NCBI RefSeq assembly: GCF_964194155.1 | Contig: NC_135901.1 | Location: 27,466,001 to 27,530,000 of the forward strand | Source of the DNA: Cetorhinus maximus | Lineage: Eukaryota | Length of the DNA: 64,000 bases | Direction of reading: 5' to 3' | Shown here: piece after piece, positions 1-64,000 of the stretch | How positions within the stretch are numbered: position 1 is the stretch's first letter | Layout of the letters: the number at the start of each line of letters is the position of its first letter | Notes under the pieces: model-generated | Databases searched by the model: none | The model's input: only the letters and a program-made list of their open reading frames with translations | Told to the model about the DNA's origin: nothing | Position numbers and translations under genes: made by a program

Positions 1-590
1 CGGTAAAGAGGTTTCTCATGAAATCCCTATTGGATTATTGATCCCCTTCATCATCTTAAAGCCTTCCATCAGGTCACCTTTCAGTCTTCTCTTTTCTAGA
101 GAAAAGCAGCCCCAGCCTTTCCTGAGGGTTAAATGCTCTCACTCCTGGTATTATTCTTGTGAATCTTTGTTGCCCCTTCTCCAGTGTCTCTATTTCATCT
201 GTCTAAATGGAGATCACATCTGTTGACAGTGCTCCCAGTGTAGTCTAACCATGGTTCGAAACAAGTTGAACATAACCTCCCTGCTTTTCAATTCTGTCCC
301 TCTAGAATGGAACCCTATATCTAGGCCTCACACTTTCGGAAAGATGTGAAGTTCTTCGAGGGGGTGCAGAGGAGATTTATGAGAGTGATACCAGGGATGA
401 AAGGACCTGGAGGCAGATTCATTCATGGTTTTCCACAGAGAACTGGATAACTATCTGAAGAGGATAAATTGACAGGGTGATGGTGAAAGGCAGGGGAGTT
501 GCTTTGGGTGACTTGCTCTTGCAGAGAGCTGGCACAGACACAATGGGCTGAATGGCTTCCTTCAGTGTTGGAACCATTCCATGATTCTAG
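1..590. repeat. Degenerate CR1 fragments forming the duplicated 3' flank of the ZNF cassettes
   Basis: Near-identical to 20160-20560, 39300-39600 and, inverted, 35940-36340 and 44150-44560; CR1-like 'PHFRKDVKFLEGVQRRF' and 3' tail 'atgggctgaatggcttccttc'. Confidence 0.7.
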
Positions 591-627
591 AACACCAGCT
601 CGCTGATTCTATTCAACACGTCATGAC

Positions 628-1098
628 GGTGGGTAGCACACTCGCCTCTGAGTCAGGAGGTGGGGGGTTCGAATCCCCACTCCAGAGGCTCGAGCCCCCA
701 TAATCCAGCGCCCACACTCCCGGTGCCAGTACTGAGGGAGAGCCGTCCCATCGGAGGGACCATCTTTCGAGTGAGACGTTAACCTGAGGGTCCCGTCTGC
801 CCTCTCAGGTGGATGTACAAGACTGAATGGTCATAACTGGAAGGAGAGCAGGAGTGGAAGGTGTTCACCCCCACCCCCTGCCCCCAGTGTCCTGGGGCCT
901 GATATTTATCCCTCAAACAATATCAGTAAAAATAGATGATCTGGTCATCATCACATTGCTGTCTGTGGGATCTTGCTCTGCACAAATTGGGTTCCACGTT
1001 TCCTGCAGTGACAACACTTCAGAAAGAGCTTCTGTGGCAGTGAAACACATATTGAGATGCCCTGAGGTGGTGAAAGGTGCTATACAAATGCAGGTTTT
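628..1098 (+). mobile_element. tRNA-derived SINE, DeuSINE/SacSINE1-like, with L2-type tail
   Basis: B-box GGTTCGAATCC in head; central 'gggatcttgctctgcacaaattgg'; tail 'gtgaaaggtgctatacaaatgcagg' shared with the L2 3' end near 3190. Confidence 0.75.
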
Positions 1099-1334
1099 AA
1101 ACTCACACATTCCTATCCTCACAGGCAGATCGTCCAGCAGGAGCATGAGCCAGCTGACTGGGGGGTAGGAACTCCCAGTGTGGACTGAGGCTGCTTCCCT
1201 TCAGAGGCCACTGAATCCATTGTGGGAAGAGACCATTTAAAGAGGGTTCCTGGACTTGCTGGTCTGAGAATCCAGCCCTTTTCCCCCTGTGTAATGCTGG
1301 CTGAGAATAAACATTGGGGCTGCTGAAGGTACTG

Positions 1335-2350
1335 AAACTACTTCTGCCACTGAAGATGGGCGGAGGTAATGTTTCCATCCCTGTTATTCTGTTTGTAAAC
1401 AATTTATCTCCCAAACTAATGAACGCATTTTAACAAAACTCAGTACACCAACAGGATATGGCTCGTGGAAGAACTGATTTGTTTTTGGCGATGATCTGAA
1501 TCCTGGAATTTTTGAAGGGATTTGTTCACATTGGGAGATTGTGAGAATTGACTATTTTCTTTTAGATTCTTGGAGTTTGCTTTATTCTGAATGTTGATTG
1601 TTTTTGAATGTTGTGGGTTGTCTCCGCTGCTGGGGTGGAATGTGTCACAGTTGTCAAAATGTGAGCAGAGTTTTCAGATCAGGTTATAGGATCTGGAGAT
1701 TGGTTCTGTTAATAAATGCGTTTATTTTTTCTGCTTTGCAGATACAGAGCATACTTTCAGCCCTGTTTGTCTGTCTGTAATACGTCTCAAAAATTAATGG
1801 ATGGATTTGGATATGGTAAGGCCCAAGGAAGAAATGATGACATTTGGTGAAGATGCTGACCAGATCCAGACCCTGGAAGCTTTTGTATTCATACGCAGAG
1901 CCCAGTCCCCTGCAGGCAAAAGGAATTTGTCCAGGCATTTCACCTTTTCAATTAAACAAAAGCTTGGGGGACAATTGTTCCCTCGTGCATTCCCCATGGC
2001 AACCCCTCAACCAATCAGAGTCCATATGCCAACCAATCAACACCCTGTTTCTCAGTCAGTGTAAGTTGCTGTTCCCTCTGACATTTGTATTCTTGGCTCT
2101 GGCCTGATGAGTGCAAGACAAAAAACTTCAACAACATGTCTCTTTTTTGTGTGTTTTAAAAGTGTTTGATGGCATTGGGAGATTGTGTGAAATAATGATT
2201 TGTTTCCTCACTGACAATTTATTATAAATAATGATAACAAACTGTCGTCAAAAAAGTCACATACATTTGCACTGGCAAATTTGTTAATTTTAGTGGTAAA
2301 TGTTCTCGATCCGGATCATTTTTCAGATCCAAAGATCAATTCTATACATG
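1335..2350 (+). mobile_element. Possible Helentron-associated non-autonomous (HINE/DINE-like) remnants
   Basis: Subterminal inverted pair cttctgcc..ggcggagg, 'tgtctgtctg' microsatellite, repeated 'ggcccaaggaagaa...gatcc' blocks; family assigned from recall of similar fish elements. Confidence 0.4.
1960..2150 (+). mobile_element. Penelope-derived terminal repeat with degenerate minimal hammerhead motif
   Basis: CTGATGA-gtgcaagac-(G>A)AAA near 2104-2125; homologous copies at 51215-51420 (-) and 55600-55770 (+). Confidence 0.5.
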
Positions 2351-2689
2351 TAGTTAAAAATTCTATTTAAAAACTCACACAAACGATCGTTTCTGCTCAC
2401 TGCACAATGATAAAGCAATGTGCAGCCATCAGCTAATCCCACACTCCCAATGAAGCCTATAGTCTGGTGTCAGCTGATTGTGGAATCACAAACATGCTGA
2501 TGTCATCTTATGACATCATCACAATAGAATGTGATTACATCAGCGGATTGCGCAATCCCAGTTGAATGCGATGATATCAGCTTGATCTTAGACATAAGCA
2601 GTGTGATGGGAAATGTACAAAACTGGACCAGTTTTCTTCAATAGAGAAACTCTGCTGCCCGTCTCCCAACTCACACTCAGTCCCATTCA

Positions 2690-3210
2690 CCTATCACCCC
2701 CTGTGCTCACTGACCGACATTGGCTCCCACTCAAGCAATGCCTCAATTTTAAAATTCTCCTCCTTGGGCCCAATTTTACCTCTGTAAAAGTGAATGGGAT
2801 TTTGATTGAGCTAAATTCAAATCCCTCCACTGCCTCCTTTTTTTCAAATCACCACGTGGTCTCACAAACTCTCCCCGTCTCTGTAATCTTCTCCATCCCT
2901 ACAACCCTCCGAGATATCTGTGCTCCACTAATTCTGGCCTCTTCAGTATCCCCGGTTTCAATTGCACAACCACTGGGGGCTGTGTCTTCAGCTGCCTAGG
3001 CCCCACACTCTGGAATTCCCTCCCTAAACCTCTCTGCCCTTCGATCTTTTTTGCTCTTTTAGAACACTCCTTAAAACCTACCTCTTTAACCAAGCTACTA
3101 TTGATCTGAGTTAATATCTCTAAGTGGCTCGGTGTCAGATTTGGTTTGATACTCACTCCTGTGAAGCTCCCTGGGATGTTTAAAACTGCTATATAAATGC
3201 AGGTTGTTTT
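2690..3210 (+). mobile_element. L2 LINE 3' fragment
   Basis: ORF2 C-terminus PVLTDRHWLPLKQCLNFKILLL (cf. L2 HITPVL..LHWLP..RI.FKILLL) and tail gctatataaatgcagg. Confidence 0.75.
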
Positions 3211-3974
3211 TGTTGTGATGTTTGAATTATTTTCAGGGGACACCACTATTGTTAAGCAGTCAAACACTTTCTTGCTGCGTCCAGTGAGAGCTAAGGAAGG
3301 CTGTTGACAATAATCGGCCATGCAAGGCTTTGTTCCATGTTTAAATATACAGAGGAGTGGAGACATTGTTAAATCGCTCACTCAGAGCTGAACAGAAACC
3401 AGTCTCTTTAAACACACAAACAGGGAAGAGGCTGAGATGAAATCTGTCCCTTTTAACCTGCACAAAAGCAGGAGCCTCAGATTCACAGGCTGCAGAACGA
3501 GTCCATTCGGCCCATTGTGCCCCTGCCATCTCTTTGAAGGGACTCTCTGATTCATCCAACTGCTCTGCTCTTTCCCCACAGCCCTGCAAATTCTTCCCCT
3601 TCAAGTATTTACCCTTTGGAAAGATACCATTGAATCTGCTTTCAGACAGATCAGAACAACTCGCTGTGTCAAAAAATAAAATCTCATCTCCCCTCTGGCT
3701 CCTTTGCCAATTACGTTAGAGGGACTACCTTAGGGGGACTCACTTTCTGTTAGAGAGCCTGCCAACCCCTCTCACCCACTTTCCCTAAAGTGCAGAAATC
3801 TAATCCTGAAAAGTCCAGAAAAATCAAACATTTATACCAAGTTGATTAATAAAACAGAACATGGTTAAAAGAAAACAGAAAATTACTTAAGGATCAAAGA
3901 CAACCAGAGTAAAAGGATGTGCACAATGTTCTGGACCCAAATGGTTTCTCTTTAATTCATCTGTCCCCTGTTTG

Positions 3975-4575
3975 CTGCCCTCTTTGTGGAACACCTCCGC
4001 TCAGTCCACAAGCATGACCCTGACCTTCCAGTTGCTGCCGTTATAATTCACCACCTTGCTCTCATGCTCACATTTCTGTCCTCGGCCTGCTGCAATGTTC
4101 CCAAGAAGCCCAACACAAGGTGGAGCACTTTACAGCCTTCTGGACTCAACATTGAGTTCAACAACTTCAGACCATCAACTCTGTTCTCTGTTTTGACCTT
4201 TTTTCGCTAAGTGCCAGTCTGCATCTTGTTTTCATGTTTTTGCTTTCAGACAGAGCTGTCCTTTATTCTGCCATTAACACTTACTCTGGACCAATGCTTT
4301 GTTTCTTTACTACAACTATTACCTCTCCCTTTGTCTTTTGTTCCATGAGATTTTTACTATTTAATCTCGCCCGCCCTCTAACCAATCCCTGACTTTCCCT
4401 TTTGTTCTACCAGACCCTCCCCCATTTCTCAACAGCATCAAACCCATCACATTTCTCCCTCTCTGAAATTCTGGAGAAGAATCAGACTGGACTTGAAACG
4501 TTAACTCTGTTTCTTTCACCAAAGATGCTGCCAGACCTGCTGAGTTTTTTCAGCACTTTCTGTATTTACTTTAAA
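3975..4575 (+). mobile_element. Penelope-like element 3' remnant (GIY-YIG C-terminus plus terminal repeat)
   Basis: EHLRSVHKHDPDLPVA...LQPSGLNIEFNNFR matches the GIY-YIG ORF at 61641-62087; terminal 'gaaacgttaactctg...gatgctgccagacctgctgag'. Confidence 0.8.
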
Positions 4576-4839
4576 TCTATCTGTAATGGTAGCAAAAAAC
4601 ACGATTTACTATCCAGGATAAAATAAATGTCCATCATCAGCTTTTGTGGATCATTTCAGTGGAAATGTGCACTCCCAGGCTGAAAGAGCATCAGCCCACT
4701 GGAAGCAAAGTCGTGAGACTGGTCAGTCCAGCAGAAAGAAACCCTCCGATCCTCCCACTTCACCAAGTGTCATAATGAACATGATTCAGTCCTGGGTGTG
4801 ATTGACAGCAGCAATAACAGCAGAATCCAACTCCTGCAA

Positions 4840-5346
4840 TCACTTGTGAACTCGCTGGTGTCTCCGCAGGTTGGATAAATGAGTGAATCCCTTCCCACAC
4901 ACAGAGCAGGTGAACGCCTCTCTCCAGTGTGAACTCGCTGGTGGTCTCTGCAGTGGGATAACATAGTGAATCCTTTCCCACACGCGGAGCAGGTGAATGA
5001 CCTCTCCCCGGTGTGAACTCGCTGGTGTGTCAGCAGGGTGGATGAAACAGTGAATCCCTTCCCACACTTGGAGCAGATGAAGGGTCTCTCCCCCGTTTGA
5101 ACTGCTTTGTGTTTTTTTAAGGTCAGATGAATTACTGAATCCTTTCCCACACTCGGAGCATGTGAATGGCCTCTCCCCTGTGTGAACTCGCTGATGCCTC
5201 AGCAGGTTGGATGATTCAGTGAATCCCTTCCCACACACAGAGCAGGTGAACGGCCTCTCCCCAGTGTGACTGCGTCGATGAATCTCCAACTCAGATGGGG
5301 ATTTGAATCCCTTCCCACAGTCCCCACATTTCCATGGTTTCTCCAT
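4840..5346 (-). pseudogene. C2H2 zinc-finger gene A (6 fingers, two compensating frameshifts)
   Basis: [14 protein letters not shown] start, TGERPF linkers, HQRVHK-TGA end; fingers 4-5 lie in the alternative frame (ORF 4770-5150); splice acceptor ttttacag|g at 5712; family 3'UTR 4575-4839. Confidence 0.85.
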
Positions 5347-6084
5347 GGTGCGCTTGTCCTTGTGTCTCTCCAGGCCTGATGATCAGTTGAAGCCTCGTCC
5401 TCACACAGAACACCCATAATGTCTCTCCTCACTGTGAATGGAGTGATGTTTTTTCAGGCTGTGTAACAGGTTGAAGCTCTTTCCACACTCAGTGCACTGG
5501 AAACTCTCTCAGTCGGGTGTGTGGGTCTCAGTGCTTTTCTGGTCAAAATGTTGTTTAAAATTTTCTTGAAGCATACAGAACAGACAAACCTTTCTCCTTC
5601 TAGATTCAAAGGCCAATGATATTCAGGTCACGATGAATCGATTGACTCCATCAGATCTTGATGTAAAGTTTGTTTTAAGATTTCTGTTTGCAAATCCTTC
5701 CCCTCTAATATCCTGTAAAAGGAGTTTACACAAGACATCACTGTCAGTACAGGATAGAAATTCAGAACAGACAATTCTAGTTTCTAAGGAACATTCTTTC
5801 CTCTCTCGTTCCCCAAAAGCTGTAAATCTCCATCCCCAATGCACTCTCCTTCCATTCTCACTCTGCTGTATCTAATATACACCCAACAGTGTTAGGGTCG
5901 GAAGCAGTGAACTGTCAAGGAGTGGTTCAGTTGGTAATTGTAGGTTAATTGACAAGTACTTCACTGGGTGTATCTAAAGGGGAAACAGGTGAGACAATGT
6001 GTGTGAAGAATTATGTGTGTGCTAGAATAAAACTCTGCTTGAACTTTTTAAAGACATGACTGAAGTAGTCCAACAGGCGTATAA

Positions 6085-6402
6085 CTCTTTCGAGTTATCA
6101 ACAGATCGCATGTAACTCTTTCGAGTACATTCACAGTTCTTGGTTTCCGGGAGTGGGACATGAACCCAAAACCTTCTGATTCAAAGGCGAGGGTGCTTAT
6201 GAACTGAGCCACAGCTGACACCTCCCCAAAACTCTGCTTGAAACTCTTTTGAGTTATCAACAGTCACAGATTGCAACTCTTTCGAGTACAATCACAGTTC
6301 TTGGTTTTCCGGGAGTGGGACATGAACCCACAACCCTCTGATTCAAAGGCGAGGGTGCTATGAACTGAGCCACAGCTGACACCTCCCCAAAACTCTGCTT
6401 GA
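6085..6402 (-). repeat. Tandem dimer (~160-bp period) of a short tRNA-SINE-head element
   Basis: Two copies of A-box 'tggctcagtt' and B-box-like 'gggttcatgtcc'; bounded by repeated aaaactctgcttgaa at ~6029, 6228 and 6388. Confidence 0.7.
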
Positions 6403-7717
6403 AGGAGTACAGACCTGGTTTCTGTCTTTATTATCAAGAAGCCATTGGAGCTTAACATACAGTACTCCATTACATGGTTAGGGACAGATGGGTCTGTTAG
6501 GGAGAACTTTATTTCAACAGTGAGTGCTGATGACCTGGATCTCGCTGTCTATGAAGGTGATGGGAGCATAAACGAAACTGGATGGACAGACGAAGGAAAT
6601 AACCTTGCAGGGGAACGGGCATATAGAGGGGGAATGGGACTGAGTGAATTACTCTGCAGAGAGTCGGCATGGACTTGAGTTGCAGAATGGACTCCTTCTG
6701 TGCTGTAATGGCTCTATGACTGGATATACATCACGTAGCTACAGTACTGTAGGAACTAGGACTAGGAACGATAATACATAAACTCTATTACAGAATCATA
6801 ATTATTATATCTAAAATGTCCCCTATCACAACATTAGATATATCTATGTCCTATATTATTGTATTGTCCAGGGGGCAGAACTCTTATAAAATAAAATAAG
6901 GAACACATCAGCCATGGGGCTGGAGGCATGGCTGGGGGGTGTGGTGCTGGTGACCAAGACAGCAGTTGGGGAGGGTTGTGGATTTCAATATGAGACGGGC
7001 TGGGGAGAAGGGGTCTTGAGACAATAATAGTGGGAGGGGTGGGGGATAAAATTAACTAAAACTTACAACTTATTTTGTTCAGTCAGAACACCATCATCTC
7101 TCTGCTGGCCGACTCACTCACTTGCCGTCTCACTCAAACTTACTCTGGAAACTCCCGGGATCAGTTTCCCACAGGCTGTCCTAGAAATACGGGGCAAAAG
7201 GCAAAATAAGGAGCAATCCCTCAAAATACAGGACAGTTAATTACCCTGAAATTGTCCCCTTAAATGTCAACCATCTCCCAAGGAAACCACCCCTTTAATT
7301 GTGAAATACATAACGTAGCTACAATATATATTGCAAGACTAAAAACAATAATAAATAAACTTTATTACAGAACCATAAATAATATATCCAATATTTACCA
7401 TATAACACCAGACACATCTCTGTCCTATATTAATTTACTGTCCCCTTAAATGTCAGCCATCTCCTGGGGAAACCACCCTTTTAATTGTGAACATTAGGAA
7501 AGAGACCATCCTTTTAGCCAGACAAATAAATGTGTCAAGCTGAGGGAGCAAAGGATGTCAATGTCTTTAAGAGAGAGAGAGAGACCTGGGCCAACCTTTC
7601 CAGAGTCTGCACCCTCCCTGGATTCACTTCATTTCCCTACAGTTCCTGCAAGTCAACAATTCACCCCAGAATGAGGAAAGAAATGGAAAGGGGGAGAAAA
7701 GAAAGTGTTTTACTCAC

Positions 7718-8284
7718 AGATGTTGGACACAGGAGGCAGTTTTAGTCTGTGTGAAGCTCAATCTTCATTCAGACAAAAACCCGCGCTCTGATTGGCTGGT
7801 GGGCAAGAGACCTTCCGGTCCTCCAACTCTTCCCATTGGTCAATCTCCAGCATGAGGACAATGGAGCAGCGGAAGTCGTCGTGGGCCGTGGAGACCCTTT
7901 GACCCTCGTGATGGATGAGTGTTGGTCAATGGGCAAAAATCCACTCTCTGCACATGCGCAGCTGTCCCACTCCCTCGGACCTGCGCTGCTTCCCCTCTCC
8001 CTCGGACATGCGCAGTCCCGGGCCGACAGCCCGCGCGGCGGATAGAGCGGTTTCCCCATCGCGGGGGAATGTGGGAGCTGCGGCCGTCATTACTCATTCG
8101 GAGCCCAGTCTCCAAACTCCTGGGACTGGGATGGAAAGTGGGGTTGGGGGCGCGCAGTGACCCCGCCCTGAAACAAAGTACATGGGGGTAGTCACTGGAT
8201 TTGATTGTGTCGTCCCCTTAGCAGTTTGTTAGCTTCAGGTGTAAAGATTTAGACACCTGGGTGACATATTTGGGAGGGCAACAG
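7718..8284. promoter_or_regulatory. Bidirectional CpG-rich promoter with divergent non-coding first exons
   Basis: Minus arm CCAAT-CCGGAAG(ETS)-CCAAT then exon ending catct|GTGAGT (donor 7712-7717); NRF1-like GCGCATGTGC; ZNF143-like site ~8059-8078; plus-arm donor acag|GTGAGT at 8285. Confidence 0.75.
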
Positions 8285-8748
8285 GTGAGTGTGAAACAGA
8301 GCCCGAGAGAACCTTCAGGGGCGGAGAGTTGGGGGGAAAGCAGAAGGAGGATAGTAGCGTCAATTAGGGTTACAATGAATAGGGAGGAACGGAGTGTGAG
8401 GGGGGCAGAGATTTATAGTTAGAGAAGAAGGATTCTGCTGTTATTGCTGCTGTTATTCAGATCCAGGAGCAAACCATATTCATCCTGACCATTGGGGTTT
8501 ATTTCTGCTCATGTTAATGACCCCTGTAACTGAGCTGGAGTTTAATATTCTGGATGTAAATGGAATTAATCAGCTTTGGATTGAACACCCTGTGTCATGT
8601 CCTTGATGTGGGATAAATTGGGATTACTGATTTGCTGGGTGAGCAGTGTCTCTTTAAGAACTGCTGTTTGTGGTCTCTCCTCATTCATTCAGAGACTCTC
8701 AGCTGAAATTATTTTACAATAAAACAGTTCACTTTCAGCATCACATCC

Positions 8749-11700
8749 TAAGGTTAGGTTTAGGGTTCAGTTAGGGTTAGTTTTAGGTTTAGGGTTATGG
8801 TTAGGGTTAAGGTGAGGGTTCGGTTCAGGCTTATGGTTAGTGTTAGGTTTAGGGCAATGATTAGTTTTAGGGTTAGTGTTAGGTTTCGGCTTGTGTTTAG
8901 GGTGATGGTTAGGGTTAGGGTTATGGTTAGGTTTAGGGTTAGGGTTAGGGTTATGGTTAGTTTTAGATTTAGATTTAGTATTAGCTTTAGGGTGAGAGTT
9001 AGGTTTAAGATTAGGGTTAGGTTTAGGGTTATGGTTAAGTTTATGGCTATGGTTAAGTTCACGGTTAGGTTTAGGATTCTGGATAGGTTTAGGGTTATGG
9101 TTAGGTTGAGTGTTAGGTTTAGGGCTATGGGTAGGTTTAGAGTTAAGTTCAGGGTTATGGTTAGGTTTACGGCTATGGTTACGTTGAGGGTTAGGGTTAG
9201 AGTCATGGTTAGGCTTCGGGTTATGGTTAGGTTTAGGGTTAGTGTTAGGTTTATGTTAGGTTGAGTGTTAGGGTTAGACTTAGGGATATGGTTAGGTTTA
9301 GGTTTATGGTTAGGTTTAGGGTTAGGGTTAGGTTTAGGGTTAAGTTAGGGCTAGGTTTAAGTTTAGGGTTCGGGTTAAGTTTAGGGCTTTGGTTAGGTTG
9401 AGAACCATGGTTAGGTTCAGGATTCGTTTTAGTGTAATGGTTAGGGTTAGGTTTATGGTTAGATTTAGGGTTACAGTTAGGTTTAGGTTAAGGTTAGGGT
9501 TAGGATTTTGGTTAGGGTTATGGTTAGGTTTAGGGTTATGTTTAGGGTTAGGGTTATGGTTAGGTTTAGGGCTATGGCTAGGTTTAGGGTTAGATTTAGG
9601 GTTATGGTTACGGTTAGGGTTATGGTTAGGTTTAGAGTTAGGTTCAGGATTAGTGTTTGGATTATGGTTAGTTTTAGAGTTTGGCTTAGGGTTAAGCTTA
9701 GTTTTAGGGTTAGGGTTACGGTTAAGTTTAGGGTTATTGTTATGGTTAGTATTAGGTTTAGGGTTATGATTAGTTTTAGGGTTAGTGTTAGCTTTTGGCT
9801 TGTTTAAGGTAATGGTTAGGTTTCGGGTTAGGGTTAGGTTTAAAGTTATGGTTAGATTTAGGTTTATGGCTAGCTTTAAGGTTAGGTTTAGGCTTAGGTG
9901 TAGGGTTATGTTTAGACTTCTGGGTAGGGTTATTGTTAGGTTTAGCGTTATGGTTAGGTTTAGGATTAGGTTTATGGCAGGTTTAGGTTTAAAGTTAGGT
10001 TTAGGCTTAGGGTTAATGTTAAAGTTAGGTTTAGGGTTATTATTAAGTTTACGGTTATGCTTGGGTTTAGGGTTAGGTTTAAGGATATGGTTAGGTGTAG
10101 TGTTATGGTTAGGTTCATGGTTAGGTTTAGGGTTACAAATAGGTTTAGGGTTAGGGTTCGGGCTATGGTTAGTTTTAGGATTAGGTTTAGGGTTATGGTT
10201 ATGTTTAGGGTTAGATTTTGGGATTATGGTGAGGTTTAGTGTTATGGTTAGGTTCACGGTTAGGTTTAGGGTTATGGATAGGTTTAGGGTTAGGGTTCGG
10301 GTTGTGGTTAGGTTTAGGACTAGATTTAGGTATATGGTTAGGTTTAGTGTTATGGTTAGGTTCACGGTTAGGTTTAGGGTTATGGATAGGTTTAGGGTTA
10401 GGGTTCGGGTTGTGGTTAGGTTTAGGACTAGGTTTAGGTATACGGTTAGGTTTAGTGTTATAGTTAGGTTCACTGTTAAGTTTAGGGTTATGGTTATGTT
10501 TAGGGTTAGGTTTTGAGATATGGTTAGACTTAGGGTTAGGTTTAGGGTTATGGTTAGGTTTAGGGTTAGGTTTAGGGTTGGTTTTAGTGTTATGGTTAAG
10601 GCTAGGGCTGGGTTTAAGATTAGGGTTAGGGTTTGGGCTAGATTTAGGGTTAGATTTAGGGTTATGGTTACAATTAGGGTTATGGTTAGGTTCAGGGTTA
10701 GTGTTGGGATTATGGTTAGGTTTAGGGTTTGGCTTAGTGTTAGGGTTAGTTTTCGGGATATAGTTAGGTTTAGTGTTATGGTTATGTTCATGGTTAGGTT
10801 CAGGGTTATGGATAGGTTTAGGTTTAGGGTTATGGTTAGGTTTAGGATTAGGTTTAGGATTATGGTTATGGTCAGGTTTAGGGTTAAGTTTACTTTTCGG
10901 GTTAGGTTAGGGTTAGGGTTAGGGTTAAGGCTATGGTTAGGTTTAGGGCTATGATTAGATTTAGGGCTAGATTTAGGTTTAGTTTCAGTGTTATGGTTAT
11001 GGTTAGGGTTAGCATTATGGTTAGGTTTAGAGTTAGGATTCGGTTTAGATTTTGGGTCAGGTTTAGGGTTAGGGTTAGGATTAGGATTATGCTTAGGTTA
11101 GGATTATGGTCAGGTTTAGGGTTAGGTTTAGTTTCAGGGTTAGGGTTGAGGCTATGGTTAGGTTTAGGGCTAGGTTTAGGTTTATCTTTAGTGTTATGGT
11201 TAGGGTTCAGGTTAGGGTTAGGGGTATAGTTAGGGTTATGGTTAGTGTTAGGTTTAGAGTTAGGCTTAAGTTTAGGGTTAGGGTTAGGTTTAGGGCTATG
11301 GATAGGTTTAGGGCTAGGTTCAAGTTTAGTTTTAGTGTTATGGTTAGGGTTAGCTTTAGGGTTAGGTTAGGGTTAGGGTTAGCTTTAGGGTTAGGTTAGG
11401 GTTATGTTTAGGGTTTTGATTAGGGTTAGGTTTAGAGTTAGTTAGCCTTAGGGTTAGGTTCAGGGTTAGGTTAGGGTTATGGCTAGGTTTAGAATAATGG
11501 TTAGGGTTAGGGGTTAGGGTTAGGGCTATGGTTGGGTTTAGGGCTATGGTTATGTTTAGGGCTAGGTTTAGGTTTAGTTTTAATTTTATGGTTAGGGTTC
11601 ATGTTTGGGTTTGGTTTAGGGCTATTGTTAGGGTTAGGGCTAGGTTTAAGTTTAGTTTTAGTGTTGTGGTTTGGGTTAGGGTTAGCTTTAGTGTTAGGTT

Positions 11701-14260
11701 AGGGTTATGTTTAGGGTTTTGGTTAGGTTTAGGGTTAGATTTAGGGTTATGGTTAAGTTTAGGGTTAGGTTTAGAGTTAGAGTTAGCCTTAGGGTTAGGT
11801 TAGGGTTATGGCTAGGTTTAGAATAATGGTTAGGGTTAGGTTTAGAATAATGGTTAGGTTTAGGGTTAGATTTAGGGCTATGGTTAGTTTTAGGGTTAGG
11901 GTTAGCTTTAAGGTTAGGTATAGGTTTAGAGTTAGGTTTAGGGTTCACTTAGGGTTAGGCTTAGAGTTATAGTTAGGTATATGGTTAGATTTAGGGCTAT
12001 GGTTAGGTTTAGGTTTAGATTTAGGGTTACGGTTAGGTTTGGGTTACAGTTAGGTGTAGGGTTACAAAGAACAAAGATAAAACAAAGAAAAGTACAGCAC
12101 AGGAACAGGCCCTTCGGCCCTCCAAGCCTGCACCGATCATATTGCCCATCAACTAAAACATTTTGCACTTCTGGGGTCCGTATCCCTCTATTCCCATCCT
12201 ATTCATGTATTTGTCAAGCTGCCTCTTAAACACCACTATCGTACTTGCTTCCACCGCCTCCTCTGGCAGCGAATTCCAGACAATCACTACCCTCTGTGTA
12301 AAAAACTTGCCCCACACATCAGCTTTATAGTTTTCTCCTCTCACCTTAATCTATGTCCCCTAGTAATTGACTCTTCCACCCTGGGAAAAAGCTTCTGACT
12401 ATCTACTCTGTCCACGCCACTCATAATTTTGTAAACTTCTATCAAGTCGCCCCTCAATCTCCGTCGCTCTAATGAGAACAATCCGAGTTTCTCCAACCTC
12501 TCCTCATAGCTAATAGCCTCCAGACCAGGCAGCATCCTGGTAAACCTCCTCTGCACCCTCTCCAATGCCTCCATATCCTTCTGGTAATGTGGTGACCAGA
12601 ATTGCATGCAATATTCCAAGTGTGGCCTAACCAAGGTTCTATACAGCTGCAGCATGACTTCCCAGCTTTTATACTCAATACCCCTGCCAATGAAGGCAAG
12701 CATGCCATATGCCTTCCTGACTACCTTATCCACCTGCGTTGCCACTTTCAGTGACCTGTGGACCTGTACACCCAGATCCGTCTGCCCGTCGATGCACTTA
12801 AGGGTTCTGCCATTTACTGCATAATTCCTGCCTGTATTAGACCTTCCAAAATGCATTACCTCACATTTGTCCGGATTAAACTCCATCTGCCATTTCTCCG
12901 CCCAAGTCTCCAACCGTTCTATATCCCATTGTATCCTTTGATAATCCTCTTCACTATCTGCAACTCCTCCAACCTTGGTTAGCAGGGTTAGGTTAGGGTT
13001 AGGTTTAGTGTTAGGATTTGGTTTAGGTTTAGGGTCAGCTTTTGGCTTCGGGTTAGGGTTAGGATTATGCCTAGCTTTAGGGTTATGGTTAGGGTTAGCG
13101 CTAGGTTTAGGGTGAAGGTTAGGTTTAGGGCTATGGTTTGGTTTAGGGCTAGGTTTAAGTTTAGTTTTAGTGTTATGGTTTGGGTTAGGATTTGGGTTAG
13201 GTTGAGGGTTTTGGTTAGATTTAGGGTTAGATTTAGCGTTATGGTTAGGTTTAGGTTTAGGTTTAGGGCTAGGTTTAAGTTTAGTTTTAGTGTTATGGTT
13301 TGGGTTAGGATTTGGGTTAGGTTGAGGGTTTTGGTTAGATTTAGGGTTAGATTTAGCGTTATGGTTAGGTTTAGGTTTAGGTTTAGGGCTAGGTTTAAGT
13401 TTAGTTTTAGTGTTATGGTTTGGGTTAGGATTTGGGTTAGGTTGAGGGTTTTGGTTAGATTTAGGGTTATATTTAGCGTTATGGTTAGGTTTAGGTTTAG
13501 GTTTAGGTTTAGGGCTAGGTTTAGGATTAGGTTAGGGTTAGGTTAGTGTTAGGTTAGGGTTAGGGTTTGGCTTAGAATAATGATTAGGTTTAGGGTTAGA
13601 TTTCGGGTTGTGGTTATTTTAGGGTTAGGTTTAGGGTTGTCTAGGTTTAGAGTTAGATTTAGGGCTAGGTTATGGTTAGGGTCAGATTTAGAGTTATGGT
13701 TAGGTTTAGGGTTAGATTTAGGGTTATGATTAGGTTTAGGGCTATGGTTAAGATTGGGTTACAGTTAGGTGTAGAGTTAGATTTAGGGCTTGGATAGGTT
13801 TAGGGTTAGGGTTAGATTTAGGGCTTGGATAGGTTTAGGGTTAGGGTTAGCTTTAGGTTTATGGTTAGGTTCAGAGTTAGGTTTAGGGTTATGGTTAGGT
13901 TTAATGTTAGATTTAGGGTTATGGTTAGATTTAGGGTTATGGTTAGGTTTGGGGTTAGCTTTAGAGTTGGGTTAGGGTTAGTGGTAGTTTTGACTTCATG
14001 GTTAGGTTTAGGGTTATTGTTATGTTTAGGGCTATAGTTAGGTCTAGGGTTAGGTTTAGGGTTATGGTTAGGTTTAGGGTTAGGTTTAGGTTCCGGGTTA
14101 GTTTTAAAGTTAGGTTAGGATTATGTTCAGGGTTATGGTTAGGTTTAGGGCTAGATTTAGGGTTATGGTTATGTTTAGGGCAAGGGTTAGCTTTAGGGTT
14201 AGGTTTCAGTTTAGGGTTAGCTTTAGGGCTATGGTTAGTTTTAGGGTTAGGTTTAGGTTG
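8749..14260 (+). repeat. Degenerate telomere-like satellite (TTAGGG/TTATGG/TTAGGT hexamers)
   Basis: 6-bp periodicity over ~4.6 kb excluding the CR1 insert, G-rich on +; dominant 18-mer TTAGGG-TTATGG-TTAGGT. Confidence 0.95.
12065..12978 (-). mobile_element. 5'-truncated CR1 LINE inserted in the telomere-like array
   Basis: ORF2 C-terminus WAEKWQMEFNPDKCEVMHFG...LVRPHLEYC..WSPHYQKD..LERVQRRFTRM...LERRRLRGDLIEVYKI; (TCTTTGT)-type tail at 12065-12090. Confidence 0.95.
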
Positions 14261-14774
14261 ATGCATAGGTTTTGGAGCGAGTGCTACATTCTCATCACTC
14301 TCTGGGTGAAGAAGTTTATTCTCTTAACCACCTTCTTGTCCCTTTTAACTGTTTCCCAGTTTCTCAGCTCGATCTGCTGATCCTGGAATGGGGAAAAGGA
14401 CAGAGAAAGGATGAGGCAACTGAGACTTCACATCACTTCCCCAAACACCAGGGCTCAGTCAGTCTCACACACTCGCCTCTGAGTCTGAAGGTCGTGGGTT
14501 CAAGTCCCCACTCCAGAGACTCGAGTCGCCCATAATCAAGGGCTGACACACATTCAGTCTTCAGCTGCCAGGTTCCGAAGCTCTGTATTTCCCTCCCTTA
14601 ACCTCTCCACTTATCTCTCGTCCTTTAAGATTTTGCTTAAAACTTACCTTTTCTCATTTCACTGATATCAAGGACTTGACAAACTGTGTGTTCAAAACAA
14701 AGCTGATTTATTTGATATTTATCTGGAATATTACAGGGTGTATTAACATCATCAGAACAGGCAAACACACGAGC

Positions 14775-16245
14775 AAAGAGCAGGAGGAGGCCATTCAGCC
14801 CCTCGAGCCTGCTCTGCCATTTAATAAGATCATGGCTGAACTGATAGTAACCTCAAATCTGCATCCTGCCTACCCTCAATAACCTATCGCCCTCTTGCTT
14901 ACCAAGAATCTATCCACCTCTGCCTTAAAAATATTCAGACTCTGGGCTGAATTTTGCCATCGGCGAGCAGGGGACGGGCCCGCTCGCCGACGCGTAAAAT
15001 GACGCGGATGACGTCGGGGGTCCTGCCCCATTTAAATTTTCAGGAAGGCGGCGGGCGCAGCAAAATCAGCTGCAGGCCCGCCCGCCTGTCAATGGCCAAT
15101 TGAGGCCATTAACAAGATCATTGAAGCAATTAAAGGACCTGCCCATCCAACCTTGTTGGTGAGCAGGCCAGGAGCCCCGGGAGACAATAGAAAAAACATG
15201 AAACCTCATCCACCGGCAGGATGAGGTTTCATGCAGGGTTTTAAAAAGTTTAATAAAGTTTTGGTGTAATTTATGAACATGTCCCATCTCATGTCACATT
15301 GTCACTTACATGAGGGGTCATGTTAAGGATTTTTTTTTCTATTTTTAATGTTTTTAAAAGTGTAAGCGATCTCCCTGAGGCAGCACTTAGCCTTAGGGTG
15401 ATGTGTGCTCTTTCGTGTACGTGCGTGAAAGAGTGCACTCTCGCTTTTGGGGAATCCCCACCCACCCGCACAGGGAGCGCATAGCGCTTCCCACCAGACA
15501 TCACGCTGGGCGGGCCTTAATTGGCCTGCCCACGTAAAGTGGCAGCGGTGCTCGCTTCTCCGGTGGTTATCGGCTTCCCGCCCGCCGGAGATTGGGTCGG
15601 GCCCACCCGCCCAGCAGGCAGAAACTTCTGATTCCACTGTCTTTTCAGGGAGAGAATTCCAAAGGTTTATGACCCTCTGAGAGAAAAAAATTCGCCTCAT
15701 CTCTGTTTTAAATGGGCAGCCCCTTATTTTAAAACGTTTTAATTTCTCTTTTAAGTGGAAACATCCTCTCCACATCCACCCTGTGAAGACCCCTCAGGGT
15801 CTTAAAGGTTTCAATCAAGTCGCTTCTTACTCTTCTAAACTCCAGCGGATACAAGCCCAGCCTGTCCAGCTTTTCCTCATAAGACAATCCACCCATTCCA
15901 GATATTAGCCTGGTAAATCTTCCCTGAACTGCTTCCAACACATTTACATCCTTCCTTAAATAAGGCGACCAATACAATCGACAGTACTCCAGATGCAGTC
16001 TCACTAGTGCTGTGTATAACTGAAGCATAACTTCCCTACTTTTGTATCAAATCCCCCTCACAATAAATGATAACATTCTATTAGCTTTCCTAATTATATG
16101 CTGTCCTTGCAAACTAGCCTTTTGCGATTCATGCACTAAGACACACAAATCCCTCTGTACGTCAGAGCTCTGCAACCTCTCATCATTTAGATAATATGCT
16201 TCTCTGACATTCTCCCTGCCAAAATGAACAATTTCAGATTTTCTC
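14775..16245 (-). mobile_element. CR1 LINE 3' fragment interrupted by a MITE
   Basis: LYTALVRLHLEYC..WSPYLRKD..LEAVQGRFTR; FFSQRVINLWNSLP; 3' tail near 14775-14830. Confidence 0.9.
14944..15630. mobile_element. Non-autonomous DNA transposon (MITE), possibly PIF/Harbinger-type
   Basis: Left end GGGCTGAATTTTGCC, degenerate inverted right end GGCAGAAACTTCTG, GC-rich quasi-palindromic arms around an AT-rich core; splits contiguous CR1 sequence. Confidence 0.6.
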
Positions 16246-16329
16246 ACAAACCCCAACTGTCAGAATGAACATGGTTCAGTACTGGATGTGATTAACAGCA
16301 GCAATAACAGCAGAATCCAGCCCCTGCAG

Positions 16330-17178
16330 TGAAACATGAACTCACTGGTGTGTCAGGAGATGGGACGAGCGAGTGAACTTTCAAACAGTCTTCCCCTGGT
16401 GTGAACTCACTGTTGTATCAACAGGCTGGAGGATTGGTTGAATTCCTTCCTACACATGGAACATTTAAATGCCTCTCCCCAGTGTGAATTCGCAGCTTGG
16501 CTGACTGAGTGAATCCCTTCCGAGTTGGATCAGGTGACTGGTCTCTGTCCGGTGTGAGCTCATTGATATGTTATCAAGCTCAATGAGTGAGTGAATCCCT
16601 TCCAACATTCAGAGAAGGTCAGTGGCCTCTCGTGGTGTCCCAGTAGGTGAGAGGAATCCTTGAACCTCTTCACACACTGGGAGTGAGCAAAGGGCCTCTC
16701 CACAGTGTGAACTAATTAGTGTCTAAGCACGGTGGATGAGCAAATGAATCCCTTCCCACACACAGAGCAGGTGAATGGCTTCTCCCCACTGTGACTGCAT
16801 GGTTGAGTTTCCAGCTTGGCTGCTTTCTCAAAGCCCCTCCCACTGCCAGGTTTAAATAGATCATCCCCTGTCGGGCTACAGTTGTCCATCACCAAGCTGG
16901 ATGACCAATTGAAGCCTCACACTGATAGCTGAAAACTTTTCATTGGATAGATAAACAAATAATTTCTCATTCAGCATTCAGAGGCTGATGATAGACTTGA
17001 AACGTCAACTGTGCTCCTCTCCACCGATGCTGCCAGACCTGCTGAGTTTTTCCAGGTATTTTTGTTTTTGTTTTTGTTCTGATGATAGTCATGGCCTGAT
17101 AAGTTGAGTGATGCTGTCAGATCTTGACATGATGTTTGGTTTGCGTTTCCGGTCTGCAAATCGTTCATACTAATGCAC
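16330..17178 (-). pseudogene. Highly decayed C2H2 zinc-finger gene on the divergent arm of the 17.4-17.9 kb promoter
   Basis: Residual [14 protein letters not shown] units, family 3'UTR at 16255-16330, acceptor ttttacag near 17179; contains a Penelope-end fragment at ~16990-17078. Confidence 0.75.
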
Positions 17179-17409
17179 TGTAAAATCAGATTACAAACAT
17201 ACTACAAAAGCAAAGGGTAGAAATCCAGAACTGTCGATTCCAGTTGTCATAGAACATCCTTCCTCCTTTCAAACAATAAATCTCTGTCCCGCACACGCTT
17301 CGTTCCTCCCTATTGATTGTAGCTCTAATTCATCCTACTATCCTCCTCCTGCTTTTTCCCCAATTCTCCTCCCCTGAAGGTGCTGACTCTCGGGTTCAGT
17401 TTCACACTC

Positions 17410-17870
17410 ATCTATTGCCCTCCCCAATATGTCACCCAGGTGTCTAAATCTTTACACCTGAAGTTAACAAACTGTTTTGCTAAGGGGACGTCACAATCAA
17501 ATCCAGTGCCTACCCACATGTACTTTGTGTCAGGGCGGGGTCACTGCGCCTCCCCCACCCCCACTTTCCATCCCAGTTCCAGGAGTTTGAAGACTGGGCT
17601 CCGGATGAGTAATGGCGGTCGCAGCTCCCACAATCCACCGCGCTGGGGAAACCGCTCTATCCGCCGCGCGGGCGGGCGGCCCGGGACTGCCCATGTCCGA
17701 GGGAGAGAGGAAGCTGCGCATGTGCGGGGAATTGCGATTTCCATTGGGCAACCGCTCGTTCGTATTGGGTCAAAGAGTCTCCGGCTTCGACGAAGGCTTC
17801 CGCTGCCCCATTGTCTTCAGGCGGGAGATTGACCAATGGGAAGAGTTGGAGGACCGGAAGAACTCTGGTC
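17410..17870. promoter_or_regulatory. Bidirectional promoter, inverted paralog of 7718-8284
   Basis: ZNF143/Staf-like GCTCCCACAATCCACCGCG at 17624-17642, YY1-like AATGGCGG, NRF1-like TGCGCATGTGCG, CCAAT plus CCGGAAG; plus-arm exon 1 deleted. Confidence 0.7.
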
Positions 17871-18801
17871 TCTTAAAGACATTGACATCCTTTGCTCCCT
17901 CAGCTTGACATTTATTTGTCTGGCTAAAAGGATGGTCTCTTTCCTAATGTTCACAATTAAAGGGCTGATTTCCCCAGGAGATGGCTGACATTTAAGGGGA
18001 CAGTAAATTAATATTGGACAAAGATATGTCTAGTGTTGTTATATGATACATATTTTATTATTCATGGTCATCTAAACTTCATTCATAATTATTTCTAGTC
18101 TTGTAATGTAGTAGTGTAGTTACATAATGTGCCTTCATTCATAGAGTCTTTGTGGCACAGAGGGAGTCCATTCAGCAACTTGAGCCAATGCTGACTCTCT
18201 GTGTAGAACAATACAACCAGTAATCAGTATCAAACAGAAAGCAGTGAGCATGATTCTGTCAGTCAGGATGAATCAGCAACTTCAGGAGAATTGGGAGGGG
18301 GGATTTAAGGTGAAGCAGTGTGAGAATGGAGGGTGAGTGTGGGTGGAGAGATTCACAACTTTTCGGCAATGACAGAAGGCAGAATTTTCCATGGAAACTA
18401 GAATTGTTGGTTCTAAAATGTTATCCTGTACTGACTTTGCAAACTCCTTTTACAGGATATCAGAAGGGGAGGATTTGCAGACAGAAATCTCAAATCAAAC
18501 ATCACGTCAAGATCTGACAGAGTCACACGGTTTAATGGGACCTGAATATTATCGGCCGTTGAATCTAGAAAAAGCAATGTTTGTCTGTTCTGTCTGCTTC
18601 AGAAGATTTTAAACATCAGTGTGACTGGACAAGCACCAAGACACACACACCCGAGTGACTGTTCCAGTGCACTGACTGTCAAGGAGCATCAACCAGGTAA
18701 ACAGACTGATTTGACATTGCAATGTAGAGAGACCGTAAAAGTGTTCTGATTGTGGATGAGGATTCAATTGATCGTCGAACCTGGAGAGACATGAGGACAC
18801 C

Positions 18802-19644
18802 ATGGAGAAACCGTGGGAATGTGGGGATTGTGGGAAGGGGTTCACATTCCCCTTGAAGCTGGAAATTCATCGGCGCAGTCACACTGGGGAGAGGCCGTTC
18901 ACCTGATCTGTGTGCGGGAAGGGATTCATTCAGTTATCGAACCTTCTGACACACCAGCCAGTTCACACCAGGGAGAGGCCATTCTCCTGCTCTGAGTGTT
19001 GGAAGGGATTCACTCGGTCATCCCACCTGCAGACACACCAGCGGGTTCACACCGGGGAGAGGCCATTCATCTGTTCAGAGTGTGGGAAGGGCTTCACTCA
19101 GCCATTCAACCTACTGACACATCAGCGAGTTCACACCAGAGAGACGCCATTCATCTGCTCTGAGTGTGGGAAGGGATTCAGTCAGTTATGCAGCCTGCAC
19201 ACACACCAGTGAACTCACACTGGGGAGAGACTGTTCACCTGCCCTGAGTGTGGGAAAGGATTCAGTGATTCATCTGCCCTGCAGAAGCACAAGCAAGTAC
19301 ACACTGGGGAGAAGCCATTCACCTGCTCTGAATGTGGGAAGGCATTCACTCAGTCATCTGACCTGCAGACACACAGGCAGGTTCACACCCGAGAGACACC
19401 ATTCTCCTGCTCTGAGTGTGGGGAGCAATTCACTCGGTTATGTAGCCTGCAGACACACCGGTGGGTTCACATGGGGCAGAGACTGTTTACCTGCTCTGAG
19501 TGTGGGAAGTGCTTCACTCAGTCATGCAGCCTGCTGAGACACCAGCGAGGCCACACTGGGGAGAAGCCATTTATCTGTTCTCTATGTAGGAAGGGATTCA
19601 TTCATTTATCCAGCCTGCTGAGACACCAGCAAGTTCACAAGTGA
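18802..19644 (+). pseudogene. C2H2 zinc-finger gene B (10 fingers, two nonsense codons)
   Basis: 843 nt = 10x28 codons + stop; in-frame TGA at 18904 and 19210; acceptor at 18455|18456; family 3'UTR follows. Confidence 0.88.
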
Positions 19645-19844
19645 TTCCAGGGGTTGGATGCTGCTGTTATTGCTCCTGTTATTCACATCCAGGACTGAAC
19701 CATGTTCATTCTGACACTTGGTGAATTGGGAGGGTCGGAGGGTTTCTTTCTTCTGGACTGGCCGGTCTCACGGCTTTGCTTCCAGTGGCTGATGCTCTTT
19801 GAGCCTGGGAGTGCACTTTTCCACTGAAATGATCCACAAAAGCA

Positions 19845-21800
19845 GATAAAGTACATTTATTTTATCCTGGATAGTAAATAGTGTTTTTCCTACCACTACA
19901 GGTAGATCTAAAATAAATATATTTGTCTCTGTTCTATTGAGCCTACAGCACAGGGCCAGGCCAGTCGGCTCAATTGGTCTCTGTCAGTATTTATGCTCCA
20001 CATGAGCCTCCACCCACCCCTCTTCATCTCCCCCCATCAGCATATCCTTCTATTCCTTTCTCCCTCATGTATGTATCTAACTTCCCCTTAAATGTATTCA
20101 TGCTATTCACCTCAACCACTCGCTGTGGTAGCGACTTCCACATTCTCACCACGCGCTGGGTAAAGAGGTTTCTCATGAAATCCCTATTGGATTATTGAAC
20201 CCCTTCATCATCTTAAAGACTCCATCAGGTCACCCTTCAGTCTTCTCTTTTCTAGAGAAAAGCAGCCCCAGCCTTTCCTGAGGGTTAAATACTCTCAGTT
20301 CTGGGATTATTCTTGTGAATGTTTGTTGCCCCTTCTCCAGTGCCTCTATTTCCTTTTACTAAATGGAAGTCACAAATGTTTACAGTGCTCCCAGTGTAGT
20401 CTAACCATGGTTCGAAACAAGTTGAACATAACCTCCTTGCTTTTCAATTCTATCCCTCGAGAATGGAACCCTATATCTGGGACCCACACTTTAGGAAAGA
20501 TGTGAAGTTCTAACGAGGGTGTAGAGGAGATTTACGAGAATGGCACCAGAGATGAGGGACTTCAGTTAGTTGGAGAGACTGGAGCAGCTGAATTTGTTCT
20601 TTTTAGATCACAGAGTCATTAGGGTAGAGGAGTCCATTCAGCCTATCGTGTTCATGCCGGCTCACTGCAGAGCAAACCAGTTAGTCCCATGGCCTCGTTC
20701 TATCCCTGTCCCCCTGAAAATTTATTTCCCTCAAGTGCCCATCCAATTTCCTTTTGAAACCGTTCACTGTCTCTGCTTCCACCCACCTCGCAGACAGCGA
20801 ATTCCCGGTCATCACCACTCACTGTGTAAAAACGTTCCTCCTCAAATCCCCCCATATCTTTTCATTTTCATTCTTTCATGGGGTGTGGGTGTCATTGGCT
20901 GGGCCAGCATTTATTGCCCATCCCTAATTGCCCTTGAGAAGGTGGTGTTGAGCTGCCTTCTTGAACCGCTGCAGTCCATGTGGTGTAGGTATACCCACAG
21001 TGCTGTTGGGGAGGAATTCCAGGATTTGACCCAGCGACAGTGAGGATATACCCAAAGTAATGTCGATATATCTGCTATACAAAACTTTAAATCTGTGTCC
21101 GCCTCGTCCTTGTACCATCAGCGAATGGGAACAGCTTTTCTTTGTCCAACTTATCTAAACCTGTCATAATCTTGTACACCTCTATCAAATCTCCCCTCAA
21201 CCTCCTTTGCTCCAAGGAGAACGACCCTAGCTTCTCCAACCTAACCTTGTGGTTAAAATCCCTCATCCCTGGAACCATTCTAGTAAATCTCCTCTCCACC
21301 CTCTCAGGGACCCTCACATCCTTCCTAAAATGTGGTGACCAGAACTGGAGTCAATACTCTAGTTGTGGCCTAACCAGAGTTTTATAAAGGTTCAGCAAAA
21401 CTTCCCTGCTTTTGTTCTCAGTCCCTCTATTTCTGAAGCCCAAGATCCCATGTGCTTTTCGAATTCCTCTCTCACTCTGCCGGCTTCAATGATCTCTGCA
21501 CATGAACCCCCAGGTCCCTCTATCCCTGCTCACTCTTTAGAACTGTTCTATTTCCATCTATATTTCCTCTCCCTATCCCCTCTGCCAAATCCCATCACCT
21601 CCCACTTCTCTGTATGAAATTCCATCTGCCACTTCAGAGAATGTTCAGGGGAAATTTAAGCGTTAAACATACAGAGAAGGCACTGCTTTCTTTAATATGT
21701 CACCCACAATTGAAGATGAGCCCCTCCCTTTAAATGCAGACGAGGCCCATAGAGCACAGAAGGAGGCCATTCGGCCCATCGTGCTCCTGCTGGCTCTTTG
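19845..21800. repeat. Segmental duplication (ZNF 3' flank with nested CR1 fragments); inverted copy at 34730-36661
   Basis: Near-identical translations 20570-21043(+) vs 35562-35930(-) and 21087-21317(-) vs 35182-35412(+). Confidence 0.9.
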
Positions 21801-22114
21801 AAAGAGCTGTCCAATTAATCCCATCGCCCTGCAATTTTCTTTTCCTTTCAAGAATCTGTCCCATTCCGTTCTAAAGGATACAGTTGAATTTGCTTCCAGC
21901 GCATTTTCAGGCAGTGAATTCCAAATCACAACAACTCGCTGTGATTTTTAAAACAATATATTCCGCATCTTGGATGTGATGTGTTTGGATTTTCAAAAAG
22001 TGTTTGGAAAGGTGTCAAACAGGAGGTTTATACACAAAATGAGCTCTCAATCTCTGTGAATGATTTCTCTGAGGGACCGAGTGTAATGTTCCAAGTTCGC
22101 TGACAATTAAACAA

Positions 22115-22580
22115 GGACTTGCATTTCTATAGCACCTTTCACGACCACAGGACGTCCCAAAGCACTTTACAGCCAATGAAGTACTTTTGAAATGTAGTCA
22201 CTGTTGTAATGTAGGAAACGCGGCAGCCAATTTACACACAGCAAGATCCCACAAACAGCAATGTGATCATGAGCAGATGATCTGTTTTTAGTGATGTTGA
22301 TTGGGGGATGGATATTGACCAGGACAATGGGGATAACTCCCCTGCTCTACTTCGAAATAGCATCCATGGGATCTTTCACATCCACCAGAAAGGGCAGACA
22401 GGGCTGGCAGTTTAATATCTCATTCGAAAGAAGGTTGCACTGACAGTACAGCACTCCCTCAGTGCTGGCACTGGGAATGTTGGCTTTGATTTTTGTCGTC
22501 AGGTCCCGGGAGTGGGACTTGATCCCACAGCCTCATGACCTAGAGATGAGAGTGTTACCCACTGAGCCACGGCTGAGACG
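22115..22580 (-). mobile_element. tRNA-derived DeuSINE/SacSINE1-like SINE
   Basis: Reverse-complement homolog of 628-1098 with head, central domain and tail. Confidence 0.8.
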
Positions 22581-22599
22581 ATAGGCAATACAAAGTTAG

Positions 22600-23980
22600 A
22601 AACGGAAAGTTACCCTTTGCCTCCAGTGTCTAAATCTAATAATAACAACCCCAGTATAAATAACAAGTGTTTGACTGACAAATATTGAAATGTTGGTTCA
22701 GAGCCACAAGCTTCGACTTCCCATTTGAGCCTCCAGCGCCTTTCTGTCTCTATTGCTGGTGTCAATGACAGCCAGGCGATGGAGCTGAGGGCTGAATTTA
22801 GCTGAGAATAACGGGGCCTGCGCCCCAGTTGGGAAACTGCAATGGGCGTCGCACTAATAGAGAGACAGGAAGGTGCTGGAGGACTGACTGGGAAATGGGC
22901 CTCCAACCAATCGGGGTGCAGGAGGGGGTGACCGGGGCTGATGGTGACTCAACCTCCAGGGTTCAGTGCCCCTGTATCCAAAGCGGGGAGTCACAGGAAC
23001 GGGGTACAGAGGAGCCGAAGAGAAACCATTTGGATCCAGAACATTGTGCACATCCTTTTACACTGGTTGTCTTTAATCCTCAAGTAATTTTCTGTTTGTT
23101 TTTTTAACCATGTTCAATTTCATTATCAGTAAAATTATTTGATTTTTCTGGACTCTTCATGATCAGATTTCTGCACTTTACGGAAAGTGGGTGAGAGGGG
23201 TTGGCAGGCTCTTTAACAGAAAGTGAGTCCCTCTAAGGTAATTGGCAAAGGAGCCAGAGGGGGAGATGAGATTTTATTTTTGACACAGTGATGTTAGGAA
23301 ATGGGGTTCAGGGAGTCAATTAACCCTTTATCCCCTTTTCCAAACTCTGAAATGATTCACAGTGATAACCCTTATTGATGACAGTGGTTAGATTTTATTC
23401 AGTATAAATAAGACCTGACACATGCTCATGTCTGAGCAGTAGTATCAAAGTGCAGCAGCATTACCATTACACTCTGGGTAGAAGCACCATCTCCATGTAA
23501 ATGCTCCCTGGTCTGCCCCAGATGCCATGGCACCAGTCAATGCAATATGTAAAACCTCTACAAATCTCTGTGCTCGGGGAATCCCTTCTGATACTTTTTT
23601 ACATCACAAAGTCGATGGAGACTGATTTAACCCAATCATTGCTGAGCTAACATTTGAACCAGACCAATTACAAAACCTGTCATTGAACCATCTGTACCTG
23701 CCCAAGCCACGTCAAACTCTCAAACAATTGGCTTCCCACGCTCCATCCCCGGTACAGGCAGTCAGCATTCCCATGCCAAGCAGTGACAACATGGTGGCCT
23801 TGACACCCAGGTGTCGTCTAGGATTCAAGGCACTCTTGTTTTCTCTGTCCTCTGGGAGCTGGTCATCTCCCTGTTCCCACATGACAAGTCATCTGTTCTC
23901 AGCCCTGCCAGAAGTCTGCTGAAGTTTGGCCCCTTTTACACCTTTCGGATCAATAAAACCTTTGGTGAATGAAGACCCAA
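22600..23980. repeat. Direct segmental duplication, copy at 42020-43420
   Basis: Paired ORFs 22610-22906 vs 42066-42557 and 23683-23922 vs 43125-43364 translate near-identically. Confidence 0.9.
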
Positions 23981-25130
23981 ACCACAAGTTCCTATCCTGT
24001 CACCTGTCAACCATCCTCTCCCAGAGATTAATCACAACAGGAATAAAACCAGGAGAAGTGTAACAATCAAATTAAAAATAAATGCACAGCCAGTCATAGA
24101 TTTTAATTAAATGTTCACTAATTAGCAAGAAAACCCGAAGAAGGGGGTCCCCCAGGATTCTTACAGTCCACACCTTAAGGAGGAGGAGAACTCTCTCTCC
24201 GACCCCTCACTCAATTTCACTCCATTATTTTCCAGCTCTGTTCTGGCCCTGCCTGAGATAACATCTACTCAATTTTTTCTTCTCCTGAGGGAGCACTGAG
24301 TTCTAGGTTACTGGTACATAAGGACATATGCTTCAGGCAACAGATCAAGCATGGATGTAAACGATTCTCCAGCTCTCTCCTTACCCCTGTCCAACTTGTG
24401 GACAGTTCTCACTCAGTATTTATTTCTCCCAAGCCCTTAATTGACCCAATCCAAATGTTTATCTCTGTTCGTTCAATTTTAGTCACTTTTTGACCATGAC
24501 CAGTGTGTTTAATTCTATACTGATTGTTTTACAGTCAGTTTCTCTCTGGAGTATGTGTCAATGCTTTGATGATGTCAAAATATTGTCTCATTCTCTTGGT
24601 CACAACCATTTCATGTCATGTTGTTTGTCAAGTAGCTGTGTATGTTTGGGACCCATTCCTTAGTCCACTTCACAATGAATTTACGCGTCCTATTGTCTTC
24701 ACATGTAACAAATCACATCTGCACACTCACACCGGTATCCCAATGTCAGGCCACATATTCTGAACTTTCAGTTGCGCTTATCAAAAGATCAAAGTGAGTG
24801 TCTGTCTTTGCTTATCTCCCCCTGTTATCATCCTGATATTTCAGGTGGTGTCCAGACTATCAAATGTGGTTTTCTTTCAAATAAAATTCATAGGTGAGGA
24901 TGTAAATATCTCCCAGAGAAATCTATCAACTTATTCATCTCATCTACACCTCCCTGGCTTTCACTAGAATGTAGGTGGATACCAGATTGATACATTCCAC
25001 TGATCACCCGGGTGAGTTACTCCAATTCCTTTCCTGACCAATACAATATATTCATCATATCTTTAAAACAGAAATCAAACATTCCCAATTGATTTCAGGC
25101 ATTAACAGATTGTTTGTTCTTTATTTTAGA
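23292..25130 (-). mobile_element. Unclassified insertion, possibly LTR/ERV-derived
   Basis: Starts TGTTA exactly where a CR1 fragment is broken (uninterrupted site at ~3655-3715); decayed minus-strand frame 23445-24026; right boundary uncertain. Confidence 0.35.
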
Positions 25131-25555
25131 TGTCAGACTGGGGTTGTTTTCCTTGATTCCGGGAGGTTGAGGGGAGATTTGAAAGAGGTGTACAAGATTA
25201 TGACAGGTTTAGATAAGGTGGACAAAGAAAAGCTGTTCCCATTCGCTGATGGTACTAGGACAAGGGGGACACAGATTTAAGGCTTTGTGCAAGAGATGCA
25301 GGGGGGATGTGAGGAGGAATATTTTTACACAGCCAATGCTAATGACCTGGAACTAGCTGTCTATGAGGGGCAGGGTGGGAAGCAGAGATGATGAACAATT
25401 TCAAAAGACAGTTGGATGGACACTTGAGGGAAATAAACTTTCAGTGATTCAGTGATAGAATGGGGGGAATGGGACTGACTGGATTGCTCTACAGAGAACT
25501 AGTATGGAATTGATGGGCTGAATAGTCTCCTTATATATCTTAATGATTCCATGAT
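25130..25555 (+). mobile_element. CR1 LINE 3' fragment
   Basis: RLRGDLKEVYKIMTGLDKVDKEKLFP...TRG; paralog at 43690-44105. Confidence 0.85.
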
Positions 25556-25689
25556 CCAAAGACAGAAAAGTTAGCTGTTCCAGTCTCTCCAACTAACTGA
25601 AGTCCTTCATTCCTGGTGCCATTGTCGTAAATCTCCTCTGCACACGCTCAAAAAACTTTACATCTTTCCCAAAGTGTGGGGCCCAGATA

Positions 25690-26784
25690 CAGTCTCTCAT
25701 TGATGTGAGTGACATGGTGTGTCAGCAATTTGGATGACTGAGGGAATTGCTGCCCCCACACGGTGCAGGTTAACAGCCTCTCCCCAGTGTGCACTCGCTG
25801 ATGTATCCACAGATGAGCTGAATGAGTGAATCCCTTCCCACACATGTAGCAGGTGAACGGCCTATCTCCAGTGTGGCTATGTTGATGAATTTCCAGCTTT
25901 GATGGGGATTTGAATCCCTTCTCACAGTCCCCACATTTCCACAGTTTCTCCATAGTGCGGGTGTCCTTAGTGTGAATTCGCTGATGTGTCAACTGGTGGG
26001 ACGATCGTGTGAATACCTACCTATGCTCCGAGCAGATAAATAGCCTCTCCTCACTGTGAGCTCGCTGGTATCTCAGCAAGCTGGATAAATAAGCAAATCC
26101 CTTCCCACACTGGAGCAGGTGAATGGCCTCTCCCCAGTGTGAGCTCGCTGGTATCTCAGCAGGCCGGATAAATAAGCAAATCTCTTCCCACACTGGAGCA
26201 GGTGAATGGCCTCCTCTCCCCAGTGTGAACTCGCTGGTGCATCTGCAGTTTGGACAACTGAATGAATCCTTTCCCACACTCAGAGCAGGTGAATGGCCTC
26301 CCTCTGGTGTACAGTCTCTGGTGTTCCTGCAGGTTGGATGAATTTCTAATTCTCTTTATGCAGTGAAAGCAGCTGAACAGTCTCTCCTCAGTGTGAAAAC
26401 ACTGGTGAAACATCAGTTCCCGAGAGCTTTTGAAGCTATTCCCACAGTCAGAACATTTGAAGGGTCTCTCATCGGTGTGAGTGACATGGTGTCTCATCAG
26501 GCTGGATGACTGAGTGAATCGTTTCCCACACATGGTGCAGATGAACAGACTCTCCCTGGTGTGAACGCGTTGGTGAATCTCTTCCCAAAATCAGAGCAGG
26601 TGAATGGTCTCTCCCCGGTGTGAACTCGCTGGTGTCTCATCAGGTGGGATGAATGAGTGAATCCCTTCCCACACATGGAGCAGGTGAATGGCCTCTCTCC
26701 AGTGTGGCTGCGTCGATGAATTTCCAGCTTTGATGGGGATATGAATCCCTTCCCACAGTCCCCACATTTCCACAGTTTCTCCAT
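25690..26784 (-). pseudogene. C2H2 zinc-finger gene C (multiple frameshifts, internal second MEK start)
   Basis: [14 protein letters not shown] at 26784 and again at ~25953; fingers spread over frames 26497-26784, 26156-26533, 26073-26279, 25648-25992. Confidence 0.85.
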
Positions 26785-27271
26785 TGTGTGGGTGTCTTTA
26801 GGTCACCCCAGATTCAATGATCAACTGAGCAGTCCACACACACAGCATGTGTACAGTCCCTCCCGTGATGTTTTATCAGGCTGCGTAACTGGTCAAAGCT
26901 CTTTCCGCAGTCAGTGCACTGGAACACACTCACTCAGATGTGTCTGTCTCAGTGCATTTCCGATAACACTGATTTCAAAACCGTCTGAAGCAGACAGAAC
27001 AGACAAACATTTCTCTAGATTTAAAGGCCATTGATATTCAGCTCCTGATGAATTGAGTGACTCAGTCAGATCTTGATGTGACGTTTGATTTGAGATTTCT
27101 GTCTGCAAATCCTCCACTTCTAATATTCTGTAAAAGGAGTTTACAAAAGTCATCACTGTCAGTCCATTATAGAAAATCAGAACAGCTGAATTCAGTTCCT
27201 GCAAGTCAACAATTTGCCCCAAGAATGAGAAAAGAAATGGAAAGGGGGAGAAAAGAAAGTGTTTTACTCAC

Positions 27272-27762
27272 AGATGTTGGACACACGAGAAAGTTTTAGC
27301 CTGAAGCTCATTGTCCAAATTCCGCATTGTGACGTCCAAAATGGAACCCTGCCTGAATCAGCCAATAGGAATCACTCTGCTCCGCGGTGACGTCCTCGGG
27401 TTCCAGTCCGCAGGCCCGGCGCGCGGACACGGGAGGCGCGCGGACGGGAGGCGCGCGGACACGGGAGCCCCGCTCCCACCCATTATTCCCGCTCCCTGCC
27501 TCCGCCTCCTCGAGCCAAGGTTTCCAGGCAACCGGCTAACGGCTCCGGCCAGAGCGAGAAGACGCTCGGTGAACTCGGGAGAGGGGAAGCTGCGCATGTG
27601 CGGGGGAGAGCCCACCCCTTCCCTTCATACTGAGGAAGTGACCAATGAGGAGAATTGGAAGACCGGAAGGACTCTGGTCCTCCAGCCAATCAGAGCGCGT
27701 GCGTTGTGTGACTGAAGATTGAGCTGCGCACAGACTAAAACTTCCATCTGTGTCCAACATCT
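27272..27762. promoter_or_regulatory. Bidirectional promoter between ZNF-C (-) and ZNF-D (+)
   Basis: Inverted homologous first exons both ending ccaacatct|GTGAGT (donors 27266-27271 and 27763-27768); CCAAT boxes, ETS, CRE-like TGACGTC, NRF1-like TGCGCATGTGC. Confidence 0.8.
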
Positions 27763-29517
27763 GTGAGTAAAACACTTTCTTTTCTCCCCCTTTCCATTTC
27801 TTTTCTCATTCTGGGGGGAAATTGTTGACTTGCAGGAACTGAAGGGAAAGGAAGTGAATCCAGGGAGGTTGCAGACTCTGGAAAGGTTGGCCCAGGTCTC
27901 TCTCTCTTAAAGACATTGACATCCTTTGCTCCCTCAGCTTGACACATTTATTTGTCTGGCTAAAAGGATGGTCCCTTTCCTAATGTTTACAATTAAAAGG
28001 GTGGTTTCCCCAGGAGATGACTGACATTTAATGGGACAGTAAATTAATATAGGACAGAGATATGTCTAATGTTGTGACAGGGAACAGTTTAGATATATTA
28101 TTTGTAGTCCTGTAATTAAATTCATGTATTATCCTTTCCAGTCTTGTAATGTAGGACTGTAGCTGTGTAAAGATTTCCAGTCATAGGGTCATTACGGCAC
28201 AGAAGGAGTTCATTCGGCAACTCAAGTCCATGCTGACTCTCTGTAGAAGAATCCATTCAGTCCCATTCCCCTTCAATATCCCTGTTCCCCTGCAAGTATA
28301 TTTCCATCAAGTGTCCGTCGAATTTCATGCTGAGCACAATGATCATCTTCAGTTCCACCATCCTCAGACTCATTGAATTCCAGGTCATGATCACTGACTC
28401 CTAAATACATTTCTTTCTTGCATCCCCCCATACCTCTAATCATGCAATACATATCATATAATATTATATTACAACATTTGTACTCCTATAATGTGTTCAT
28501 GCTTATGGCTCACAGCTCTGTTTGCTGGACTGACAGTGCTGAACATGGATCTGTCAATCAGGATGAATTTGCACCTTCAGGAGAATTGGGAGGTTGTAAA
28601 TTAGGTACAGCAGAGTGAGATTGGAGGGAGAGTGAGTGGGACAGAGATGTACAGGTTTTGGGGAGCGAGAGAGGAAAGAATGTTTCATAGAAACTAGAAT
28701 TGTCTATTCTGAATTTCCATCCTGTACTGACAGTGATGACTTTTGTAAACCCCTTTTGCAGGATATTAGAGGAGGAGGAATTGCAGACAGAAATCTCAAA
28801 CCAAAAATCACATCAAGATCTCACAGTGTCATTCAATTCATCAGGACCTGAACACAATTGACATTTGAATGTGGAGAAACGTTTGTCTGTTCTGTCTGTG
28901 GGGAAAGATTCTAAACATTGGTGTGATTGGAAAAGCACCAAGACACACACACCCGAGTGAGTGTGTTCCAGTGCACTGACTGTGGAAAGAGTTTGAACCA
29001 GTTACACAGCCTGAAAAAAACATCACACCATTCACAGCGGGGAGAGACTGTACATGTGTTCTGTGCATGTATGAGGCTTCAACTGATTATCAAACACAGA
29101 GAGACATAAAGACACCCATACCATGGAGAAAGCATAGAAATGTGGGGACTGTGGGAAGGGATTCCGGAACCCGTCTGTGCTAGAAATTCTCAAACCAAAT
29201 TCACGTTAGCATCCGCCAGAGTCACTCGATTCATCAGGACCTGAATTTCATCGGCCTTTCAATCTAGAAGGAGAAATGTTTGTCTGTTCTGTCTGCTTCA
29301 AAATGTTTCAAACATCAGTGTGATTGGAAAAGCACCGAGACACACACACCCGAGTGAGAGTGTTTCCAGTGCACTGACTGTGGAAAGAGCATTAACAAGT
29401 TACACAGACTGAAAAAACATCACCATTCACAAAGGGGAGACACCACACATGTGTTCAGTGTGTGGACAAGGCACCAATTGATCAACAGACATTGAGATAC
29501 ACAAGGGCACGCACACC

Positions 29518-31305
29518 ATGGAGAAACTGTGGAAATGTGGGGACGGTGGGAAGGGATTCCAAACCACATCTGTGCTGGAAACTCATCAACACATTCACAC
29601 CGGGGAGAGGCCATTCACCTGCCCTGTGTGTGGGAAGGGATTCAGTCATTCCTCACACCTAGTGGCACACCAGATCACTCACACCAGGGAGAGGCCACTC
29701 ACCTGCTCTATGTGTGGGAAGGGATTCACTCATTCCTCACACCTAGTGGCACACCAGGTCGCTCACAGCAGGGAGAGGCCGCTCACCTGCTCTGTGTGTG
29801 GGAAAGGATTTAGTAAGCCATTACACTTACTGGCACACCAGATAGCTCACACCAGGGAGAGGCTGCTCACCTGCTCTGTGTGTGGGAAAGGATTCACTCA
29901 TTCATCCCACCTATTGGCACACCAGGTAGTTCACACTGGAGAGAGGCTGTTCACCTGCTCTGTGTGTGGGAAGGGATTCACTCAGTCATCCCACCTAGTG
30001 ACACACCAAGTTGCTCACACCAGGGAGAGGCCCTTCTCCTGCGCTGTGTGTGGAAAGGGATTCACTCAGTCATCCCACCTAGTGGCACACCAGGCAGTTC
30101 ACACCCGGGAGAGGTCGTTCACCTGCACTGAGTGTGGAAAGGGATTCACTCAGTCTGCGCACCTAGTGGCACACCAGGTAGTTCACACTGAGGAGAGGCC
30201 GTTCACCTGCTCTGTTTGTGGGAAGGGATTCACTCAGTCATCCCACCTAGTGGCACACCAGATAGTTCACACCAGGGAGAAGCCATTCATCTGTTCTGAG
30301 TGTGGAAAGGGATTCACTCACTCATCCCACCTAGTGGCACACCAGATAGTTCACAGCAGGGAGAAGCCATTCACCTGCTCCGAGTGTGGGAAGGGATTCA
30401 CTCATTCATCCCACCTAGTGGCACACCAGGTAGTTCACACCAGGGAGAGGCCTTTCGCCTGCTCTGAGTGTGGGAAGGCATTCACTCAGTCATCCCACCT
30501 AATGGCACACCAGGTAGTTCACACAGAGGAGAGGCCTTTCACCTGCTCTGAGTGTGGGAAGGGATTCACTCAGTCTGCGCACCTAGTGTCACACCAGGTC
30601 GCTCACACCAAGGAGAGGCCATTCTCTTGTTCTGTGTGCGGGAAGGCATTCACTCAGTCTACACACCTAGTGGCACACCAGGTAACTCACACCAGGGAGA
30701 AGCCTTTCACCTGTTCTGTGTGTGGGAAGGGATTCACTCAGTCATCCCACCTAGTGGCACACCAGGTAGTTCACACCGGGGAAAGGCCGTTCAGCTGCTC
30801 TGAGTGTGGGAAGGGATTCACTCAGTCATCCCACCTAGTGGCACACCAGGTAGTTCACACCGGGGAGAGGCCGTTCACCTGCTCTGAGTGTGGGAAAGGA
30901 TTCACTCAGTCATCCCACCTAGTGGCACACCAGGTCGTTCACATCAGGGAGAGGCCGTTCACCTGCTCTGAGTGTGGGAAGGGATTCACTCAGTCATCCC
31001 ATCTAGTCGCACACCAGGTAGTTCACACCGGGGAGAGGCCGTTCACCTGCTCTGTATGTGGGAAGGGATTCACTCAGTTATCCCATCTGCTGACACACCA
31101 ACAAGTTCACATTGGAAAAGATCATTCACCCGCTCTCGATGTGGGAAGGATTCACTCGGTCGTCCCATCTGCAGACACACCGGCAAGTTCACACTGGAGA
31201 GAGGCCCTTCATTTGCTCCATGTGTGGGAAGGGATTCGCTCTTTCATCCTACCTGCTGACACATCAACAGGGTCACACCGGGGTGAGACCGTTTGCCTGC
31301 TCTGA
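29518..31305 (+). CDS. C2H2 zinc-finger protein D, 19 tandem fingers (first defective), frameshifted tail
   Basis: 595-aa ORF of CxxCGKGFT(Q/H)[11 protein letters not shown] repeats at 84-bp period; intact donor 27763 and acceptor 28761; frameshift after finger 19 (~31115). Confidence 0.9.
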
Positions 31306-31461
31306 GTGTAGGAAGGGATTCACTCGGTTAATTCTTTCGAGTTATCAACAGTGATAGATTGCAACTCTTTCGAGTACAATCACAGTTCTTGGTTCCCGGG
31401 AGTGGGACATGAACCCACAACCCTCTGATTCAAAGGCGAGGGTGCCTGCTCGGACTGTGAG

Positions 31462-33875
31462 AGTTAATTGTGTCAATTGAGGTAAAATATGTACAGGTGC
31501 AGGACATTTATTGGATGGTTACTTGAGCACATATAAAGAGACACTACTAAAACATAGTCGGGTGTATTCAGGAGGTATATACCTGTAATGTTTCACACTG
31601 TGAATAAATCTACACCAAGCAAAGACTGGCTCCAGTTTCTTCCTTCACCATCAGGCTGTCAGGATTATAACATGGTAACAGAGAATGCTTGTCTAATGTT
31701 GGAGGTTGGAAACTAAAGGAAAATAAAATTTCAGACAGAAGCTGACAATCCGAGTAGCTTTTGTGAGAAATGGCTGAAAACAAGTGGAAATTGTCAGGGA
31801 ATTGCTCTGAAGAAGGATCATACGGACTCGAAACGTTAACTCTGTTTCTCTCTCCACAGATGCTGCTAGACATGCTGAGCTTTTCCAACCCTTTCTGTTT
31901 TTGTGTCAGATTTCCAGCATCTGCAGTAATTTGCTTTTATATTATGGAAATTGTCAGGGTCTGATTACCCGCCAATGCTCTCGGAGTCTGAGCCACACGA
32001 CCAGTGGAAGAATGAAGTGGAGATGTGGACACGGGTTACGTCCCTACCAAGGAGGAAACAAGGTCTGATCTTGGCATTGTCACTTCCCAACAAAAGTAAA
32101 ATCAGAAGCAAAGTATTTAGTGAGCTGGATGCCCGTCAATTGGATACTGAAGAAGGTTTGGATCTTCTATTCGGGTTCATTGACGAGATTTACAAGAAAG
32201 ATGATCTATTGGATGCCTATGAAGCATAGATGGACTTTGACAGGTTTCGAATGAGGGTGAAAACAAACATCTTTAGCAGATCTGGATATCACAACAAGAG
32301 ACAGGATTGGAACAGCACTAATAGGTGAATGAACCCCAGGAATGACCAAGGAACAATTAACAGGTGTTTCAAGTCAGACTCAAAATATCATTATGTGATG
32401 AACTGCCCAAAGTGGAAAATCAGGGTCTTCGAAGTGACACATGATACAGAGAATTTTGAGGCTGAAGATAATGATGATGATCACTCTGAAGGAATTGTAC
32501 TAGTCACGAGGAGCTTTGGTCCAGTGATGATTGTGTTCATCACAGACTCATTCAACTGTGCTGTGTTAGACAGTGGCTGCACCTCGACAGTATGTGGATC
32601 AGTTGGTGAAAATGTTATCCAGATTCACCTCATAATGAGGATTGACATAAGGAGTATGAAAGTTTGTCTTGTCTTTGGTGATGTGAACACATTGACGTCA
32701 CTAAAAAGAGTGGGGATTTTTGCAAAATAGCTGGAGTCAGCCACTTTATCAGGACTGGTGTACTCTCTAGTGTGATACCCTTACTGTTGAGTAATCCTTC
32801 CACAAAAAAGGCACAAATGCAACTGGACATGAAGCAAGATAAGGCAACTGTTTTGGAAAGTCAGTGGATCTGCAGTTTACTCAATCAGGACATAGTCGTC
32901 TCCCCTTAACAATACCTGATGTTTCTAATCAGTGTGTTTGAGAAGGATTAATGGCATCAATGATAAGAATCAGAGAGAAAAAAAACAAATTATTTTAAAA
33001 CTAAACAGACAATTTGCTCACTCTTCCTGTCAAAGATAACAAATCCTGCTAAAAGATGCAGGGGTGGTTGGTGAAGAGTATACGAGGCTCATAGAGGAGA
33101 TTAGAGCAAAGTGTGAAATGTGTAAAAAGTATGGGAGGATGCTGTCACATCCTATTGTAAACCTTCCCTTGGCACGTGACTTTAACCAGGTAGTTGCCAT
33201 GGATCTAAAGGGATGCGACAAAGACAGAAATATTTTCATTCTACACTTTATAGACATGTTAACCGATTTAGTGTTTCTCCAATAATACACGGCAAGGGCA
33301 AAAGGGAGATTATCGACCAAGTCATGGAGAAATGGATAGGGACTGGACCTGCGTCACCAGCTGAGTTTCTGAAGGATAATGGAGGGGAAATTTGCTAATG
33401 ACGAGTTTAGAGACGTGTGTGAAAACATGAACATTATGGTCATGAACACTGCAGCTGAAAATCCTTTCAGCAATGGACTCTGTGAAAGGAATCACGCTGT
33501 GATCGATGAAATGCTGCAGAAAATCTTAGCTGATCAGTCAAACTGCAAGTTGACAACTGCACTGACATGGATGATTCATGTAAAGAATTCACTCCAGATG
33601 GTTGGAGGGAAAAGTCCATTTCGATTGGTCTACAGGAGAAATCCTAAATTACCCTCTGTGCTGGGCGATAGCCCTCCTGCTTTGGAAGGGACTACAATTA
33701 GTTCCATTTCTAGTCATCAATTATTGGATTGTTTCATAAAAAGAAGTGCTCGAGCTGAGAAATTACTGGGGATCCTAGAAGAGGGATGTCTTAAAATGTA
33801 ATAATTCTTTGTGCAAAATAAGGAAAATCATATTTTGTCCTCTTTGGTTTGTTTTGAAATATTGTTTGTGCCAAT
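31462..33875 (+). mobile_element. Copia-type LTR retrotransposon, internally deleted (LTR, PBS, gag, protease, integrase, RNase H end)
   Basis: LTR 31462-31672 ending TAACA; PBS TGGTAACAGAG 31673-31683 (1 mismatch to initiator tRNA-Met 3' end); decayed knuckle CFKSDSKYHYVMNC; protease AVLDSGCTSTVCG; integrase VAMDL..DNGGEF..SNGLCERNH; RH-end QLLDCFIK; protease-integrase order is Copia-type. Confidence 0.85.
31800..31944 (+). mobile_element. 145-bp Penelope-derived insertion with hammerhead motif and 15-bp TSD
   Basis: TGGAAATTGTCAGGG at 31785-31799 and 31945-31959; empty site visible in the copies at ~38940 and ~57580; same insert at 62710-62854. Confidence 0.85.
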
Positions 33876-34724
33876 TGTTACAATCCCGGTAAAGACCGTT
33901 AACGTTTAAAGAGAAATTCAAACACCCAGTGATAACTGAAAGAATTACACCACATTTACAAACAAAACCAAAATTTACTGTATATATAAAACAAAAGAAT
34001 ATTAAAAACCAGCACTACGAACTTAACATTATAGATTATAAAGATTTATGCTTTAAACCCAGTTCTACTTTTTAACTTCTCCATAAGAGAACTTATATTT
34101 ACAATATCTTGAAGGTTCATTCGTTTCTGTTCCTGGGACCATCCCAAAGGGATGTCAAAGCTCTCCAGAATTCACTTTAATTCTCCTCAATATCCCAGCT
34201 ATTCTCCAAGCTCCAAGACTTTATGGGGGTTCTTCCATCGGCTTTAGGCTAAGAAACACTGCAACTTTCCTTTAAGGCCTCAAAGCTGTGGACTTCTCAG
34301 TTCAAGCGGAAGTTTCACGACCTTCTTGCTGAGGGATTTAAACATGAGGAACACGCTGATTCCTAATGACCCTCTTGGCTTCTCGTCCCACAGCTGGTTC
34401 ACAGCTCCTGGTCCCACACTTCCTGCTGACTGACCAAGCTGCCCGCAGGCTGCTGACTGAAACTGCCTTCAGTGAGAAAATAAAAAGAAAAATCCACAAT
34501 GGATCATCCATTGTTTAAGTGTTCTCACTATTGACACTGACCTTACTGAATAAACAAAGATCACATTTTAACTGTAATTAGCCCAGGCTTCTTTGATTTG
34601 GATTTCCATCAGAGTTGTTTTCAACAGTTTCTCAACCCAGAGTTTCCATCGAGCTACATTTCAATCCCCAAACTAAAAGTTATTTTTGAAACCGCATGAA
34701 TTATGAACTTAGATATTCGCAGCA
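33876..34724 (-). mobile_element. Solo LTR, same family as 48550-49273
   Basis: Ends TGTTACAATCCCGGT and ATATTCGCAGCA match the reverse complement of the termini of 48550-49273. Confidence 0.65.
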
Positions 34725-34729
34725 GCCAG

Positions 34730-36661
34730 CATGATGGGCCGAATGGCCTCCTTCTATGCTCTATGAGCCTCGTATACATTGAAAGGTAGGGGATCATCAC
34801 ATATTAAATGAAGCAGTGCCTCCTCTTCTCTGAATGTTTAGTTTAACACCTATATCTCCCCTTAACATTCTCTGAAGTGGCAGAAGGAATTTAATACAGA
34901 GAAGACTGAGGCGATGTGATTTAGCAGTGGGGATAGGGAGAGGAAATATAGATGTAAATAGAACAGTTCTAAAGAGTGAGCAGGGGGTTCATGTGCAGAG
35001 GTCATTGAAGGTGGCAGGACAGAGTGAGAGAGGAATTAGCAAAGCAAATGGGACCTTGAGCTTTAGAAATAGAGGGATTGAGAACAAAAGCAGGGAAGTT
35101 TTGCTGAACATTTATAAAGCTCTGGTTAGGCCACAACTAGAGTATTGAGTCCAGTTCTGGTCACCACACTTTAGGAAGGATGTGAGGGTCCCTGAGAGGG
35201 TGGAGAGAAGGTTTACCAGAATGGTTCCAGGGATGAGGGATTTTAACCACAAGGTTAGGTTGGAGAAGCTGGGGTTGTTCTCCTTGGAGCAAAGGAAGTT
35301 GAGGGGAGATTTGATAGAGGTGTACAAGATTATGACAGGTTTAGATAAGGTGGACAAAGAAAAGCTGTTCCCATTCACTGATGGTACAAGGATGAGGCGG
35401 ACACAGATTTAAAGTTTTGTACAGCAGATATATCTACATCACTATGGGTATATCCTCACTGTCGCTGGGTCAAATCCTGGAATTCCTCCCCAACAGCACT
35501 GTGGGCGTACCTACACCACATGGACTGCAGCGGTTCAAGAAAGCAGTTCACCACCACCTTCTCAAGGGCAATTGGGGATGGGCAATAAATGCTGGCCCAG
35601 CCAATGACACCCACACCCTATGAAAGAATGAAAATGTAAAGATATGGGGGGGATTTGAGGAGGAACGTTTTTACACAGTGAGTGGTGATGACCGGGAATT
35701 CGCTGTCTGCGAGGTGGGTGGAAGCACAGACAGTGAACGGTTTCGAAAGGAAATTGGATTGGCACTTGAGGGAAATAAATTTTCAGGGGGACAGGGATAG
35801 AACGAGGCCATGGGACTAACTGGTTTGCTCTGCAGTGAGCCGTCATGAACACGATGGGCTGAATGGACTCCTCTACTCTAATGACTCTGTGATCTAAAAA
35901 GAACAAATTCAGCTGCTCCAGTCTCTCCAACTAACTGAAGTCCCTCATCCCTGGTGCCATTCTCGTAAATCTCCTCTACACCCTCGTTAGAACTTCACAT
36001 CTTTCCTAAAGTGTGGGGCCCAGATATGGGGTTCCATTCTCGAGGGATAGAATTGAAAAGCAGGGAGGTTATGTTCAACTTTTTTTGAACCATGGTTAGA
36101 CTACACTGGGAGTACTGTCAACATCTGTGATCTCCATTTAGAAAAAGGAAATAGAGGCACTGGAGAAGGGGCAACAAAGATTCACAAGAATAGTACCAGA
36201 AATGAGAGCATTTAACCCTCAGGAAAGGCTGGGGCTGCTTTTCTCTAGAAAAGAGAAGACTGAAGGGTGACCTGATGGAAGTCTTTAAGATGATGAAGGG
36301 GTTCGATAATCCAATCGGGATTTCATGGGAAACCTCTTTACCCAGCGAGTGGTGAGAATGTGGGACTCGCTACCACAGGTTGAGGTGAAGAGCATGAATA
36401 CTTTTTAGGGGAAGCTAGATACATACATGAGGGAGAAGGGAATAGAAGGATATGCTGATGGGGGGAGATGAAGAGGGATTTGTGGAGGCTCATGTGGAGC
36501 ATAAATACTGACGTAGACCAATTGAGCCGACTGGCCTGGCCCTGTGCAGTAGACTCAATGGAACAGAGACAAATGTATTCATTTTAGATCTACCTGTAGT
36601 GGTAGGAAAAAACACTATTTGCTGTCCAGGATAAAATAAATGTACTTCACCAGCTTTTGTG
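34730..36661. repeat. Inverted segmental duplication of 19845-21800 (CR1 fragments plus ZNF 3'UTR end)
   Basis: Colinear reverse-complement identity, CR1 ORF2 motifs. Confidence 0.9.
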
Positions 36662-36960
36662 GAAGTTTTGCTCTGTGTGAAGCTCAATCTTCATTCACAC
36701 GAAGCCGGCTCTCTGATTGGCTGGAGGACCAGAGTCCTTCCGGTCCTCCAACTCTTCCCATTGGTCAATCCCTCAGCATGATGGGAAGGGCGGGCTCTCC
36801 CGAGTTCTCGGAGGATCTTCTCTCTCTCGCCGCAGCCGTCAGCCGGTTGCCTGGAAACCTTGGCTCGAGGAGGGGGAGGGGGAACAATGGTTGGGGGCGG
36901 GGCTCCCGTGTCCGCGCGCCTGGCCTGCGGTCTCTCTTCTCTCTCCATTGGTCAATCCCT
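36662..36960 (-). promoter_or_regulatory. ZNF-family promoter/exon 1 fused directly to the family 3'UTR
   Basis: CCAAT-ETS-CCAAT module; exon 1 joins 'cagcttttgtgga' 3'UTR sequence at ~36662. Confidence 0.7.
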
Positions 36961-37063
36961 GTTCGACCAGACGAGGTCGCGGAGCCCAAATTATTTCTGG
37001 GTCTGTCATAAACTTCATGAGATAATTTTACTCGTCCCATAGCACTGTAGCGATGTAACATAT

Positions 37064-37225
37064 NNNNNNNNNNNNNNNNNNNNNNNNNNNNNNNNNNNNN
37101 NNNNNNNNNNNNNNNNNNNNNNNNNNNNNNNNNNNNNNNNNNNNNNNNNNNNNNNNNNNNNNNNNNNNNNNNNNNNNNNNNNNNNNNNNNNNNNNNNNNN
37201 NNNNNNNNNNNNNNNNNNNNNNNNN
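37064..37225. other. Assembly gap (162 N)
   Basis: Run of n. Confidence 1.
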
Positions 37226-38022
37226 AAGCAACTAGAATTGTCTGTTCTGAATTTCTAGGTCTCGTGTTGTTGTCGGTCATGTCCACTTGCTCCCTGAATA
37301 AAATTCTCCCTCACTCCCCACACCACCATATCTCTAATAAGTCTGACATTATTGAATATTGCACACAATTTTAGTCCAGTAATATAGACAGATATATGGC
37401 GAGCAGCCTGCATGAAGATTTTAGGGTCCCTGTGTGCAGGACAGCAAGTGCTGAGCATGGATCTGTCGATCAGCATAAACCGGCACCTTCAGGACAATTG
37501 GGAGGGTGAATATCAGGTACACAGAGTGAGAACAGAGGGAGAGTGTGTGGGATGGAGATTTACAACTTCTGGGGAATGAGAAAGAAAATAATGTTCCAGA
37601 AAACTCAAATTGTCTGTTCTGAATTTCTACCCTACACTGAATTTTGTAAACTCCTTTTACAGGATATTAGAAGAGGGGAATTTACAGACAGAAATCTCAA
37701 ACCAAACATCACATCAGAATCTGACAAGTCACTCAATTCATCAAGACCTGAATATCATTGGTCTTTGAATATAGAAGGAGAAATGTTTCCCTGTTCTGTC
37801 CACATCAAAAGAATTTAAACATCAGTGTGACTTGAAAAGCATCGAGATGCAGACATCTGAGTGAGTGGGTTCCAGCGCACTAACTGCGGAAAGAGCTTTA
37901 ATCAGTTACACAGCCCAAAATAAATTGCACCATTCACAGCAGGGAGAGACTGTACACATGTTCTGTGTGTGGACGAGGCTTTGACTGATATTCAAACCTC
38001 AATAGTCACAAGGGCACCCACC

Positions 38023-38616
38023 ATGGAGAAACGGTGGAAATATGGGGACCGTGGGACAGGATTCAAAGCCCCGTCAGATCTGGAAACTCATCGACGCATA
38101 CACACCAGGGAGAGGCCGTTCACCTGCTTTGTGTGTTGAAAGGGATATATTAAGTCATCCAACCTGAAGCTACACCAGCGAGTTCACAGCGCAGAGAGGC
38201 CATACACCTGCTCCGTGTTTGGGAAGGGATTCATTGATTCATCCACACTGCAGAAACACCAGCGAGTTCACTCCAGGGAGAGGCCGTTCACCTGCTCTGA
38301 CTGTGGAAAGGGATTCACTCAGTCATCCCTGCTGCAGATACACCAGCGAGTTCACAATGGAGAGAAGCCATTCTGCTGCTCTGCATGTGGGAAGGGATTC
38401 ACTGATTCATCCAACTTGCAGAGACACAAGCAAGTTCACACCGGGGAGAAGCCATTCACCTGCTCTGAGTGTGGGAAGGGATTTACTCAGTCAGTACACC
38501 TGCAGACACACCAGCGAGTTCACACTGGGGAGAGGCCATTCACCTGCTCTGTGTGTGGGAAGGGATTCACTTGTTCATCGGAGCTGCTGAGACACCATGG
38601 CAGTCACACCAATTAG
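38023..38616 (+). pseudogene. C2H2 zinc-finger gene E (7 fingers; first finger mutated, TGA at 38137)
   Basis: MEKRWKYGDRGTGF start, TGA in finger 2, later fingers mostly intact; acceptor 37662|37663; further finger remnants at 38965-39078 after the Copia fragment. Confidence 0.85.
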
Positions 38617-38643
38617 AGATTTTTTAGATATTCTGATTATGGG

Positions 38644-38963
38644 TGTTAACTGTCTCTGTCTCTATTCAGGTTAAGTAGATATTGATTGGATATTTACATG
38701 AGTGTACATGAATAGAGACTTACTGACATAGTGTGGAGTCAGGAGGAATATACCTGTAATGTTTCACTCTGTGAATAAATCTATTCCAATATAATGATTG
38801 ACTCCACCCTAAGGCTGTCAGGATTAGAACATGGTAACAGAGAAAGCTGTTACTGAAGTTTGAAATTTATAGGAAAGTAAAATTTCAGACAGAAGCTTAC
38901 AATCCAAGTAGCTTTTGTGAGAAATGGCTGAAAGCAAGTGGAAATTCTCAGGGTCTGATTACT
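38644..38963 (+). mobile_element. Copia 5' LTR, PBS and gag start
   Basis: LTR TGTTAA...AACA 38644-38831, PBS TGGTAACAGAG 38832-38842, MAESKWKFSGSDY. Confidence 0.8.
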
Positions 38964-41544
38964 CATGGATGAGGCTGCAACTGATCATTGAATTCACAAT
39001 GAGGAGAGACTGTTCACCTGATCTGAGGTTGGGAAGGGATTCAGCCATTCATGCACCCGGCTGAGACACCAGCGAGTTTCTACCACTGCAGGTAGATCTA
39101 AAAGAAATACATTTGTCTCTGTTCCATTGAGTCTACAGCACAGGGCCAGGCCAGTCAGCTCAGTTGATCTATGTCAGTACTTCAGCTCCACATGAAACAT
39201 CACCCACCCCTCTTCATCTCCCCCACCCCCATCAGCATATTTGTCTATTCCTTTCTCCCTCATGTGTGTATCTAACTTCCCCTTAAATGTATTCAAGCAG
39301 CCCAGCCTTTCCTAAGGGTTAAATGCTCTCAGTTCTGATATTATTCTTGTGAATCTTTGTTGCCCCTTCTCCAGTGGCTCTATTTCCTCTTTCTAAAAGA
39401 GATCACAAATGTTGACAGTACTCCCAGCGTAGGCTAATCATGGTTCGGAGCAAGTTGAACATAACCTCCCTGCTTTTCAAATCTATCTTTCCCTCTAGAT
39501 TGGAACCCGATATCTGGGCCCCACACTTTAAGAAAGATGTGAAGTTCTTAGAGAGACTGGAGAGAGGATTTATGAGAATGGCACCAGGAATGAGGGGTTT
39601 AGTTAATGGAGTAACTGAAATTTCTCTCTGTAGATCACAGAGTCATTAGGGTAGGGAATGGGGCCATTCAGCCCATTGAGTTCATGCCGGCTCCCTGTAG
39701 AGCAAACCAGTCAATCCCATTGCCCTGTTCTATCCCCGTATCCCTGGAGGTTTATTTCTCTCAAGTGCCCATCCAATCTCGTTTCAAAAACATTCCATCA
39801 TCTCTGCTTCTACCACATTCATAGGAAGTGGGTTCCAGGTCATTACCACTCACTTTAACTGCACACGAGGCTCATAGAACACAGAAGGAGGCTATTTGGC
39901 CCATCTTGCCCATGCTGGCTCTTTGAAAGAGCTATCCAATTCATCCTATTGTCCTATAGTTTTATTTTTCTTTCAAGGATCTATCCTGTTCCCTTTTCAA
40001 AGATAGATTCAAATCTGCTCCTCGCACCATTTTCAGGCAGTGCATTCCACATCACAACAATTCGCTGTGTTTTCATACAAATAATTCAGGATATAACTGT
40101 GTTTTGATTTTCACAGAGTATTCAAAATGGCATCAAAGACATGGTTATTACACAAAATTAAAGCTCATCTTTATCAATGACTTTGATGAAGGGGCTGAGT
40201 TTAAATATCCAAGTATGCGGACAATTATAAATAAATTGCATTTCTATAGCACCTCTCATGACCACAGGACCTCCTAAAATGTTTTACAGTCAACAAAGAA
40301 CATTTGAAGTATAGTCACAGTTGTAATGTAGGAAACTGTACGTAGGCCTGGGTAATCAAATTTACTTTTAAAATTCAATCACTTTCATACCATATTCACT
40401 GTTATGAGTAACAAGGTCAAGGAAGCCATTTTAAACCCTAACATGTGGCTTGCTGCAGCCATTTCACATTCTGTAACTTTATTAACTATATATTGATTTC
40501 GTATTGAAAGGCAGTCATGAAACAAATGATTATTCAGTAATGAACCTTGCAATGTAAGAGATAATGACTTTGTAAAGGCTGGATCTTTATTTTAAAAATT
40601 AACACTGTATAAACCGAAACGTTTCTCGACACTACAGAGCTAGCAGTAATTGTTTAAACAAAGACATTCTTTTCTAATTTTGATAAGGACTTCATATTCT
40701 GTCAAAGTCCAGCTCAAGAATAAAGCTCATTTTTCAATATAATAAAAATCAGTAAGAAAGAAAGCTATTGTCTTCCACAAGCTGTCTTTTTGAACCAATA
40801 TATCTTGTATCAACCAAATGTGTTAATTCAAGATTACTGTATTAATTAGCTACCAGTCGGTAACAGATGATTAAGTAGTGAGCCTTAACCGAGTTACAAT
40901 TATTAATCAGTAATTATAGTAAAAGACTGAATTTCATTTTCTGTAAAAATGTAAACCCTTAATTGCTGTGTATGTAAAGAATGTGCAATGATGATAAATG
41001 TACCGGCAAGAGAGACCTTCAGGCTCTGATTAGCCTCAACATTTGAAATTGTATGAATGAGGGATTGTATAGAATCAGATAAAGGGATAGTATGAAACAG
41101 TTCTATTGTCTTCCTGTCTAAGATAATGAGAGAAGGTGGTGTAAGTAATTGGGGATCCAATTAAATTAATCTAGTAACCAAATTGACCAATTGTCATTTT
41201 ACAACTGGTCCAACTCTGATGTCAGGTCATGGTCACTTTGGGGATAAAAGTCGAGATTCTAAAGGTCTTCCTTGCTAGCCAAGTACTGAAGACTCCTGAG
41301 GTCGAGTACCAAGGAAATTACTGTCGAAGATGGAGCCAGACTCCTGAGGCCGAATTCCTCAAGAATTGCTGTCAAAGAAGGAGCCAGAGAGGGTTACACT
41401 TCTACAGACTGATCACTCACATGAAGTTGTAAAAGTCAATGTTTTGTCCGAACCATAAGTGAATTTATTAAATGGCAAGTTGGGGATGGCGGAAATCAGT
41501 TAAGTTACAAATAACAGGATTATGTAATATAAATGTAAAATTTA

Positions 41545-42000
41545 AAAATTTGCATTTATATAGTGTCTTCCATGACCACAATATATTCCAAAGTGCCTTA
41601 CAGCCAATGAAATACTTTTGAAGTGCAGTCACTGTTGTAATTTCGGAAATGCAGCAGCATTTACACACAGCAAGATCCCAAATACAGCAATGTGGCCAAG
41701 ACCAGATGATCTGTTTTTAGTGATGTTGATTGATAAATTTTCACTCAGACACTGGGGATAACTCTTCTTCAAAAGCTCTTCTTCAAAATAGTGGCTCCGG
41801 GAAGTTCTAAGTCCACCTGAAGCAGCAGACAGGGCCGTTGGGTTAAAGGACAGCAGTTCTGACAGTGCAGCACTCCCCCAGTGCTGGCACTCAGAAGTTT
41901 GGATGTGATATTTGTCCTCAGGCCCCTGGGCTGGGACTTGAAGCAACAACCTTCTGACCCAGAGGTGGGAGTGTGATCCACTGAGCCACGGCTGACACTC
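41545..42000 (-). mobile_element. tRNA-derived DeuSINE/SacSINE1-like SINE
   Basis: Homolog of 22115-22580; tail-only copy at 40232-40336. Confidence 0.75.
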
Positions 42001-42019
42001 TGGACAATACAACATTAGA

Positions 42020-43420
42020 AACAGAAAGTTACCCTTTAAAATCCTCCACCCTTTGCTTCCAGTGCTTAAATCTCATAATAAAAACCCCAGTATAAATAAC
42101 AAGTATTTGATAGATAAATGTTGAAGTGTTGGTTTAGAGACACAAGTTTTGAGTTACCATTTGAGCATCCAGCACCTTTCTGACTCTCTATTGCTCGTGT
42201 CAATGACAGCCAGGCGACGGAGCTGAGGGCTGAATTTAGCTGAGAATAACGGGGCCTGCACCCCAGTTGGGAAACTGCCATGGGCGTCGCACTGATAGAG
42301 AGACAGGAAGGTGCTGGAGGACTGACTGGGAAATGGGCCTCCAACCAATCGGGGCGCGGGAGGGGGTGACCCGACCCCCGGGGTTCAGTGCCCCTGTGTC
42401 CGAAGCAGGAGTCACGGGAATAGGGTACAGAGGAGCCGAACAGAAACCATTTAATAGAAACCATTTGGGTCCTGAACATTGTGCACATCCTTTTACTCTG
42501 GTTGTCTCTTATCCTCAAGTAATTTTCTGTTTTTTTTTTAACCATGTTCTGTTGCATTAATAAACTTTTTTTAGTAAAAAGATTTTATTCTGCTGGGCTT
42601 CTCATGATTAGATTTCTGCACTTTAGGGAAAGTGGGTGAGAGGGGTTGGCAGGCTCTTTAACAGAAAGTGAGTCCCTCTAAGGTAATTAGCAAAGGAGCC
42701 AGAGGGGGAGATGAGATTTTATTTTTGACACAGCGATGTTAGAAAATGGGGGTCAGGGAGTCAATTAACCCTTTATCCCTTTTCCCAAACTCTGAAATGA
42801 TTCACAGTGATAACCCTTATTGGTGACAGTGGTTAGATTTTATTCAGTATAAATAAGACCTGACACATGCTCATGTCTGAGCAGTAGTATCAAAGTGCAG
42901 CAGCATTACTATTACTCTGGGTAGATGCACCATCTCCACGTAAATGTTCCCTGGTCTGCCCCAGATGCCATGGCACCAGTCAATGCAATATGTAAAACCT
43001 CTACAAATCTCTGTGCTCGGGGAATCCTTTCTGATACTTTTTTACATCACAAAGTCGATGGAGACTGATTTAACCCAATCATTGCCGAGCTAACATTTGA
43101 ACGGACCAATTACAAAACCTGTCATTGAACCATCTGTACCCGCCCAAGCCACGTCAAACTCTCAAACAATTGGCTTCCCACGCTCCGTCCCCGGTACAGG
43201 GAGTCAGCATTCCCATGCCAAGCAGTGAAAACATGGTGGCCTTGACACCCAGGTGTCGTCTAGGATTCAATGCACTCTTGTTTTCTCTGTCCTCTGGGAG
43301 CTGTTCATCTCCCTGTTCCCACATAGCAAGTCGTCTGTTCTCAGCTCTGCCAGATTTCTGCTGAAGTTCGGCCCCTTTTACACCTTTCGGATCAATAAAA
43401 CAATCAGAGAATGAAGACCC
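42020..43420. repeat. Direct segmental duplication of 22600-23980
   Basis: Colinear high identity. Confidence 0.9.
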
Positions 43421-43689
43421 AAGTGTGGTTTTCTTTTAAAGAAGTTCAGAGGCAAAGGATACAAATTTCGCCAAGATACAGCGATTAACTTATTCATTTC
43501 ATCTTTCTTGCCTTTCACTAGAATGTAGGTGGAAACCAGATTGTTACATTCCACTGAACTACACCCACGGTGAGTTGTTACAATTTCTTTACTATCCAGT
43601 ACAATATTTTCCTCATATCTTCAAAACAGAAATCAAACATTCTCATTTGATTTCAGAGATTAACATAATTGATTTGCTCTTTATTGTAG

Positions 43690-44105
43690 ATGTCAGGCTG
43701 GGGTTGTTCTCCTTAGAGCACAGGAGGTTGAGGGGAGATTTGATAGACGTGTACAAGATTTTGACAGGTTTAGTTAAGGTGGATAAAGAAAAGCTGTTCC
43801 CATTTGCTGATGGTACAAGGACGGGGGGGACACACAGATTTAAGGTTTTGTGTAAGAGATGCAGGGGGGGTATGAGGAAGAACTGTTTTATGCAGCGAGT
43901 GGTAATGAGCTGGAACTCGTTGCCTGTGTGGGTGGTGCAAGCGGAGACGATGAATGAATTCAAATGGAAATTGGGTGGACACTTGAGGGAAGTAAACTTT
44001 CAGGGATATGGGGATAACCCGGGACAGTGGGATTAGTTTGCTCTACAGAGAGCCGGCATGGACCCGTTGGGCTGAATGGCCTCCTTCTCTGTCCTAATGG
44101 CTCTT
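43690..44105 (+). mobile_element. CR1 LINE 3' fragment
   Basis: LGLFSLEHRRLRGDLIDVYKIL...QRVVMSWNSLP, tail gggctgaatggcctccttct. Confidence 0.88.
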
Positions 44106-45063
44106 GATCTAAAGAGAACAATTTCAGCTGCTCCAGTCTCTCCAACCAACTGAAGTCCCTCATCCCTGGTGCCATTCTCGTAAATCTCCTCTGCTCCCTC
44201 TCTAAGAACTTCACATCTTTCCTAAAGTGTGGGGCCCAGATATAGGGTTCCATTTTAGAGGGATAGAATTGAATAGCAGGGAGGTTATGTTCAACTTGTT
44301 TCGAACCATGGTTAGACTACACTGGGAGTACTGTCAACATTTGTGATCTCCATTTAGAAAAGGAAATAGAGGCACTGGAGAAGGGGCAACAAAGATTCAC
44401 AAGAATAATCCCAGAACTGAGAGCATTTAACCCTCAGGAAAGGCTGGGGCTGCATTTCTCTAGAAAAAAGATTGAAGGGTGACCTGATCGAAGTCTTTAA
44501 GGTTATGAAGGGGATCAATAATCCAATAGGGATTTCATGAGAAACCTCTTTACCCAACGAGTGGTGTGAACGTGGAACTCACTACCACAGCGAGTGGTTG
44601 AGGTGAATAGCATGAATACATTTAAGGGGGAGCTGGATACATACATGAGGGAGAAAGGAATAGAAGGATATGCTGATGGGGGGAGATGAAGAGGGGTGGG
44701 TGGAGGCTCATGTGGAGCATAAATGTTGACAGAGACCAATTGAGCCACCTGGCCTGGCCCTGTGCTGTAGACTCAATGGAACAGAGACAAATGTATTTCT
44801 TTTAGATCTACCTGCAGTGGTAGGAAAAGGACAATTTACCATCCAGGATAAAACAAATGTGTTTCATCGCTGTTGCAGATCAATTCAATGGAAACGTGCA
44901 CTCCCAGGCTTAAAGATCATCACTGGAAGCAAAGTTGTGAGACCGGCCAGTCCAGCAGAAAGAAACCCTCTGACACTCCCACTTCACCAAGTGTCAGAAT
45001 GAACATGGTTCAGTCCTGGATGTGACTAACAGCAGCAATAACAGCAGAATCCAACCCCTGGAA

Positions 45064-45738
45064 TCACTTGTGAACTCGCTGGTGTCTCCGCAGGCTGGAT
45101 AAATGAACAAATCCCTTCCCACATACAGAGCAAGTGAATGGCCGCTCCCCAGTGTGAATTCTCTGGTGTTTCTGCAGATGGGATAACTGAGTGAATCCTT
45201 TCCCACACTCAGAGCAGATGAATGGCCTCTCCCCGGTATGAAGTCGCTGGTGTGTCAGCAGACTCGATGTGTCAGCGAATCCCTTCCCACACTCAGAGCA
45301 GGTGAACGGCCTTTCCCCACTGTGAAATCGCTGGTGTGTCTGCAGGCTGGATAACTGACTGAATTTGTTCCCACACACAGAACAGCTAAATGGCCTCTCT
45401 CCAGTGTGAATTCGCTGGTGTGTCAGTAGGTTGGGTGACTGAGTGAATCCCTTCCCACACTCAGAACACGTGAACGGCCTCTCCCCGGTCTGAACTCGCT
45501 GGTGTGTCCGCAGGTGGGATGACCCAGTGAATCCTTTCCCACACTCAGAGCAGGTGAATGGTCTCTCCCCGGTGTGAACCCGCTGGTGCTTCAGCAGGTG
45601 GGATGACCGAGTGAGTCCCTTCCCACATTCGGAGCAGGTGAAAGGCCTCTCCCCAGTGTGAATGCGATGATGAATTTCCAGTTCAGATGGGATTTGGTAG
45701 CGCTTCCCACAGTCTCCACATTGCCATGGTTTCTCCAT
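45064..45738 (-). CDS. C2H2 zinc-finger protein F, 8 fingers, apparently intact
   Basis: 224 aa = 8x28, [10 protein letters not shown]...HQRVHK-TGA, one H>Q in finger 3; donor 47030-47035, acceptor at 46095, family 3'UTR. Confidence 0.92.
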
Positions 45739-47035
45739 AGTGTGGTTGTCCTTGTGAATCTCAAGGTTTGACCATCAGTTGAAGCCTCGAACTCACACGG
45801 AATACTTGGACAGTCTCTCTGCACTGTGATGTTTTTTCAGGCTGTTTAACTGGTTAAAGCTCTTTCCACAGTCAGTGCACTGGAACACTCTCACTGAGGT
45901 GTGTGTGTGTCTCGGTGCTTTTCCAGTCACAATAACGTTTAAAATGTTTTGAAGCAGACAGAACAGACAAACATTTCTCCTTCCAGATTCAAAGCTTAAG
46001 AGTATTCGCATTGTGATGAATCAAGCGACACTGTCAGATCATGACATGATGTTTGTTCTGAAATTTTTGTCTGAAAACTCTCTCCTTTTGATAGCCTGTA
46101 AAAAAGAGTTCGTAAAAATCAATACAGGATAAAATTTTGGAACTGAGAATTCTAGTTCATGTGGAACATTCTTTCTTCTGTCACTCCCCAAAAGGTGTGA
46201 ATCTTTGTCCCACACACTGTCCCTCCATTCTCACTCTGCTGTACCTTAAATTCCCAATTCTCCTGATTCATGCTGATCGATAGATCCATGCTCACCGCTT
46301 CCTCTCCAGGACACAGAGACCTGAAAATCTTCAAGCAGGTGGTCAACCATATATGTGTCTATTTTAAAGCATGAAAAATGTATCATATACTGCACTGTAT
46401 CACTTGCTTAAGATACAAGGGGAATGTGAATAGCAACTTTATTTACCTCCGAGTAGGACAAAGGCAGCAGATGCATGGGAACACCACCACCACTACTTGC
46501 AAGTTCCTCTCCAAGCCACTCACCATCCTGACTAGGAAATATATCAGCTGTTCCTTCACTGCTGCTAGGTCAAAATCCTGGAAATCCTTCCCTCACAGTA
46601 TGTTGGGTGTACCTGCACCACATGGACTGCAGCGGTTCAAGAAGGTCTCTCACCACCACCTTCTCAAAGGCAATTAGGGATGTGCATTTAAAATGTTGGC
46701 CTAACCAGTGACACTCAGACCCGGTGAAAGAACATAATGAAAATGTAGACAGCGCGCAGTCATGACCTGGAACTTGCTGCCTAAGGGGTGGTGGAAGCAG
46801 AGAAGATCAATAATTTAAAAGTGAAATTGGATGGACACTTGAAGGAAACTTCTGGGAGAGAGAATGGAGATATTGAGGGTGAAGGAGACCGATTGTTCTA
46901 CAGACTCGAGTTGCTGAATGGAGTCCTTCTGTGCCATAATGACTCCATGACTGGAAATATATACTTAGCTACAGCACCTTATTACAAGACTAGAAAAGAA
47001 ATGGAAAGGGGGAGAAAAGAAAGTGTTTTACTCAC

Positions 47036-47485
47036 AGATGTTGGACACAAGAGGAAGTTTTAGTCTGGGTGAAGCTCAATCTTCATTCACACAAAGCCCG
47101 CGCTCTGATTGGCTGGAGGACAAGAGTCCTTCCGGTCCACCAACTTCCCATTGGTCAATCCCTCAGCATGACGGGAAGGGGCGGGCTCTCTCCCGCACAT
47201 GCGTAGCTTCCCCTCTCTCGAGCTCTCCGAGAGGCTTCTCGCTCTGACCGGAGCCGGTTGCCTGGAAACCTTGGCTCGAGGAGGAGGGGGAGGGGGAGGG
47301 GGAGCAATGGGTGGGGGCGGGGCTCCCGCGTCCGCCAGCCTGGCCTGCAGACTGGAACCCGAGACATCACCGCGGGGCAGAGTGATTCCTATTGGCTGAT
47401 TCAGGCAGGGTTCCATTGTGGACGTCACAATGAGGAAGTTGGACAATGAGCTTCAGACGAAAACTTCCTCCTCTGGGCAACATCT
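47036..47485. promoter_or_regulatory. Bidirectional promoter between ZNF-F (-) and ZNF-G (+)
   Basis: Inverted paralog of 27272-27762; donors GTGAGT (-) and GTGAGG (+, 47486). Confidence 0.8.
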
Positions 47486-47812
47486 GTGAGGAAATCAATG
47501 TTTCGCCCTTTCCATTTCTTTTCTCAATCTGGGGGCAAATTGTTGACTTGCAGGAACTGAAGGGAAAGGAAGTGGTTCCAGGGAGGGTGCAGACTCTGGA
47601 AAGGTTGGCCCAGGTCTCTCTTTCTCTTAAAGACATTGTGACACCCAAGTGAGAGTGTTTCCAGTGCACTGACTCTGGAAAGAGCTTTAACCAGTTACAC
47701 AGCCTGAAAAAACATTGCACTATTCACAACGGGGAGAGACTGTACATGTTCTGTATGTAGATGAGGCTTCAACTGATTGCCAAAGTTGGAGAGACTCAAG
47801 GACACTCACAAC

Positions 47813-48402
47813 ATGGAGAAATCATGGAAATGTGCGGACTGTGGGAAAGCATTCAGATTCCCATGTCAGCTGGAAACCCATCGACGCAGTCACACGGGTG
47901 AGTGGCCATTCACCTGCTCGAAGTGCGGGCAGGGATTCACTCAGCGATGCAACCTGCTGAGACATCAGCGAGTTCACACGGGGGACAGGCCGTTCAACTG
48001 CTCTCAGTGTGGTGAGGGATTCAGTGATTTGCCCACCCTTCTGTACCACCAACAACTTCACACCAAGAAGAGGCCATTCACCTGCTCTGAGTGTGGGAAG
48101 GGATTCAATCGGTCAGCCCATCTACTAAGACACCAGTGGCTTCATACTGGGGAGAGGCCGTTCACCTGCTTGGAGTGTGGGAAGGGATTCATTCAGTCAT
48201 CCAACCTTCTGCGACACCAACAAGTCCACACTGGGGAGAAGCCGTTCACCTGCTCCGAGTGAGGAAGGGATTCACTCAGTTGTCCAGCCTGTTTACCCAC
48301 CGGCGACTTCACAGCGGGGAGAGGCCATTCCTCTGCCCCAATTGTGGGAAGGGATTCAATCGATTATCCAACCTGTGGAAGCACCAGCAAGTTCACAAGT
48401 GA
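47813..48402 (+). pseudogene. C2H2 zinc-finger gene G (7 fingers, frameshift in finger 6; splice acceptor deleted)
   Basis: MEKSWKCADCGKAF; 1-nt deletion at ~48261; HQQVHK-TGA end; intron joined to leader at ~47638. Could still encode a 5-finger protein. Confidence 0.75.
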
Positions 48403-48549
48403 TTACAGGGGTTGGATTCCGTTATTGCTGCTGTTAATCACATCCAGGACTGAACCATGTTCATTCTGGCAGATGGCAATGGAGGGTTTTTTTCTGGTGG
48501 ACTGTCTGTTCTCATGACTTTGCTTCCAGTGGGCTGATGCTCTGAGACT

Positions 48550-49273
48550 TGTTGCGAGTATTTAGCTGCTTATTTCATATAGATCACAGGAACAGAGGGT
48601 GTTTTGAAGGCAAATGAAATGGTATTTAGTTTGCGTTTCTGCTTGGAACCTCCTAAAGCATGCCACTTTGCCATGAAGATGGGCTGTGCGAGGGTTAGAA
48701 AGTTATTTTGTTTAATTTATCTGGGTGTTGTTCACAGAAAGCAGCCACAGATTTGCTCTTGTTTTATTTGCAGATAAATTGGAGTTGCTGAGTGGAAAAG
48801 AAGCTGGAAGATTTGTCGAGCTTGGAGTTGGAGGATGAAATCTACAGTGACCCTCCCAGTGAAAGGCCTTGCGGTAGAACCAGTCAGCTTGAGCAGTTAG
48901 CTTGGAAAGAGCTGTGAAGATGCAGTTGGAGCAGGCTGGGGAGAAGCAGTTTGTCTGGTCAAAGTCAGGTCAAGAAGGCAGTGAGGCTCACGCTTGAGTT
49001 GAGGAATCCACAGTCGTGAGGTCTGAAAGAAATTTTGGAGGGTCGCTTAGCCAAAAGCTGATGGAATGTTGCTCAAAGGTAGGACGGGGTTTACAACTTA
49101 AATAATTACAAAACAGTGTCAAGTTCGTAGTGTGTAGTTTTTTCAATTTTTTTCTTTACAATAAAGTTTGTTTTTGTTTAAAAACATTACATTTTGTGGC
49201 ATAACTATTTCAGTGAATCACTAGGTGTTCAGATTTCTCTTTAAACACTGACAGTCCCGACCGGGATGGTAAC
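48550..49273 (+). mobile_element. Solo LTR (Gypsy-like)
   Basis: TGTTGCG start, GGTAAC end, AATAAA near 49160; termini shared with 33876-34724; truncates the ZNF-G 3'UTR. Confidence 0.65.
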
Positions 49274-50297
49274 GTTCTAGCTTGGTGCCTGGGGAAAAAA
49301 GTGACCAGAAACGGTCAGTGAGAATCTCCACAGAGAGCGAGGCAGCAGAAGCCAGTCAGGCTCAGGAAGAGGTGAACAGATAATGGGTGTTTTCAAGTTA
49401 CTGAATGAGACAGCGTGGCCTGTTTGTTCTTCTTCTTTGTCATGGGCAGTGAGTCAGAACTGGAAGCTTTTTATATTTTTTCACAGAATCACTGTCAAGA
49501 CCAACATTTATTGCCCATACCTAATTGCCCATGAGAGGAGGGTGGTGAGCCACCTTCCGGGACCGCTGCTGTCTATCTGATTCGAGTTTTCTGTAACAGT
49601 TTGGTACAACTGTGTGTCTTGCTCGGCCATTTCTGAGGGCAGTTAAAGGTCAACCACATCCCTGTGGGTCCAGAATCACATGTAGGTCAGACCAGGTAAG
49701 GGCGGCAGATTTCCTTCCCTGAAGGGCATTGGTGAACCAGATGGATAAGAGAATTCCAAAGATTCACAAGCCTCTGAGAGAAGAAATTTCTCCTCATCTC
49801 AGTCTGAAATGATCGGCCCCTTATCCTGAGACTGTGCCCCGTGTTCTAGATTCCCCAGCCAGGGGGAAACAGCCTCTCAGTGTCCACCCTTCACACCCTG
49901 GCTCTGGCAGCAAGTTGGCTCCACCATTTGCCAGTTGAACTTTCAGATGTGAAGCAATGGGGAAAACATTCTTAATAAGTGTCGCCTGGTTGACTCTGGT
50001 GGGCTTTGCAGATTCCCAGTCAATGTCCCGACTCCTCCCCTCCCAGCCGAGGAATCTTCGAGAAGAGCGGGAACTCCGGCTTTGTGCCCTTGTGGCATTG
50101 TGGCCCGGTCTAGTGCCCCCCCCACCCCCACCACCGCACCCGGGCAGATACCAGGGACCTGACATTAATCCCCTTGGGGTCTGAAAGAAATCCAAACAAT
50201 TTTCAAAGCAAACACTGATGCAGCTTGAAACTGATACATTGGTCACTGAAACAAAATCCACGTGGGACTCCGCTCCCTCATTAGCTTCATGTGGCAG

Positions 50298-50498
50298 ATT
50301 GACCAATGGGAACAACTGGAGGACCGAAAGGACTCTGGTCCTCCAGCCAATCAGAGCTTCCCCCATTGTCTGAATGCAGAAGTTGGACAATGAGTTTGTT
50401 CACCTGCTCATTGCTGCCCAGTAAAGCTGCTGCTCCTCTCTCTCTGAATGAAGGATGAGCTTCACACAGACTAAAACTAACTCCTGAGTCCAATGTCT
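50298..50498 (+). promoter_or_regulatory. Orphan ZNF-family promoter/exon 1 with mutated donor
   Basis: CCAAT..CCAAT module, donor GCGAAT instead of GTGAGT, family intron to ~51170, no finger exon downstream. Confidence 0.65.
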
Positions 50499-51214
50499 GC
50501 GAATAAAACACCTTCTTACCACCACCACCACCACCACCACCGTTTCCATTTATTTTCTCATTCTGGGGGTAAATTGTTGACTTGCAGCAACTGAGGGGAA
50601 AGGAAATGAATCCAGGGAGGGTGGAGACTCTGGAAAGGTTGGTCCAGGTCTCTCTCTCTCTCTCTTAAAGACACTGACATCCTTTGCTCCCTCAGCTTGA
50701 CACATTTATTTGTCTGGCCAAAAGGATGGTCTCTTTCCTAATGTTCACAATTAAAGGGGTGGTTTCTCCAGGAGGTAGCTGACATTCAGGTGACATTATA
50801 GCAATATAGGATATAGTATGGTCTAGTGTTATTATAATGGTACATATTATTTATGGTTCTCTAATTAAGAACACGTATTTTATTCCTAGTCTTGTAATAT
50901 AGTGCTGTATATATTTCCAGTCATAGAGTCATAAAGGCACAGGAGTCTATTTGGTAACTTGAGTCCTTGCCAACTCTGTAAAGTAATCCAGTCAGTACCA
51001 TTCCCCCTCTGTATCCCCGTTGCCCTAAAAGTTTATTCCCTTCAAGTGGCCATCCAATTTCACTTTGAAATCATTGATTGTCTCCGCTAACACCATCCTC
51101 ATCGGCAGCGGGTTTCAGATCATCACAACTTACTGTCTAAATAAAGTTTCTCCTCACATCCCCGTGTAGTTCTAATCAAGTAATCCAGTACGAATAGTCA
51201 TTTGGTAGCACAGA

Positions 51215-51420
51215 ACCTGAGTACTGCTGAAGAAAGTGACATGATGTCAATGCTTTTTGTCTTGCACTCATCAGGACAATTTGCAAGAATACCAATTGTA
51301 AATGGAACAACAATTTATATTGCATGGGAAGAGAGTGCTGATTGGTTGGCAAGTAGACTCTAATTGGTAGAGGCGTTGCCATGCACAATGATCTCAGAAA
51401 CGGTTTACTATGAAACTTTT
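51215..51420 (-). mobile_element. Penelope-derived terminal repeat with degenerate hammerhead motif
   Basis: Minus strand gtcCTGATGAgtgcaagacAAAAagcattgac; homolog of 1960-2150. Confidence 0.55.
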
Positions 51421-51512
51421 GTTTAAATGCAAACCAGACTCTGGTTGATCAAGGCAGTGTCCTGGGGAATGAACCATGGAATGGCTTAAATGTCAGTTGG
51501 GAAGCATTTTTT

Positions 51513-51870
51513 GGGGAGGTGATGGCATAGTGGTATTGTTGCTGGACTAGTGATACAGGCACCCAAGATAATGTTCTAAGAACCCAGGTTCAAATCCCGG
51601 TACAGCAAATGGTGGAATTTGAATTCAATAAAAATCTGGAATTAAAAAGTCTCATGATGATTATGAAACCATTGTCAATTGTTGTAAAAACCCATTTGCT
51701 TCACTAATGCCCTTTAGGGAAGGAAATCTGCTGTCCTTACATGGTCTAGCTGACACGTGACTCCAAACCCACAGCAATGTGGTTGACTTTTAAATGCCCT
51801 CTGAATAAGTGTAATTAGGAAATGGCAATAAACGCTGGCCTAGCCAGCGACACCCACATCCCATAAATGA
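51513..51870 (+). mobile_element. tRNA-derived SINE with CR1-type tail
   Basis: A-box TGGCATAGTGG, B-box GGTTCAAATCC; tail 'ggcaataaacgctggcctagccagcgacacccacatccc' shared with LINE ends at ~35580 and ~46690; inverted partial copy 49490-49745. Confidence 0.75.
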
Positions 51871-51884
51871 TTTCTTTTTTTAAT

Positions 51885-52436
51885 TTAGGGGACTGTGATC
51901 ATTGTATTGTATGTTTTAGGATGATGATATAAAAGGACAATAGGCAATCCACAGTAAGAATTATTAACTGGACAAGACCCGAGTTGGGCCAGAGAGAGTG
52001 GAGCAAAAGATTGGCAGGAAAAACTGCAGTTGAACAATGGGCAACCTTCACAAAATTGGTTTGGGCACAGTCAAGGTATATTTCATCAAAAGAGAAGGTA
52101 GGGCAAACAAATCCAGAGCTACCTGGATGAAAAAGGAGATTGAAATGATGATCAAGAAGACAAAGTGCGCTTATGATAGGTGTCAGGTAGAAAATACAAT
52201 TGTGAACCAAGAGGGATACAGGTGGTTCAGAGGGGAGGTGAGAAAACATATTAGAGAAGCAAAGAGGGATTATGAGAAAAGACTGACAGCCAACATAAAG
52301 GGGAATCCCAAAGTCTTCTATCGACATATAAAGAGTAAAAAGGTGTTAAGGTGGAATAGGTCCAATTAGGGACCTAAAAGGAAATTAACACATGGATGAA
52401 GGGGCCAAAGTTGAGGTATTAAATGAATACTTTTAA
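51885..52436 (+). mobile_element. CR1 ORF2 internal fragment
   Basis: TWMKKEIEMMIKK...KHIREAKRDYEKRLTANIKGNPKVFYRHIKSK. Confidence 0.8.
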
Positions 52437-52593
52437 TCCATCTAGAACAAATAAAAAAAATTAGGAAACAGTGATCACAAGCTACCTACACCCTATTATT
52501 GAAACACTAATTCATGCTACTATCCTCCTCCAGCTTTTTCACCAGTTCTCCTCCCCTGAAGGTACTGACTCTCGGGTTCAGTTTCACACTCAC

Positions 52594-53270
52594 CTATTAC
52601 CCTCCCCAATATGTCACCCAGGTGTCTGAATCTTTACACCTGAAGTTAACAAACTGTTTTGCTAAGGGGGCGTCACAATCAAATCCAGTGACTACCCACA
52701 TATACTTTATGTCAGGGCGGGGTCACTGCGCCCCCCACCCCCATTTTCCATCCCAGTCCCACGATTTTGGAGACTGGGCTCCGGATGAGTAATGGCGACC
52801 GCAGCTCCCACAATCCAACGCGCTGAGAAAAGCGCTCTATCCGCCAAGCGGGCGGGCAGCCCGGGACTGCGCATGTCCAAGGGAGCGGGGAAACTGCGCA
52901 TATGGTGAGGAGACGATGGATTGCGCATGTGAGCCTGCGGGTTTTGGGCATGAATGTGCATGTGCGGGGGTGAGATGGGGACCTGCGCAAATCCCGCGCT
53001 CTGATTGACTGAGGGCCATTGTCTGTTCCGTCTTCCAGCCTTTCCCATTGGACAACAGCTCAGCGCGGCTGGTGGGGGGGAGGGGGTAGGGGTCGCAAAA
53101 TCCCTCCCACGTGGGGTTACGCCTCTCATTGCCTTCAGGTGAGGGATTGACCAATGGGAAGTCTGGAGCACCGGAAGGACTCTTGTCCTCGAGCCAATCA
53201 GCACGCTGGCTTTGTGTAAATGAAGAGTGACCTTCACACAGACTAAAACCTCCTCCTGTGTCCAACATCT
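52594..53270. promoter_or_regulatory. Bidirectional promoter driving ZNF-H (+)
   Basis: Donors GTGAGT at 52588-52593 (-) and 53271-53276 (+); ZNF143-like site 52804-52822, several GCGCAT(G) motifs, CCAAT-ETS-CCAAT. Confidence 0.8.
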
Positions 53271-54501
53271 GTGAGTAAAACACTTTCTTTTCTCCCCCTT
53301 TCCATTTCTTTCCTCATTCTGGGGGGAAATTGTTGACTTGCAGGAACTGAAGGGAAAGGAAGTGAATCCAGGGAGGGTGCAGACTCTGGAAAGGTTGGCC
53401 CAGGTCTCTCTCTCTCTCTTAAAGACATTGACATCCTTTGCTCCCTCAGCTTGACACATTTGTTTGTCTGGCTAAAAGGATGGTCCCTTTCCTAATGTTC
53501 ACAATTAAAGGGGTGGTCTCCCCAGGAGATGGCTGACATTTGAGGGGACAGTATATTTATATAGGACAGAGATATGTCTAGTGTATGTTATTTATGGTTC
53601 TTTAGTAACAGAGATGGAGTCATTACAGCACAGAAGAGCCCACTTAGCAATTGGAGTCCATGCCGACACTGTAGAGCAACCTAGTCAGTCCCATCCCCCC
53701 TCTATATCCCTGTTCCCCTGCAAGTTTATTTCCTTCAAGTGCCCATCCAATTTCATTTTAAAATCATGAATCGCCTCCACTTCCACCACCCTCGGAGGCA
53801 GCAAGTTCCTGATCATGAAAAATCACTGCCTAAAAAAAACCTTCTTCAGATTTTCCCGATATCTCTGATCAGGAAATAAACTTAAATGATGATTTTCATA
53901 TTATGGACAGGAAGCAATGGGTTTGCAGCTGTTGATCAGCATGAATCGGCCCCTTCTGGACAATTGGGAGGGTGTATATTAAATACAGCAGAGTGAGAAT
54001 GGAGGGAGAGTGTGTGGGATGGAGATTTACAGATGTTGGGAACAAGTGAGGGATGTATGTTCCATAGAAACTAGAATTGTCAGTTCTGAATTTCTATTGC
54101 TGTCCTGACAGATGATTTTTGTAAACACTTTTTACAGGATATTAGCAGGGGAGGATTTTCAGCCTGAAATCTCAAACCAAACATTGTGTCAAGATCTGAT
54201 AGAGTCATCCAATTCGTCGGGACCTGAATATCATCGGCCGTTGAATCTGGAAGGAGAAATGTTTGTCTGTTCTGGCTGCTTCAAAAGGTTTTCATCATCG
54301 GTGTGACTGGGTAAACACCGAGACACAGACACCCGAGTAAGAGTGTTCCAGTGAAATGAGTGTGGAAAGAACTTTAACCAGTTACACAGCCTGAACGTAC
54401 ATCACAGTATTCACAGCGGGGTGAGGCTGTGCACGTGTTCTGTGTGAGGACGAGGCTTCAACTGATCATCAAACCTGGAGAGTCACAAGGACTCCTGTAT
54501 C

Positions 54502-55236
54502 ATGGAGAAGCTGTGGAAATGTGGGGACTGTGGGAAGGGTTTCCGGTTCCCGTCTGCGCTGGAAACTCATCGACGCATTCACACTGGGGAGAGGCCATTT
54601 ATTTGCTCCATGTGTGGGAAGGGATTCACTGATTCATCCACCCTTCGGAAACACCAGCATGTTCACACCAGGGAGAGGCCGTTCACCTGCTCCGAGTGTG
54701 GGAAGGGATTCAGGGATTCATCCCACCTGTTGACACACCAGCGGGTTCACACCAAGGAGAGGCCATTCACTTGCTCGGAGTGTGGCAAGGGATTCAGTCA
54801 TACATCTCACCTGCTGACACACCAGCGAGTTCACACGGGGGAGAGGCCATTCACCTGCTCTGTGTGTGGGAAGAGATTCACTCAGTCTTGCAACCTGGTG
54901 ATGCACCAGCGAGTTCACACTGGGGAGAGGCCACTCACCTGCTCTTTGTGTGGAAAGCAATTCAATCACTTATCCAACCTGGTGAGACACCAGCGAGCTC
55001 ACAGTGGAGAGAGGCCGTTTACCTGCTCTGAGTGCGGAAAGGGATTCACTGATTCATCCAACCTGCTGAGACATCAGCGAGTTCACACCGGGAGAGACCA
55101 TTCGCCTGCCCTGAGTGTGGGAAGGGATTCAGTCAGTTCTCGAGCCTGCGGAAACACCAGTGAGCTCACACTGGGGAGAAGCCATTCACCTGCTCTGAGT
55201 GTGGGAACGGATTCTCTCAGTCCCCACACCTGCTGA
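54502..55236 (+). CDS. C2H2 zinc-finger protein H, 7 intact fingers then frameshifted tail
   Basis: [14 protein letters not shown]..., intact splice signals (acceptor 54137|54138); frameshift near 55090, original family stop at ~55257. Confidence 0.82.
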
Positions 55237-55599
55237 CACCCCAGTGAGTTCACAAGTGATTACAGGGGTTGGATTCTGCTGTTATTGCTGTTGTTAATCA
55301 CATCCAGAACTGAAACATATTCATTCTGACACTTGGTGAAGTGGGAGGGTCAGAGGGTTTCTTTCTGCTGGACTGGCTGGTCTCGTGACTTTGCTCCCAA
55401 TGGGCTGATGCTCTTTGAGCCCGGGAGTGCATATTTCCACTGATATGATCCACAAAAGCTGAAGAAGCACATTTATTTTATCCTGGTAGTAAATAGTGTT
55501 TTTCCACCCACTACAGGTAGATCTGAAATAAATGCATTTGTCTCTGTTCCATTGAGCCTCGAGGCTGGAGTGAGGATTTATGAGAATGACACGAGTCAT

Positions 55600-55770
55600 C
55601 GGTTAAATGGTGCATTCTCCATGGCAATGCATCCACCAATCAGAGTGCATTTGCCAACCGATCAGCACACTCCTCTCATGAAGTATAAATTGTTGTTCCC
55701 TTCATATTTGATATTCTTGCAAATGTTCTGGTGAGTGTAAGATGAAAAACTTCGATGTCTCTTTTTTCTA
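55600..55770 (+). mobile_element. Penelope-derived terminal repeat (degenerate)
   Basis: Homolog of 1960-2150. Confidence 0.5.
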
Positions 55771-56821
55771 CAATTACTGTTTTAATTAACAAACAGTAAC
55801 AAAGATTGAATAATAATGAATGAGTAGTTATAGTAAAAGATTGAATTTTATTTGCTGTGAACATGTAAAACCTTAATTTCTGTGTATGTAAAGAATGTGC
55901 AATGATGATAAATGTACTGGCAAGAAAGACCTTCAAGCTCTGATTAGCCTCAACATTTGAAATATGAATAAAGGATGGTATAGAGTCAGATAAAGGGATA
56001 GTGTCAAAAAGTTCTGTGGTATACCTGTCTAAGGTAATGAGAGAATGTGGTGTAAGTAATTGGGGATCCAATTAAATTAATCTAGGAACCAAATTGACCA
56101 ACAGGCCCAAAAGCTGTTCCCACCAAGGACGAGGGGACACAGGTTGAAGGTTTTAAGTGCGAGATGTGGGGGGGATGTGAGGAAGAAGTTTTTTTTACAC
56201 AGCAAGTGAGAATGACCTGGAACTCTCTGCCTATGAGGTGATGCAATCAGAGATGATGAACGATTTCAAAAGAAAATTGGATGGGCACTTGAAGGCAATA
56301 AACTTGCAGGGATACGGGGATATAGAGGGGGAATGGGACCGACTGGATTGTTCTACAGAGAGTCAGCATGGACTCGAGTTACCAAATGGACCTTTTTGAA
56401 GGTAACTTTGTAACATTTAACCCATGTTGGTGCAGCTGTTCAACAAAACTAACAACTTCTTAAACAAATATTTCTGATTCTTGACCAATGGGAAAAGGGT
56501 TCCTCATTTCCCCACAACAAATTGAGCCAATCAGCTTGGAGTCCCTTCTAACTGTGAACTATAACTTGTTCCAGGACACCCTGTTAAGATACACCTGGTG
56601 CTCTGACCCCTTCCTGAACTTAACACCAGTTTTTTTTTCCTTAAAGCTACATTACAGTATCTGGAACTTAAAGAGACAGGCAATTGAAGACTGTTCATCG
56701 TTAAGCTTACATACAGTACAATTTGGTAATATAAGCCTTATTAATTACACAAATGTGTCATCGAGGTGAAGTTTAACAGTTAACACTGATAAAGAGGATG
56801 ATTCCCGTTATTTTGCAGGGA

Positions 56822-57908
56822 ATCCCCACTCTTTTTAGTGACTTCAATGTGTTCATATCACCAAACCAGAACTTTCACACTCCTTAACCTTGTGTCGATC
56901 CTCAGTACAAGGTGAATCTGGGTAACATGTTCACCAATCTAATCCACATACTGTCGAGGTGCAGCCACTATCTAACACAGCACAGTTGAATGAGTCTGTG
57001 ACTAATATACTCATCACTGGACCAAAGCTCCTTGTGATGACTACAATTCCTTCAGAGTGATCATCATCATCATCTTCAGCCTCAGAATTCTCTGTGTCAT
57101 GTGTCACTTCGAAGACCCTGATTTTCCACTTTGGGCAGTTCATCACATAATGATATTTTGAGTCAGACCTGAAACACCTGTTAATTGTTCTCTGGCCATT
57201 CCTGGGGTTCATTCACCTATTAATGCTGTTCCAATCCTGTCTTTTGTTGAAATATCCAGATCTGCTAAAGATGTTTTCACCCTCATTCGAAACCTGTCAA
57301 AGTCCAACTATGCTTCATAGGCATTCAATAGATCATCTTTCTTGTAAATCTCATCAATGAACTTGAATAGAAGATCCAAACCTTCTTCAGTATCCAACTT
57401 CCAGCTCACTAAATACTTTGCTTCTGAATTTACTTTTGTTGGGAAGTGACAATGCTAAGACCAGACCTTGTTTCCTCTTTGGTAGGGACGTAACCCGTGT
57501 CCACATATCCACTTCATTCTTCCACTGGTCGTGTGGCTCAGATACTGAGAACATCAGCGGGTAATCAGACCCTGACAACTTCCACTTGCTTTCAGCCATT
57601 TCTCACAAAAGCTACTCGGGTTGTAAGCCTCTGTTTAATATTTTATTTTCCTCTAGTTACCAACATTCACCATTAGACAATCATTCTCTGTTACCATGTT
57701 ATAATGTTGACAGCCTGATGACGAAGGAAGAAACTGGAGCTAATCTTTACTTGGTATAGATTTATTCACCGAGTGAAGCATTACAGGTATATACCTCCTG
57801 ACTTGACTCCACTCTATGTTAGTAAGGGTCCCCTTATATATGCTCAAGTACCGATCTAATACATGATGTCCACCCGTATATACTTAACCTCAATTCACAC
57901 AATCAATA
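56822..57908 (-). mobile_element. Copia-type element 5' part (LTR, PBS, gag, protease)
   Basis: LTR 57697-57908, PBS 57686-57696, MAESKWKLSGSDYP..., AVLDSGCTSTVCG; lacks the 145-bp insert. Confidence 0.85.
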
Positions 57909-58361
57909 GCCACAGTCAGAGCATCTAAAAGGTCTCCAATCGGTGTGACTGTCATGGTGTGTCAGCAGCTCGGATGTACAGGTGAATCCCTTCCCACACT
58001 CAGAGTAGGTAAACGGCCGCTCCCTGGTGTGAATTCGCTGGTGTCTCAGCAGGGTGGATCGATCACTGAATCCCTTCCCACACTCAGGGCAGGTGAATGG
58101 CCTCTCCCCGGTGTGAACTCGCTGGTGTGATTGCAGGCTGAATAACTGACTGAATCCCTTCCCGCACTCAGGGCAGGTGAATGGCCTCTCCCTGGTGTGA
58201 ACTCGCTAGTGTGACTGCAGGTGAGATGACTGAGTGAATCCCTTCCCACACTCAGAGCAGGTGAATTACCTCTCCCCGGTGTGACTGCGCCAATGAATTT
58301 CCAACACAGATGGGTATCTGAATCCCTTCCCACAGTCCCCACATTTCCACGGTTTCACCAT
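57909..58361 (-). pseudogene. C2H2 zinc-finger gene I (5 fingers plus partial; nonsense codons)
   Basis: [14 protein letters not shown]; TAA after the first linker, TAG in finger 2; ends CSDCG at the LTR; acceptor at 58711. Confidence 0.85.
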
Positions 58362-59292
58362 GATGCGCATGTTCTTGTGTCTCTCCAGGTTCTACGATCA
58401 GTTGAAGCCTCGTGCTCACAGAACACGTGTACAGTCTCTTCCCGCTGTGAATGGTGATGTTTTTCTCAAGCTGCATAACTGGTTAAAGTTGTTCCCACAG
58501 TCAGTCTCTCACTCGGGTGTGTGTGTCTCGGTGCTTTTCCAGTCACACTGATGTTTAAAACCTTTTGAAGCAGACAGAACAGACAAACATTTCTCTTTCC
58601 AGATTCAAAGGCTGATCATATTCAGGTCCCGATGAGTCAGGTGAGTCTGCCAGATCTTGACGTGATGTTTGGTTTGAGATTTCTGTCAGCAAACCCTCCC
58701 CTTCTAATATCCTGCTAAAGGAGTTTACAAAAGTCATTCTTGTCAGTACAGGATAGAAATTCAGAACAGACAATTCTAATTTCTGTGGAACATTCTTTCC
58801 TCTCTCATTCCCCAAAAGCAGTAAATCTCCATCCCACAAACTCTCACTCCATTCTCACTCTGCTGCAACTAAGTTACACCCAACATTACTGCACTAAAAA
58901 TGTGTCTAATACACAGTGCTCAATTACATGATTAGAGATACATGGTGCTGCGGGGATGAAATTTATTTCAACAGCCAGTGGTGATGTCCTGGAACCCACT
59001 GCCTATGAGGGTGGTGGTTCCAGAGACGATCAATGAGTTCTAAATGAAATTGAATTGACACTTGAAGGAAATGAACATGCAGGGGAACGAGGGTATAGAA
59101 GGGGAATGGGATTGACTGGATCGCTCTACAGAGAGTTGGTATGGACTCGAGTTGTCAAATGGACTCTTTCTGTGTCAGAATTACTCCATCATTGGAAATA
59201 TATTAAGTAGCTACAGTACTCTCCTCCAAGACTAGAAGGATAACAAATTAACTTTATGACAAAACTATCAATAATATATCTAAAGTTTCCCC

Positions 59293-60182
59293 CGTTACAG
59301 AAGTATAATAATTTTCATAATATTATTCTGGTTTATTGTTGAGTAGGTTTGTGAGCGTGGATAGTTCTCTCTGTTTGATTTAACTACATTTGGAGTCAGA
59401 GAAACTGCAAGCTTGAAATTATCAAAAGAAGTTAGGTGTAGAAATGTACTTGAAATGCTTATGAGTAAACATCAATGGGGTCCTAGCATGTAAAGTGTGA
59501 AAGGAATTTGCGTTTCTAATGAAGTGAAGGGGTTGTTTGGATTTCAAAGGGATGTTAGGATTTTTACAACTAGCCAGATGAGCAAGGCTAAGCGTTGTGT
59601 TAATTTTCCCAAAGGTTACTGATAATATTGGCAACATGAAAGATTGTTATAGTATGGGAAAGTTAAAGATCCAAAGACCTATGGAACAATGGAATTAACA
59701 TATTAAAGAGAGAGAAACATATATAAAGGAGAATGAAAGGCTATGTTGGGAGGGCCCTTTGGGAAGCTTCCACCCATTTGTGCATAAGTCTACTTTGTCC
59801 AGAAACTAAAGTTGAAGACAAGCTTTTGGATCTCCTCTGTCAAGTGGGTACTGTGGTAACTTGCTGACTTATTTTTTAAATTTAAAATTTATTTTGGATT
59901 GTTGCCTTAAAGGGGGTGTGTAATTTAGAGTCAGGTCAATTAGGAATTTGAGGATTTGTTAAAGTATTAAGTAACTGTAATCTTATGTATGTGCTTGAAA
60001 TCTTTCATTTTGTTAATGAATATTTTAATGTCATGTTTAAAATCTCTGAAGGTCTTAGTGGACTCCTTGTTTCTGAATTCAGTGCACACATTTTCTTGAA
60101 ATAAATACAAATTGCAAAACTGTTGTGATAGCATGGCCAAGTTTCCCCTGTGGATTTGGTCCACCTGGCACACATCATAACA
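59293..60182 (+). mobile_element. Solo LTR-like insertion in the ZNF-I intron
   Basis: (C)GTTA...TAACA termini; flanks are contiguous in the paralogous intron at ~6820. Confidence 0.6.
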
Positions 60183-60900
60183 CCCAAATCACAACATTAG
60201 ACATATCTTTGTCCTTCATACTGTATTGTCCAGGGGGCAGAACTCTAATGAAATAAAATAAGGGACACTTCAGCCGTGGGGGAGGCATGGGTGGGGGTGA
60301 GATGCTCGTGACCGTGAAGCAGGTTGGGGGTATTTGCGTTTCAATATGAGAGGGGCTGGGTAGGAGGTGTCTAGAGACAATAATAGTGGGAGCAGTGGGG
60401 TTTAAAATCAACTAAAACTTACAATGGTTCTTGTTCAGTCACAACATCATCATCTCTCTGCTGGCCGACTCACTCACTTGCCGTCCCACTCGAATCACTC
60501 AAACTCACCCTGGAGACTCAGGGATCAGTTTCTCACAGGCTGTCCTAAAAATATGGGCAAAAATACAAAATAAGGAGGAATCCCTTAAAATACAGGACAG
60601 TTAAACACCCTGAAATTGTCTCCTTAAATGTCAGCCACCTCCTGGGGAAACCACCCCTTTTATTGTGAACATTAGGAAAGAGACCATCCTTTTGGCCAGA
60701 CAAGTAAATGTGTCAAGCTGAGGGAGCAAAGGATGTCAATGTCTTTAAGAGAGAGAGAGAGAGAGACCTGGGCCAACCTTTCCAGAGTCTGCACCCTCCC
60801 TGGATTCACTTCCTTTCCCTTCAGTTCCTGCAAGTCAACAATTTCCCCCCAGAATGAGAAAAGAAATGGAAAGGGGGAGAAAAGAAAGTGTTTTACTCAC

Positions 60901-61266
60901 AGATGTTGGACACAGGAGGAAATTTCAGTCTGTGTGAAGCTCAATCTTCATTCACACAAAGCCCGCGCTCTGATTGGCTGGAGAACCAGAGTCCTTCCGG
61001 TCCTCCAACTCTTCCCATTGGTCAGTCCCTCAGCACGACGGGAAGGGGGCGGGCTCTCCCCCGCACATGCGCAGCTTCCCCTCTCCCGAGTTCTCCGAGC
61101 GGCTTCTCGCTCTGTCCGGAGCTGTCAGCCGGATGCCTGGAAACCTTGGCTCGAGGAGGTGGAGGTGGAGGGGGAACAATGGGTGGGGGCGGGGCTCCGT
61201 GTCCGCGCGGGTGGGGTGGCGGGGCTCCCGTGTCCGCGCGCCTGGCCTGCAGACTGGAACCCGAGG
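60901..61266 (-). promoter_or_regulatory. Promoter/exon 1 of ZNF-I
   Basis: CCAAT-ETS-CCAAT, NRF1-like motif, donor 60895-60900; truncated on the right by Penelope. Confidence 0.75.
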
Positions 61267-62090
61267 ATAAAAGCAAAAAACTGCGGATGCTGAAAATCCA
61301 AAACAAAAACAAAAATACCTGGAAAAACTCAGCAGGTCTGACAGCATCTGCGGAGAGGAACAGTTAACGTTTCGAGTCCGAATGACTCTTCAACAGAACT
61401 AAGTAAAAATGGAATAGAGGTGAAATATAAGCTGGTTTAAGGGGGGGTGGGACAGGTAGAGCTGGATAGAGGGTCAGTGATAGGTGGAGAAAACCAAAAG
61501 ATGTCACAGACAGAAGGACAAAGAGGTGTTGAAGGTGGTGATATTATCTAAAGGAATGTGATCATTACGGGTAGAAAGCAGGACAAGCAAGGTACAGATA
61601 ACCCTGGGGGAAGGGATTGAAAAAGGCTAAAAGGTAGAGATTAAACAATGGATGGAAATTCATTTAAAAATAATGGAAATAGGTGGGAAAATAAAAATGT
61701 ATATAAATTATTGCAAAAAAGGGGGATCGGAAAGGGGGTGGGGATGCAGGAGAGAGTTCGTGATCTAAAATTGTTGAACTCAATATTCAGTCCGGAAGGC
61801 TGTAAAGTGCCTAGTCGGAAGATGAGGTGCTGTTCCTCCAGTTTGCGTTGAGCTTCACTGGAACATTGCAGCAAGCCAAGGATGGACATGTGGGCATGAG
61901 AGCAGGGTGGGGTGTTGAAATGGCAAGCGACAGAGAGGTCTGGGTCATGCTTGCGGACAGTCCGAAGGTGTTCCACAAAGCGGTCACCCAGTCTGCGTTT
62001 GTTCTCTCCAATGTAGTGGAAACTGCTTTGGGAGCAGCGAATGCAGTAGACTAAATTGAGGGAAGTGCAAGTGAAATGCTGCTTCACTTG
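61267..62090 (-). mobile_element. Penelope-like retroelement 3' part with GIY-YIG endonuclease and hammerhead motif
   Basis: ORF 61641-62087 NLVYCIRC....HYIGENKRRLGDRFVEH...RKLEEQHLIFRLGTLQPSGLN; hammerhead-like motif 61361-61401. Confidence 0.9.
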
Positions 62091-62370
62091 AAAGGGATTC
62101 GCTCAGTTATCCCACCTGCTGACACACCAACAAGTTCACACTGGAAAAGACCATTTACCCGCTCTCGATGTGGGAAGGATTCACTCAGACGTCCCATCTG
62201 CAGACACACCTGCAAGTTCACACTGGAGAGAGGCCCTTCATTTGCTCCATGTGTGGGAAGAGATTCGCTCTTTCATCCTACCTGCTGACACAACAACAGG
62301 TTCACACTGGGGAGAGGCTGTTCACCTGCTCTGAGTGTGAAAAGGGATTCACTTGGTTAATCACTATGGG
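62091..62370 (+). pseudogene. 3' remnant of a ZNF-D paralog
   Basis: Near-identical to 31064-31331 including the same frameshifts. Confidence 0.85.
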
Positions 62371-63970
62371 TATTAATTGTGTCAATTGAGGTAAAATATA
62401 TACAGGTGGAGGGCATTTATTAGATGGTTACTTGAGCACATATAGAGAGGCAACTACTGCCTCACAGCAGGGTGTAGTCAGGAGGCCTTTACCTGTAATG
62501 TTTCACTCTGTGAATAAATCCATCCAAAGTAAAGACTGGCACCAGTTTCTTCCTTCACCATCAGGCTGTCAGGATTATAACATGGTAACAGAGAATACTT
62601 GTCTAATAGTCGAGGTTGGAAACTAAAGGAAAATAACATTTCAGACAGAAGCTGACAATCCAAGTAGCTTTTGTGAGAAATGGCTGAAAACAAGTGGAAA
62701 TTGTCAGGGAATTGCCCTGAAGAAGGGTCATACGGACTCAAAAGGTTAACTCTGTTTCTCTCTCCACAGATGCTGCTATATCAGCTGAGTTTTTGCAGCC
62801 CTTTCTGTTTTTGTATCATATTTCCAGCATCTGCAGTAATTTACTTTTATATTATGGAAATTGTCAGGGTCTAATTACCTGCCGATGTTCTCGGTGTCTG
62901 AGCCACACGACCAGTGGAAGAATGAAGTGGATATGTGGACACGGGTTACGTCCCTACCAAGGAGGAAACAAGGTCTGGTCTTGGTATTGTCACTTCCCAA
63001 CAAAAGTAAAATCAGAAGCGAAGTATTTAGTGAGCTGGATGCCCGTCAGTTGGATACTGATGAAGGTTTGGATCTTCTATTCAGGTTCATTGACGAGATT
63101 TACAAGAAAGATGATCTATTGGATGCCTATGAAGCATAGTTGGACTTTGACAGATTTCGAATGAGGGTGAAAACATATTTAGCAGATTTGGATATATCAA
63201 CAAAAGACAGGATTGGAACAGCATTAATAGGTGAATGAACCCCAGGAATGCCAGAGAACAATTAACAGGTGTTTCAGGTCTGACTCAAAATATCATTATG
63301 TGATGAACTGCCCAAAGTGGAAAATGAGGGTCTTCGAAGTGACACATGACACAGAGAATTCTGAGGCTGAAGATGATGATGATGATGATCACTTTGAAGG
63401 AATTGTACTAGTCACAAGGAGCTTTGGTCCAGTGATGAGTGTGTTAGTGACAGACTCATTCAACTGTGCTGTGTTAGACAGTGGCTGCACCTCGGCAGTA
63501 TGTGGATCAGATTGGTGAAAATGTTACCCAGATTCACCTCATAGTGAGGATCGACACAGGATTAAGGAGTATGAAAGTTCTACTTGTTTAGGTTTGGTGA
63601 TGTGAACACATTGAAGTCACTAAAAAGAGTTGTGATTTCATGCAAAATAGCTGGAGTCAGCCACTTTATCAGGACTGGTGTAGACTCTAGTAAGATACCC
63701 TTCCTGTTGAGTATTCCTTCCATGAAAAAGGCACAAATGCAACTGGACATGGAGCAAGATAAGGCAATTGATTTTGGAAAGTCAGTGGATCTGCAGTTGA
63801 CTCAGTCAGGACATTATCGTGTCCCCTTAACAATACTTGATGTTTCTAATCAGAGTGTTTGAGAAGGATTAATGGCATCAGGAGATAAGAATCAGAGAAA
63901 AAACGCAAATTGTCTTTCAGCTACACACAGACAATTTGCTCATCCTTCTTGTCAAAGATTTAAAATCCAA
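62371..63970 (+). mobile_element. Copia-type element, paralog of 31462-33875
   Basis: LTR 62371-62582, PBS 62583-62593, same 145-bp insert with TSD, gag, protease, integrase start LHRQFAHPS. Confidence 0.88.
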
Positions 63971-64000
63971 CTTCATGTCCGGGACAGAGAGACCTGAAAT

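Follow-up and report, generated by a model that had tools for sequence, protein, structure and literature searches.

A shark family of compact, finger-only C2H2 zinc-finger genes that grew by block duplication

The window analysed here, a stretch of 64,000 nucleotides, holds members of what appears to be a shark-wide family of compact two-exon C2H2 genes whose proteins are fingers only. The family grew by block duplication and by gain and loss of fingers. Its proteins likely bind varied DNA, including repeats and transposons, and likely act via a partner on their conserved first finger; we give this reading as a whole a probability of about 0.45. In the mechanism we propose, the varied fingers would recognise diverse sequences, repeats and transposons among them, and repress them, and a partner protein would dock on the first finger. 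We found no account in the literature of the nature or possible action of this elasmobranch finger-only family.

The original prediction of about 11 finger arrays in the window was borne out: MEK-type starts number 11 and lie from 5346 to 58361, and the window also holds a remnant (16253-17299) and a fragment of an array (62092-62361). Common modules, as it had described, are indeed present, with exon 1, the 5' portion of the intron, the leader of exon 2, the start and the 3'UTR 76-96% identical to a reference copy, far beyond chance. Most copies miss one or more of them, however, and only the copies starting at 5346, 45738 and 54502 (n=11 starts) combine exon 1 and the 5' block of the intron with a leader and a complete 3'UTR. 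Finger number varies as had been claimed, although over a range of 2 to 21, counted in any frame, rather than 5-19. Only one of the 11 reading frames, that of 45738 on the minus strand, is intact to the terminal finger.

The reference cassette (52490-55560, plus strand) consists of a promoter, an exon 1 running to 53271, an exon 2 from 54138 with its ATG at 54502, 7 fingers in frame followed by a frameshift, and a 3'UTR at 55255-55560. Its conserved intron 5' block occupies 53272-53585 of the same strand, with an acceptor at 53343, and its exon-2 leader, which forms the 5'UTR, occupies 54138-54501. The sole intact gene (44769-47165, minus strand) has a type A exon 1 with the donor after 47035, an intron block trimmed to 43 nt, an exon 2 from 46095 and an ATG at 45738; its stop ends at 45064, giving a product of 224 aa with 8 fingers, and its 3'UTR spans 45068-44769. 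Two broken cassettes on the minus strand begin with a type A exon 1: at 4561-7845 this exon (7845-7717) is followed by the conserved intron block (7716-7405), a leader (5711-5356), the ATG at 5346, 5 fingers with internal frameshifts and a 3'UTR (4844-4561), and at 57903-61032 exon 1 lies at 61032-60900, the intron block at 60899-60617, the leader at 58710-58371 and the ATG at 58361. On the plus strand, the broken cassette at 17827-19944 carries a deletion across exon 1 and the intron block and has its ATG at 18802, with 10 fingers in any frame and 1 in frame, and that at 37439-38616 retains the 3' end of the intron, the leader, an ATG at 38023 and 5-6 fingers. The remnant at 16253-17299 (minus) is a decayed cassette with a partial leader, degenerate fingers and the start of the 3'UTR, and the fragment at 62092-62361 (plus) contains 3 fingers with 92% identity to 31063-31332.

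The single common promoter and exon 1 of the original prediction gave way to a different arrangement, in which two types of exon 1, A and B, stand back to back on a common promoter with splice donors ~450 bp apart. One such bidirectional, CpG-rich promoter (27271-27763; GC 0.59, CpG o/e 0.88) carries type B on the minus and type A on the plus strand with donors 491 bp apart. The broken minus-strand cassette at 25648-27303 has a type B exon 1 with its donor at 27271, a 144-nt intron, an ATG at 26784 and a second start at 25953; the plus-strand cassette at 27631-31330 has a duplicated leader and an ATG at 29518 that opens 595 aa and 18 canonical fingers in frame, nearly all of one fingerprint, before a frameshifted tail. 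The other (47035-47486) pairs type A on the minus with type B on the plus strand, donors 450 bp apart; the broken plus-strand cassette at 47454-48543 joins a type B exon 1 to an ATG at 47813 and 6-7 fingers, with a deletion from intron block to leader. Two orphans complete the window: a type A exon 1 with a piece of promoter (36661-36775, minus), and a promoter with exon 1 and conserved intron block (50297-51145, plus) that has no finger exon downstream.

Exon 1 is joined directly to exon 2 in contigs of runs X1, X2 and X4 (2 studies), which come from related organisms and whose RNA origin is a guess. This splice is shown for the family as a whole. Expression is likewise supported for the family, and a spliced contig of X4 contains the exon-2 start of either the intact 45738 gene or its intact sister.

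No other part of the family is as uniform as the intron 5' block, at 4.3% pairwise, and the block likely contains an alternative non-coding exon. A search of the block against Rfam returned 0 matches at the gathering score and otherwise chance-level matches, and its fold (z -1.0) is no better than that of shuffles, so that an intronic snoRNA or other known RNA was set aside; an antisense protein spanning exon 1 and the block, with neither homologue nor Pfam match, was set aside as well. Gene conversion may account for the uniformity, given that the block differences of recent pairs match those of neutral flanks (non-CpG 3.7% vs 2.8-4.4%), that common block variants track duplication history poorly (concordance 0.23 vs 0.77) and that one set of three bases separates 7 of 7 distant copies from the cluster consensus. 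However, unrelated copies have no excess of common variant sets, block variants are mostly singletons, intact genes lie nearer the block consensus (1.8% vs 2.5%, p=0.011; 15 and 37 copies), and the translated block matches a catshark model at 19/21 positions, compared with 20/41 for the leader.

The leader accounts for the finger-only state. An in-frame stop lies exactly 12 codons upstream of the MEKPWKC ATG in 159 of 239 copies, and in 38 of the 54 intact ones, so any upstream coding exon is cut off from the fingers; an open in-frame upstream ATG exists in only 3 of the 54, and the context of the start codon is of Kozak type. Three stops within the leader are kept in 84, 85 and 89 of 110 copies, leader lengths fall into the three classes modulo 3 as 43/40/27, and the leader's dead fingers show dN/dS of 0.49-0.60 at -1/+3/+6. 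At the edge of the cluster, gene L101 still codes the finger preceding the start and has Gly in place of the family's Met. We infer from these patterns that the 5'UTR preserves, in fossil form and with family-wide stops, an acidic segment and three fingers, and that the finger-only state is derived: a founder would have lost its N-terminus through nonsense codons, and a new start would have arisen in a finger linker.

Searches for effector domains agree with the original prediction that KRAB and SCAN are lacking and that the proteins consist of fingers. In 2.064 Mb, window included, a search run with the domains alone gave no match to KRAB, SCAN or ZAD at E<0.3. Across the genome (G000), KRAB had a single match, located on contig C34 (150 of 152 candidates scored), and the 147 matches to BTB (150 of 218 scored) all lie outside C24; the genome-wide SCAN search scored 150 of 4,987 candidates. 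The N-terminal KRAB domain that marks KRAB-ZNFs is therefore lacking, neither SCAN nor BTB is in frame with the fingers, the upstream stop preventing fusion, and the upstream exon contributes no FiNZ domain, as judged from the fixed stops that separate it from the finger frame.

Around the window, the cluster extends over 4.4 Mb and holds ~630 two-exon C2H2 genes; in the 1.66 Mb of it that were sampled we counted 239 starts, or 14.4 per 100 kb. Counting cassettes genome-wide, a check proposed with the original prediction, gave ~2,400 starts, most of them on contig C24. Annotated relatives occur in other sharks and one skate, and the promoter, start and leader stops recur in several shark genera. 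The arrays have an 84-bp period, with Pfam zf-C2H2 matching 8 and 18 stretches, which identifies them as tandem Kruppel-type fingers with TGEKP-like linkers. Among the 239 sampled copies 54 are intact, 179 broken and 6 unclear, and the clustered copies are under birth-and-death turnover, as had been proposed; that three quarters are broken is an observation against our main explanation. A whole-finger difference separates 28 of 60 measurable close pairs (16 are equal, 16 otherwise different, and 23 further pairs were not measurable). Close paralogues share duplicated stretches of several kb, reaching 10 kb or beyond, within which flanks and satellites travel along. The repeating unit is a head-to-head gene pair, not the single promoter-to-3'UTR cassette once envisaged, and as the duplicated blocks end variably and take in flanks, we set aside a mobile-element model for the cassette.

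Diversifying selection acts on the fingers at -1 and +3 between subfamilies. Estimates were made by pairwise counting rather than with codeml. In the first finger of 43 intact genes, dN/dS is 2.34 (1.74-3.2) at -1, 1.67 (1.15-2.37) at +3 and 1.10 at +6, compared with 0.13 at +1, 0.20 at +2, 0.19 at +5 and 0.02 at the zinc ligands; position -2 evolves as fast as -1. Internal fingers (40 genes, 244 fingers) behave similarly, with 1.80, 1.43 and 1.27 at -1, +3 and +6 and a conserved +2, and their non-contact helix positions also reach ~1.0. Positive selection at contact residues, as originally predicted, thus holds between subfamilies but not among recent duplicates, where these residues show no excess change: dN/dS is 0.58 (0.41-0.81; 77 pairs, 299 fingers), or 0.64 (0.20-1.76) in the 11 pairs in which both genes are intact, a sample too small to decide on its own. 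The near-invariant +1 Pro, +2 Ser and +5 Glu of the first finger make it a candidate partner surface.

What such proteins do can be read in several ways. Binding to varied targets is favoured by the excess of amino-acid replacements at -1 and +3 when subfamilies are compared, and published work offers two parallels, a correlation of ZNF and TE counts across metazoans whatever the accessory domain and the derepression of young TEs on FiNZ-ZNF knockdown in zebrafish (both described in PMC10547256). On the other hand, the lack of excess in recent duplicates counts against an ongoing arms race, which predicts more; the conserved +2, the non-contact helix positions near 1.0 and the fast -2 of the first finger also weigh against it; in Hemiptera the size of a finger-only family is described as uncorrelated with repeat content (PMC6444547); and location among TEs is no evidence for targeting them. 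The proteins could instead regulate host genes, satellites or RNA by occupancy or competition, transposons playing no part. This we consider rather unlikely: the lack of an effector, the CpG-rich, housekeeping-like promoter and a subfamily with a single fingerprint at least 10 times, as expected for simple-repeat binding, all suit it, and KRAB-ZNFs are reported to have satellites, promoters and further ZNF genes among their binding sites too (PMC10547256), yet a family whose copies arise and die fast and whose contact residues have diversified speaks more for shifting targets than for a fixed network of host genes. An unlikely explanation, in our estimation, is mostly neutral, duplication-driven growth, in which a small useful core diversified long ago and the hundreds of present copies, thrown off by block duplication on a chromosome rich in repeats, are decaying. 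The 179 of 239 broken copies, the flanks and satellites carried in duplicated blocks and the near-neutral rate at contact residues of recent duplicates (pN 0.032 vs a leader divergence of 0.040) would follow from it; it sits poorly with a framework constrained even in recent pairs (dN/dS ~0.2-0.3, partly an effect of the filter used), with the strict conservation of zinc ligands in intact first fingers, with the spliced contigs and with the persistence of promoter, start and leader stops in several shark genera.

Two further readings concern the leader. The ~40-residue acidic segment at the start of exon 2 might be the shark counterpart of FiNZ, a 28-aa acidic N-terminal sequence (PMC10547256), fused to the fingers in sister subfamilies, whereas in this family the type B exon 1 would yield it as a separate upstream peptide. 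The type B ATG is in frame with the segment, the identical junction occurs in catshark gene model P0052, and automated sawshark, white shark, zebra shark and horn shark models (P0049, P0056, P0071, P0073, P0048) carry the frame of the segment on into fingers. We nevertheless hold this improbable: the frame is open for at least 48 codons in 10/29 type B and 22/99 type A copies (p=0.22) and pN/pS is 0.62 vs 0.72, so similar that a selection-kept peptide from type B is unsupported, and the segment has no codon-position pattern, no Pfam family, no usable Atlas match and no start codon common to the sister models. A longer true protein, made by reading through or recoding the stops of the leader, is extremely improbable, even though each stop is retained in ~80% of copies and annotated sawshark, white shark and horn shark proteins end at identical stops. 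Both TAA and TGA would need recoding, and ~80% is the background conservation of the leader; we rejected read-through on the leader lengths, which do not keep frame, and on leader-finger zinc ligands that drift like other leader-finger positions.

Our main reading, finger-only binding to varied DNA with a partner on the first finger, could be extended further. Sharks would then silence transposons with a chromosome-scale finger-only repertoire, the ancestral acidic N-terminus having been discarded and its effector role moved to the first finger (DNA face diversifying, the outer face of +1 Pro, +2 Ser and +5 Glu a constant docking site), and one common promoter with a conserved alternative 5'UTR exon would switch the whole repertoire together; this extension we regard as doubtful. 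Were transposon silencing without an effector domain to prove true, it would add a third means of sequence-specific genome defence in vertebrates, and if there is no such silencing the family is a clear example of one founded by truncation. The first finger offers a specific surface for partner tests, and the invariant start puts hundreds of members within reach of one morpholino or guide set, as with FiNZ genes. Cartilaginous fishes are reported to have no KRAB-ZNFs, large retroelement-rich genomes and 700-3,600 ZNF reading frames, with shark counts already tabulated (PMC10547256); a large share of these frames is attributable to this family, whose anatomy is simple.

The closest known systems include elasmobranch models named automatically as 'zinc finger protein 239/271/850-like'. 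Their first finger is 74-89% identical to that of the family, they have the same start or a sister start one finger upstream and the same leader stops, and their Pfam matches include no effector domain; the names are machine-given, and several models fuse adjacent genes into products of 900-1,500 aa. Tetrapod KRAB-ZNF clusters are described as sharing birth-and-death, finger gain and loss and selection on DNA-binding specificity (PMC2604467), whereas the shark family has no KRAB, SCAN or BTB; fish are described as having neither KRAB-ZNFs nor TRIM28 (PMC10380595), and a loss of KRAB families is described for cartilaginous fishes (PMC8455134). Finger-only poly-zinc-finger expansions are already known in insects as the hemipteran ZF271-like/APEZ genes, which likewise combine absence of KRAB or other domains with tandem clusters, pseudogenes, variable finger number and expression (PMC6444547). 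Those are given as ~115 genes, grouped by 4-8 per cluster and varied in their exons, in contrast to hundreds to thousands of uniform two-exon shark genes in head-to-head pairs; the origin is independent, and no counterpart of the fossil N-terminus is described for them. Cyprinid FiNZ-ZNFs (zebrafish chromosome 4q), as described in PMC10547256, resemble the shark family in having hundreds of two-exon genes in one chromosome region, selection at base-contacting residues and a fish lineage without KRAB-ZNFs. The same source describes an upstream exon that codes the acidic N-terminal domain, positive selection among recent paralogues and demonstrated TE repression, whereas the shark family has a non-coding upstream exon and no such excess among recent paralogues, and TE repression by its members is proposed by analogy.

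Scanned in six frames, the window holds about 80 canonical C2H2 fingers, grouped into a dozen arrays. Searching the window with the modules of one copy shows which parts recur around these arrays, at 76-96% identity: promoter and exon 1, the 5'-most 313 nt of the intron and also its 3' end, a leader (the 5'UTR part of exon 2) about 360 nt long, the start, and the 3'UTR. The shared cassette of the original prediction is therefore real, yet damage is heavier and uniformity lower than was claimed: of the 11 MEK-type starts just one, 45738 on the minus strand (224 aa, 8 fingers), opens a frame that runs undamaged through the last finger, and in most copies at least one module is missing. The intron of the first cassette carries a 161-bp tandem duplication (92%) at 6083-6403. 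The array at 29518-31305, whose 18 fingers have almost one fingerprint, is a candidate binder of a simple repeat; since a relative at another sampled locus (L114) shares both this array and its frameshifted tail, the apparently broken form may be the working one.

The cassettes belong to a much larger set. A search of the 3.99-Gb genome (G000) with the exon 1 region, in which 40 of 770 candidates were scored, placed all 43 matches at 27.0-31.3 Mb on C24, the contig that holds the window (G000:C24:27,466,001-27,530,000). We examined 2.0 Mb of additional sequence beyond the window, and the 1.664 Mb of contiguous samples contain 239 starts, or 14.4 per 100 kb; as the promoter module spans 26.94 to 31.31 Mb, this density extrapolates to about 630 genes in the cluster. 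The same modules are also present on C24 far from the cluster. Genome-wide, an exact 25-nt pattern covering the start matches 624 times; of the 100 matches listed, 97 fall on C24 (0.3 to 18.9 Mb), and 18 of 20 matches to a longer pattern lie on C24, up to 33.6 Mb. Since 61 of the 239 sampled starts fit the 25-nt pattern, the family total extrapolates to about 2,400 starts. By a strict rule 54 of the 239 copies are intact (2-20 fingers), 6 are unclear and 179 are broken, a class that assembly errors could have inflated; 105 have an ATG followed by at least 4 in-frame fingers. Public gene models of 900-1,500 aa (P0003, P0006-P0008, P0010-P0012), which join several neighbouring members in one protein, are an annotation artefact of such clusters. 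Most intact proteins end one residue after the last histidine. Intact genes at L003, L004, L012, L016, L018 and other sampled loci also show two atypical fingers as a recurring block inside many arrays, and internal copies of the first-finger type.

That these proteins consist of fingers only, with no KRAB, SCAN or BTB exon, was borne out by several lines of evidence. An in-frame stop lies exactly 12 codons above the ATG in 159 of 239 copies (38 of 54 intact ones) and just 3 of the 54 intact copies have an open upstream ATG, so no upstream exon can be fused to the finger frame, independent of any transcript; the ATG itself has a Kozak-type context. When contigs from four runs of related organisms, guessed to be RNA, were mapped onto one copy, depth rose in the last ~90 bases of exon 1, fell in the intron and rose again at exon 2. 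In contigs of three of these four runs, which come from two studies, the exon-1 donor is joined straight to the beginning of exon 2; the letters of one such joint match only the intact gene of the window and its intact sister among the contiguous samples. Domain searches agree: KRAB, SCAN and ZAD, used as isolated domains excised from proteins, gave no match with E below 0.3 in 2.064 Mb, BTB was absent from C24 among the candidates scored, and the one KRAB match in the genome (G000:C34:9123034-9123144, on another contig) is, we presume, probably PRDM9. SCAN-like candidates number about 5,000, scattered over all large contigs; too few were scored to decide, and they probably derive from a retrotransposon family rather than from SCAN-ZNF genes.

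The leader appears to preserve what was once coding. Its translation gives an acidic segment followed by three fingers, with stops kept in 84, 85 and 89 of 110 copies. The three fingers are dead, because the frame is not kept (length modulo 3 is 43/40/27) and their zinc ligands drift at the same pace as their other positions. The stops are old, since sawshark, white shark and horn shark have automated protein models that end at the same ones. At the cluster edge, one gene retains a coding third leader finger, with Gly in place of the family's Met; several horn shark models are alike in this. The ATG of the type B exon 1 shares its reading frame with the acidic segment. We infer that nonsense codons cost the founder its N-terminus and that a new start arose in a linker. 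The acidic segment might instead be a hidden effector, and some models in sister subfamilies do read it into the fingers; the odds are low, as the window family does not maintain it as a peptide. A profile of the segment matched 33 proteins among 1.84 billion, two of them noise; the 20 that were looked up are shark models or unnamed, and Pfam found no effector family in the 31 scanned. These comparisons exclude three named records as possibly not independent of the genome under study.

Across 41 complete cassettes, pairwise differences amount to only 4.3% in the 280-nt block that opens the intron, versus 9.4% for the 3'UTR, 12.3% for exon 1 plus promoter, and 21-22% for the leader and intron 3' end. 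This block matches no known RNA. An acceptor lies in it, 72 nt from the start of the intron; two contigs, which come from two studies, end exactly at a downstream donor; and in an automated catshark model the block serves as an exon, identical at 19 of 21 translated positions. We lean towards an alternative non-coding exon under selection, although local homogenisation is a rival or a contributor to its uniformity. The three bases that set the window cluster apart from distant copies lie within 53312-53335, where the reverse strand resembles what we take to be a ZNF143 site. The intact gene of the window lacks most of the block, which is thus not essential.

The original prediction of a single promoter-to-3'UTR cassette as the spreading unit gives way to one of duplicated blocks holding gene pairs, flanks of several kb included. 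Neighbouring genes alternate in orientation (p=2e-12), with 86 head-to-head, 83 tail-to-tail and 63 tandem arrangements among 232 neighbours. Head-to-head genes share a single CpG-rich promoter. Of its two exon-1 types, one follows a presumed CCAAT box and the other what we take to be a CRE-like site; 37 such head-to-head pairs have donors less than 1.5 kb apart, most at ~450 bp. In nine close paralogue pairs, 0.25-2.4 Mb apart, shared blocks at ~4-6% divergence extend several kb into the flanks and in some pairs reach the limit of the compared 11 kb. Among 83 close pairs, arrays differ by whole fingers in 28, are equal in 16, differ otherwise in 16 and are unmeasurable in 23. Because flanks are shared, neighbours alternate and whole fingers differ, we infer block duplication together with unequal exchange inside the arrays.

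Several repeats accompany the arrays. A degenerate telomere-like 6-bp array (~770 units, 66% matches) at 8752-12064 and 12984-14257 is interrupted by a LINE-like piece; arrays like it are found at about nine sites of the sampled cluster, where block duplications probably brought them. Three related copies (90-92%) of a 1.6-kb element lie directly behind finger arrays (31464-33046, 62373-63968, 56786-57584). Reading frames beside it at 32329-33801, presumably integrase-like, and one at 61641-62102 (minus), which we take to resemble a Penelope-type GIY-YIG endonuclease, had no match in Pfam.

Positive selection at contact residues was found between subfamilies and not among recent duplicates. 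All dN/dS values are pairwise counts with a bootstrap over genes rather than likelihood site models. In 77 recent pairs (2-9% leader divergence; 299 fingers of 488 finger pairs aligned, with first fingers and pairs with more than 3 framework differences dropped), dN/dS was 0.58 (0.41-0.81) at contact residues and 0.29 in the framework, and 0.64 (0.20-1.76) at contacts in the 11 intact-intact pairs. Dead leader fingers give a neutral baseline of ~0.5 by the same method, since CpG decay inflates dS; this places contact change among recent duplicates close to neutral rather than adaptive. In the comparison between subfamilies, the internal fingers from 40 intact genes reach 1.80 (-1), 0.54 (+2), 1.43 (+3) and 1.27 (+6), with 1.02 at other helix positions. 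The first finger, which can be compared between genes without shuffling, gives 2.34 (-1), 2.14 (-2), 1.67 (+3) and 1.10 (+6) in 43 intact genes, together with 0.13 (+1), 0.20 (+2) and 0.19 (+5); +1 is Pro in 54 of 54 tabulated and +5 is Glu in 88%. In C2H2 geometry +1 and +5 make no base contact, so this finger is variable on its DNA face and fixed elsewhere, and on sequence grounds it would be the best candidate for a partner surface.

Taken together, these genes make up a poly-zinc-finger family of sharks that is real, very large and finger-only. A literature search, mostly outside subscription papers, returned no account of a shark finger-only two-exon C2H2 family. For six shark assemblies the supplement of Wells et al. 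2023 (PMC10547256) counts 703-3,586 ZNF reading frames, and for a chimaera 475; the code of that study names shark chromosomes rich in them; the main text has zero occurrences of "shark", "chondrichth" or "cartilaginous". Whale shark work (PMC8455134) reports KRAB families lost in cartilaginous fishes, and finger-only expansions with clusters and pseudogenes are described for Hemiptera (PMC6444547). The kind is already known; new here are the family's scale and fossil N-terminus, its paired promoter and its two-faced first finger. Transposon targeting is plausible by analogy and, if true, would be what makes the family important, while the lack of recent positive selection makes an active arms race less likely. 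In its mode of evolution the family resembles KRAB-ZNF and FiNZ-ZNF clusters, yet it belongs to neither.

What the first reader, a model, noticed from the sequence alone, without database searches (positions are those of the whole stretch)
54138..54501. Three 'ghost' zinc fingers in the leader, with a TGA invariant in all 10 copies 13 codons before the start
Seen: the exon-2 leader translates as ILEGEDLQTEISNQTSRQDLTES...MFVCSVCFKRF(*/Q)TSV*LEKH..H..FQCTDCGKSFNQLHSLKKH..HSGERLYTCSVCGRGFN*SSNLERHKD..MEK. The GFN-TGA stop is present in 10/10 leaders (5383, 18769, 26821, 29084, 29479, 37986, 45775, 47774, 54463, 58398) although the next codons vary freely (SSG, SLN, LSN, STD, YSN, WSN, LPK). The V-TGA-L stop is in 8/9 copies that retain the site. 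The divergent pseudogene has TGG at the homologous site (16905-16907). Inference: the family founder converted its N-terminal fingers to 5'UTR. The stops may be retained as a uORF/reinitiation device (short uORF MFVCSVCFKRF*) or, less likely, recoded by readthrough or editing, since both lie at helix positions -1 and +3. Frameshifts in several leaders argue against recoding.
Basis: partly seen in the sequence, partly recalled or inferred. Interest (0 to 1): 0.8.

Follow-up and report, generated by a model that had tools for sequence, protein, structure and literature searches.

The report
Fossil zinc fingers in shark leaders
A large family of shark-type zinc-finger genes carries three dead fingers in front of its start codon, and the shared stop codon there is most likely an old inherited mutation, not a preserved control device.

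Summary
The three decayed C2H2 fingers and the TGA in 10 of 10 window copies are real; the inference that the TGA is specially retained is not supported. The window lies in a ZNF-rich chromosome of a 4 Gb shark-like genome with hundreds of copies. Genome-wide the codon is TGA in 177 of 247 exact-context matches and in 75 of 87 de-duplicated leaders (2 TAA, 8 sense, 2 deleted). It changes as often as out-of-frame TGA triplets of the same leader. A sister subfamily still encodes the third 'ghost' as its first finger, with CGA/CAA/AGA at this codon, so the stop is a CpG-deaminated Arg codon fixed early and copied by duplication. Three other leader CGAs are decaying to TGA/CAA now. The ghost region evolves neutrally (dN/dS 1.11 against 0.48 in the CDS); 60 of 87 leaders are out of frame and none is open. 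Recoding is very unlikely; a uORF role is unsupported (the TGA closes an in-frame uORF in 3 of 87). Side lead outside the window: copies that start with ACG instead of ATG are still under purifying selection, which suggests non-AUG initiation.

The parts
53344..53393 (+). Putative 50-nt upstream exon (AG acceptor, GT donor), highly similar among paralogs; if spliced at this donor it joins the leader exon in the frame of the ghost fingers
   Evidence: Sequence; paralog matches; splicing inferred, no joint seen
54130..54137 (+). Splice acceptor (pyrimidine tract ending in CAG) in front of the leader exon
   Evidence: Sequence and alignment of window copies; inferred
54138..54258 (+). 5' part of the leader, 40 codons without stop in this copy, evolving neutrally (dN/dS 0.98); shared with the sister subfamily
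54259..54333 (+). Ghost finger 1, opening with an upstream ATG (54259-54261) and broken by TGA at 54304-54306 (helix +3)
   Evidence: ATG kept in 56 of 87 leaders, TGA in 62 of 87 with CGA in 5
54346..54414 (+). Ghost finger 2, first Cys codon changed to TGA (54352-54354)
   Evidence: TGA in 41, TGC in 34 of 87
54430..54501 (+). Ghost finger 3, homologous to the intact first finger of the sister subfamily; second Cys codon changed to TGA (54445-54447)
54463..54465 (+). The TGA of the finding (helix -1), a deaminated CGA Arg codon, 13 codons before the ATG
54502..55236 (+). CDS from ATG, 244 codons, 7 C2H2 fingers, no effector domain found; tail shifted out of the finger frame near 55089
5383..5385 (-). 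Homologous TGA, paralog 1
16905..16907 (-). TGG at the homologous site in a strongly diverged copy without CDS
18769..18771 (+). Homologous TGA, 33 nt before the ATG
26821..26823 (-). Homologous TGA (context LLS, not GFN)
29084..29086 (+). Homologous TGA; the CDS behind it stops after 4 codons
29479..29481 (+). Homologous TGA of a tandem second leader, before the longest CDS of the window (18 fingers)
37986..37988 (+). Homologous TGA, 37 nt before the ATG and so out of its frame
45775..45777 (-). Homologous TGA
47774..47776 (+). Homologous TGA in a 5'-truncated leader
58398..58400 (-). Homologous TGA, followed two codons later by a TAG

Best explanation
The leader is fossil coding sequence and the TGA is an inherited founder mutation. 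An ancestral gene had three more N-terminal C2H2 fingers (inferred). In the line that founded this subfamily, methyl-CpG deamination changed Arg codons CGA to TGA in finger 3 (helix -1) and finger 1 (helix +3), and translation moved to a start 13 codons downstream, where ACG/ATG replaces the Gly codon of the finger linker (origin from CGA shown by the sister subfamily; the order of events is inferred). The truncated gene then multiplied to hundreds of copies by tandem and segmental duplication on one chromosome (shown). The dead fingers drift neutrally as 5' leader (shown). The TGA looks stable because it predates the radiation and is no longer a CpG, whereas neighbouring codons still contain CpG or differ between subclades.
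For: Sister subfamily (37 exact matches): 27 of 29 examined loci have an ATG and an open finger homologous to ghost 3; the codon at this site is CGA 20, CAA 6, AGA 2, CAG 1 of 29 (CAA 6, CGA 5, AGA 2, CAG 1 of 14 after de-duplication). Other leader CGAs are splitting into TGA and CAA: 22/14, 14/15 and 27/21 of 87; CpG sites change 18.5 times per site against 5.3-8.1 for other sites. TGA in 177 of 247 exact-context matches, CGA in 2, CAA in 0. On a tree of 87 leaders the TGA changes 8 times; the six out-of-frame TGA triplets change 5, 8, 8, 9, 13 and 18 times; in 76 close pairs it differs in 6, against 4 of 63, 5 of 68, 6 of 73, 8 of 70 and 9 of 73 for five of them. Ghost region dN/dS 1.11 (p 0.30) against 0.48 in the CDS (p 2.5e-11); indels 1.22 against 0.14 per copy per 100 nt, 229 of 257 not multiples of three. 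60 of 87 leaders out of frame, 4 lack the upstream ATG site, 23 in frame, none without a stop. Stop kept in 57 of 62 copies with five or more fingers and 20 of 23 with fewer (Fisher p 0.68). Copies with TTA, AGA or GGA keep long open CDSs (L142 476 aa, L032 and L148 224 aa).
Against: The TGA is in the conserved tail of the leader: only 20 of 334 non-CpG triplets change as rarely, and resampling matched T, G, A sites gives p 0.059, so a small excess is not excluded. Among the first 100 listed matches, 86 keep a stop (62 TGA, 24 TAA, counted by eye), though most TAA copies share one near-identical sequence and look like one amplified clade. Measured against the consensus without masking CpG-prone sites, ghost-frame pN/pS was 0.66, and 0.52 for ghost 3; in close pairs with masking ghost 3 gave 0.80. 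Gene conversion among paralogs weakens tree-based counts. No translation or editing data could be examined.
Confidence: 0.85

Rival explanations
1. The stop is weakly selected as a frame insulator or uORF terminator that keeps upstream-initiated ribosomes from making N-terminally extended protein or tunes reinitiation at the main start.
For: Top 6% of leader triplets, p 0.059; TAA variants preserve a stop (24 of the first 100 rows); leaders hold about 3.9 upstream ATGs each.
Against: It closes an in-frame ATG-led uORF in 3 of 87 leaders. The upstream ATG is kept in 56 of 87, below the median codon, and its uORF ends at 13 different lengths. The +3 TGA is at median conservation (187 of 334). 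Independent losses are 8 sense to 2 TAA. No link with CDS intactness (p 0.68).
Confidence: 0.08
2. The triplet is kept as part of a nucleotide motif rather than as a stop, for example a splice branch point (it fits the loose yUnAy consensus, recalled) serving an AG in the following 39 nt, or a protein-binding site.
For: The 12 nt around it are 0.906 identical to the consensus against 0.884-0.900 for the ghost fingers; ACG-start copies need some route to a start.
Against: No significant excess conservation to explain; no pyrimidine tract behind it; no such joint among the 15 joint rows shown (248 not shown).
Confidence: 0.04
3. The TGA is recoded (readthrough, A-to-I editing to Trp, or selenocysteine), giving a longer finger array.
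For: The majority leader is in frame with the CDS; TGG occurs at the site in some copies (2 of 87; 4 of the first 100).
Against: No leader of 87 is open; 60 are out of frame; neutral dN/dS and many frameshifts; structural Cys/His/Phe/Leu residues kept in 83% of ghost codons against 97% in the CDS; TAA variants; no Rfam family, SECIS included, at gathering threshold in the window; no protein with an open three-ghost leader among 10 hits from 111 candidates (weak evidence).
Confidence: 0.02

Closest known systems
Lineage-specific tandem C2H2 zinc-finger gene expansions of metazoans (PMC10547256; abstract start in the search listing and one passage seen)
   Same: Hundreds of clustered poly-C2H2 genes with birth-and-death turnover, many broken copies, purifying selection on structural residues.
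   Different: Here the subfamily is defined by a non-coding leader made of three dead fingers; the paper's text has no hit for chondrichth-, cartilaginous, skate, CpG or pseudogen-.
Elasmobranch ZNF gene models beginning [14 protein letters not shown] (Heterodontus francisci, Mustelus asterias, Heptranchias perlo; P0001, P0003, P0008, P0048, P0072)
   Same: Same CDS start and the same 12 codons before it; P0010 reads the leader in the +1 frame in a way that needs T at the first base of the codon; TEK (ACG-type) starts occur too.
   Different: P0004 has Arg at the site, and the unnamed P0129 reads the +1 frame as needing C there, so both states exist outside this genome. These are automated models, not tested proteins.
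Sister subfamily in the same genome, starting MEGKSTVHSGEKPY (L191-L220 except L200; relatives P0015, P0065, P0095)
   Same: Same 5' leader part and the same finger before the EKPWKC finger (alignment).
   Different: Lacks ghost fingers 1-2, translates ghost 3 as finger 1, has CGA/CAA/AGA/CAG at the site and a Gly linker where this subfamily has ATG/ACG.
CGA-to-TGA nonsense mutation by methyl-CpG deamination (established knowledge, recalled)
   Same: Explains the codon spectrum at four leader sites and the 6 of 6 TGA stops found at HQ*VHT-like CDS positions.
   Different: Here the event was fixed before a large expansion instead of killing one gene.
KRAB-ZNF genes of tetrapods
   Same: Short upstream exon(s) followed by one exon with spacer and finger array (structure inferred here).
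   Different: No KRAB or other effector among the 25 of 30 Pfam families shown for the CDS; KRAB-domain families are reported as enriched among those lost in cartilaginous fishes (PMC8455134, passage seen).

Membership tests
Poly-C2H2 (Kruppel-type) ZNF gene | Tandem C2H2 fingers with TGERP-type linkers in an open frame | tested here: met
   7 zf-C2H2 stretches, E 6e-47
Poly-C2H2 (Kruppel-type) ZNF gene | Purifying selection on the finger array | tested here: met
   Family-level dN/dS 0.48 in 76 pairs; the focal copy itself has a shifted tail
Coding sequence fossilised as 5' leader | Homology to a translated sequence elsewhere | tested here: met
   Sister subfamily encodes ghost 3 intact in 27 of 29 loci; no open homolog found for ghosts 1-2
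Coding sequence fossilised as 5' leader | Neutral evolution, stops and frameshifts | tested here: met
   dN/dS 1.11; 60 of 87 out of frame; 0 of 87 open
Coding sequence fossilised as 5' leader | Present in the mature mRNA upstream of the start | tested here: inconclusive
   Only contigs of runs guessed to be RNA; they cover the leader but no splice joint was shown
Conserved regulatory uORF | Start and stop conserved beyond the background | tested here: not met
   Upstream ATG 56 of 87; variable ends; the -1 TGA closes a uORF in 3 of 87
Conserved regulatory uORF | Ribosome occupancy and effect on main-ORF output | not testable with these tools
   Needs ribosome profiling or a reporter
Programmed stop-codon readthrough | Coding-type conservation on both sides of the stop, one open frame | tested here: not met
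Selenoprotein | SECIS element and Cys/Sec alignment at the TGA | tested here: not met
   0 Rfam matches at gathering score in the window; the site aligns to Arg/Gln
A-to-I recoding of a stop | A-to-G difference between RNA and DNA of the same individual | not testable with these tools
   No raw RNA reads or matched DNA; no row at 54463-54465 among 40 shown, 176 not shown
KRAB-ZNF | N-terminal KRAB domain | tested here: not met
   None in leader or among the families shown for the CDS; upstream exons were not scanned

The most novel reading that the evidence does not exclude
Some members of this family start translation at a non-AUG codon. With the frame closed by the TGA 13 codons upstream, copies whose start reads ACG in an A-3/G+4 context keep long arrays under purifying selection upstream of their first Met (L123, L124, L126, L127: first Met at residue 124 of 224; three pairs give 4 non-synonymous and 9 synonymous differences, dN/dS 0.17, p 0.0025). 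CpG deamination would then have made both the stop and, more than once, the ATG (5 ACG/ATG changes on the tree), giving a mutational switch between weak and strong initiation in a large transcription-factor family. An unseen upstream ATG exon spliced into the 39-nt gap is the main alternative. These copies are outside the window.
Probability: 0.35. Interest if true: 0.55.

Novelty: new member of a known kind. Interest (0 to 1): 0.27.

Why it matters
Modestly. It gives a clear marker and origin story for one of two large shark ZNF subfamilies, and warns annotators: automated models splice round or frame-shift through this leader (P0001, P0008, P0010). It is also a clean example of how an 'invariant' stop can arise from CpG decay plus duplication. 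The ACG-start copies offer a testable case of non-AUG initiation under selection.

Tried and rejected
A pattern search with a wide gap did not finish. Further copies from 26.9-27.8 Mb and 42-58 Mb could not be fetched, so the sample is 200 leaders of a family with several hundred to a few thousand members (2460 first-look candidates). Rfam and ARAGORN found nothing in the window. No listed run is on record as RNA; contigs of X1, X2, X4 and X17 were laid: summed depth rises at the acceptor in the three RNA-guessed runs and not in X17, but contig depth cannot rank parts of a gene and pools paralogs, so it is not used as evidence; editing could not be judged. A protein search with the three ghosts read through with X gave only generic finger proteins of non-sharks (10 hits of 111 candidates); a search with the +1 frame gave one unnamed record. 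Consensus-based pN/pS suggested residual selection on the ghosts (0.66) and was set aside for close pairs with CpG-prone sites masked. Intron sequence as a neutral control was unusable beyond 150 nt from the acceptor because it aligned poorly. Earlier findings of the scan: none returned. Ten paper searches returned no paper describing this leader or these subfamilies; the library lacks most subscription journals, and no supplements were read.

Full report
Setting. The window is G000:C24:27466001-27530000 in a 3.99 Gb genome. The best protein hits are zinc-finger models of the horn shark Heterodontus francisci, with other elasmobranchs among the hits, so the organism is taken to be a shark or close relative (inference). 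The window holds about ten related C2H2 genes on both strands. Exact 33-nt patterns for the CDS start alone match 181 and 146 places, the listed ones along C24.

The observation. A TGA is present at all ten cited places. The leader 54139-54501 reads in the CDS frame as a 40-codon spacer and three finger-like units with four TGAs, two of which replace Cys codons; read with X it scores as zf-C2H2 above the Pfam cut-off. The second stop is in 8 of 9 copies. The GFN context fails in three copies, and the spacing to the ATG is 39 nt in eight, 33 nt in one and 37 nt, out of frame, in one. In the window 14 of 241 ghost-region triplets are invariant, though only two separate sites are invariant in all ten over the last 150 nt, so the site does stand out locally.

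Not invariant genome-wide. With the codon left free, 247 places match the context; 177 have TGA, 2 have CGA, none CAA. A stricter pattern gave 76 matches: TGA 58, GGA 7, AGA 4, TAA 3, TTA 3, TGG 1 (counted by eye). For an unbiased sample I anchored on the first CDS finger: 286 anchors, 251 unique, 200 with a match of 60 nt or more to ghosts 1-2; the other 51 (27 from the sister-subfamily search, 24 deleted or different leaders) were dropped. Of the 200, 130 were found without reference to the leader, and 87 remained after removing copies 95% or more alike. Among these the codon is TGA 75, TAA 2, sense 8, deleted 2. At that rate 10 of 10 has probability 0.29.

Is it more conserved than its neighbours? 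On a tree built without the codon it changes 8 times. That is low against all non-CpG triplets (20 of 334 as low; resampling p 0.059), but the six out-of-frame TGA triplets of the same leader change 5, 8, 8, 9, 13 and 18 times. In 76 disjoint close pairs it differs in 6, against 4 of 63, 5 of 68, 6 of 73, 8 of 70 and 9 of 73 for five such triplets. The +3 TGA is at the median (187 of 334). Stop retention does not depend on whether the CDS is intact (57 of 62 against 20 of 23, p 0.68). One point the other way: 24 of the first 100 rows are TAA, which keeps a stop, but most share one sequence and appear to be one amplified clade; after de-duplication losses are 8 sense to 2 TAA.

Where the stop came from. 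A sister subfamily in the same genome (37 exact matches) shares the 5' leader part, lacks ghosts 1-2, and translates ghost 3 as its first finger in 27 of 29 loci examined (L200 was left out as a member of the other subfamily). Its codon at the site is CGA 20, CAA 6, AGA 2, CAG 1. CGA, CAA and TGA are the expected products of methyl-CpG deamination on either strand (established knowledge). The process is visible in the leader itself: three consensus CGA codons have become TGA/CAA in 22/14, 14/15 and 27/21 of 87 copies, and CpG sites change about three times as often as others. At the +3 site 5 of 87 still have CGA. The neighbouring codons that 'vary freely' differ between subclades and include CpG-bearing forms (TCG, seen). 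Horn-shark models show both states: P0004 has Arg, P0010 read in the +1 frame needs T; an unnamed record, P0129, needs C. The main start lies where the sister subfamily has the Gly of the finger linker; 30 copies have ACG there, as do several horn-shark and Heptranchias models, so ACG to ATG by the same chemistry is likely (inference). That the three-finger-longer form is ancestral and the sister subfamily arose by deletion is inferred from the finger tail left at its N-terminus.

The ghosts are not translated as protein. In close pairs with CpG-prone sites masked, dN/dS is 1.11 in the ghosts (p 0.30; ghost 3 alone 0.80) and 0.48 in the first CDS fingers (p 2.5e-11); indels are nine times denser in the ghosts and 229 of 257 shift the frame. 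A cruder count against the consensus gave 0.66 and, for ghost 3, 0.52; I read this as deep subclade divergence and CpG effects, but it is the one hint of residual constraint. Of 87 leaders 60 are out of frame, 4 lack the upstream ATG site, and all 23 in-frame ones contain at least one stop. This rules against readthrough, editing or selenocysteine as a family-wide mechanism; Rfam found no family in the window. Editing could not be tested directly.

uORF device. The upstream ATG is kept in 56 of 87; its uORF ends at codon index 15 in 26 copies, 11 in 11, and at 11 other lengths. The -1 TGA closes an in-frame ATG-led uORF in 3 of 87. uORFs may still dampen translation of these mRNAs, as any leader with about four ATGs would, but nothing shows selection on them.

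Side lead. Of 11 de-duplicated ACG-start copies 8 have five or more open fingers. Three close ACG pairs give dN/dS 0.18 overall and 0.17 upstream of the first Met (4 non-synonymous, 9 synonymous, p 0.0025); L124 against L127 shows 0 and 10 without masking. The sample is small and conditioned on long ORFs. Because the TGA closes the frame 13 codons upstream, these proteins need either a non-AUG start (the ACG, or a CTG nine codons upstream) or an unseen exon. This is the most novel reading left open.

Comparison and verdict. The family is one more lineage-specific C2H2 expansion of the kind described in PMC10547256 (abstract start and one passage seen), without a KRAB domain in the parts scanned (loss of KRAB families in cartilaginous fishes in PMC8455134, passages seen). 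Ten searches of the paper library found no description of this leader, and the scan's earlier notes held nothing. The fossil fingers are real and apparently undescribed, but ordinary in mechanism. Interest 0.27.

Noticed in passing
L123, L124, L126, L127 (G000:C24:18.2-21.9 Mb); also L111, L125, L128, L131, L132: Copies starting with ACG instead of ATG keep long finger arrays, with purifying selection upstream of the first Met; possible non-AUG initiation.
   Followed up: partly
L191-L220: Sister ZNF subfamily that starts at an ATG upstream of the finger that is 'ghost 3' here; its own 5' leader also carries in-frame stops in most copies; many near-identical copies at 39-61 Mb.
   Followed up: yes
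window 53344-53393 (+); copies near 7569-7688, 27792-27907, 47510-47627, 50544-50663, 60752-60871: A 50-nt putative exon, 93-99% alike among window paralogs with its flanks, far more than the leader; it reads without a stop and joins the leader in the ghost frame if the first GT is used. May be a remnant of a coding N-terminal exon or may be constrained at RNA level.
   Followed up: partly
window 52700-53200 and copies near 7860-8280, 17420-17870: CpG-rich promoter-like blocks with repeated TGCGCATG motifs (NRF1-like, recalled), often lying between divergently oriented ZNF genes.
   Followed up: no
window 8760-14320: Long low-complexity tract of degenerate GGTTA(G)-like telomere-type repeats, interrupted by a LINE-like reverse-transcriptase fragment near 12340-13000.
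   Followed up: no
window 31930-33800, 56930-57210, 62840-63860: Fragments of an LTR-retrotransposon-like gag/pol sequence, several copies, broken (identification by motif recall only).
   Followed up: no
window 28660-29520: Tandem duplication of the leader: the first copy is followed by a CDS that stops after 4 codons, the second by the 18-finger CDS; similar double leaders in L015, L016, L081.
   Followed up: partly
window 25953 (- strand): A second MEKLWKC start fused behind an ordinary finger of the gene at 26821, without the ghost leader.
   Followed up: no
G000:C24:3-18 Mb (rows): About 19 near-identical copies with TAA in place of the TGA, apparently one recently amplified segment.
   Followed up: no
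G000:C24:27.1-30.4 Mb: At least 13 copies 92-97% identical to the focal leader, so the focal gene belongs to a recently multiplied block; several have broken CDSs.
   Followed up: partly
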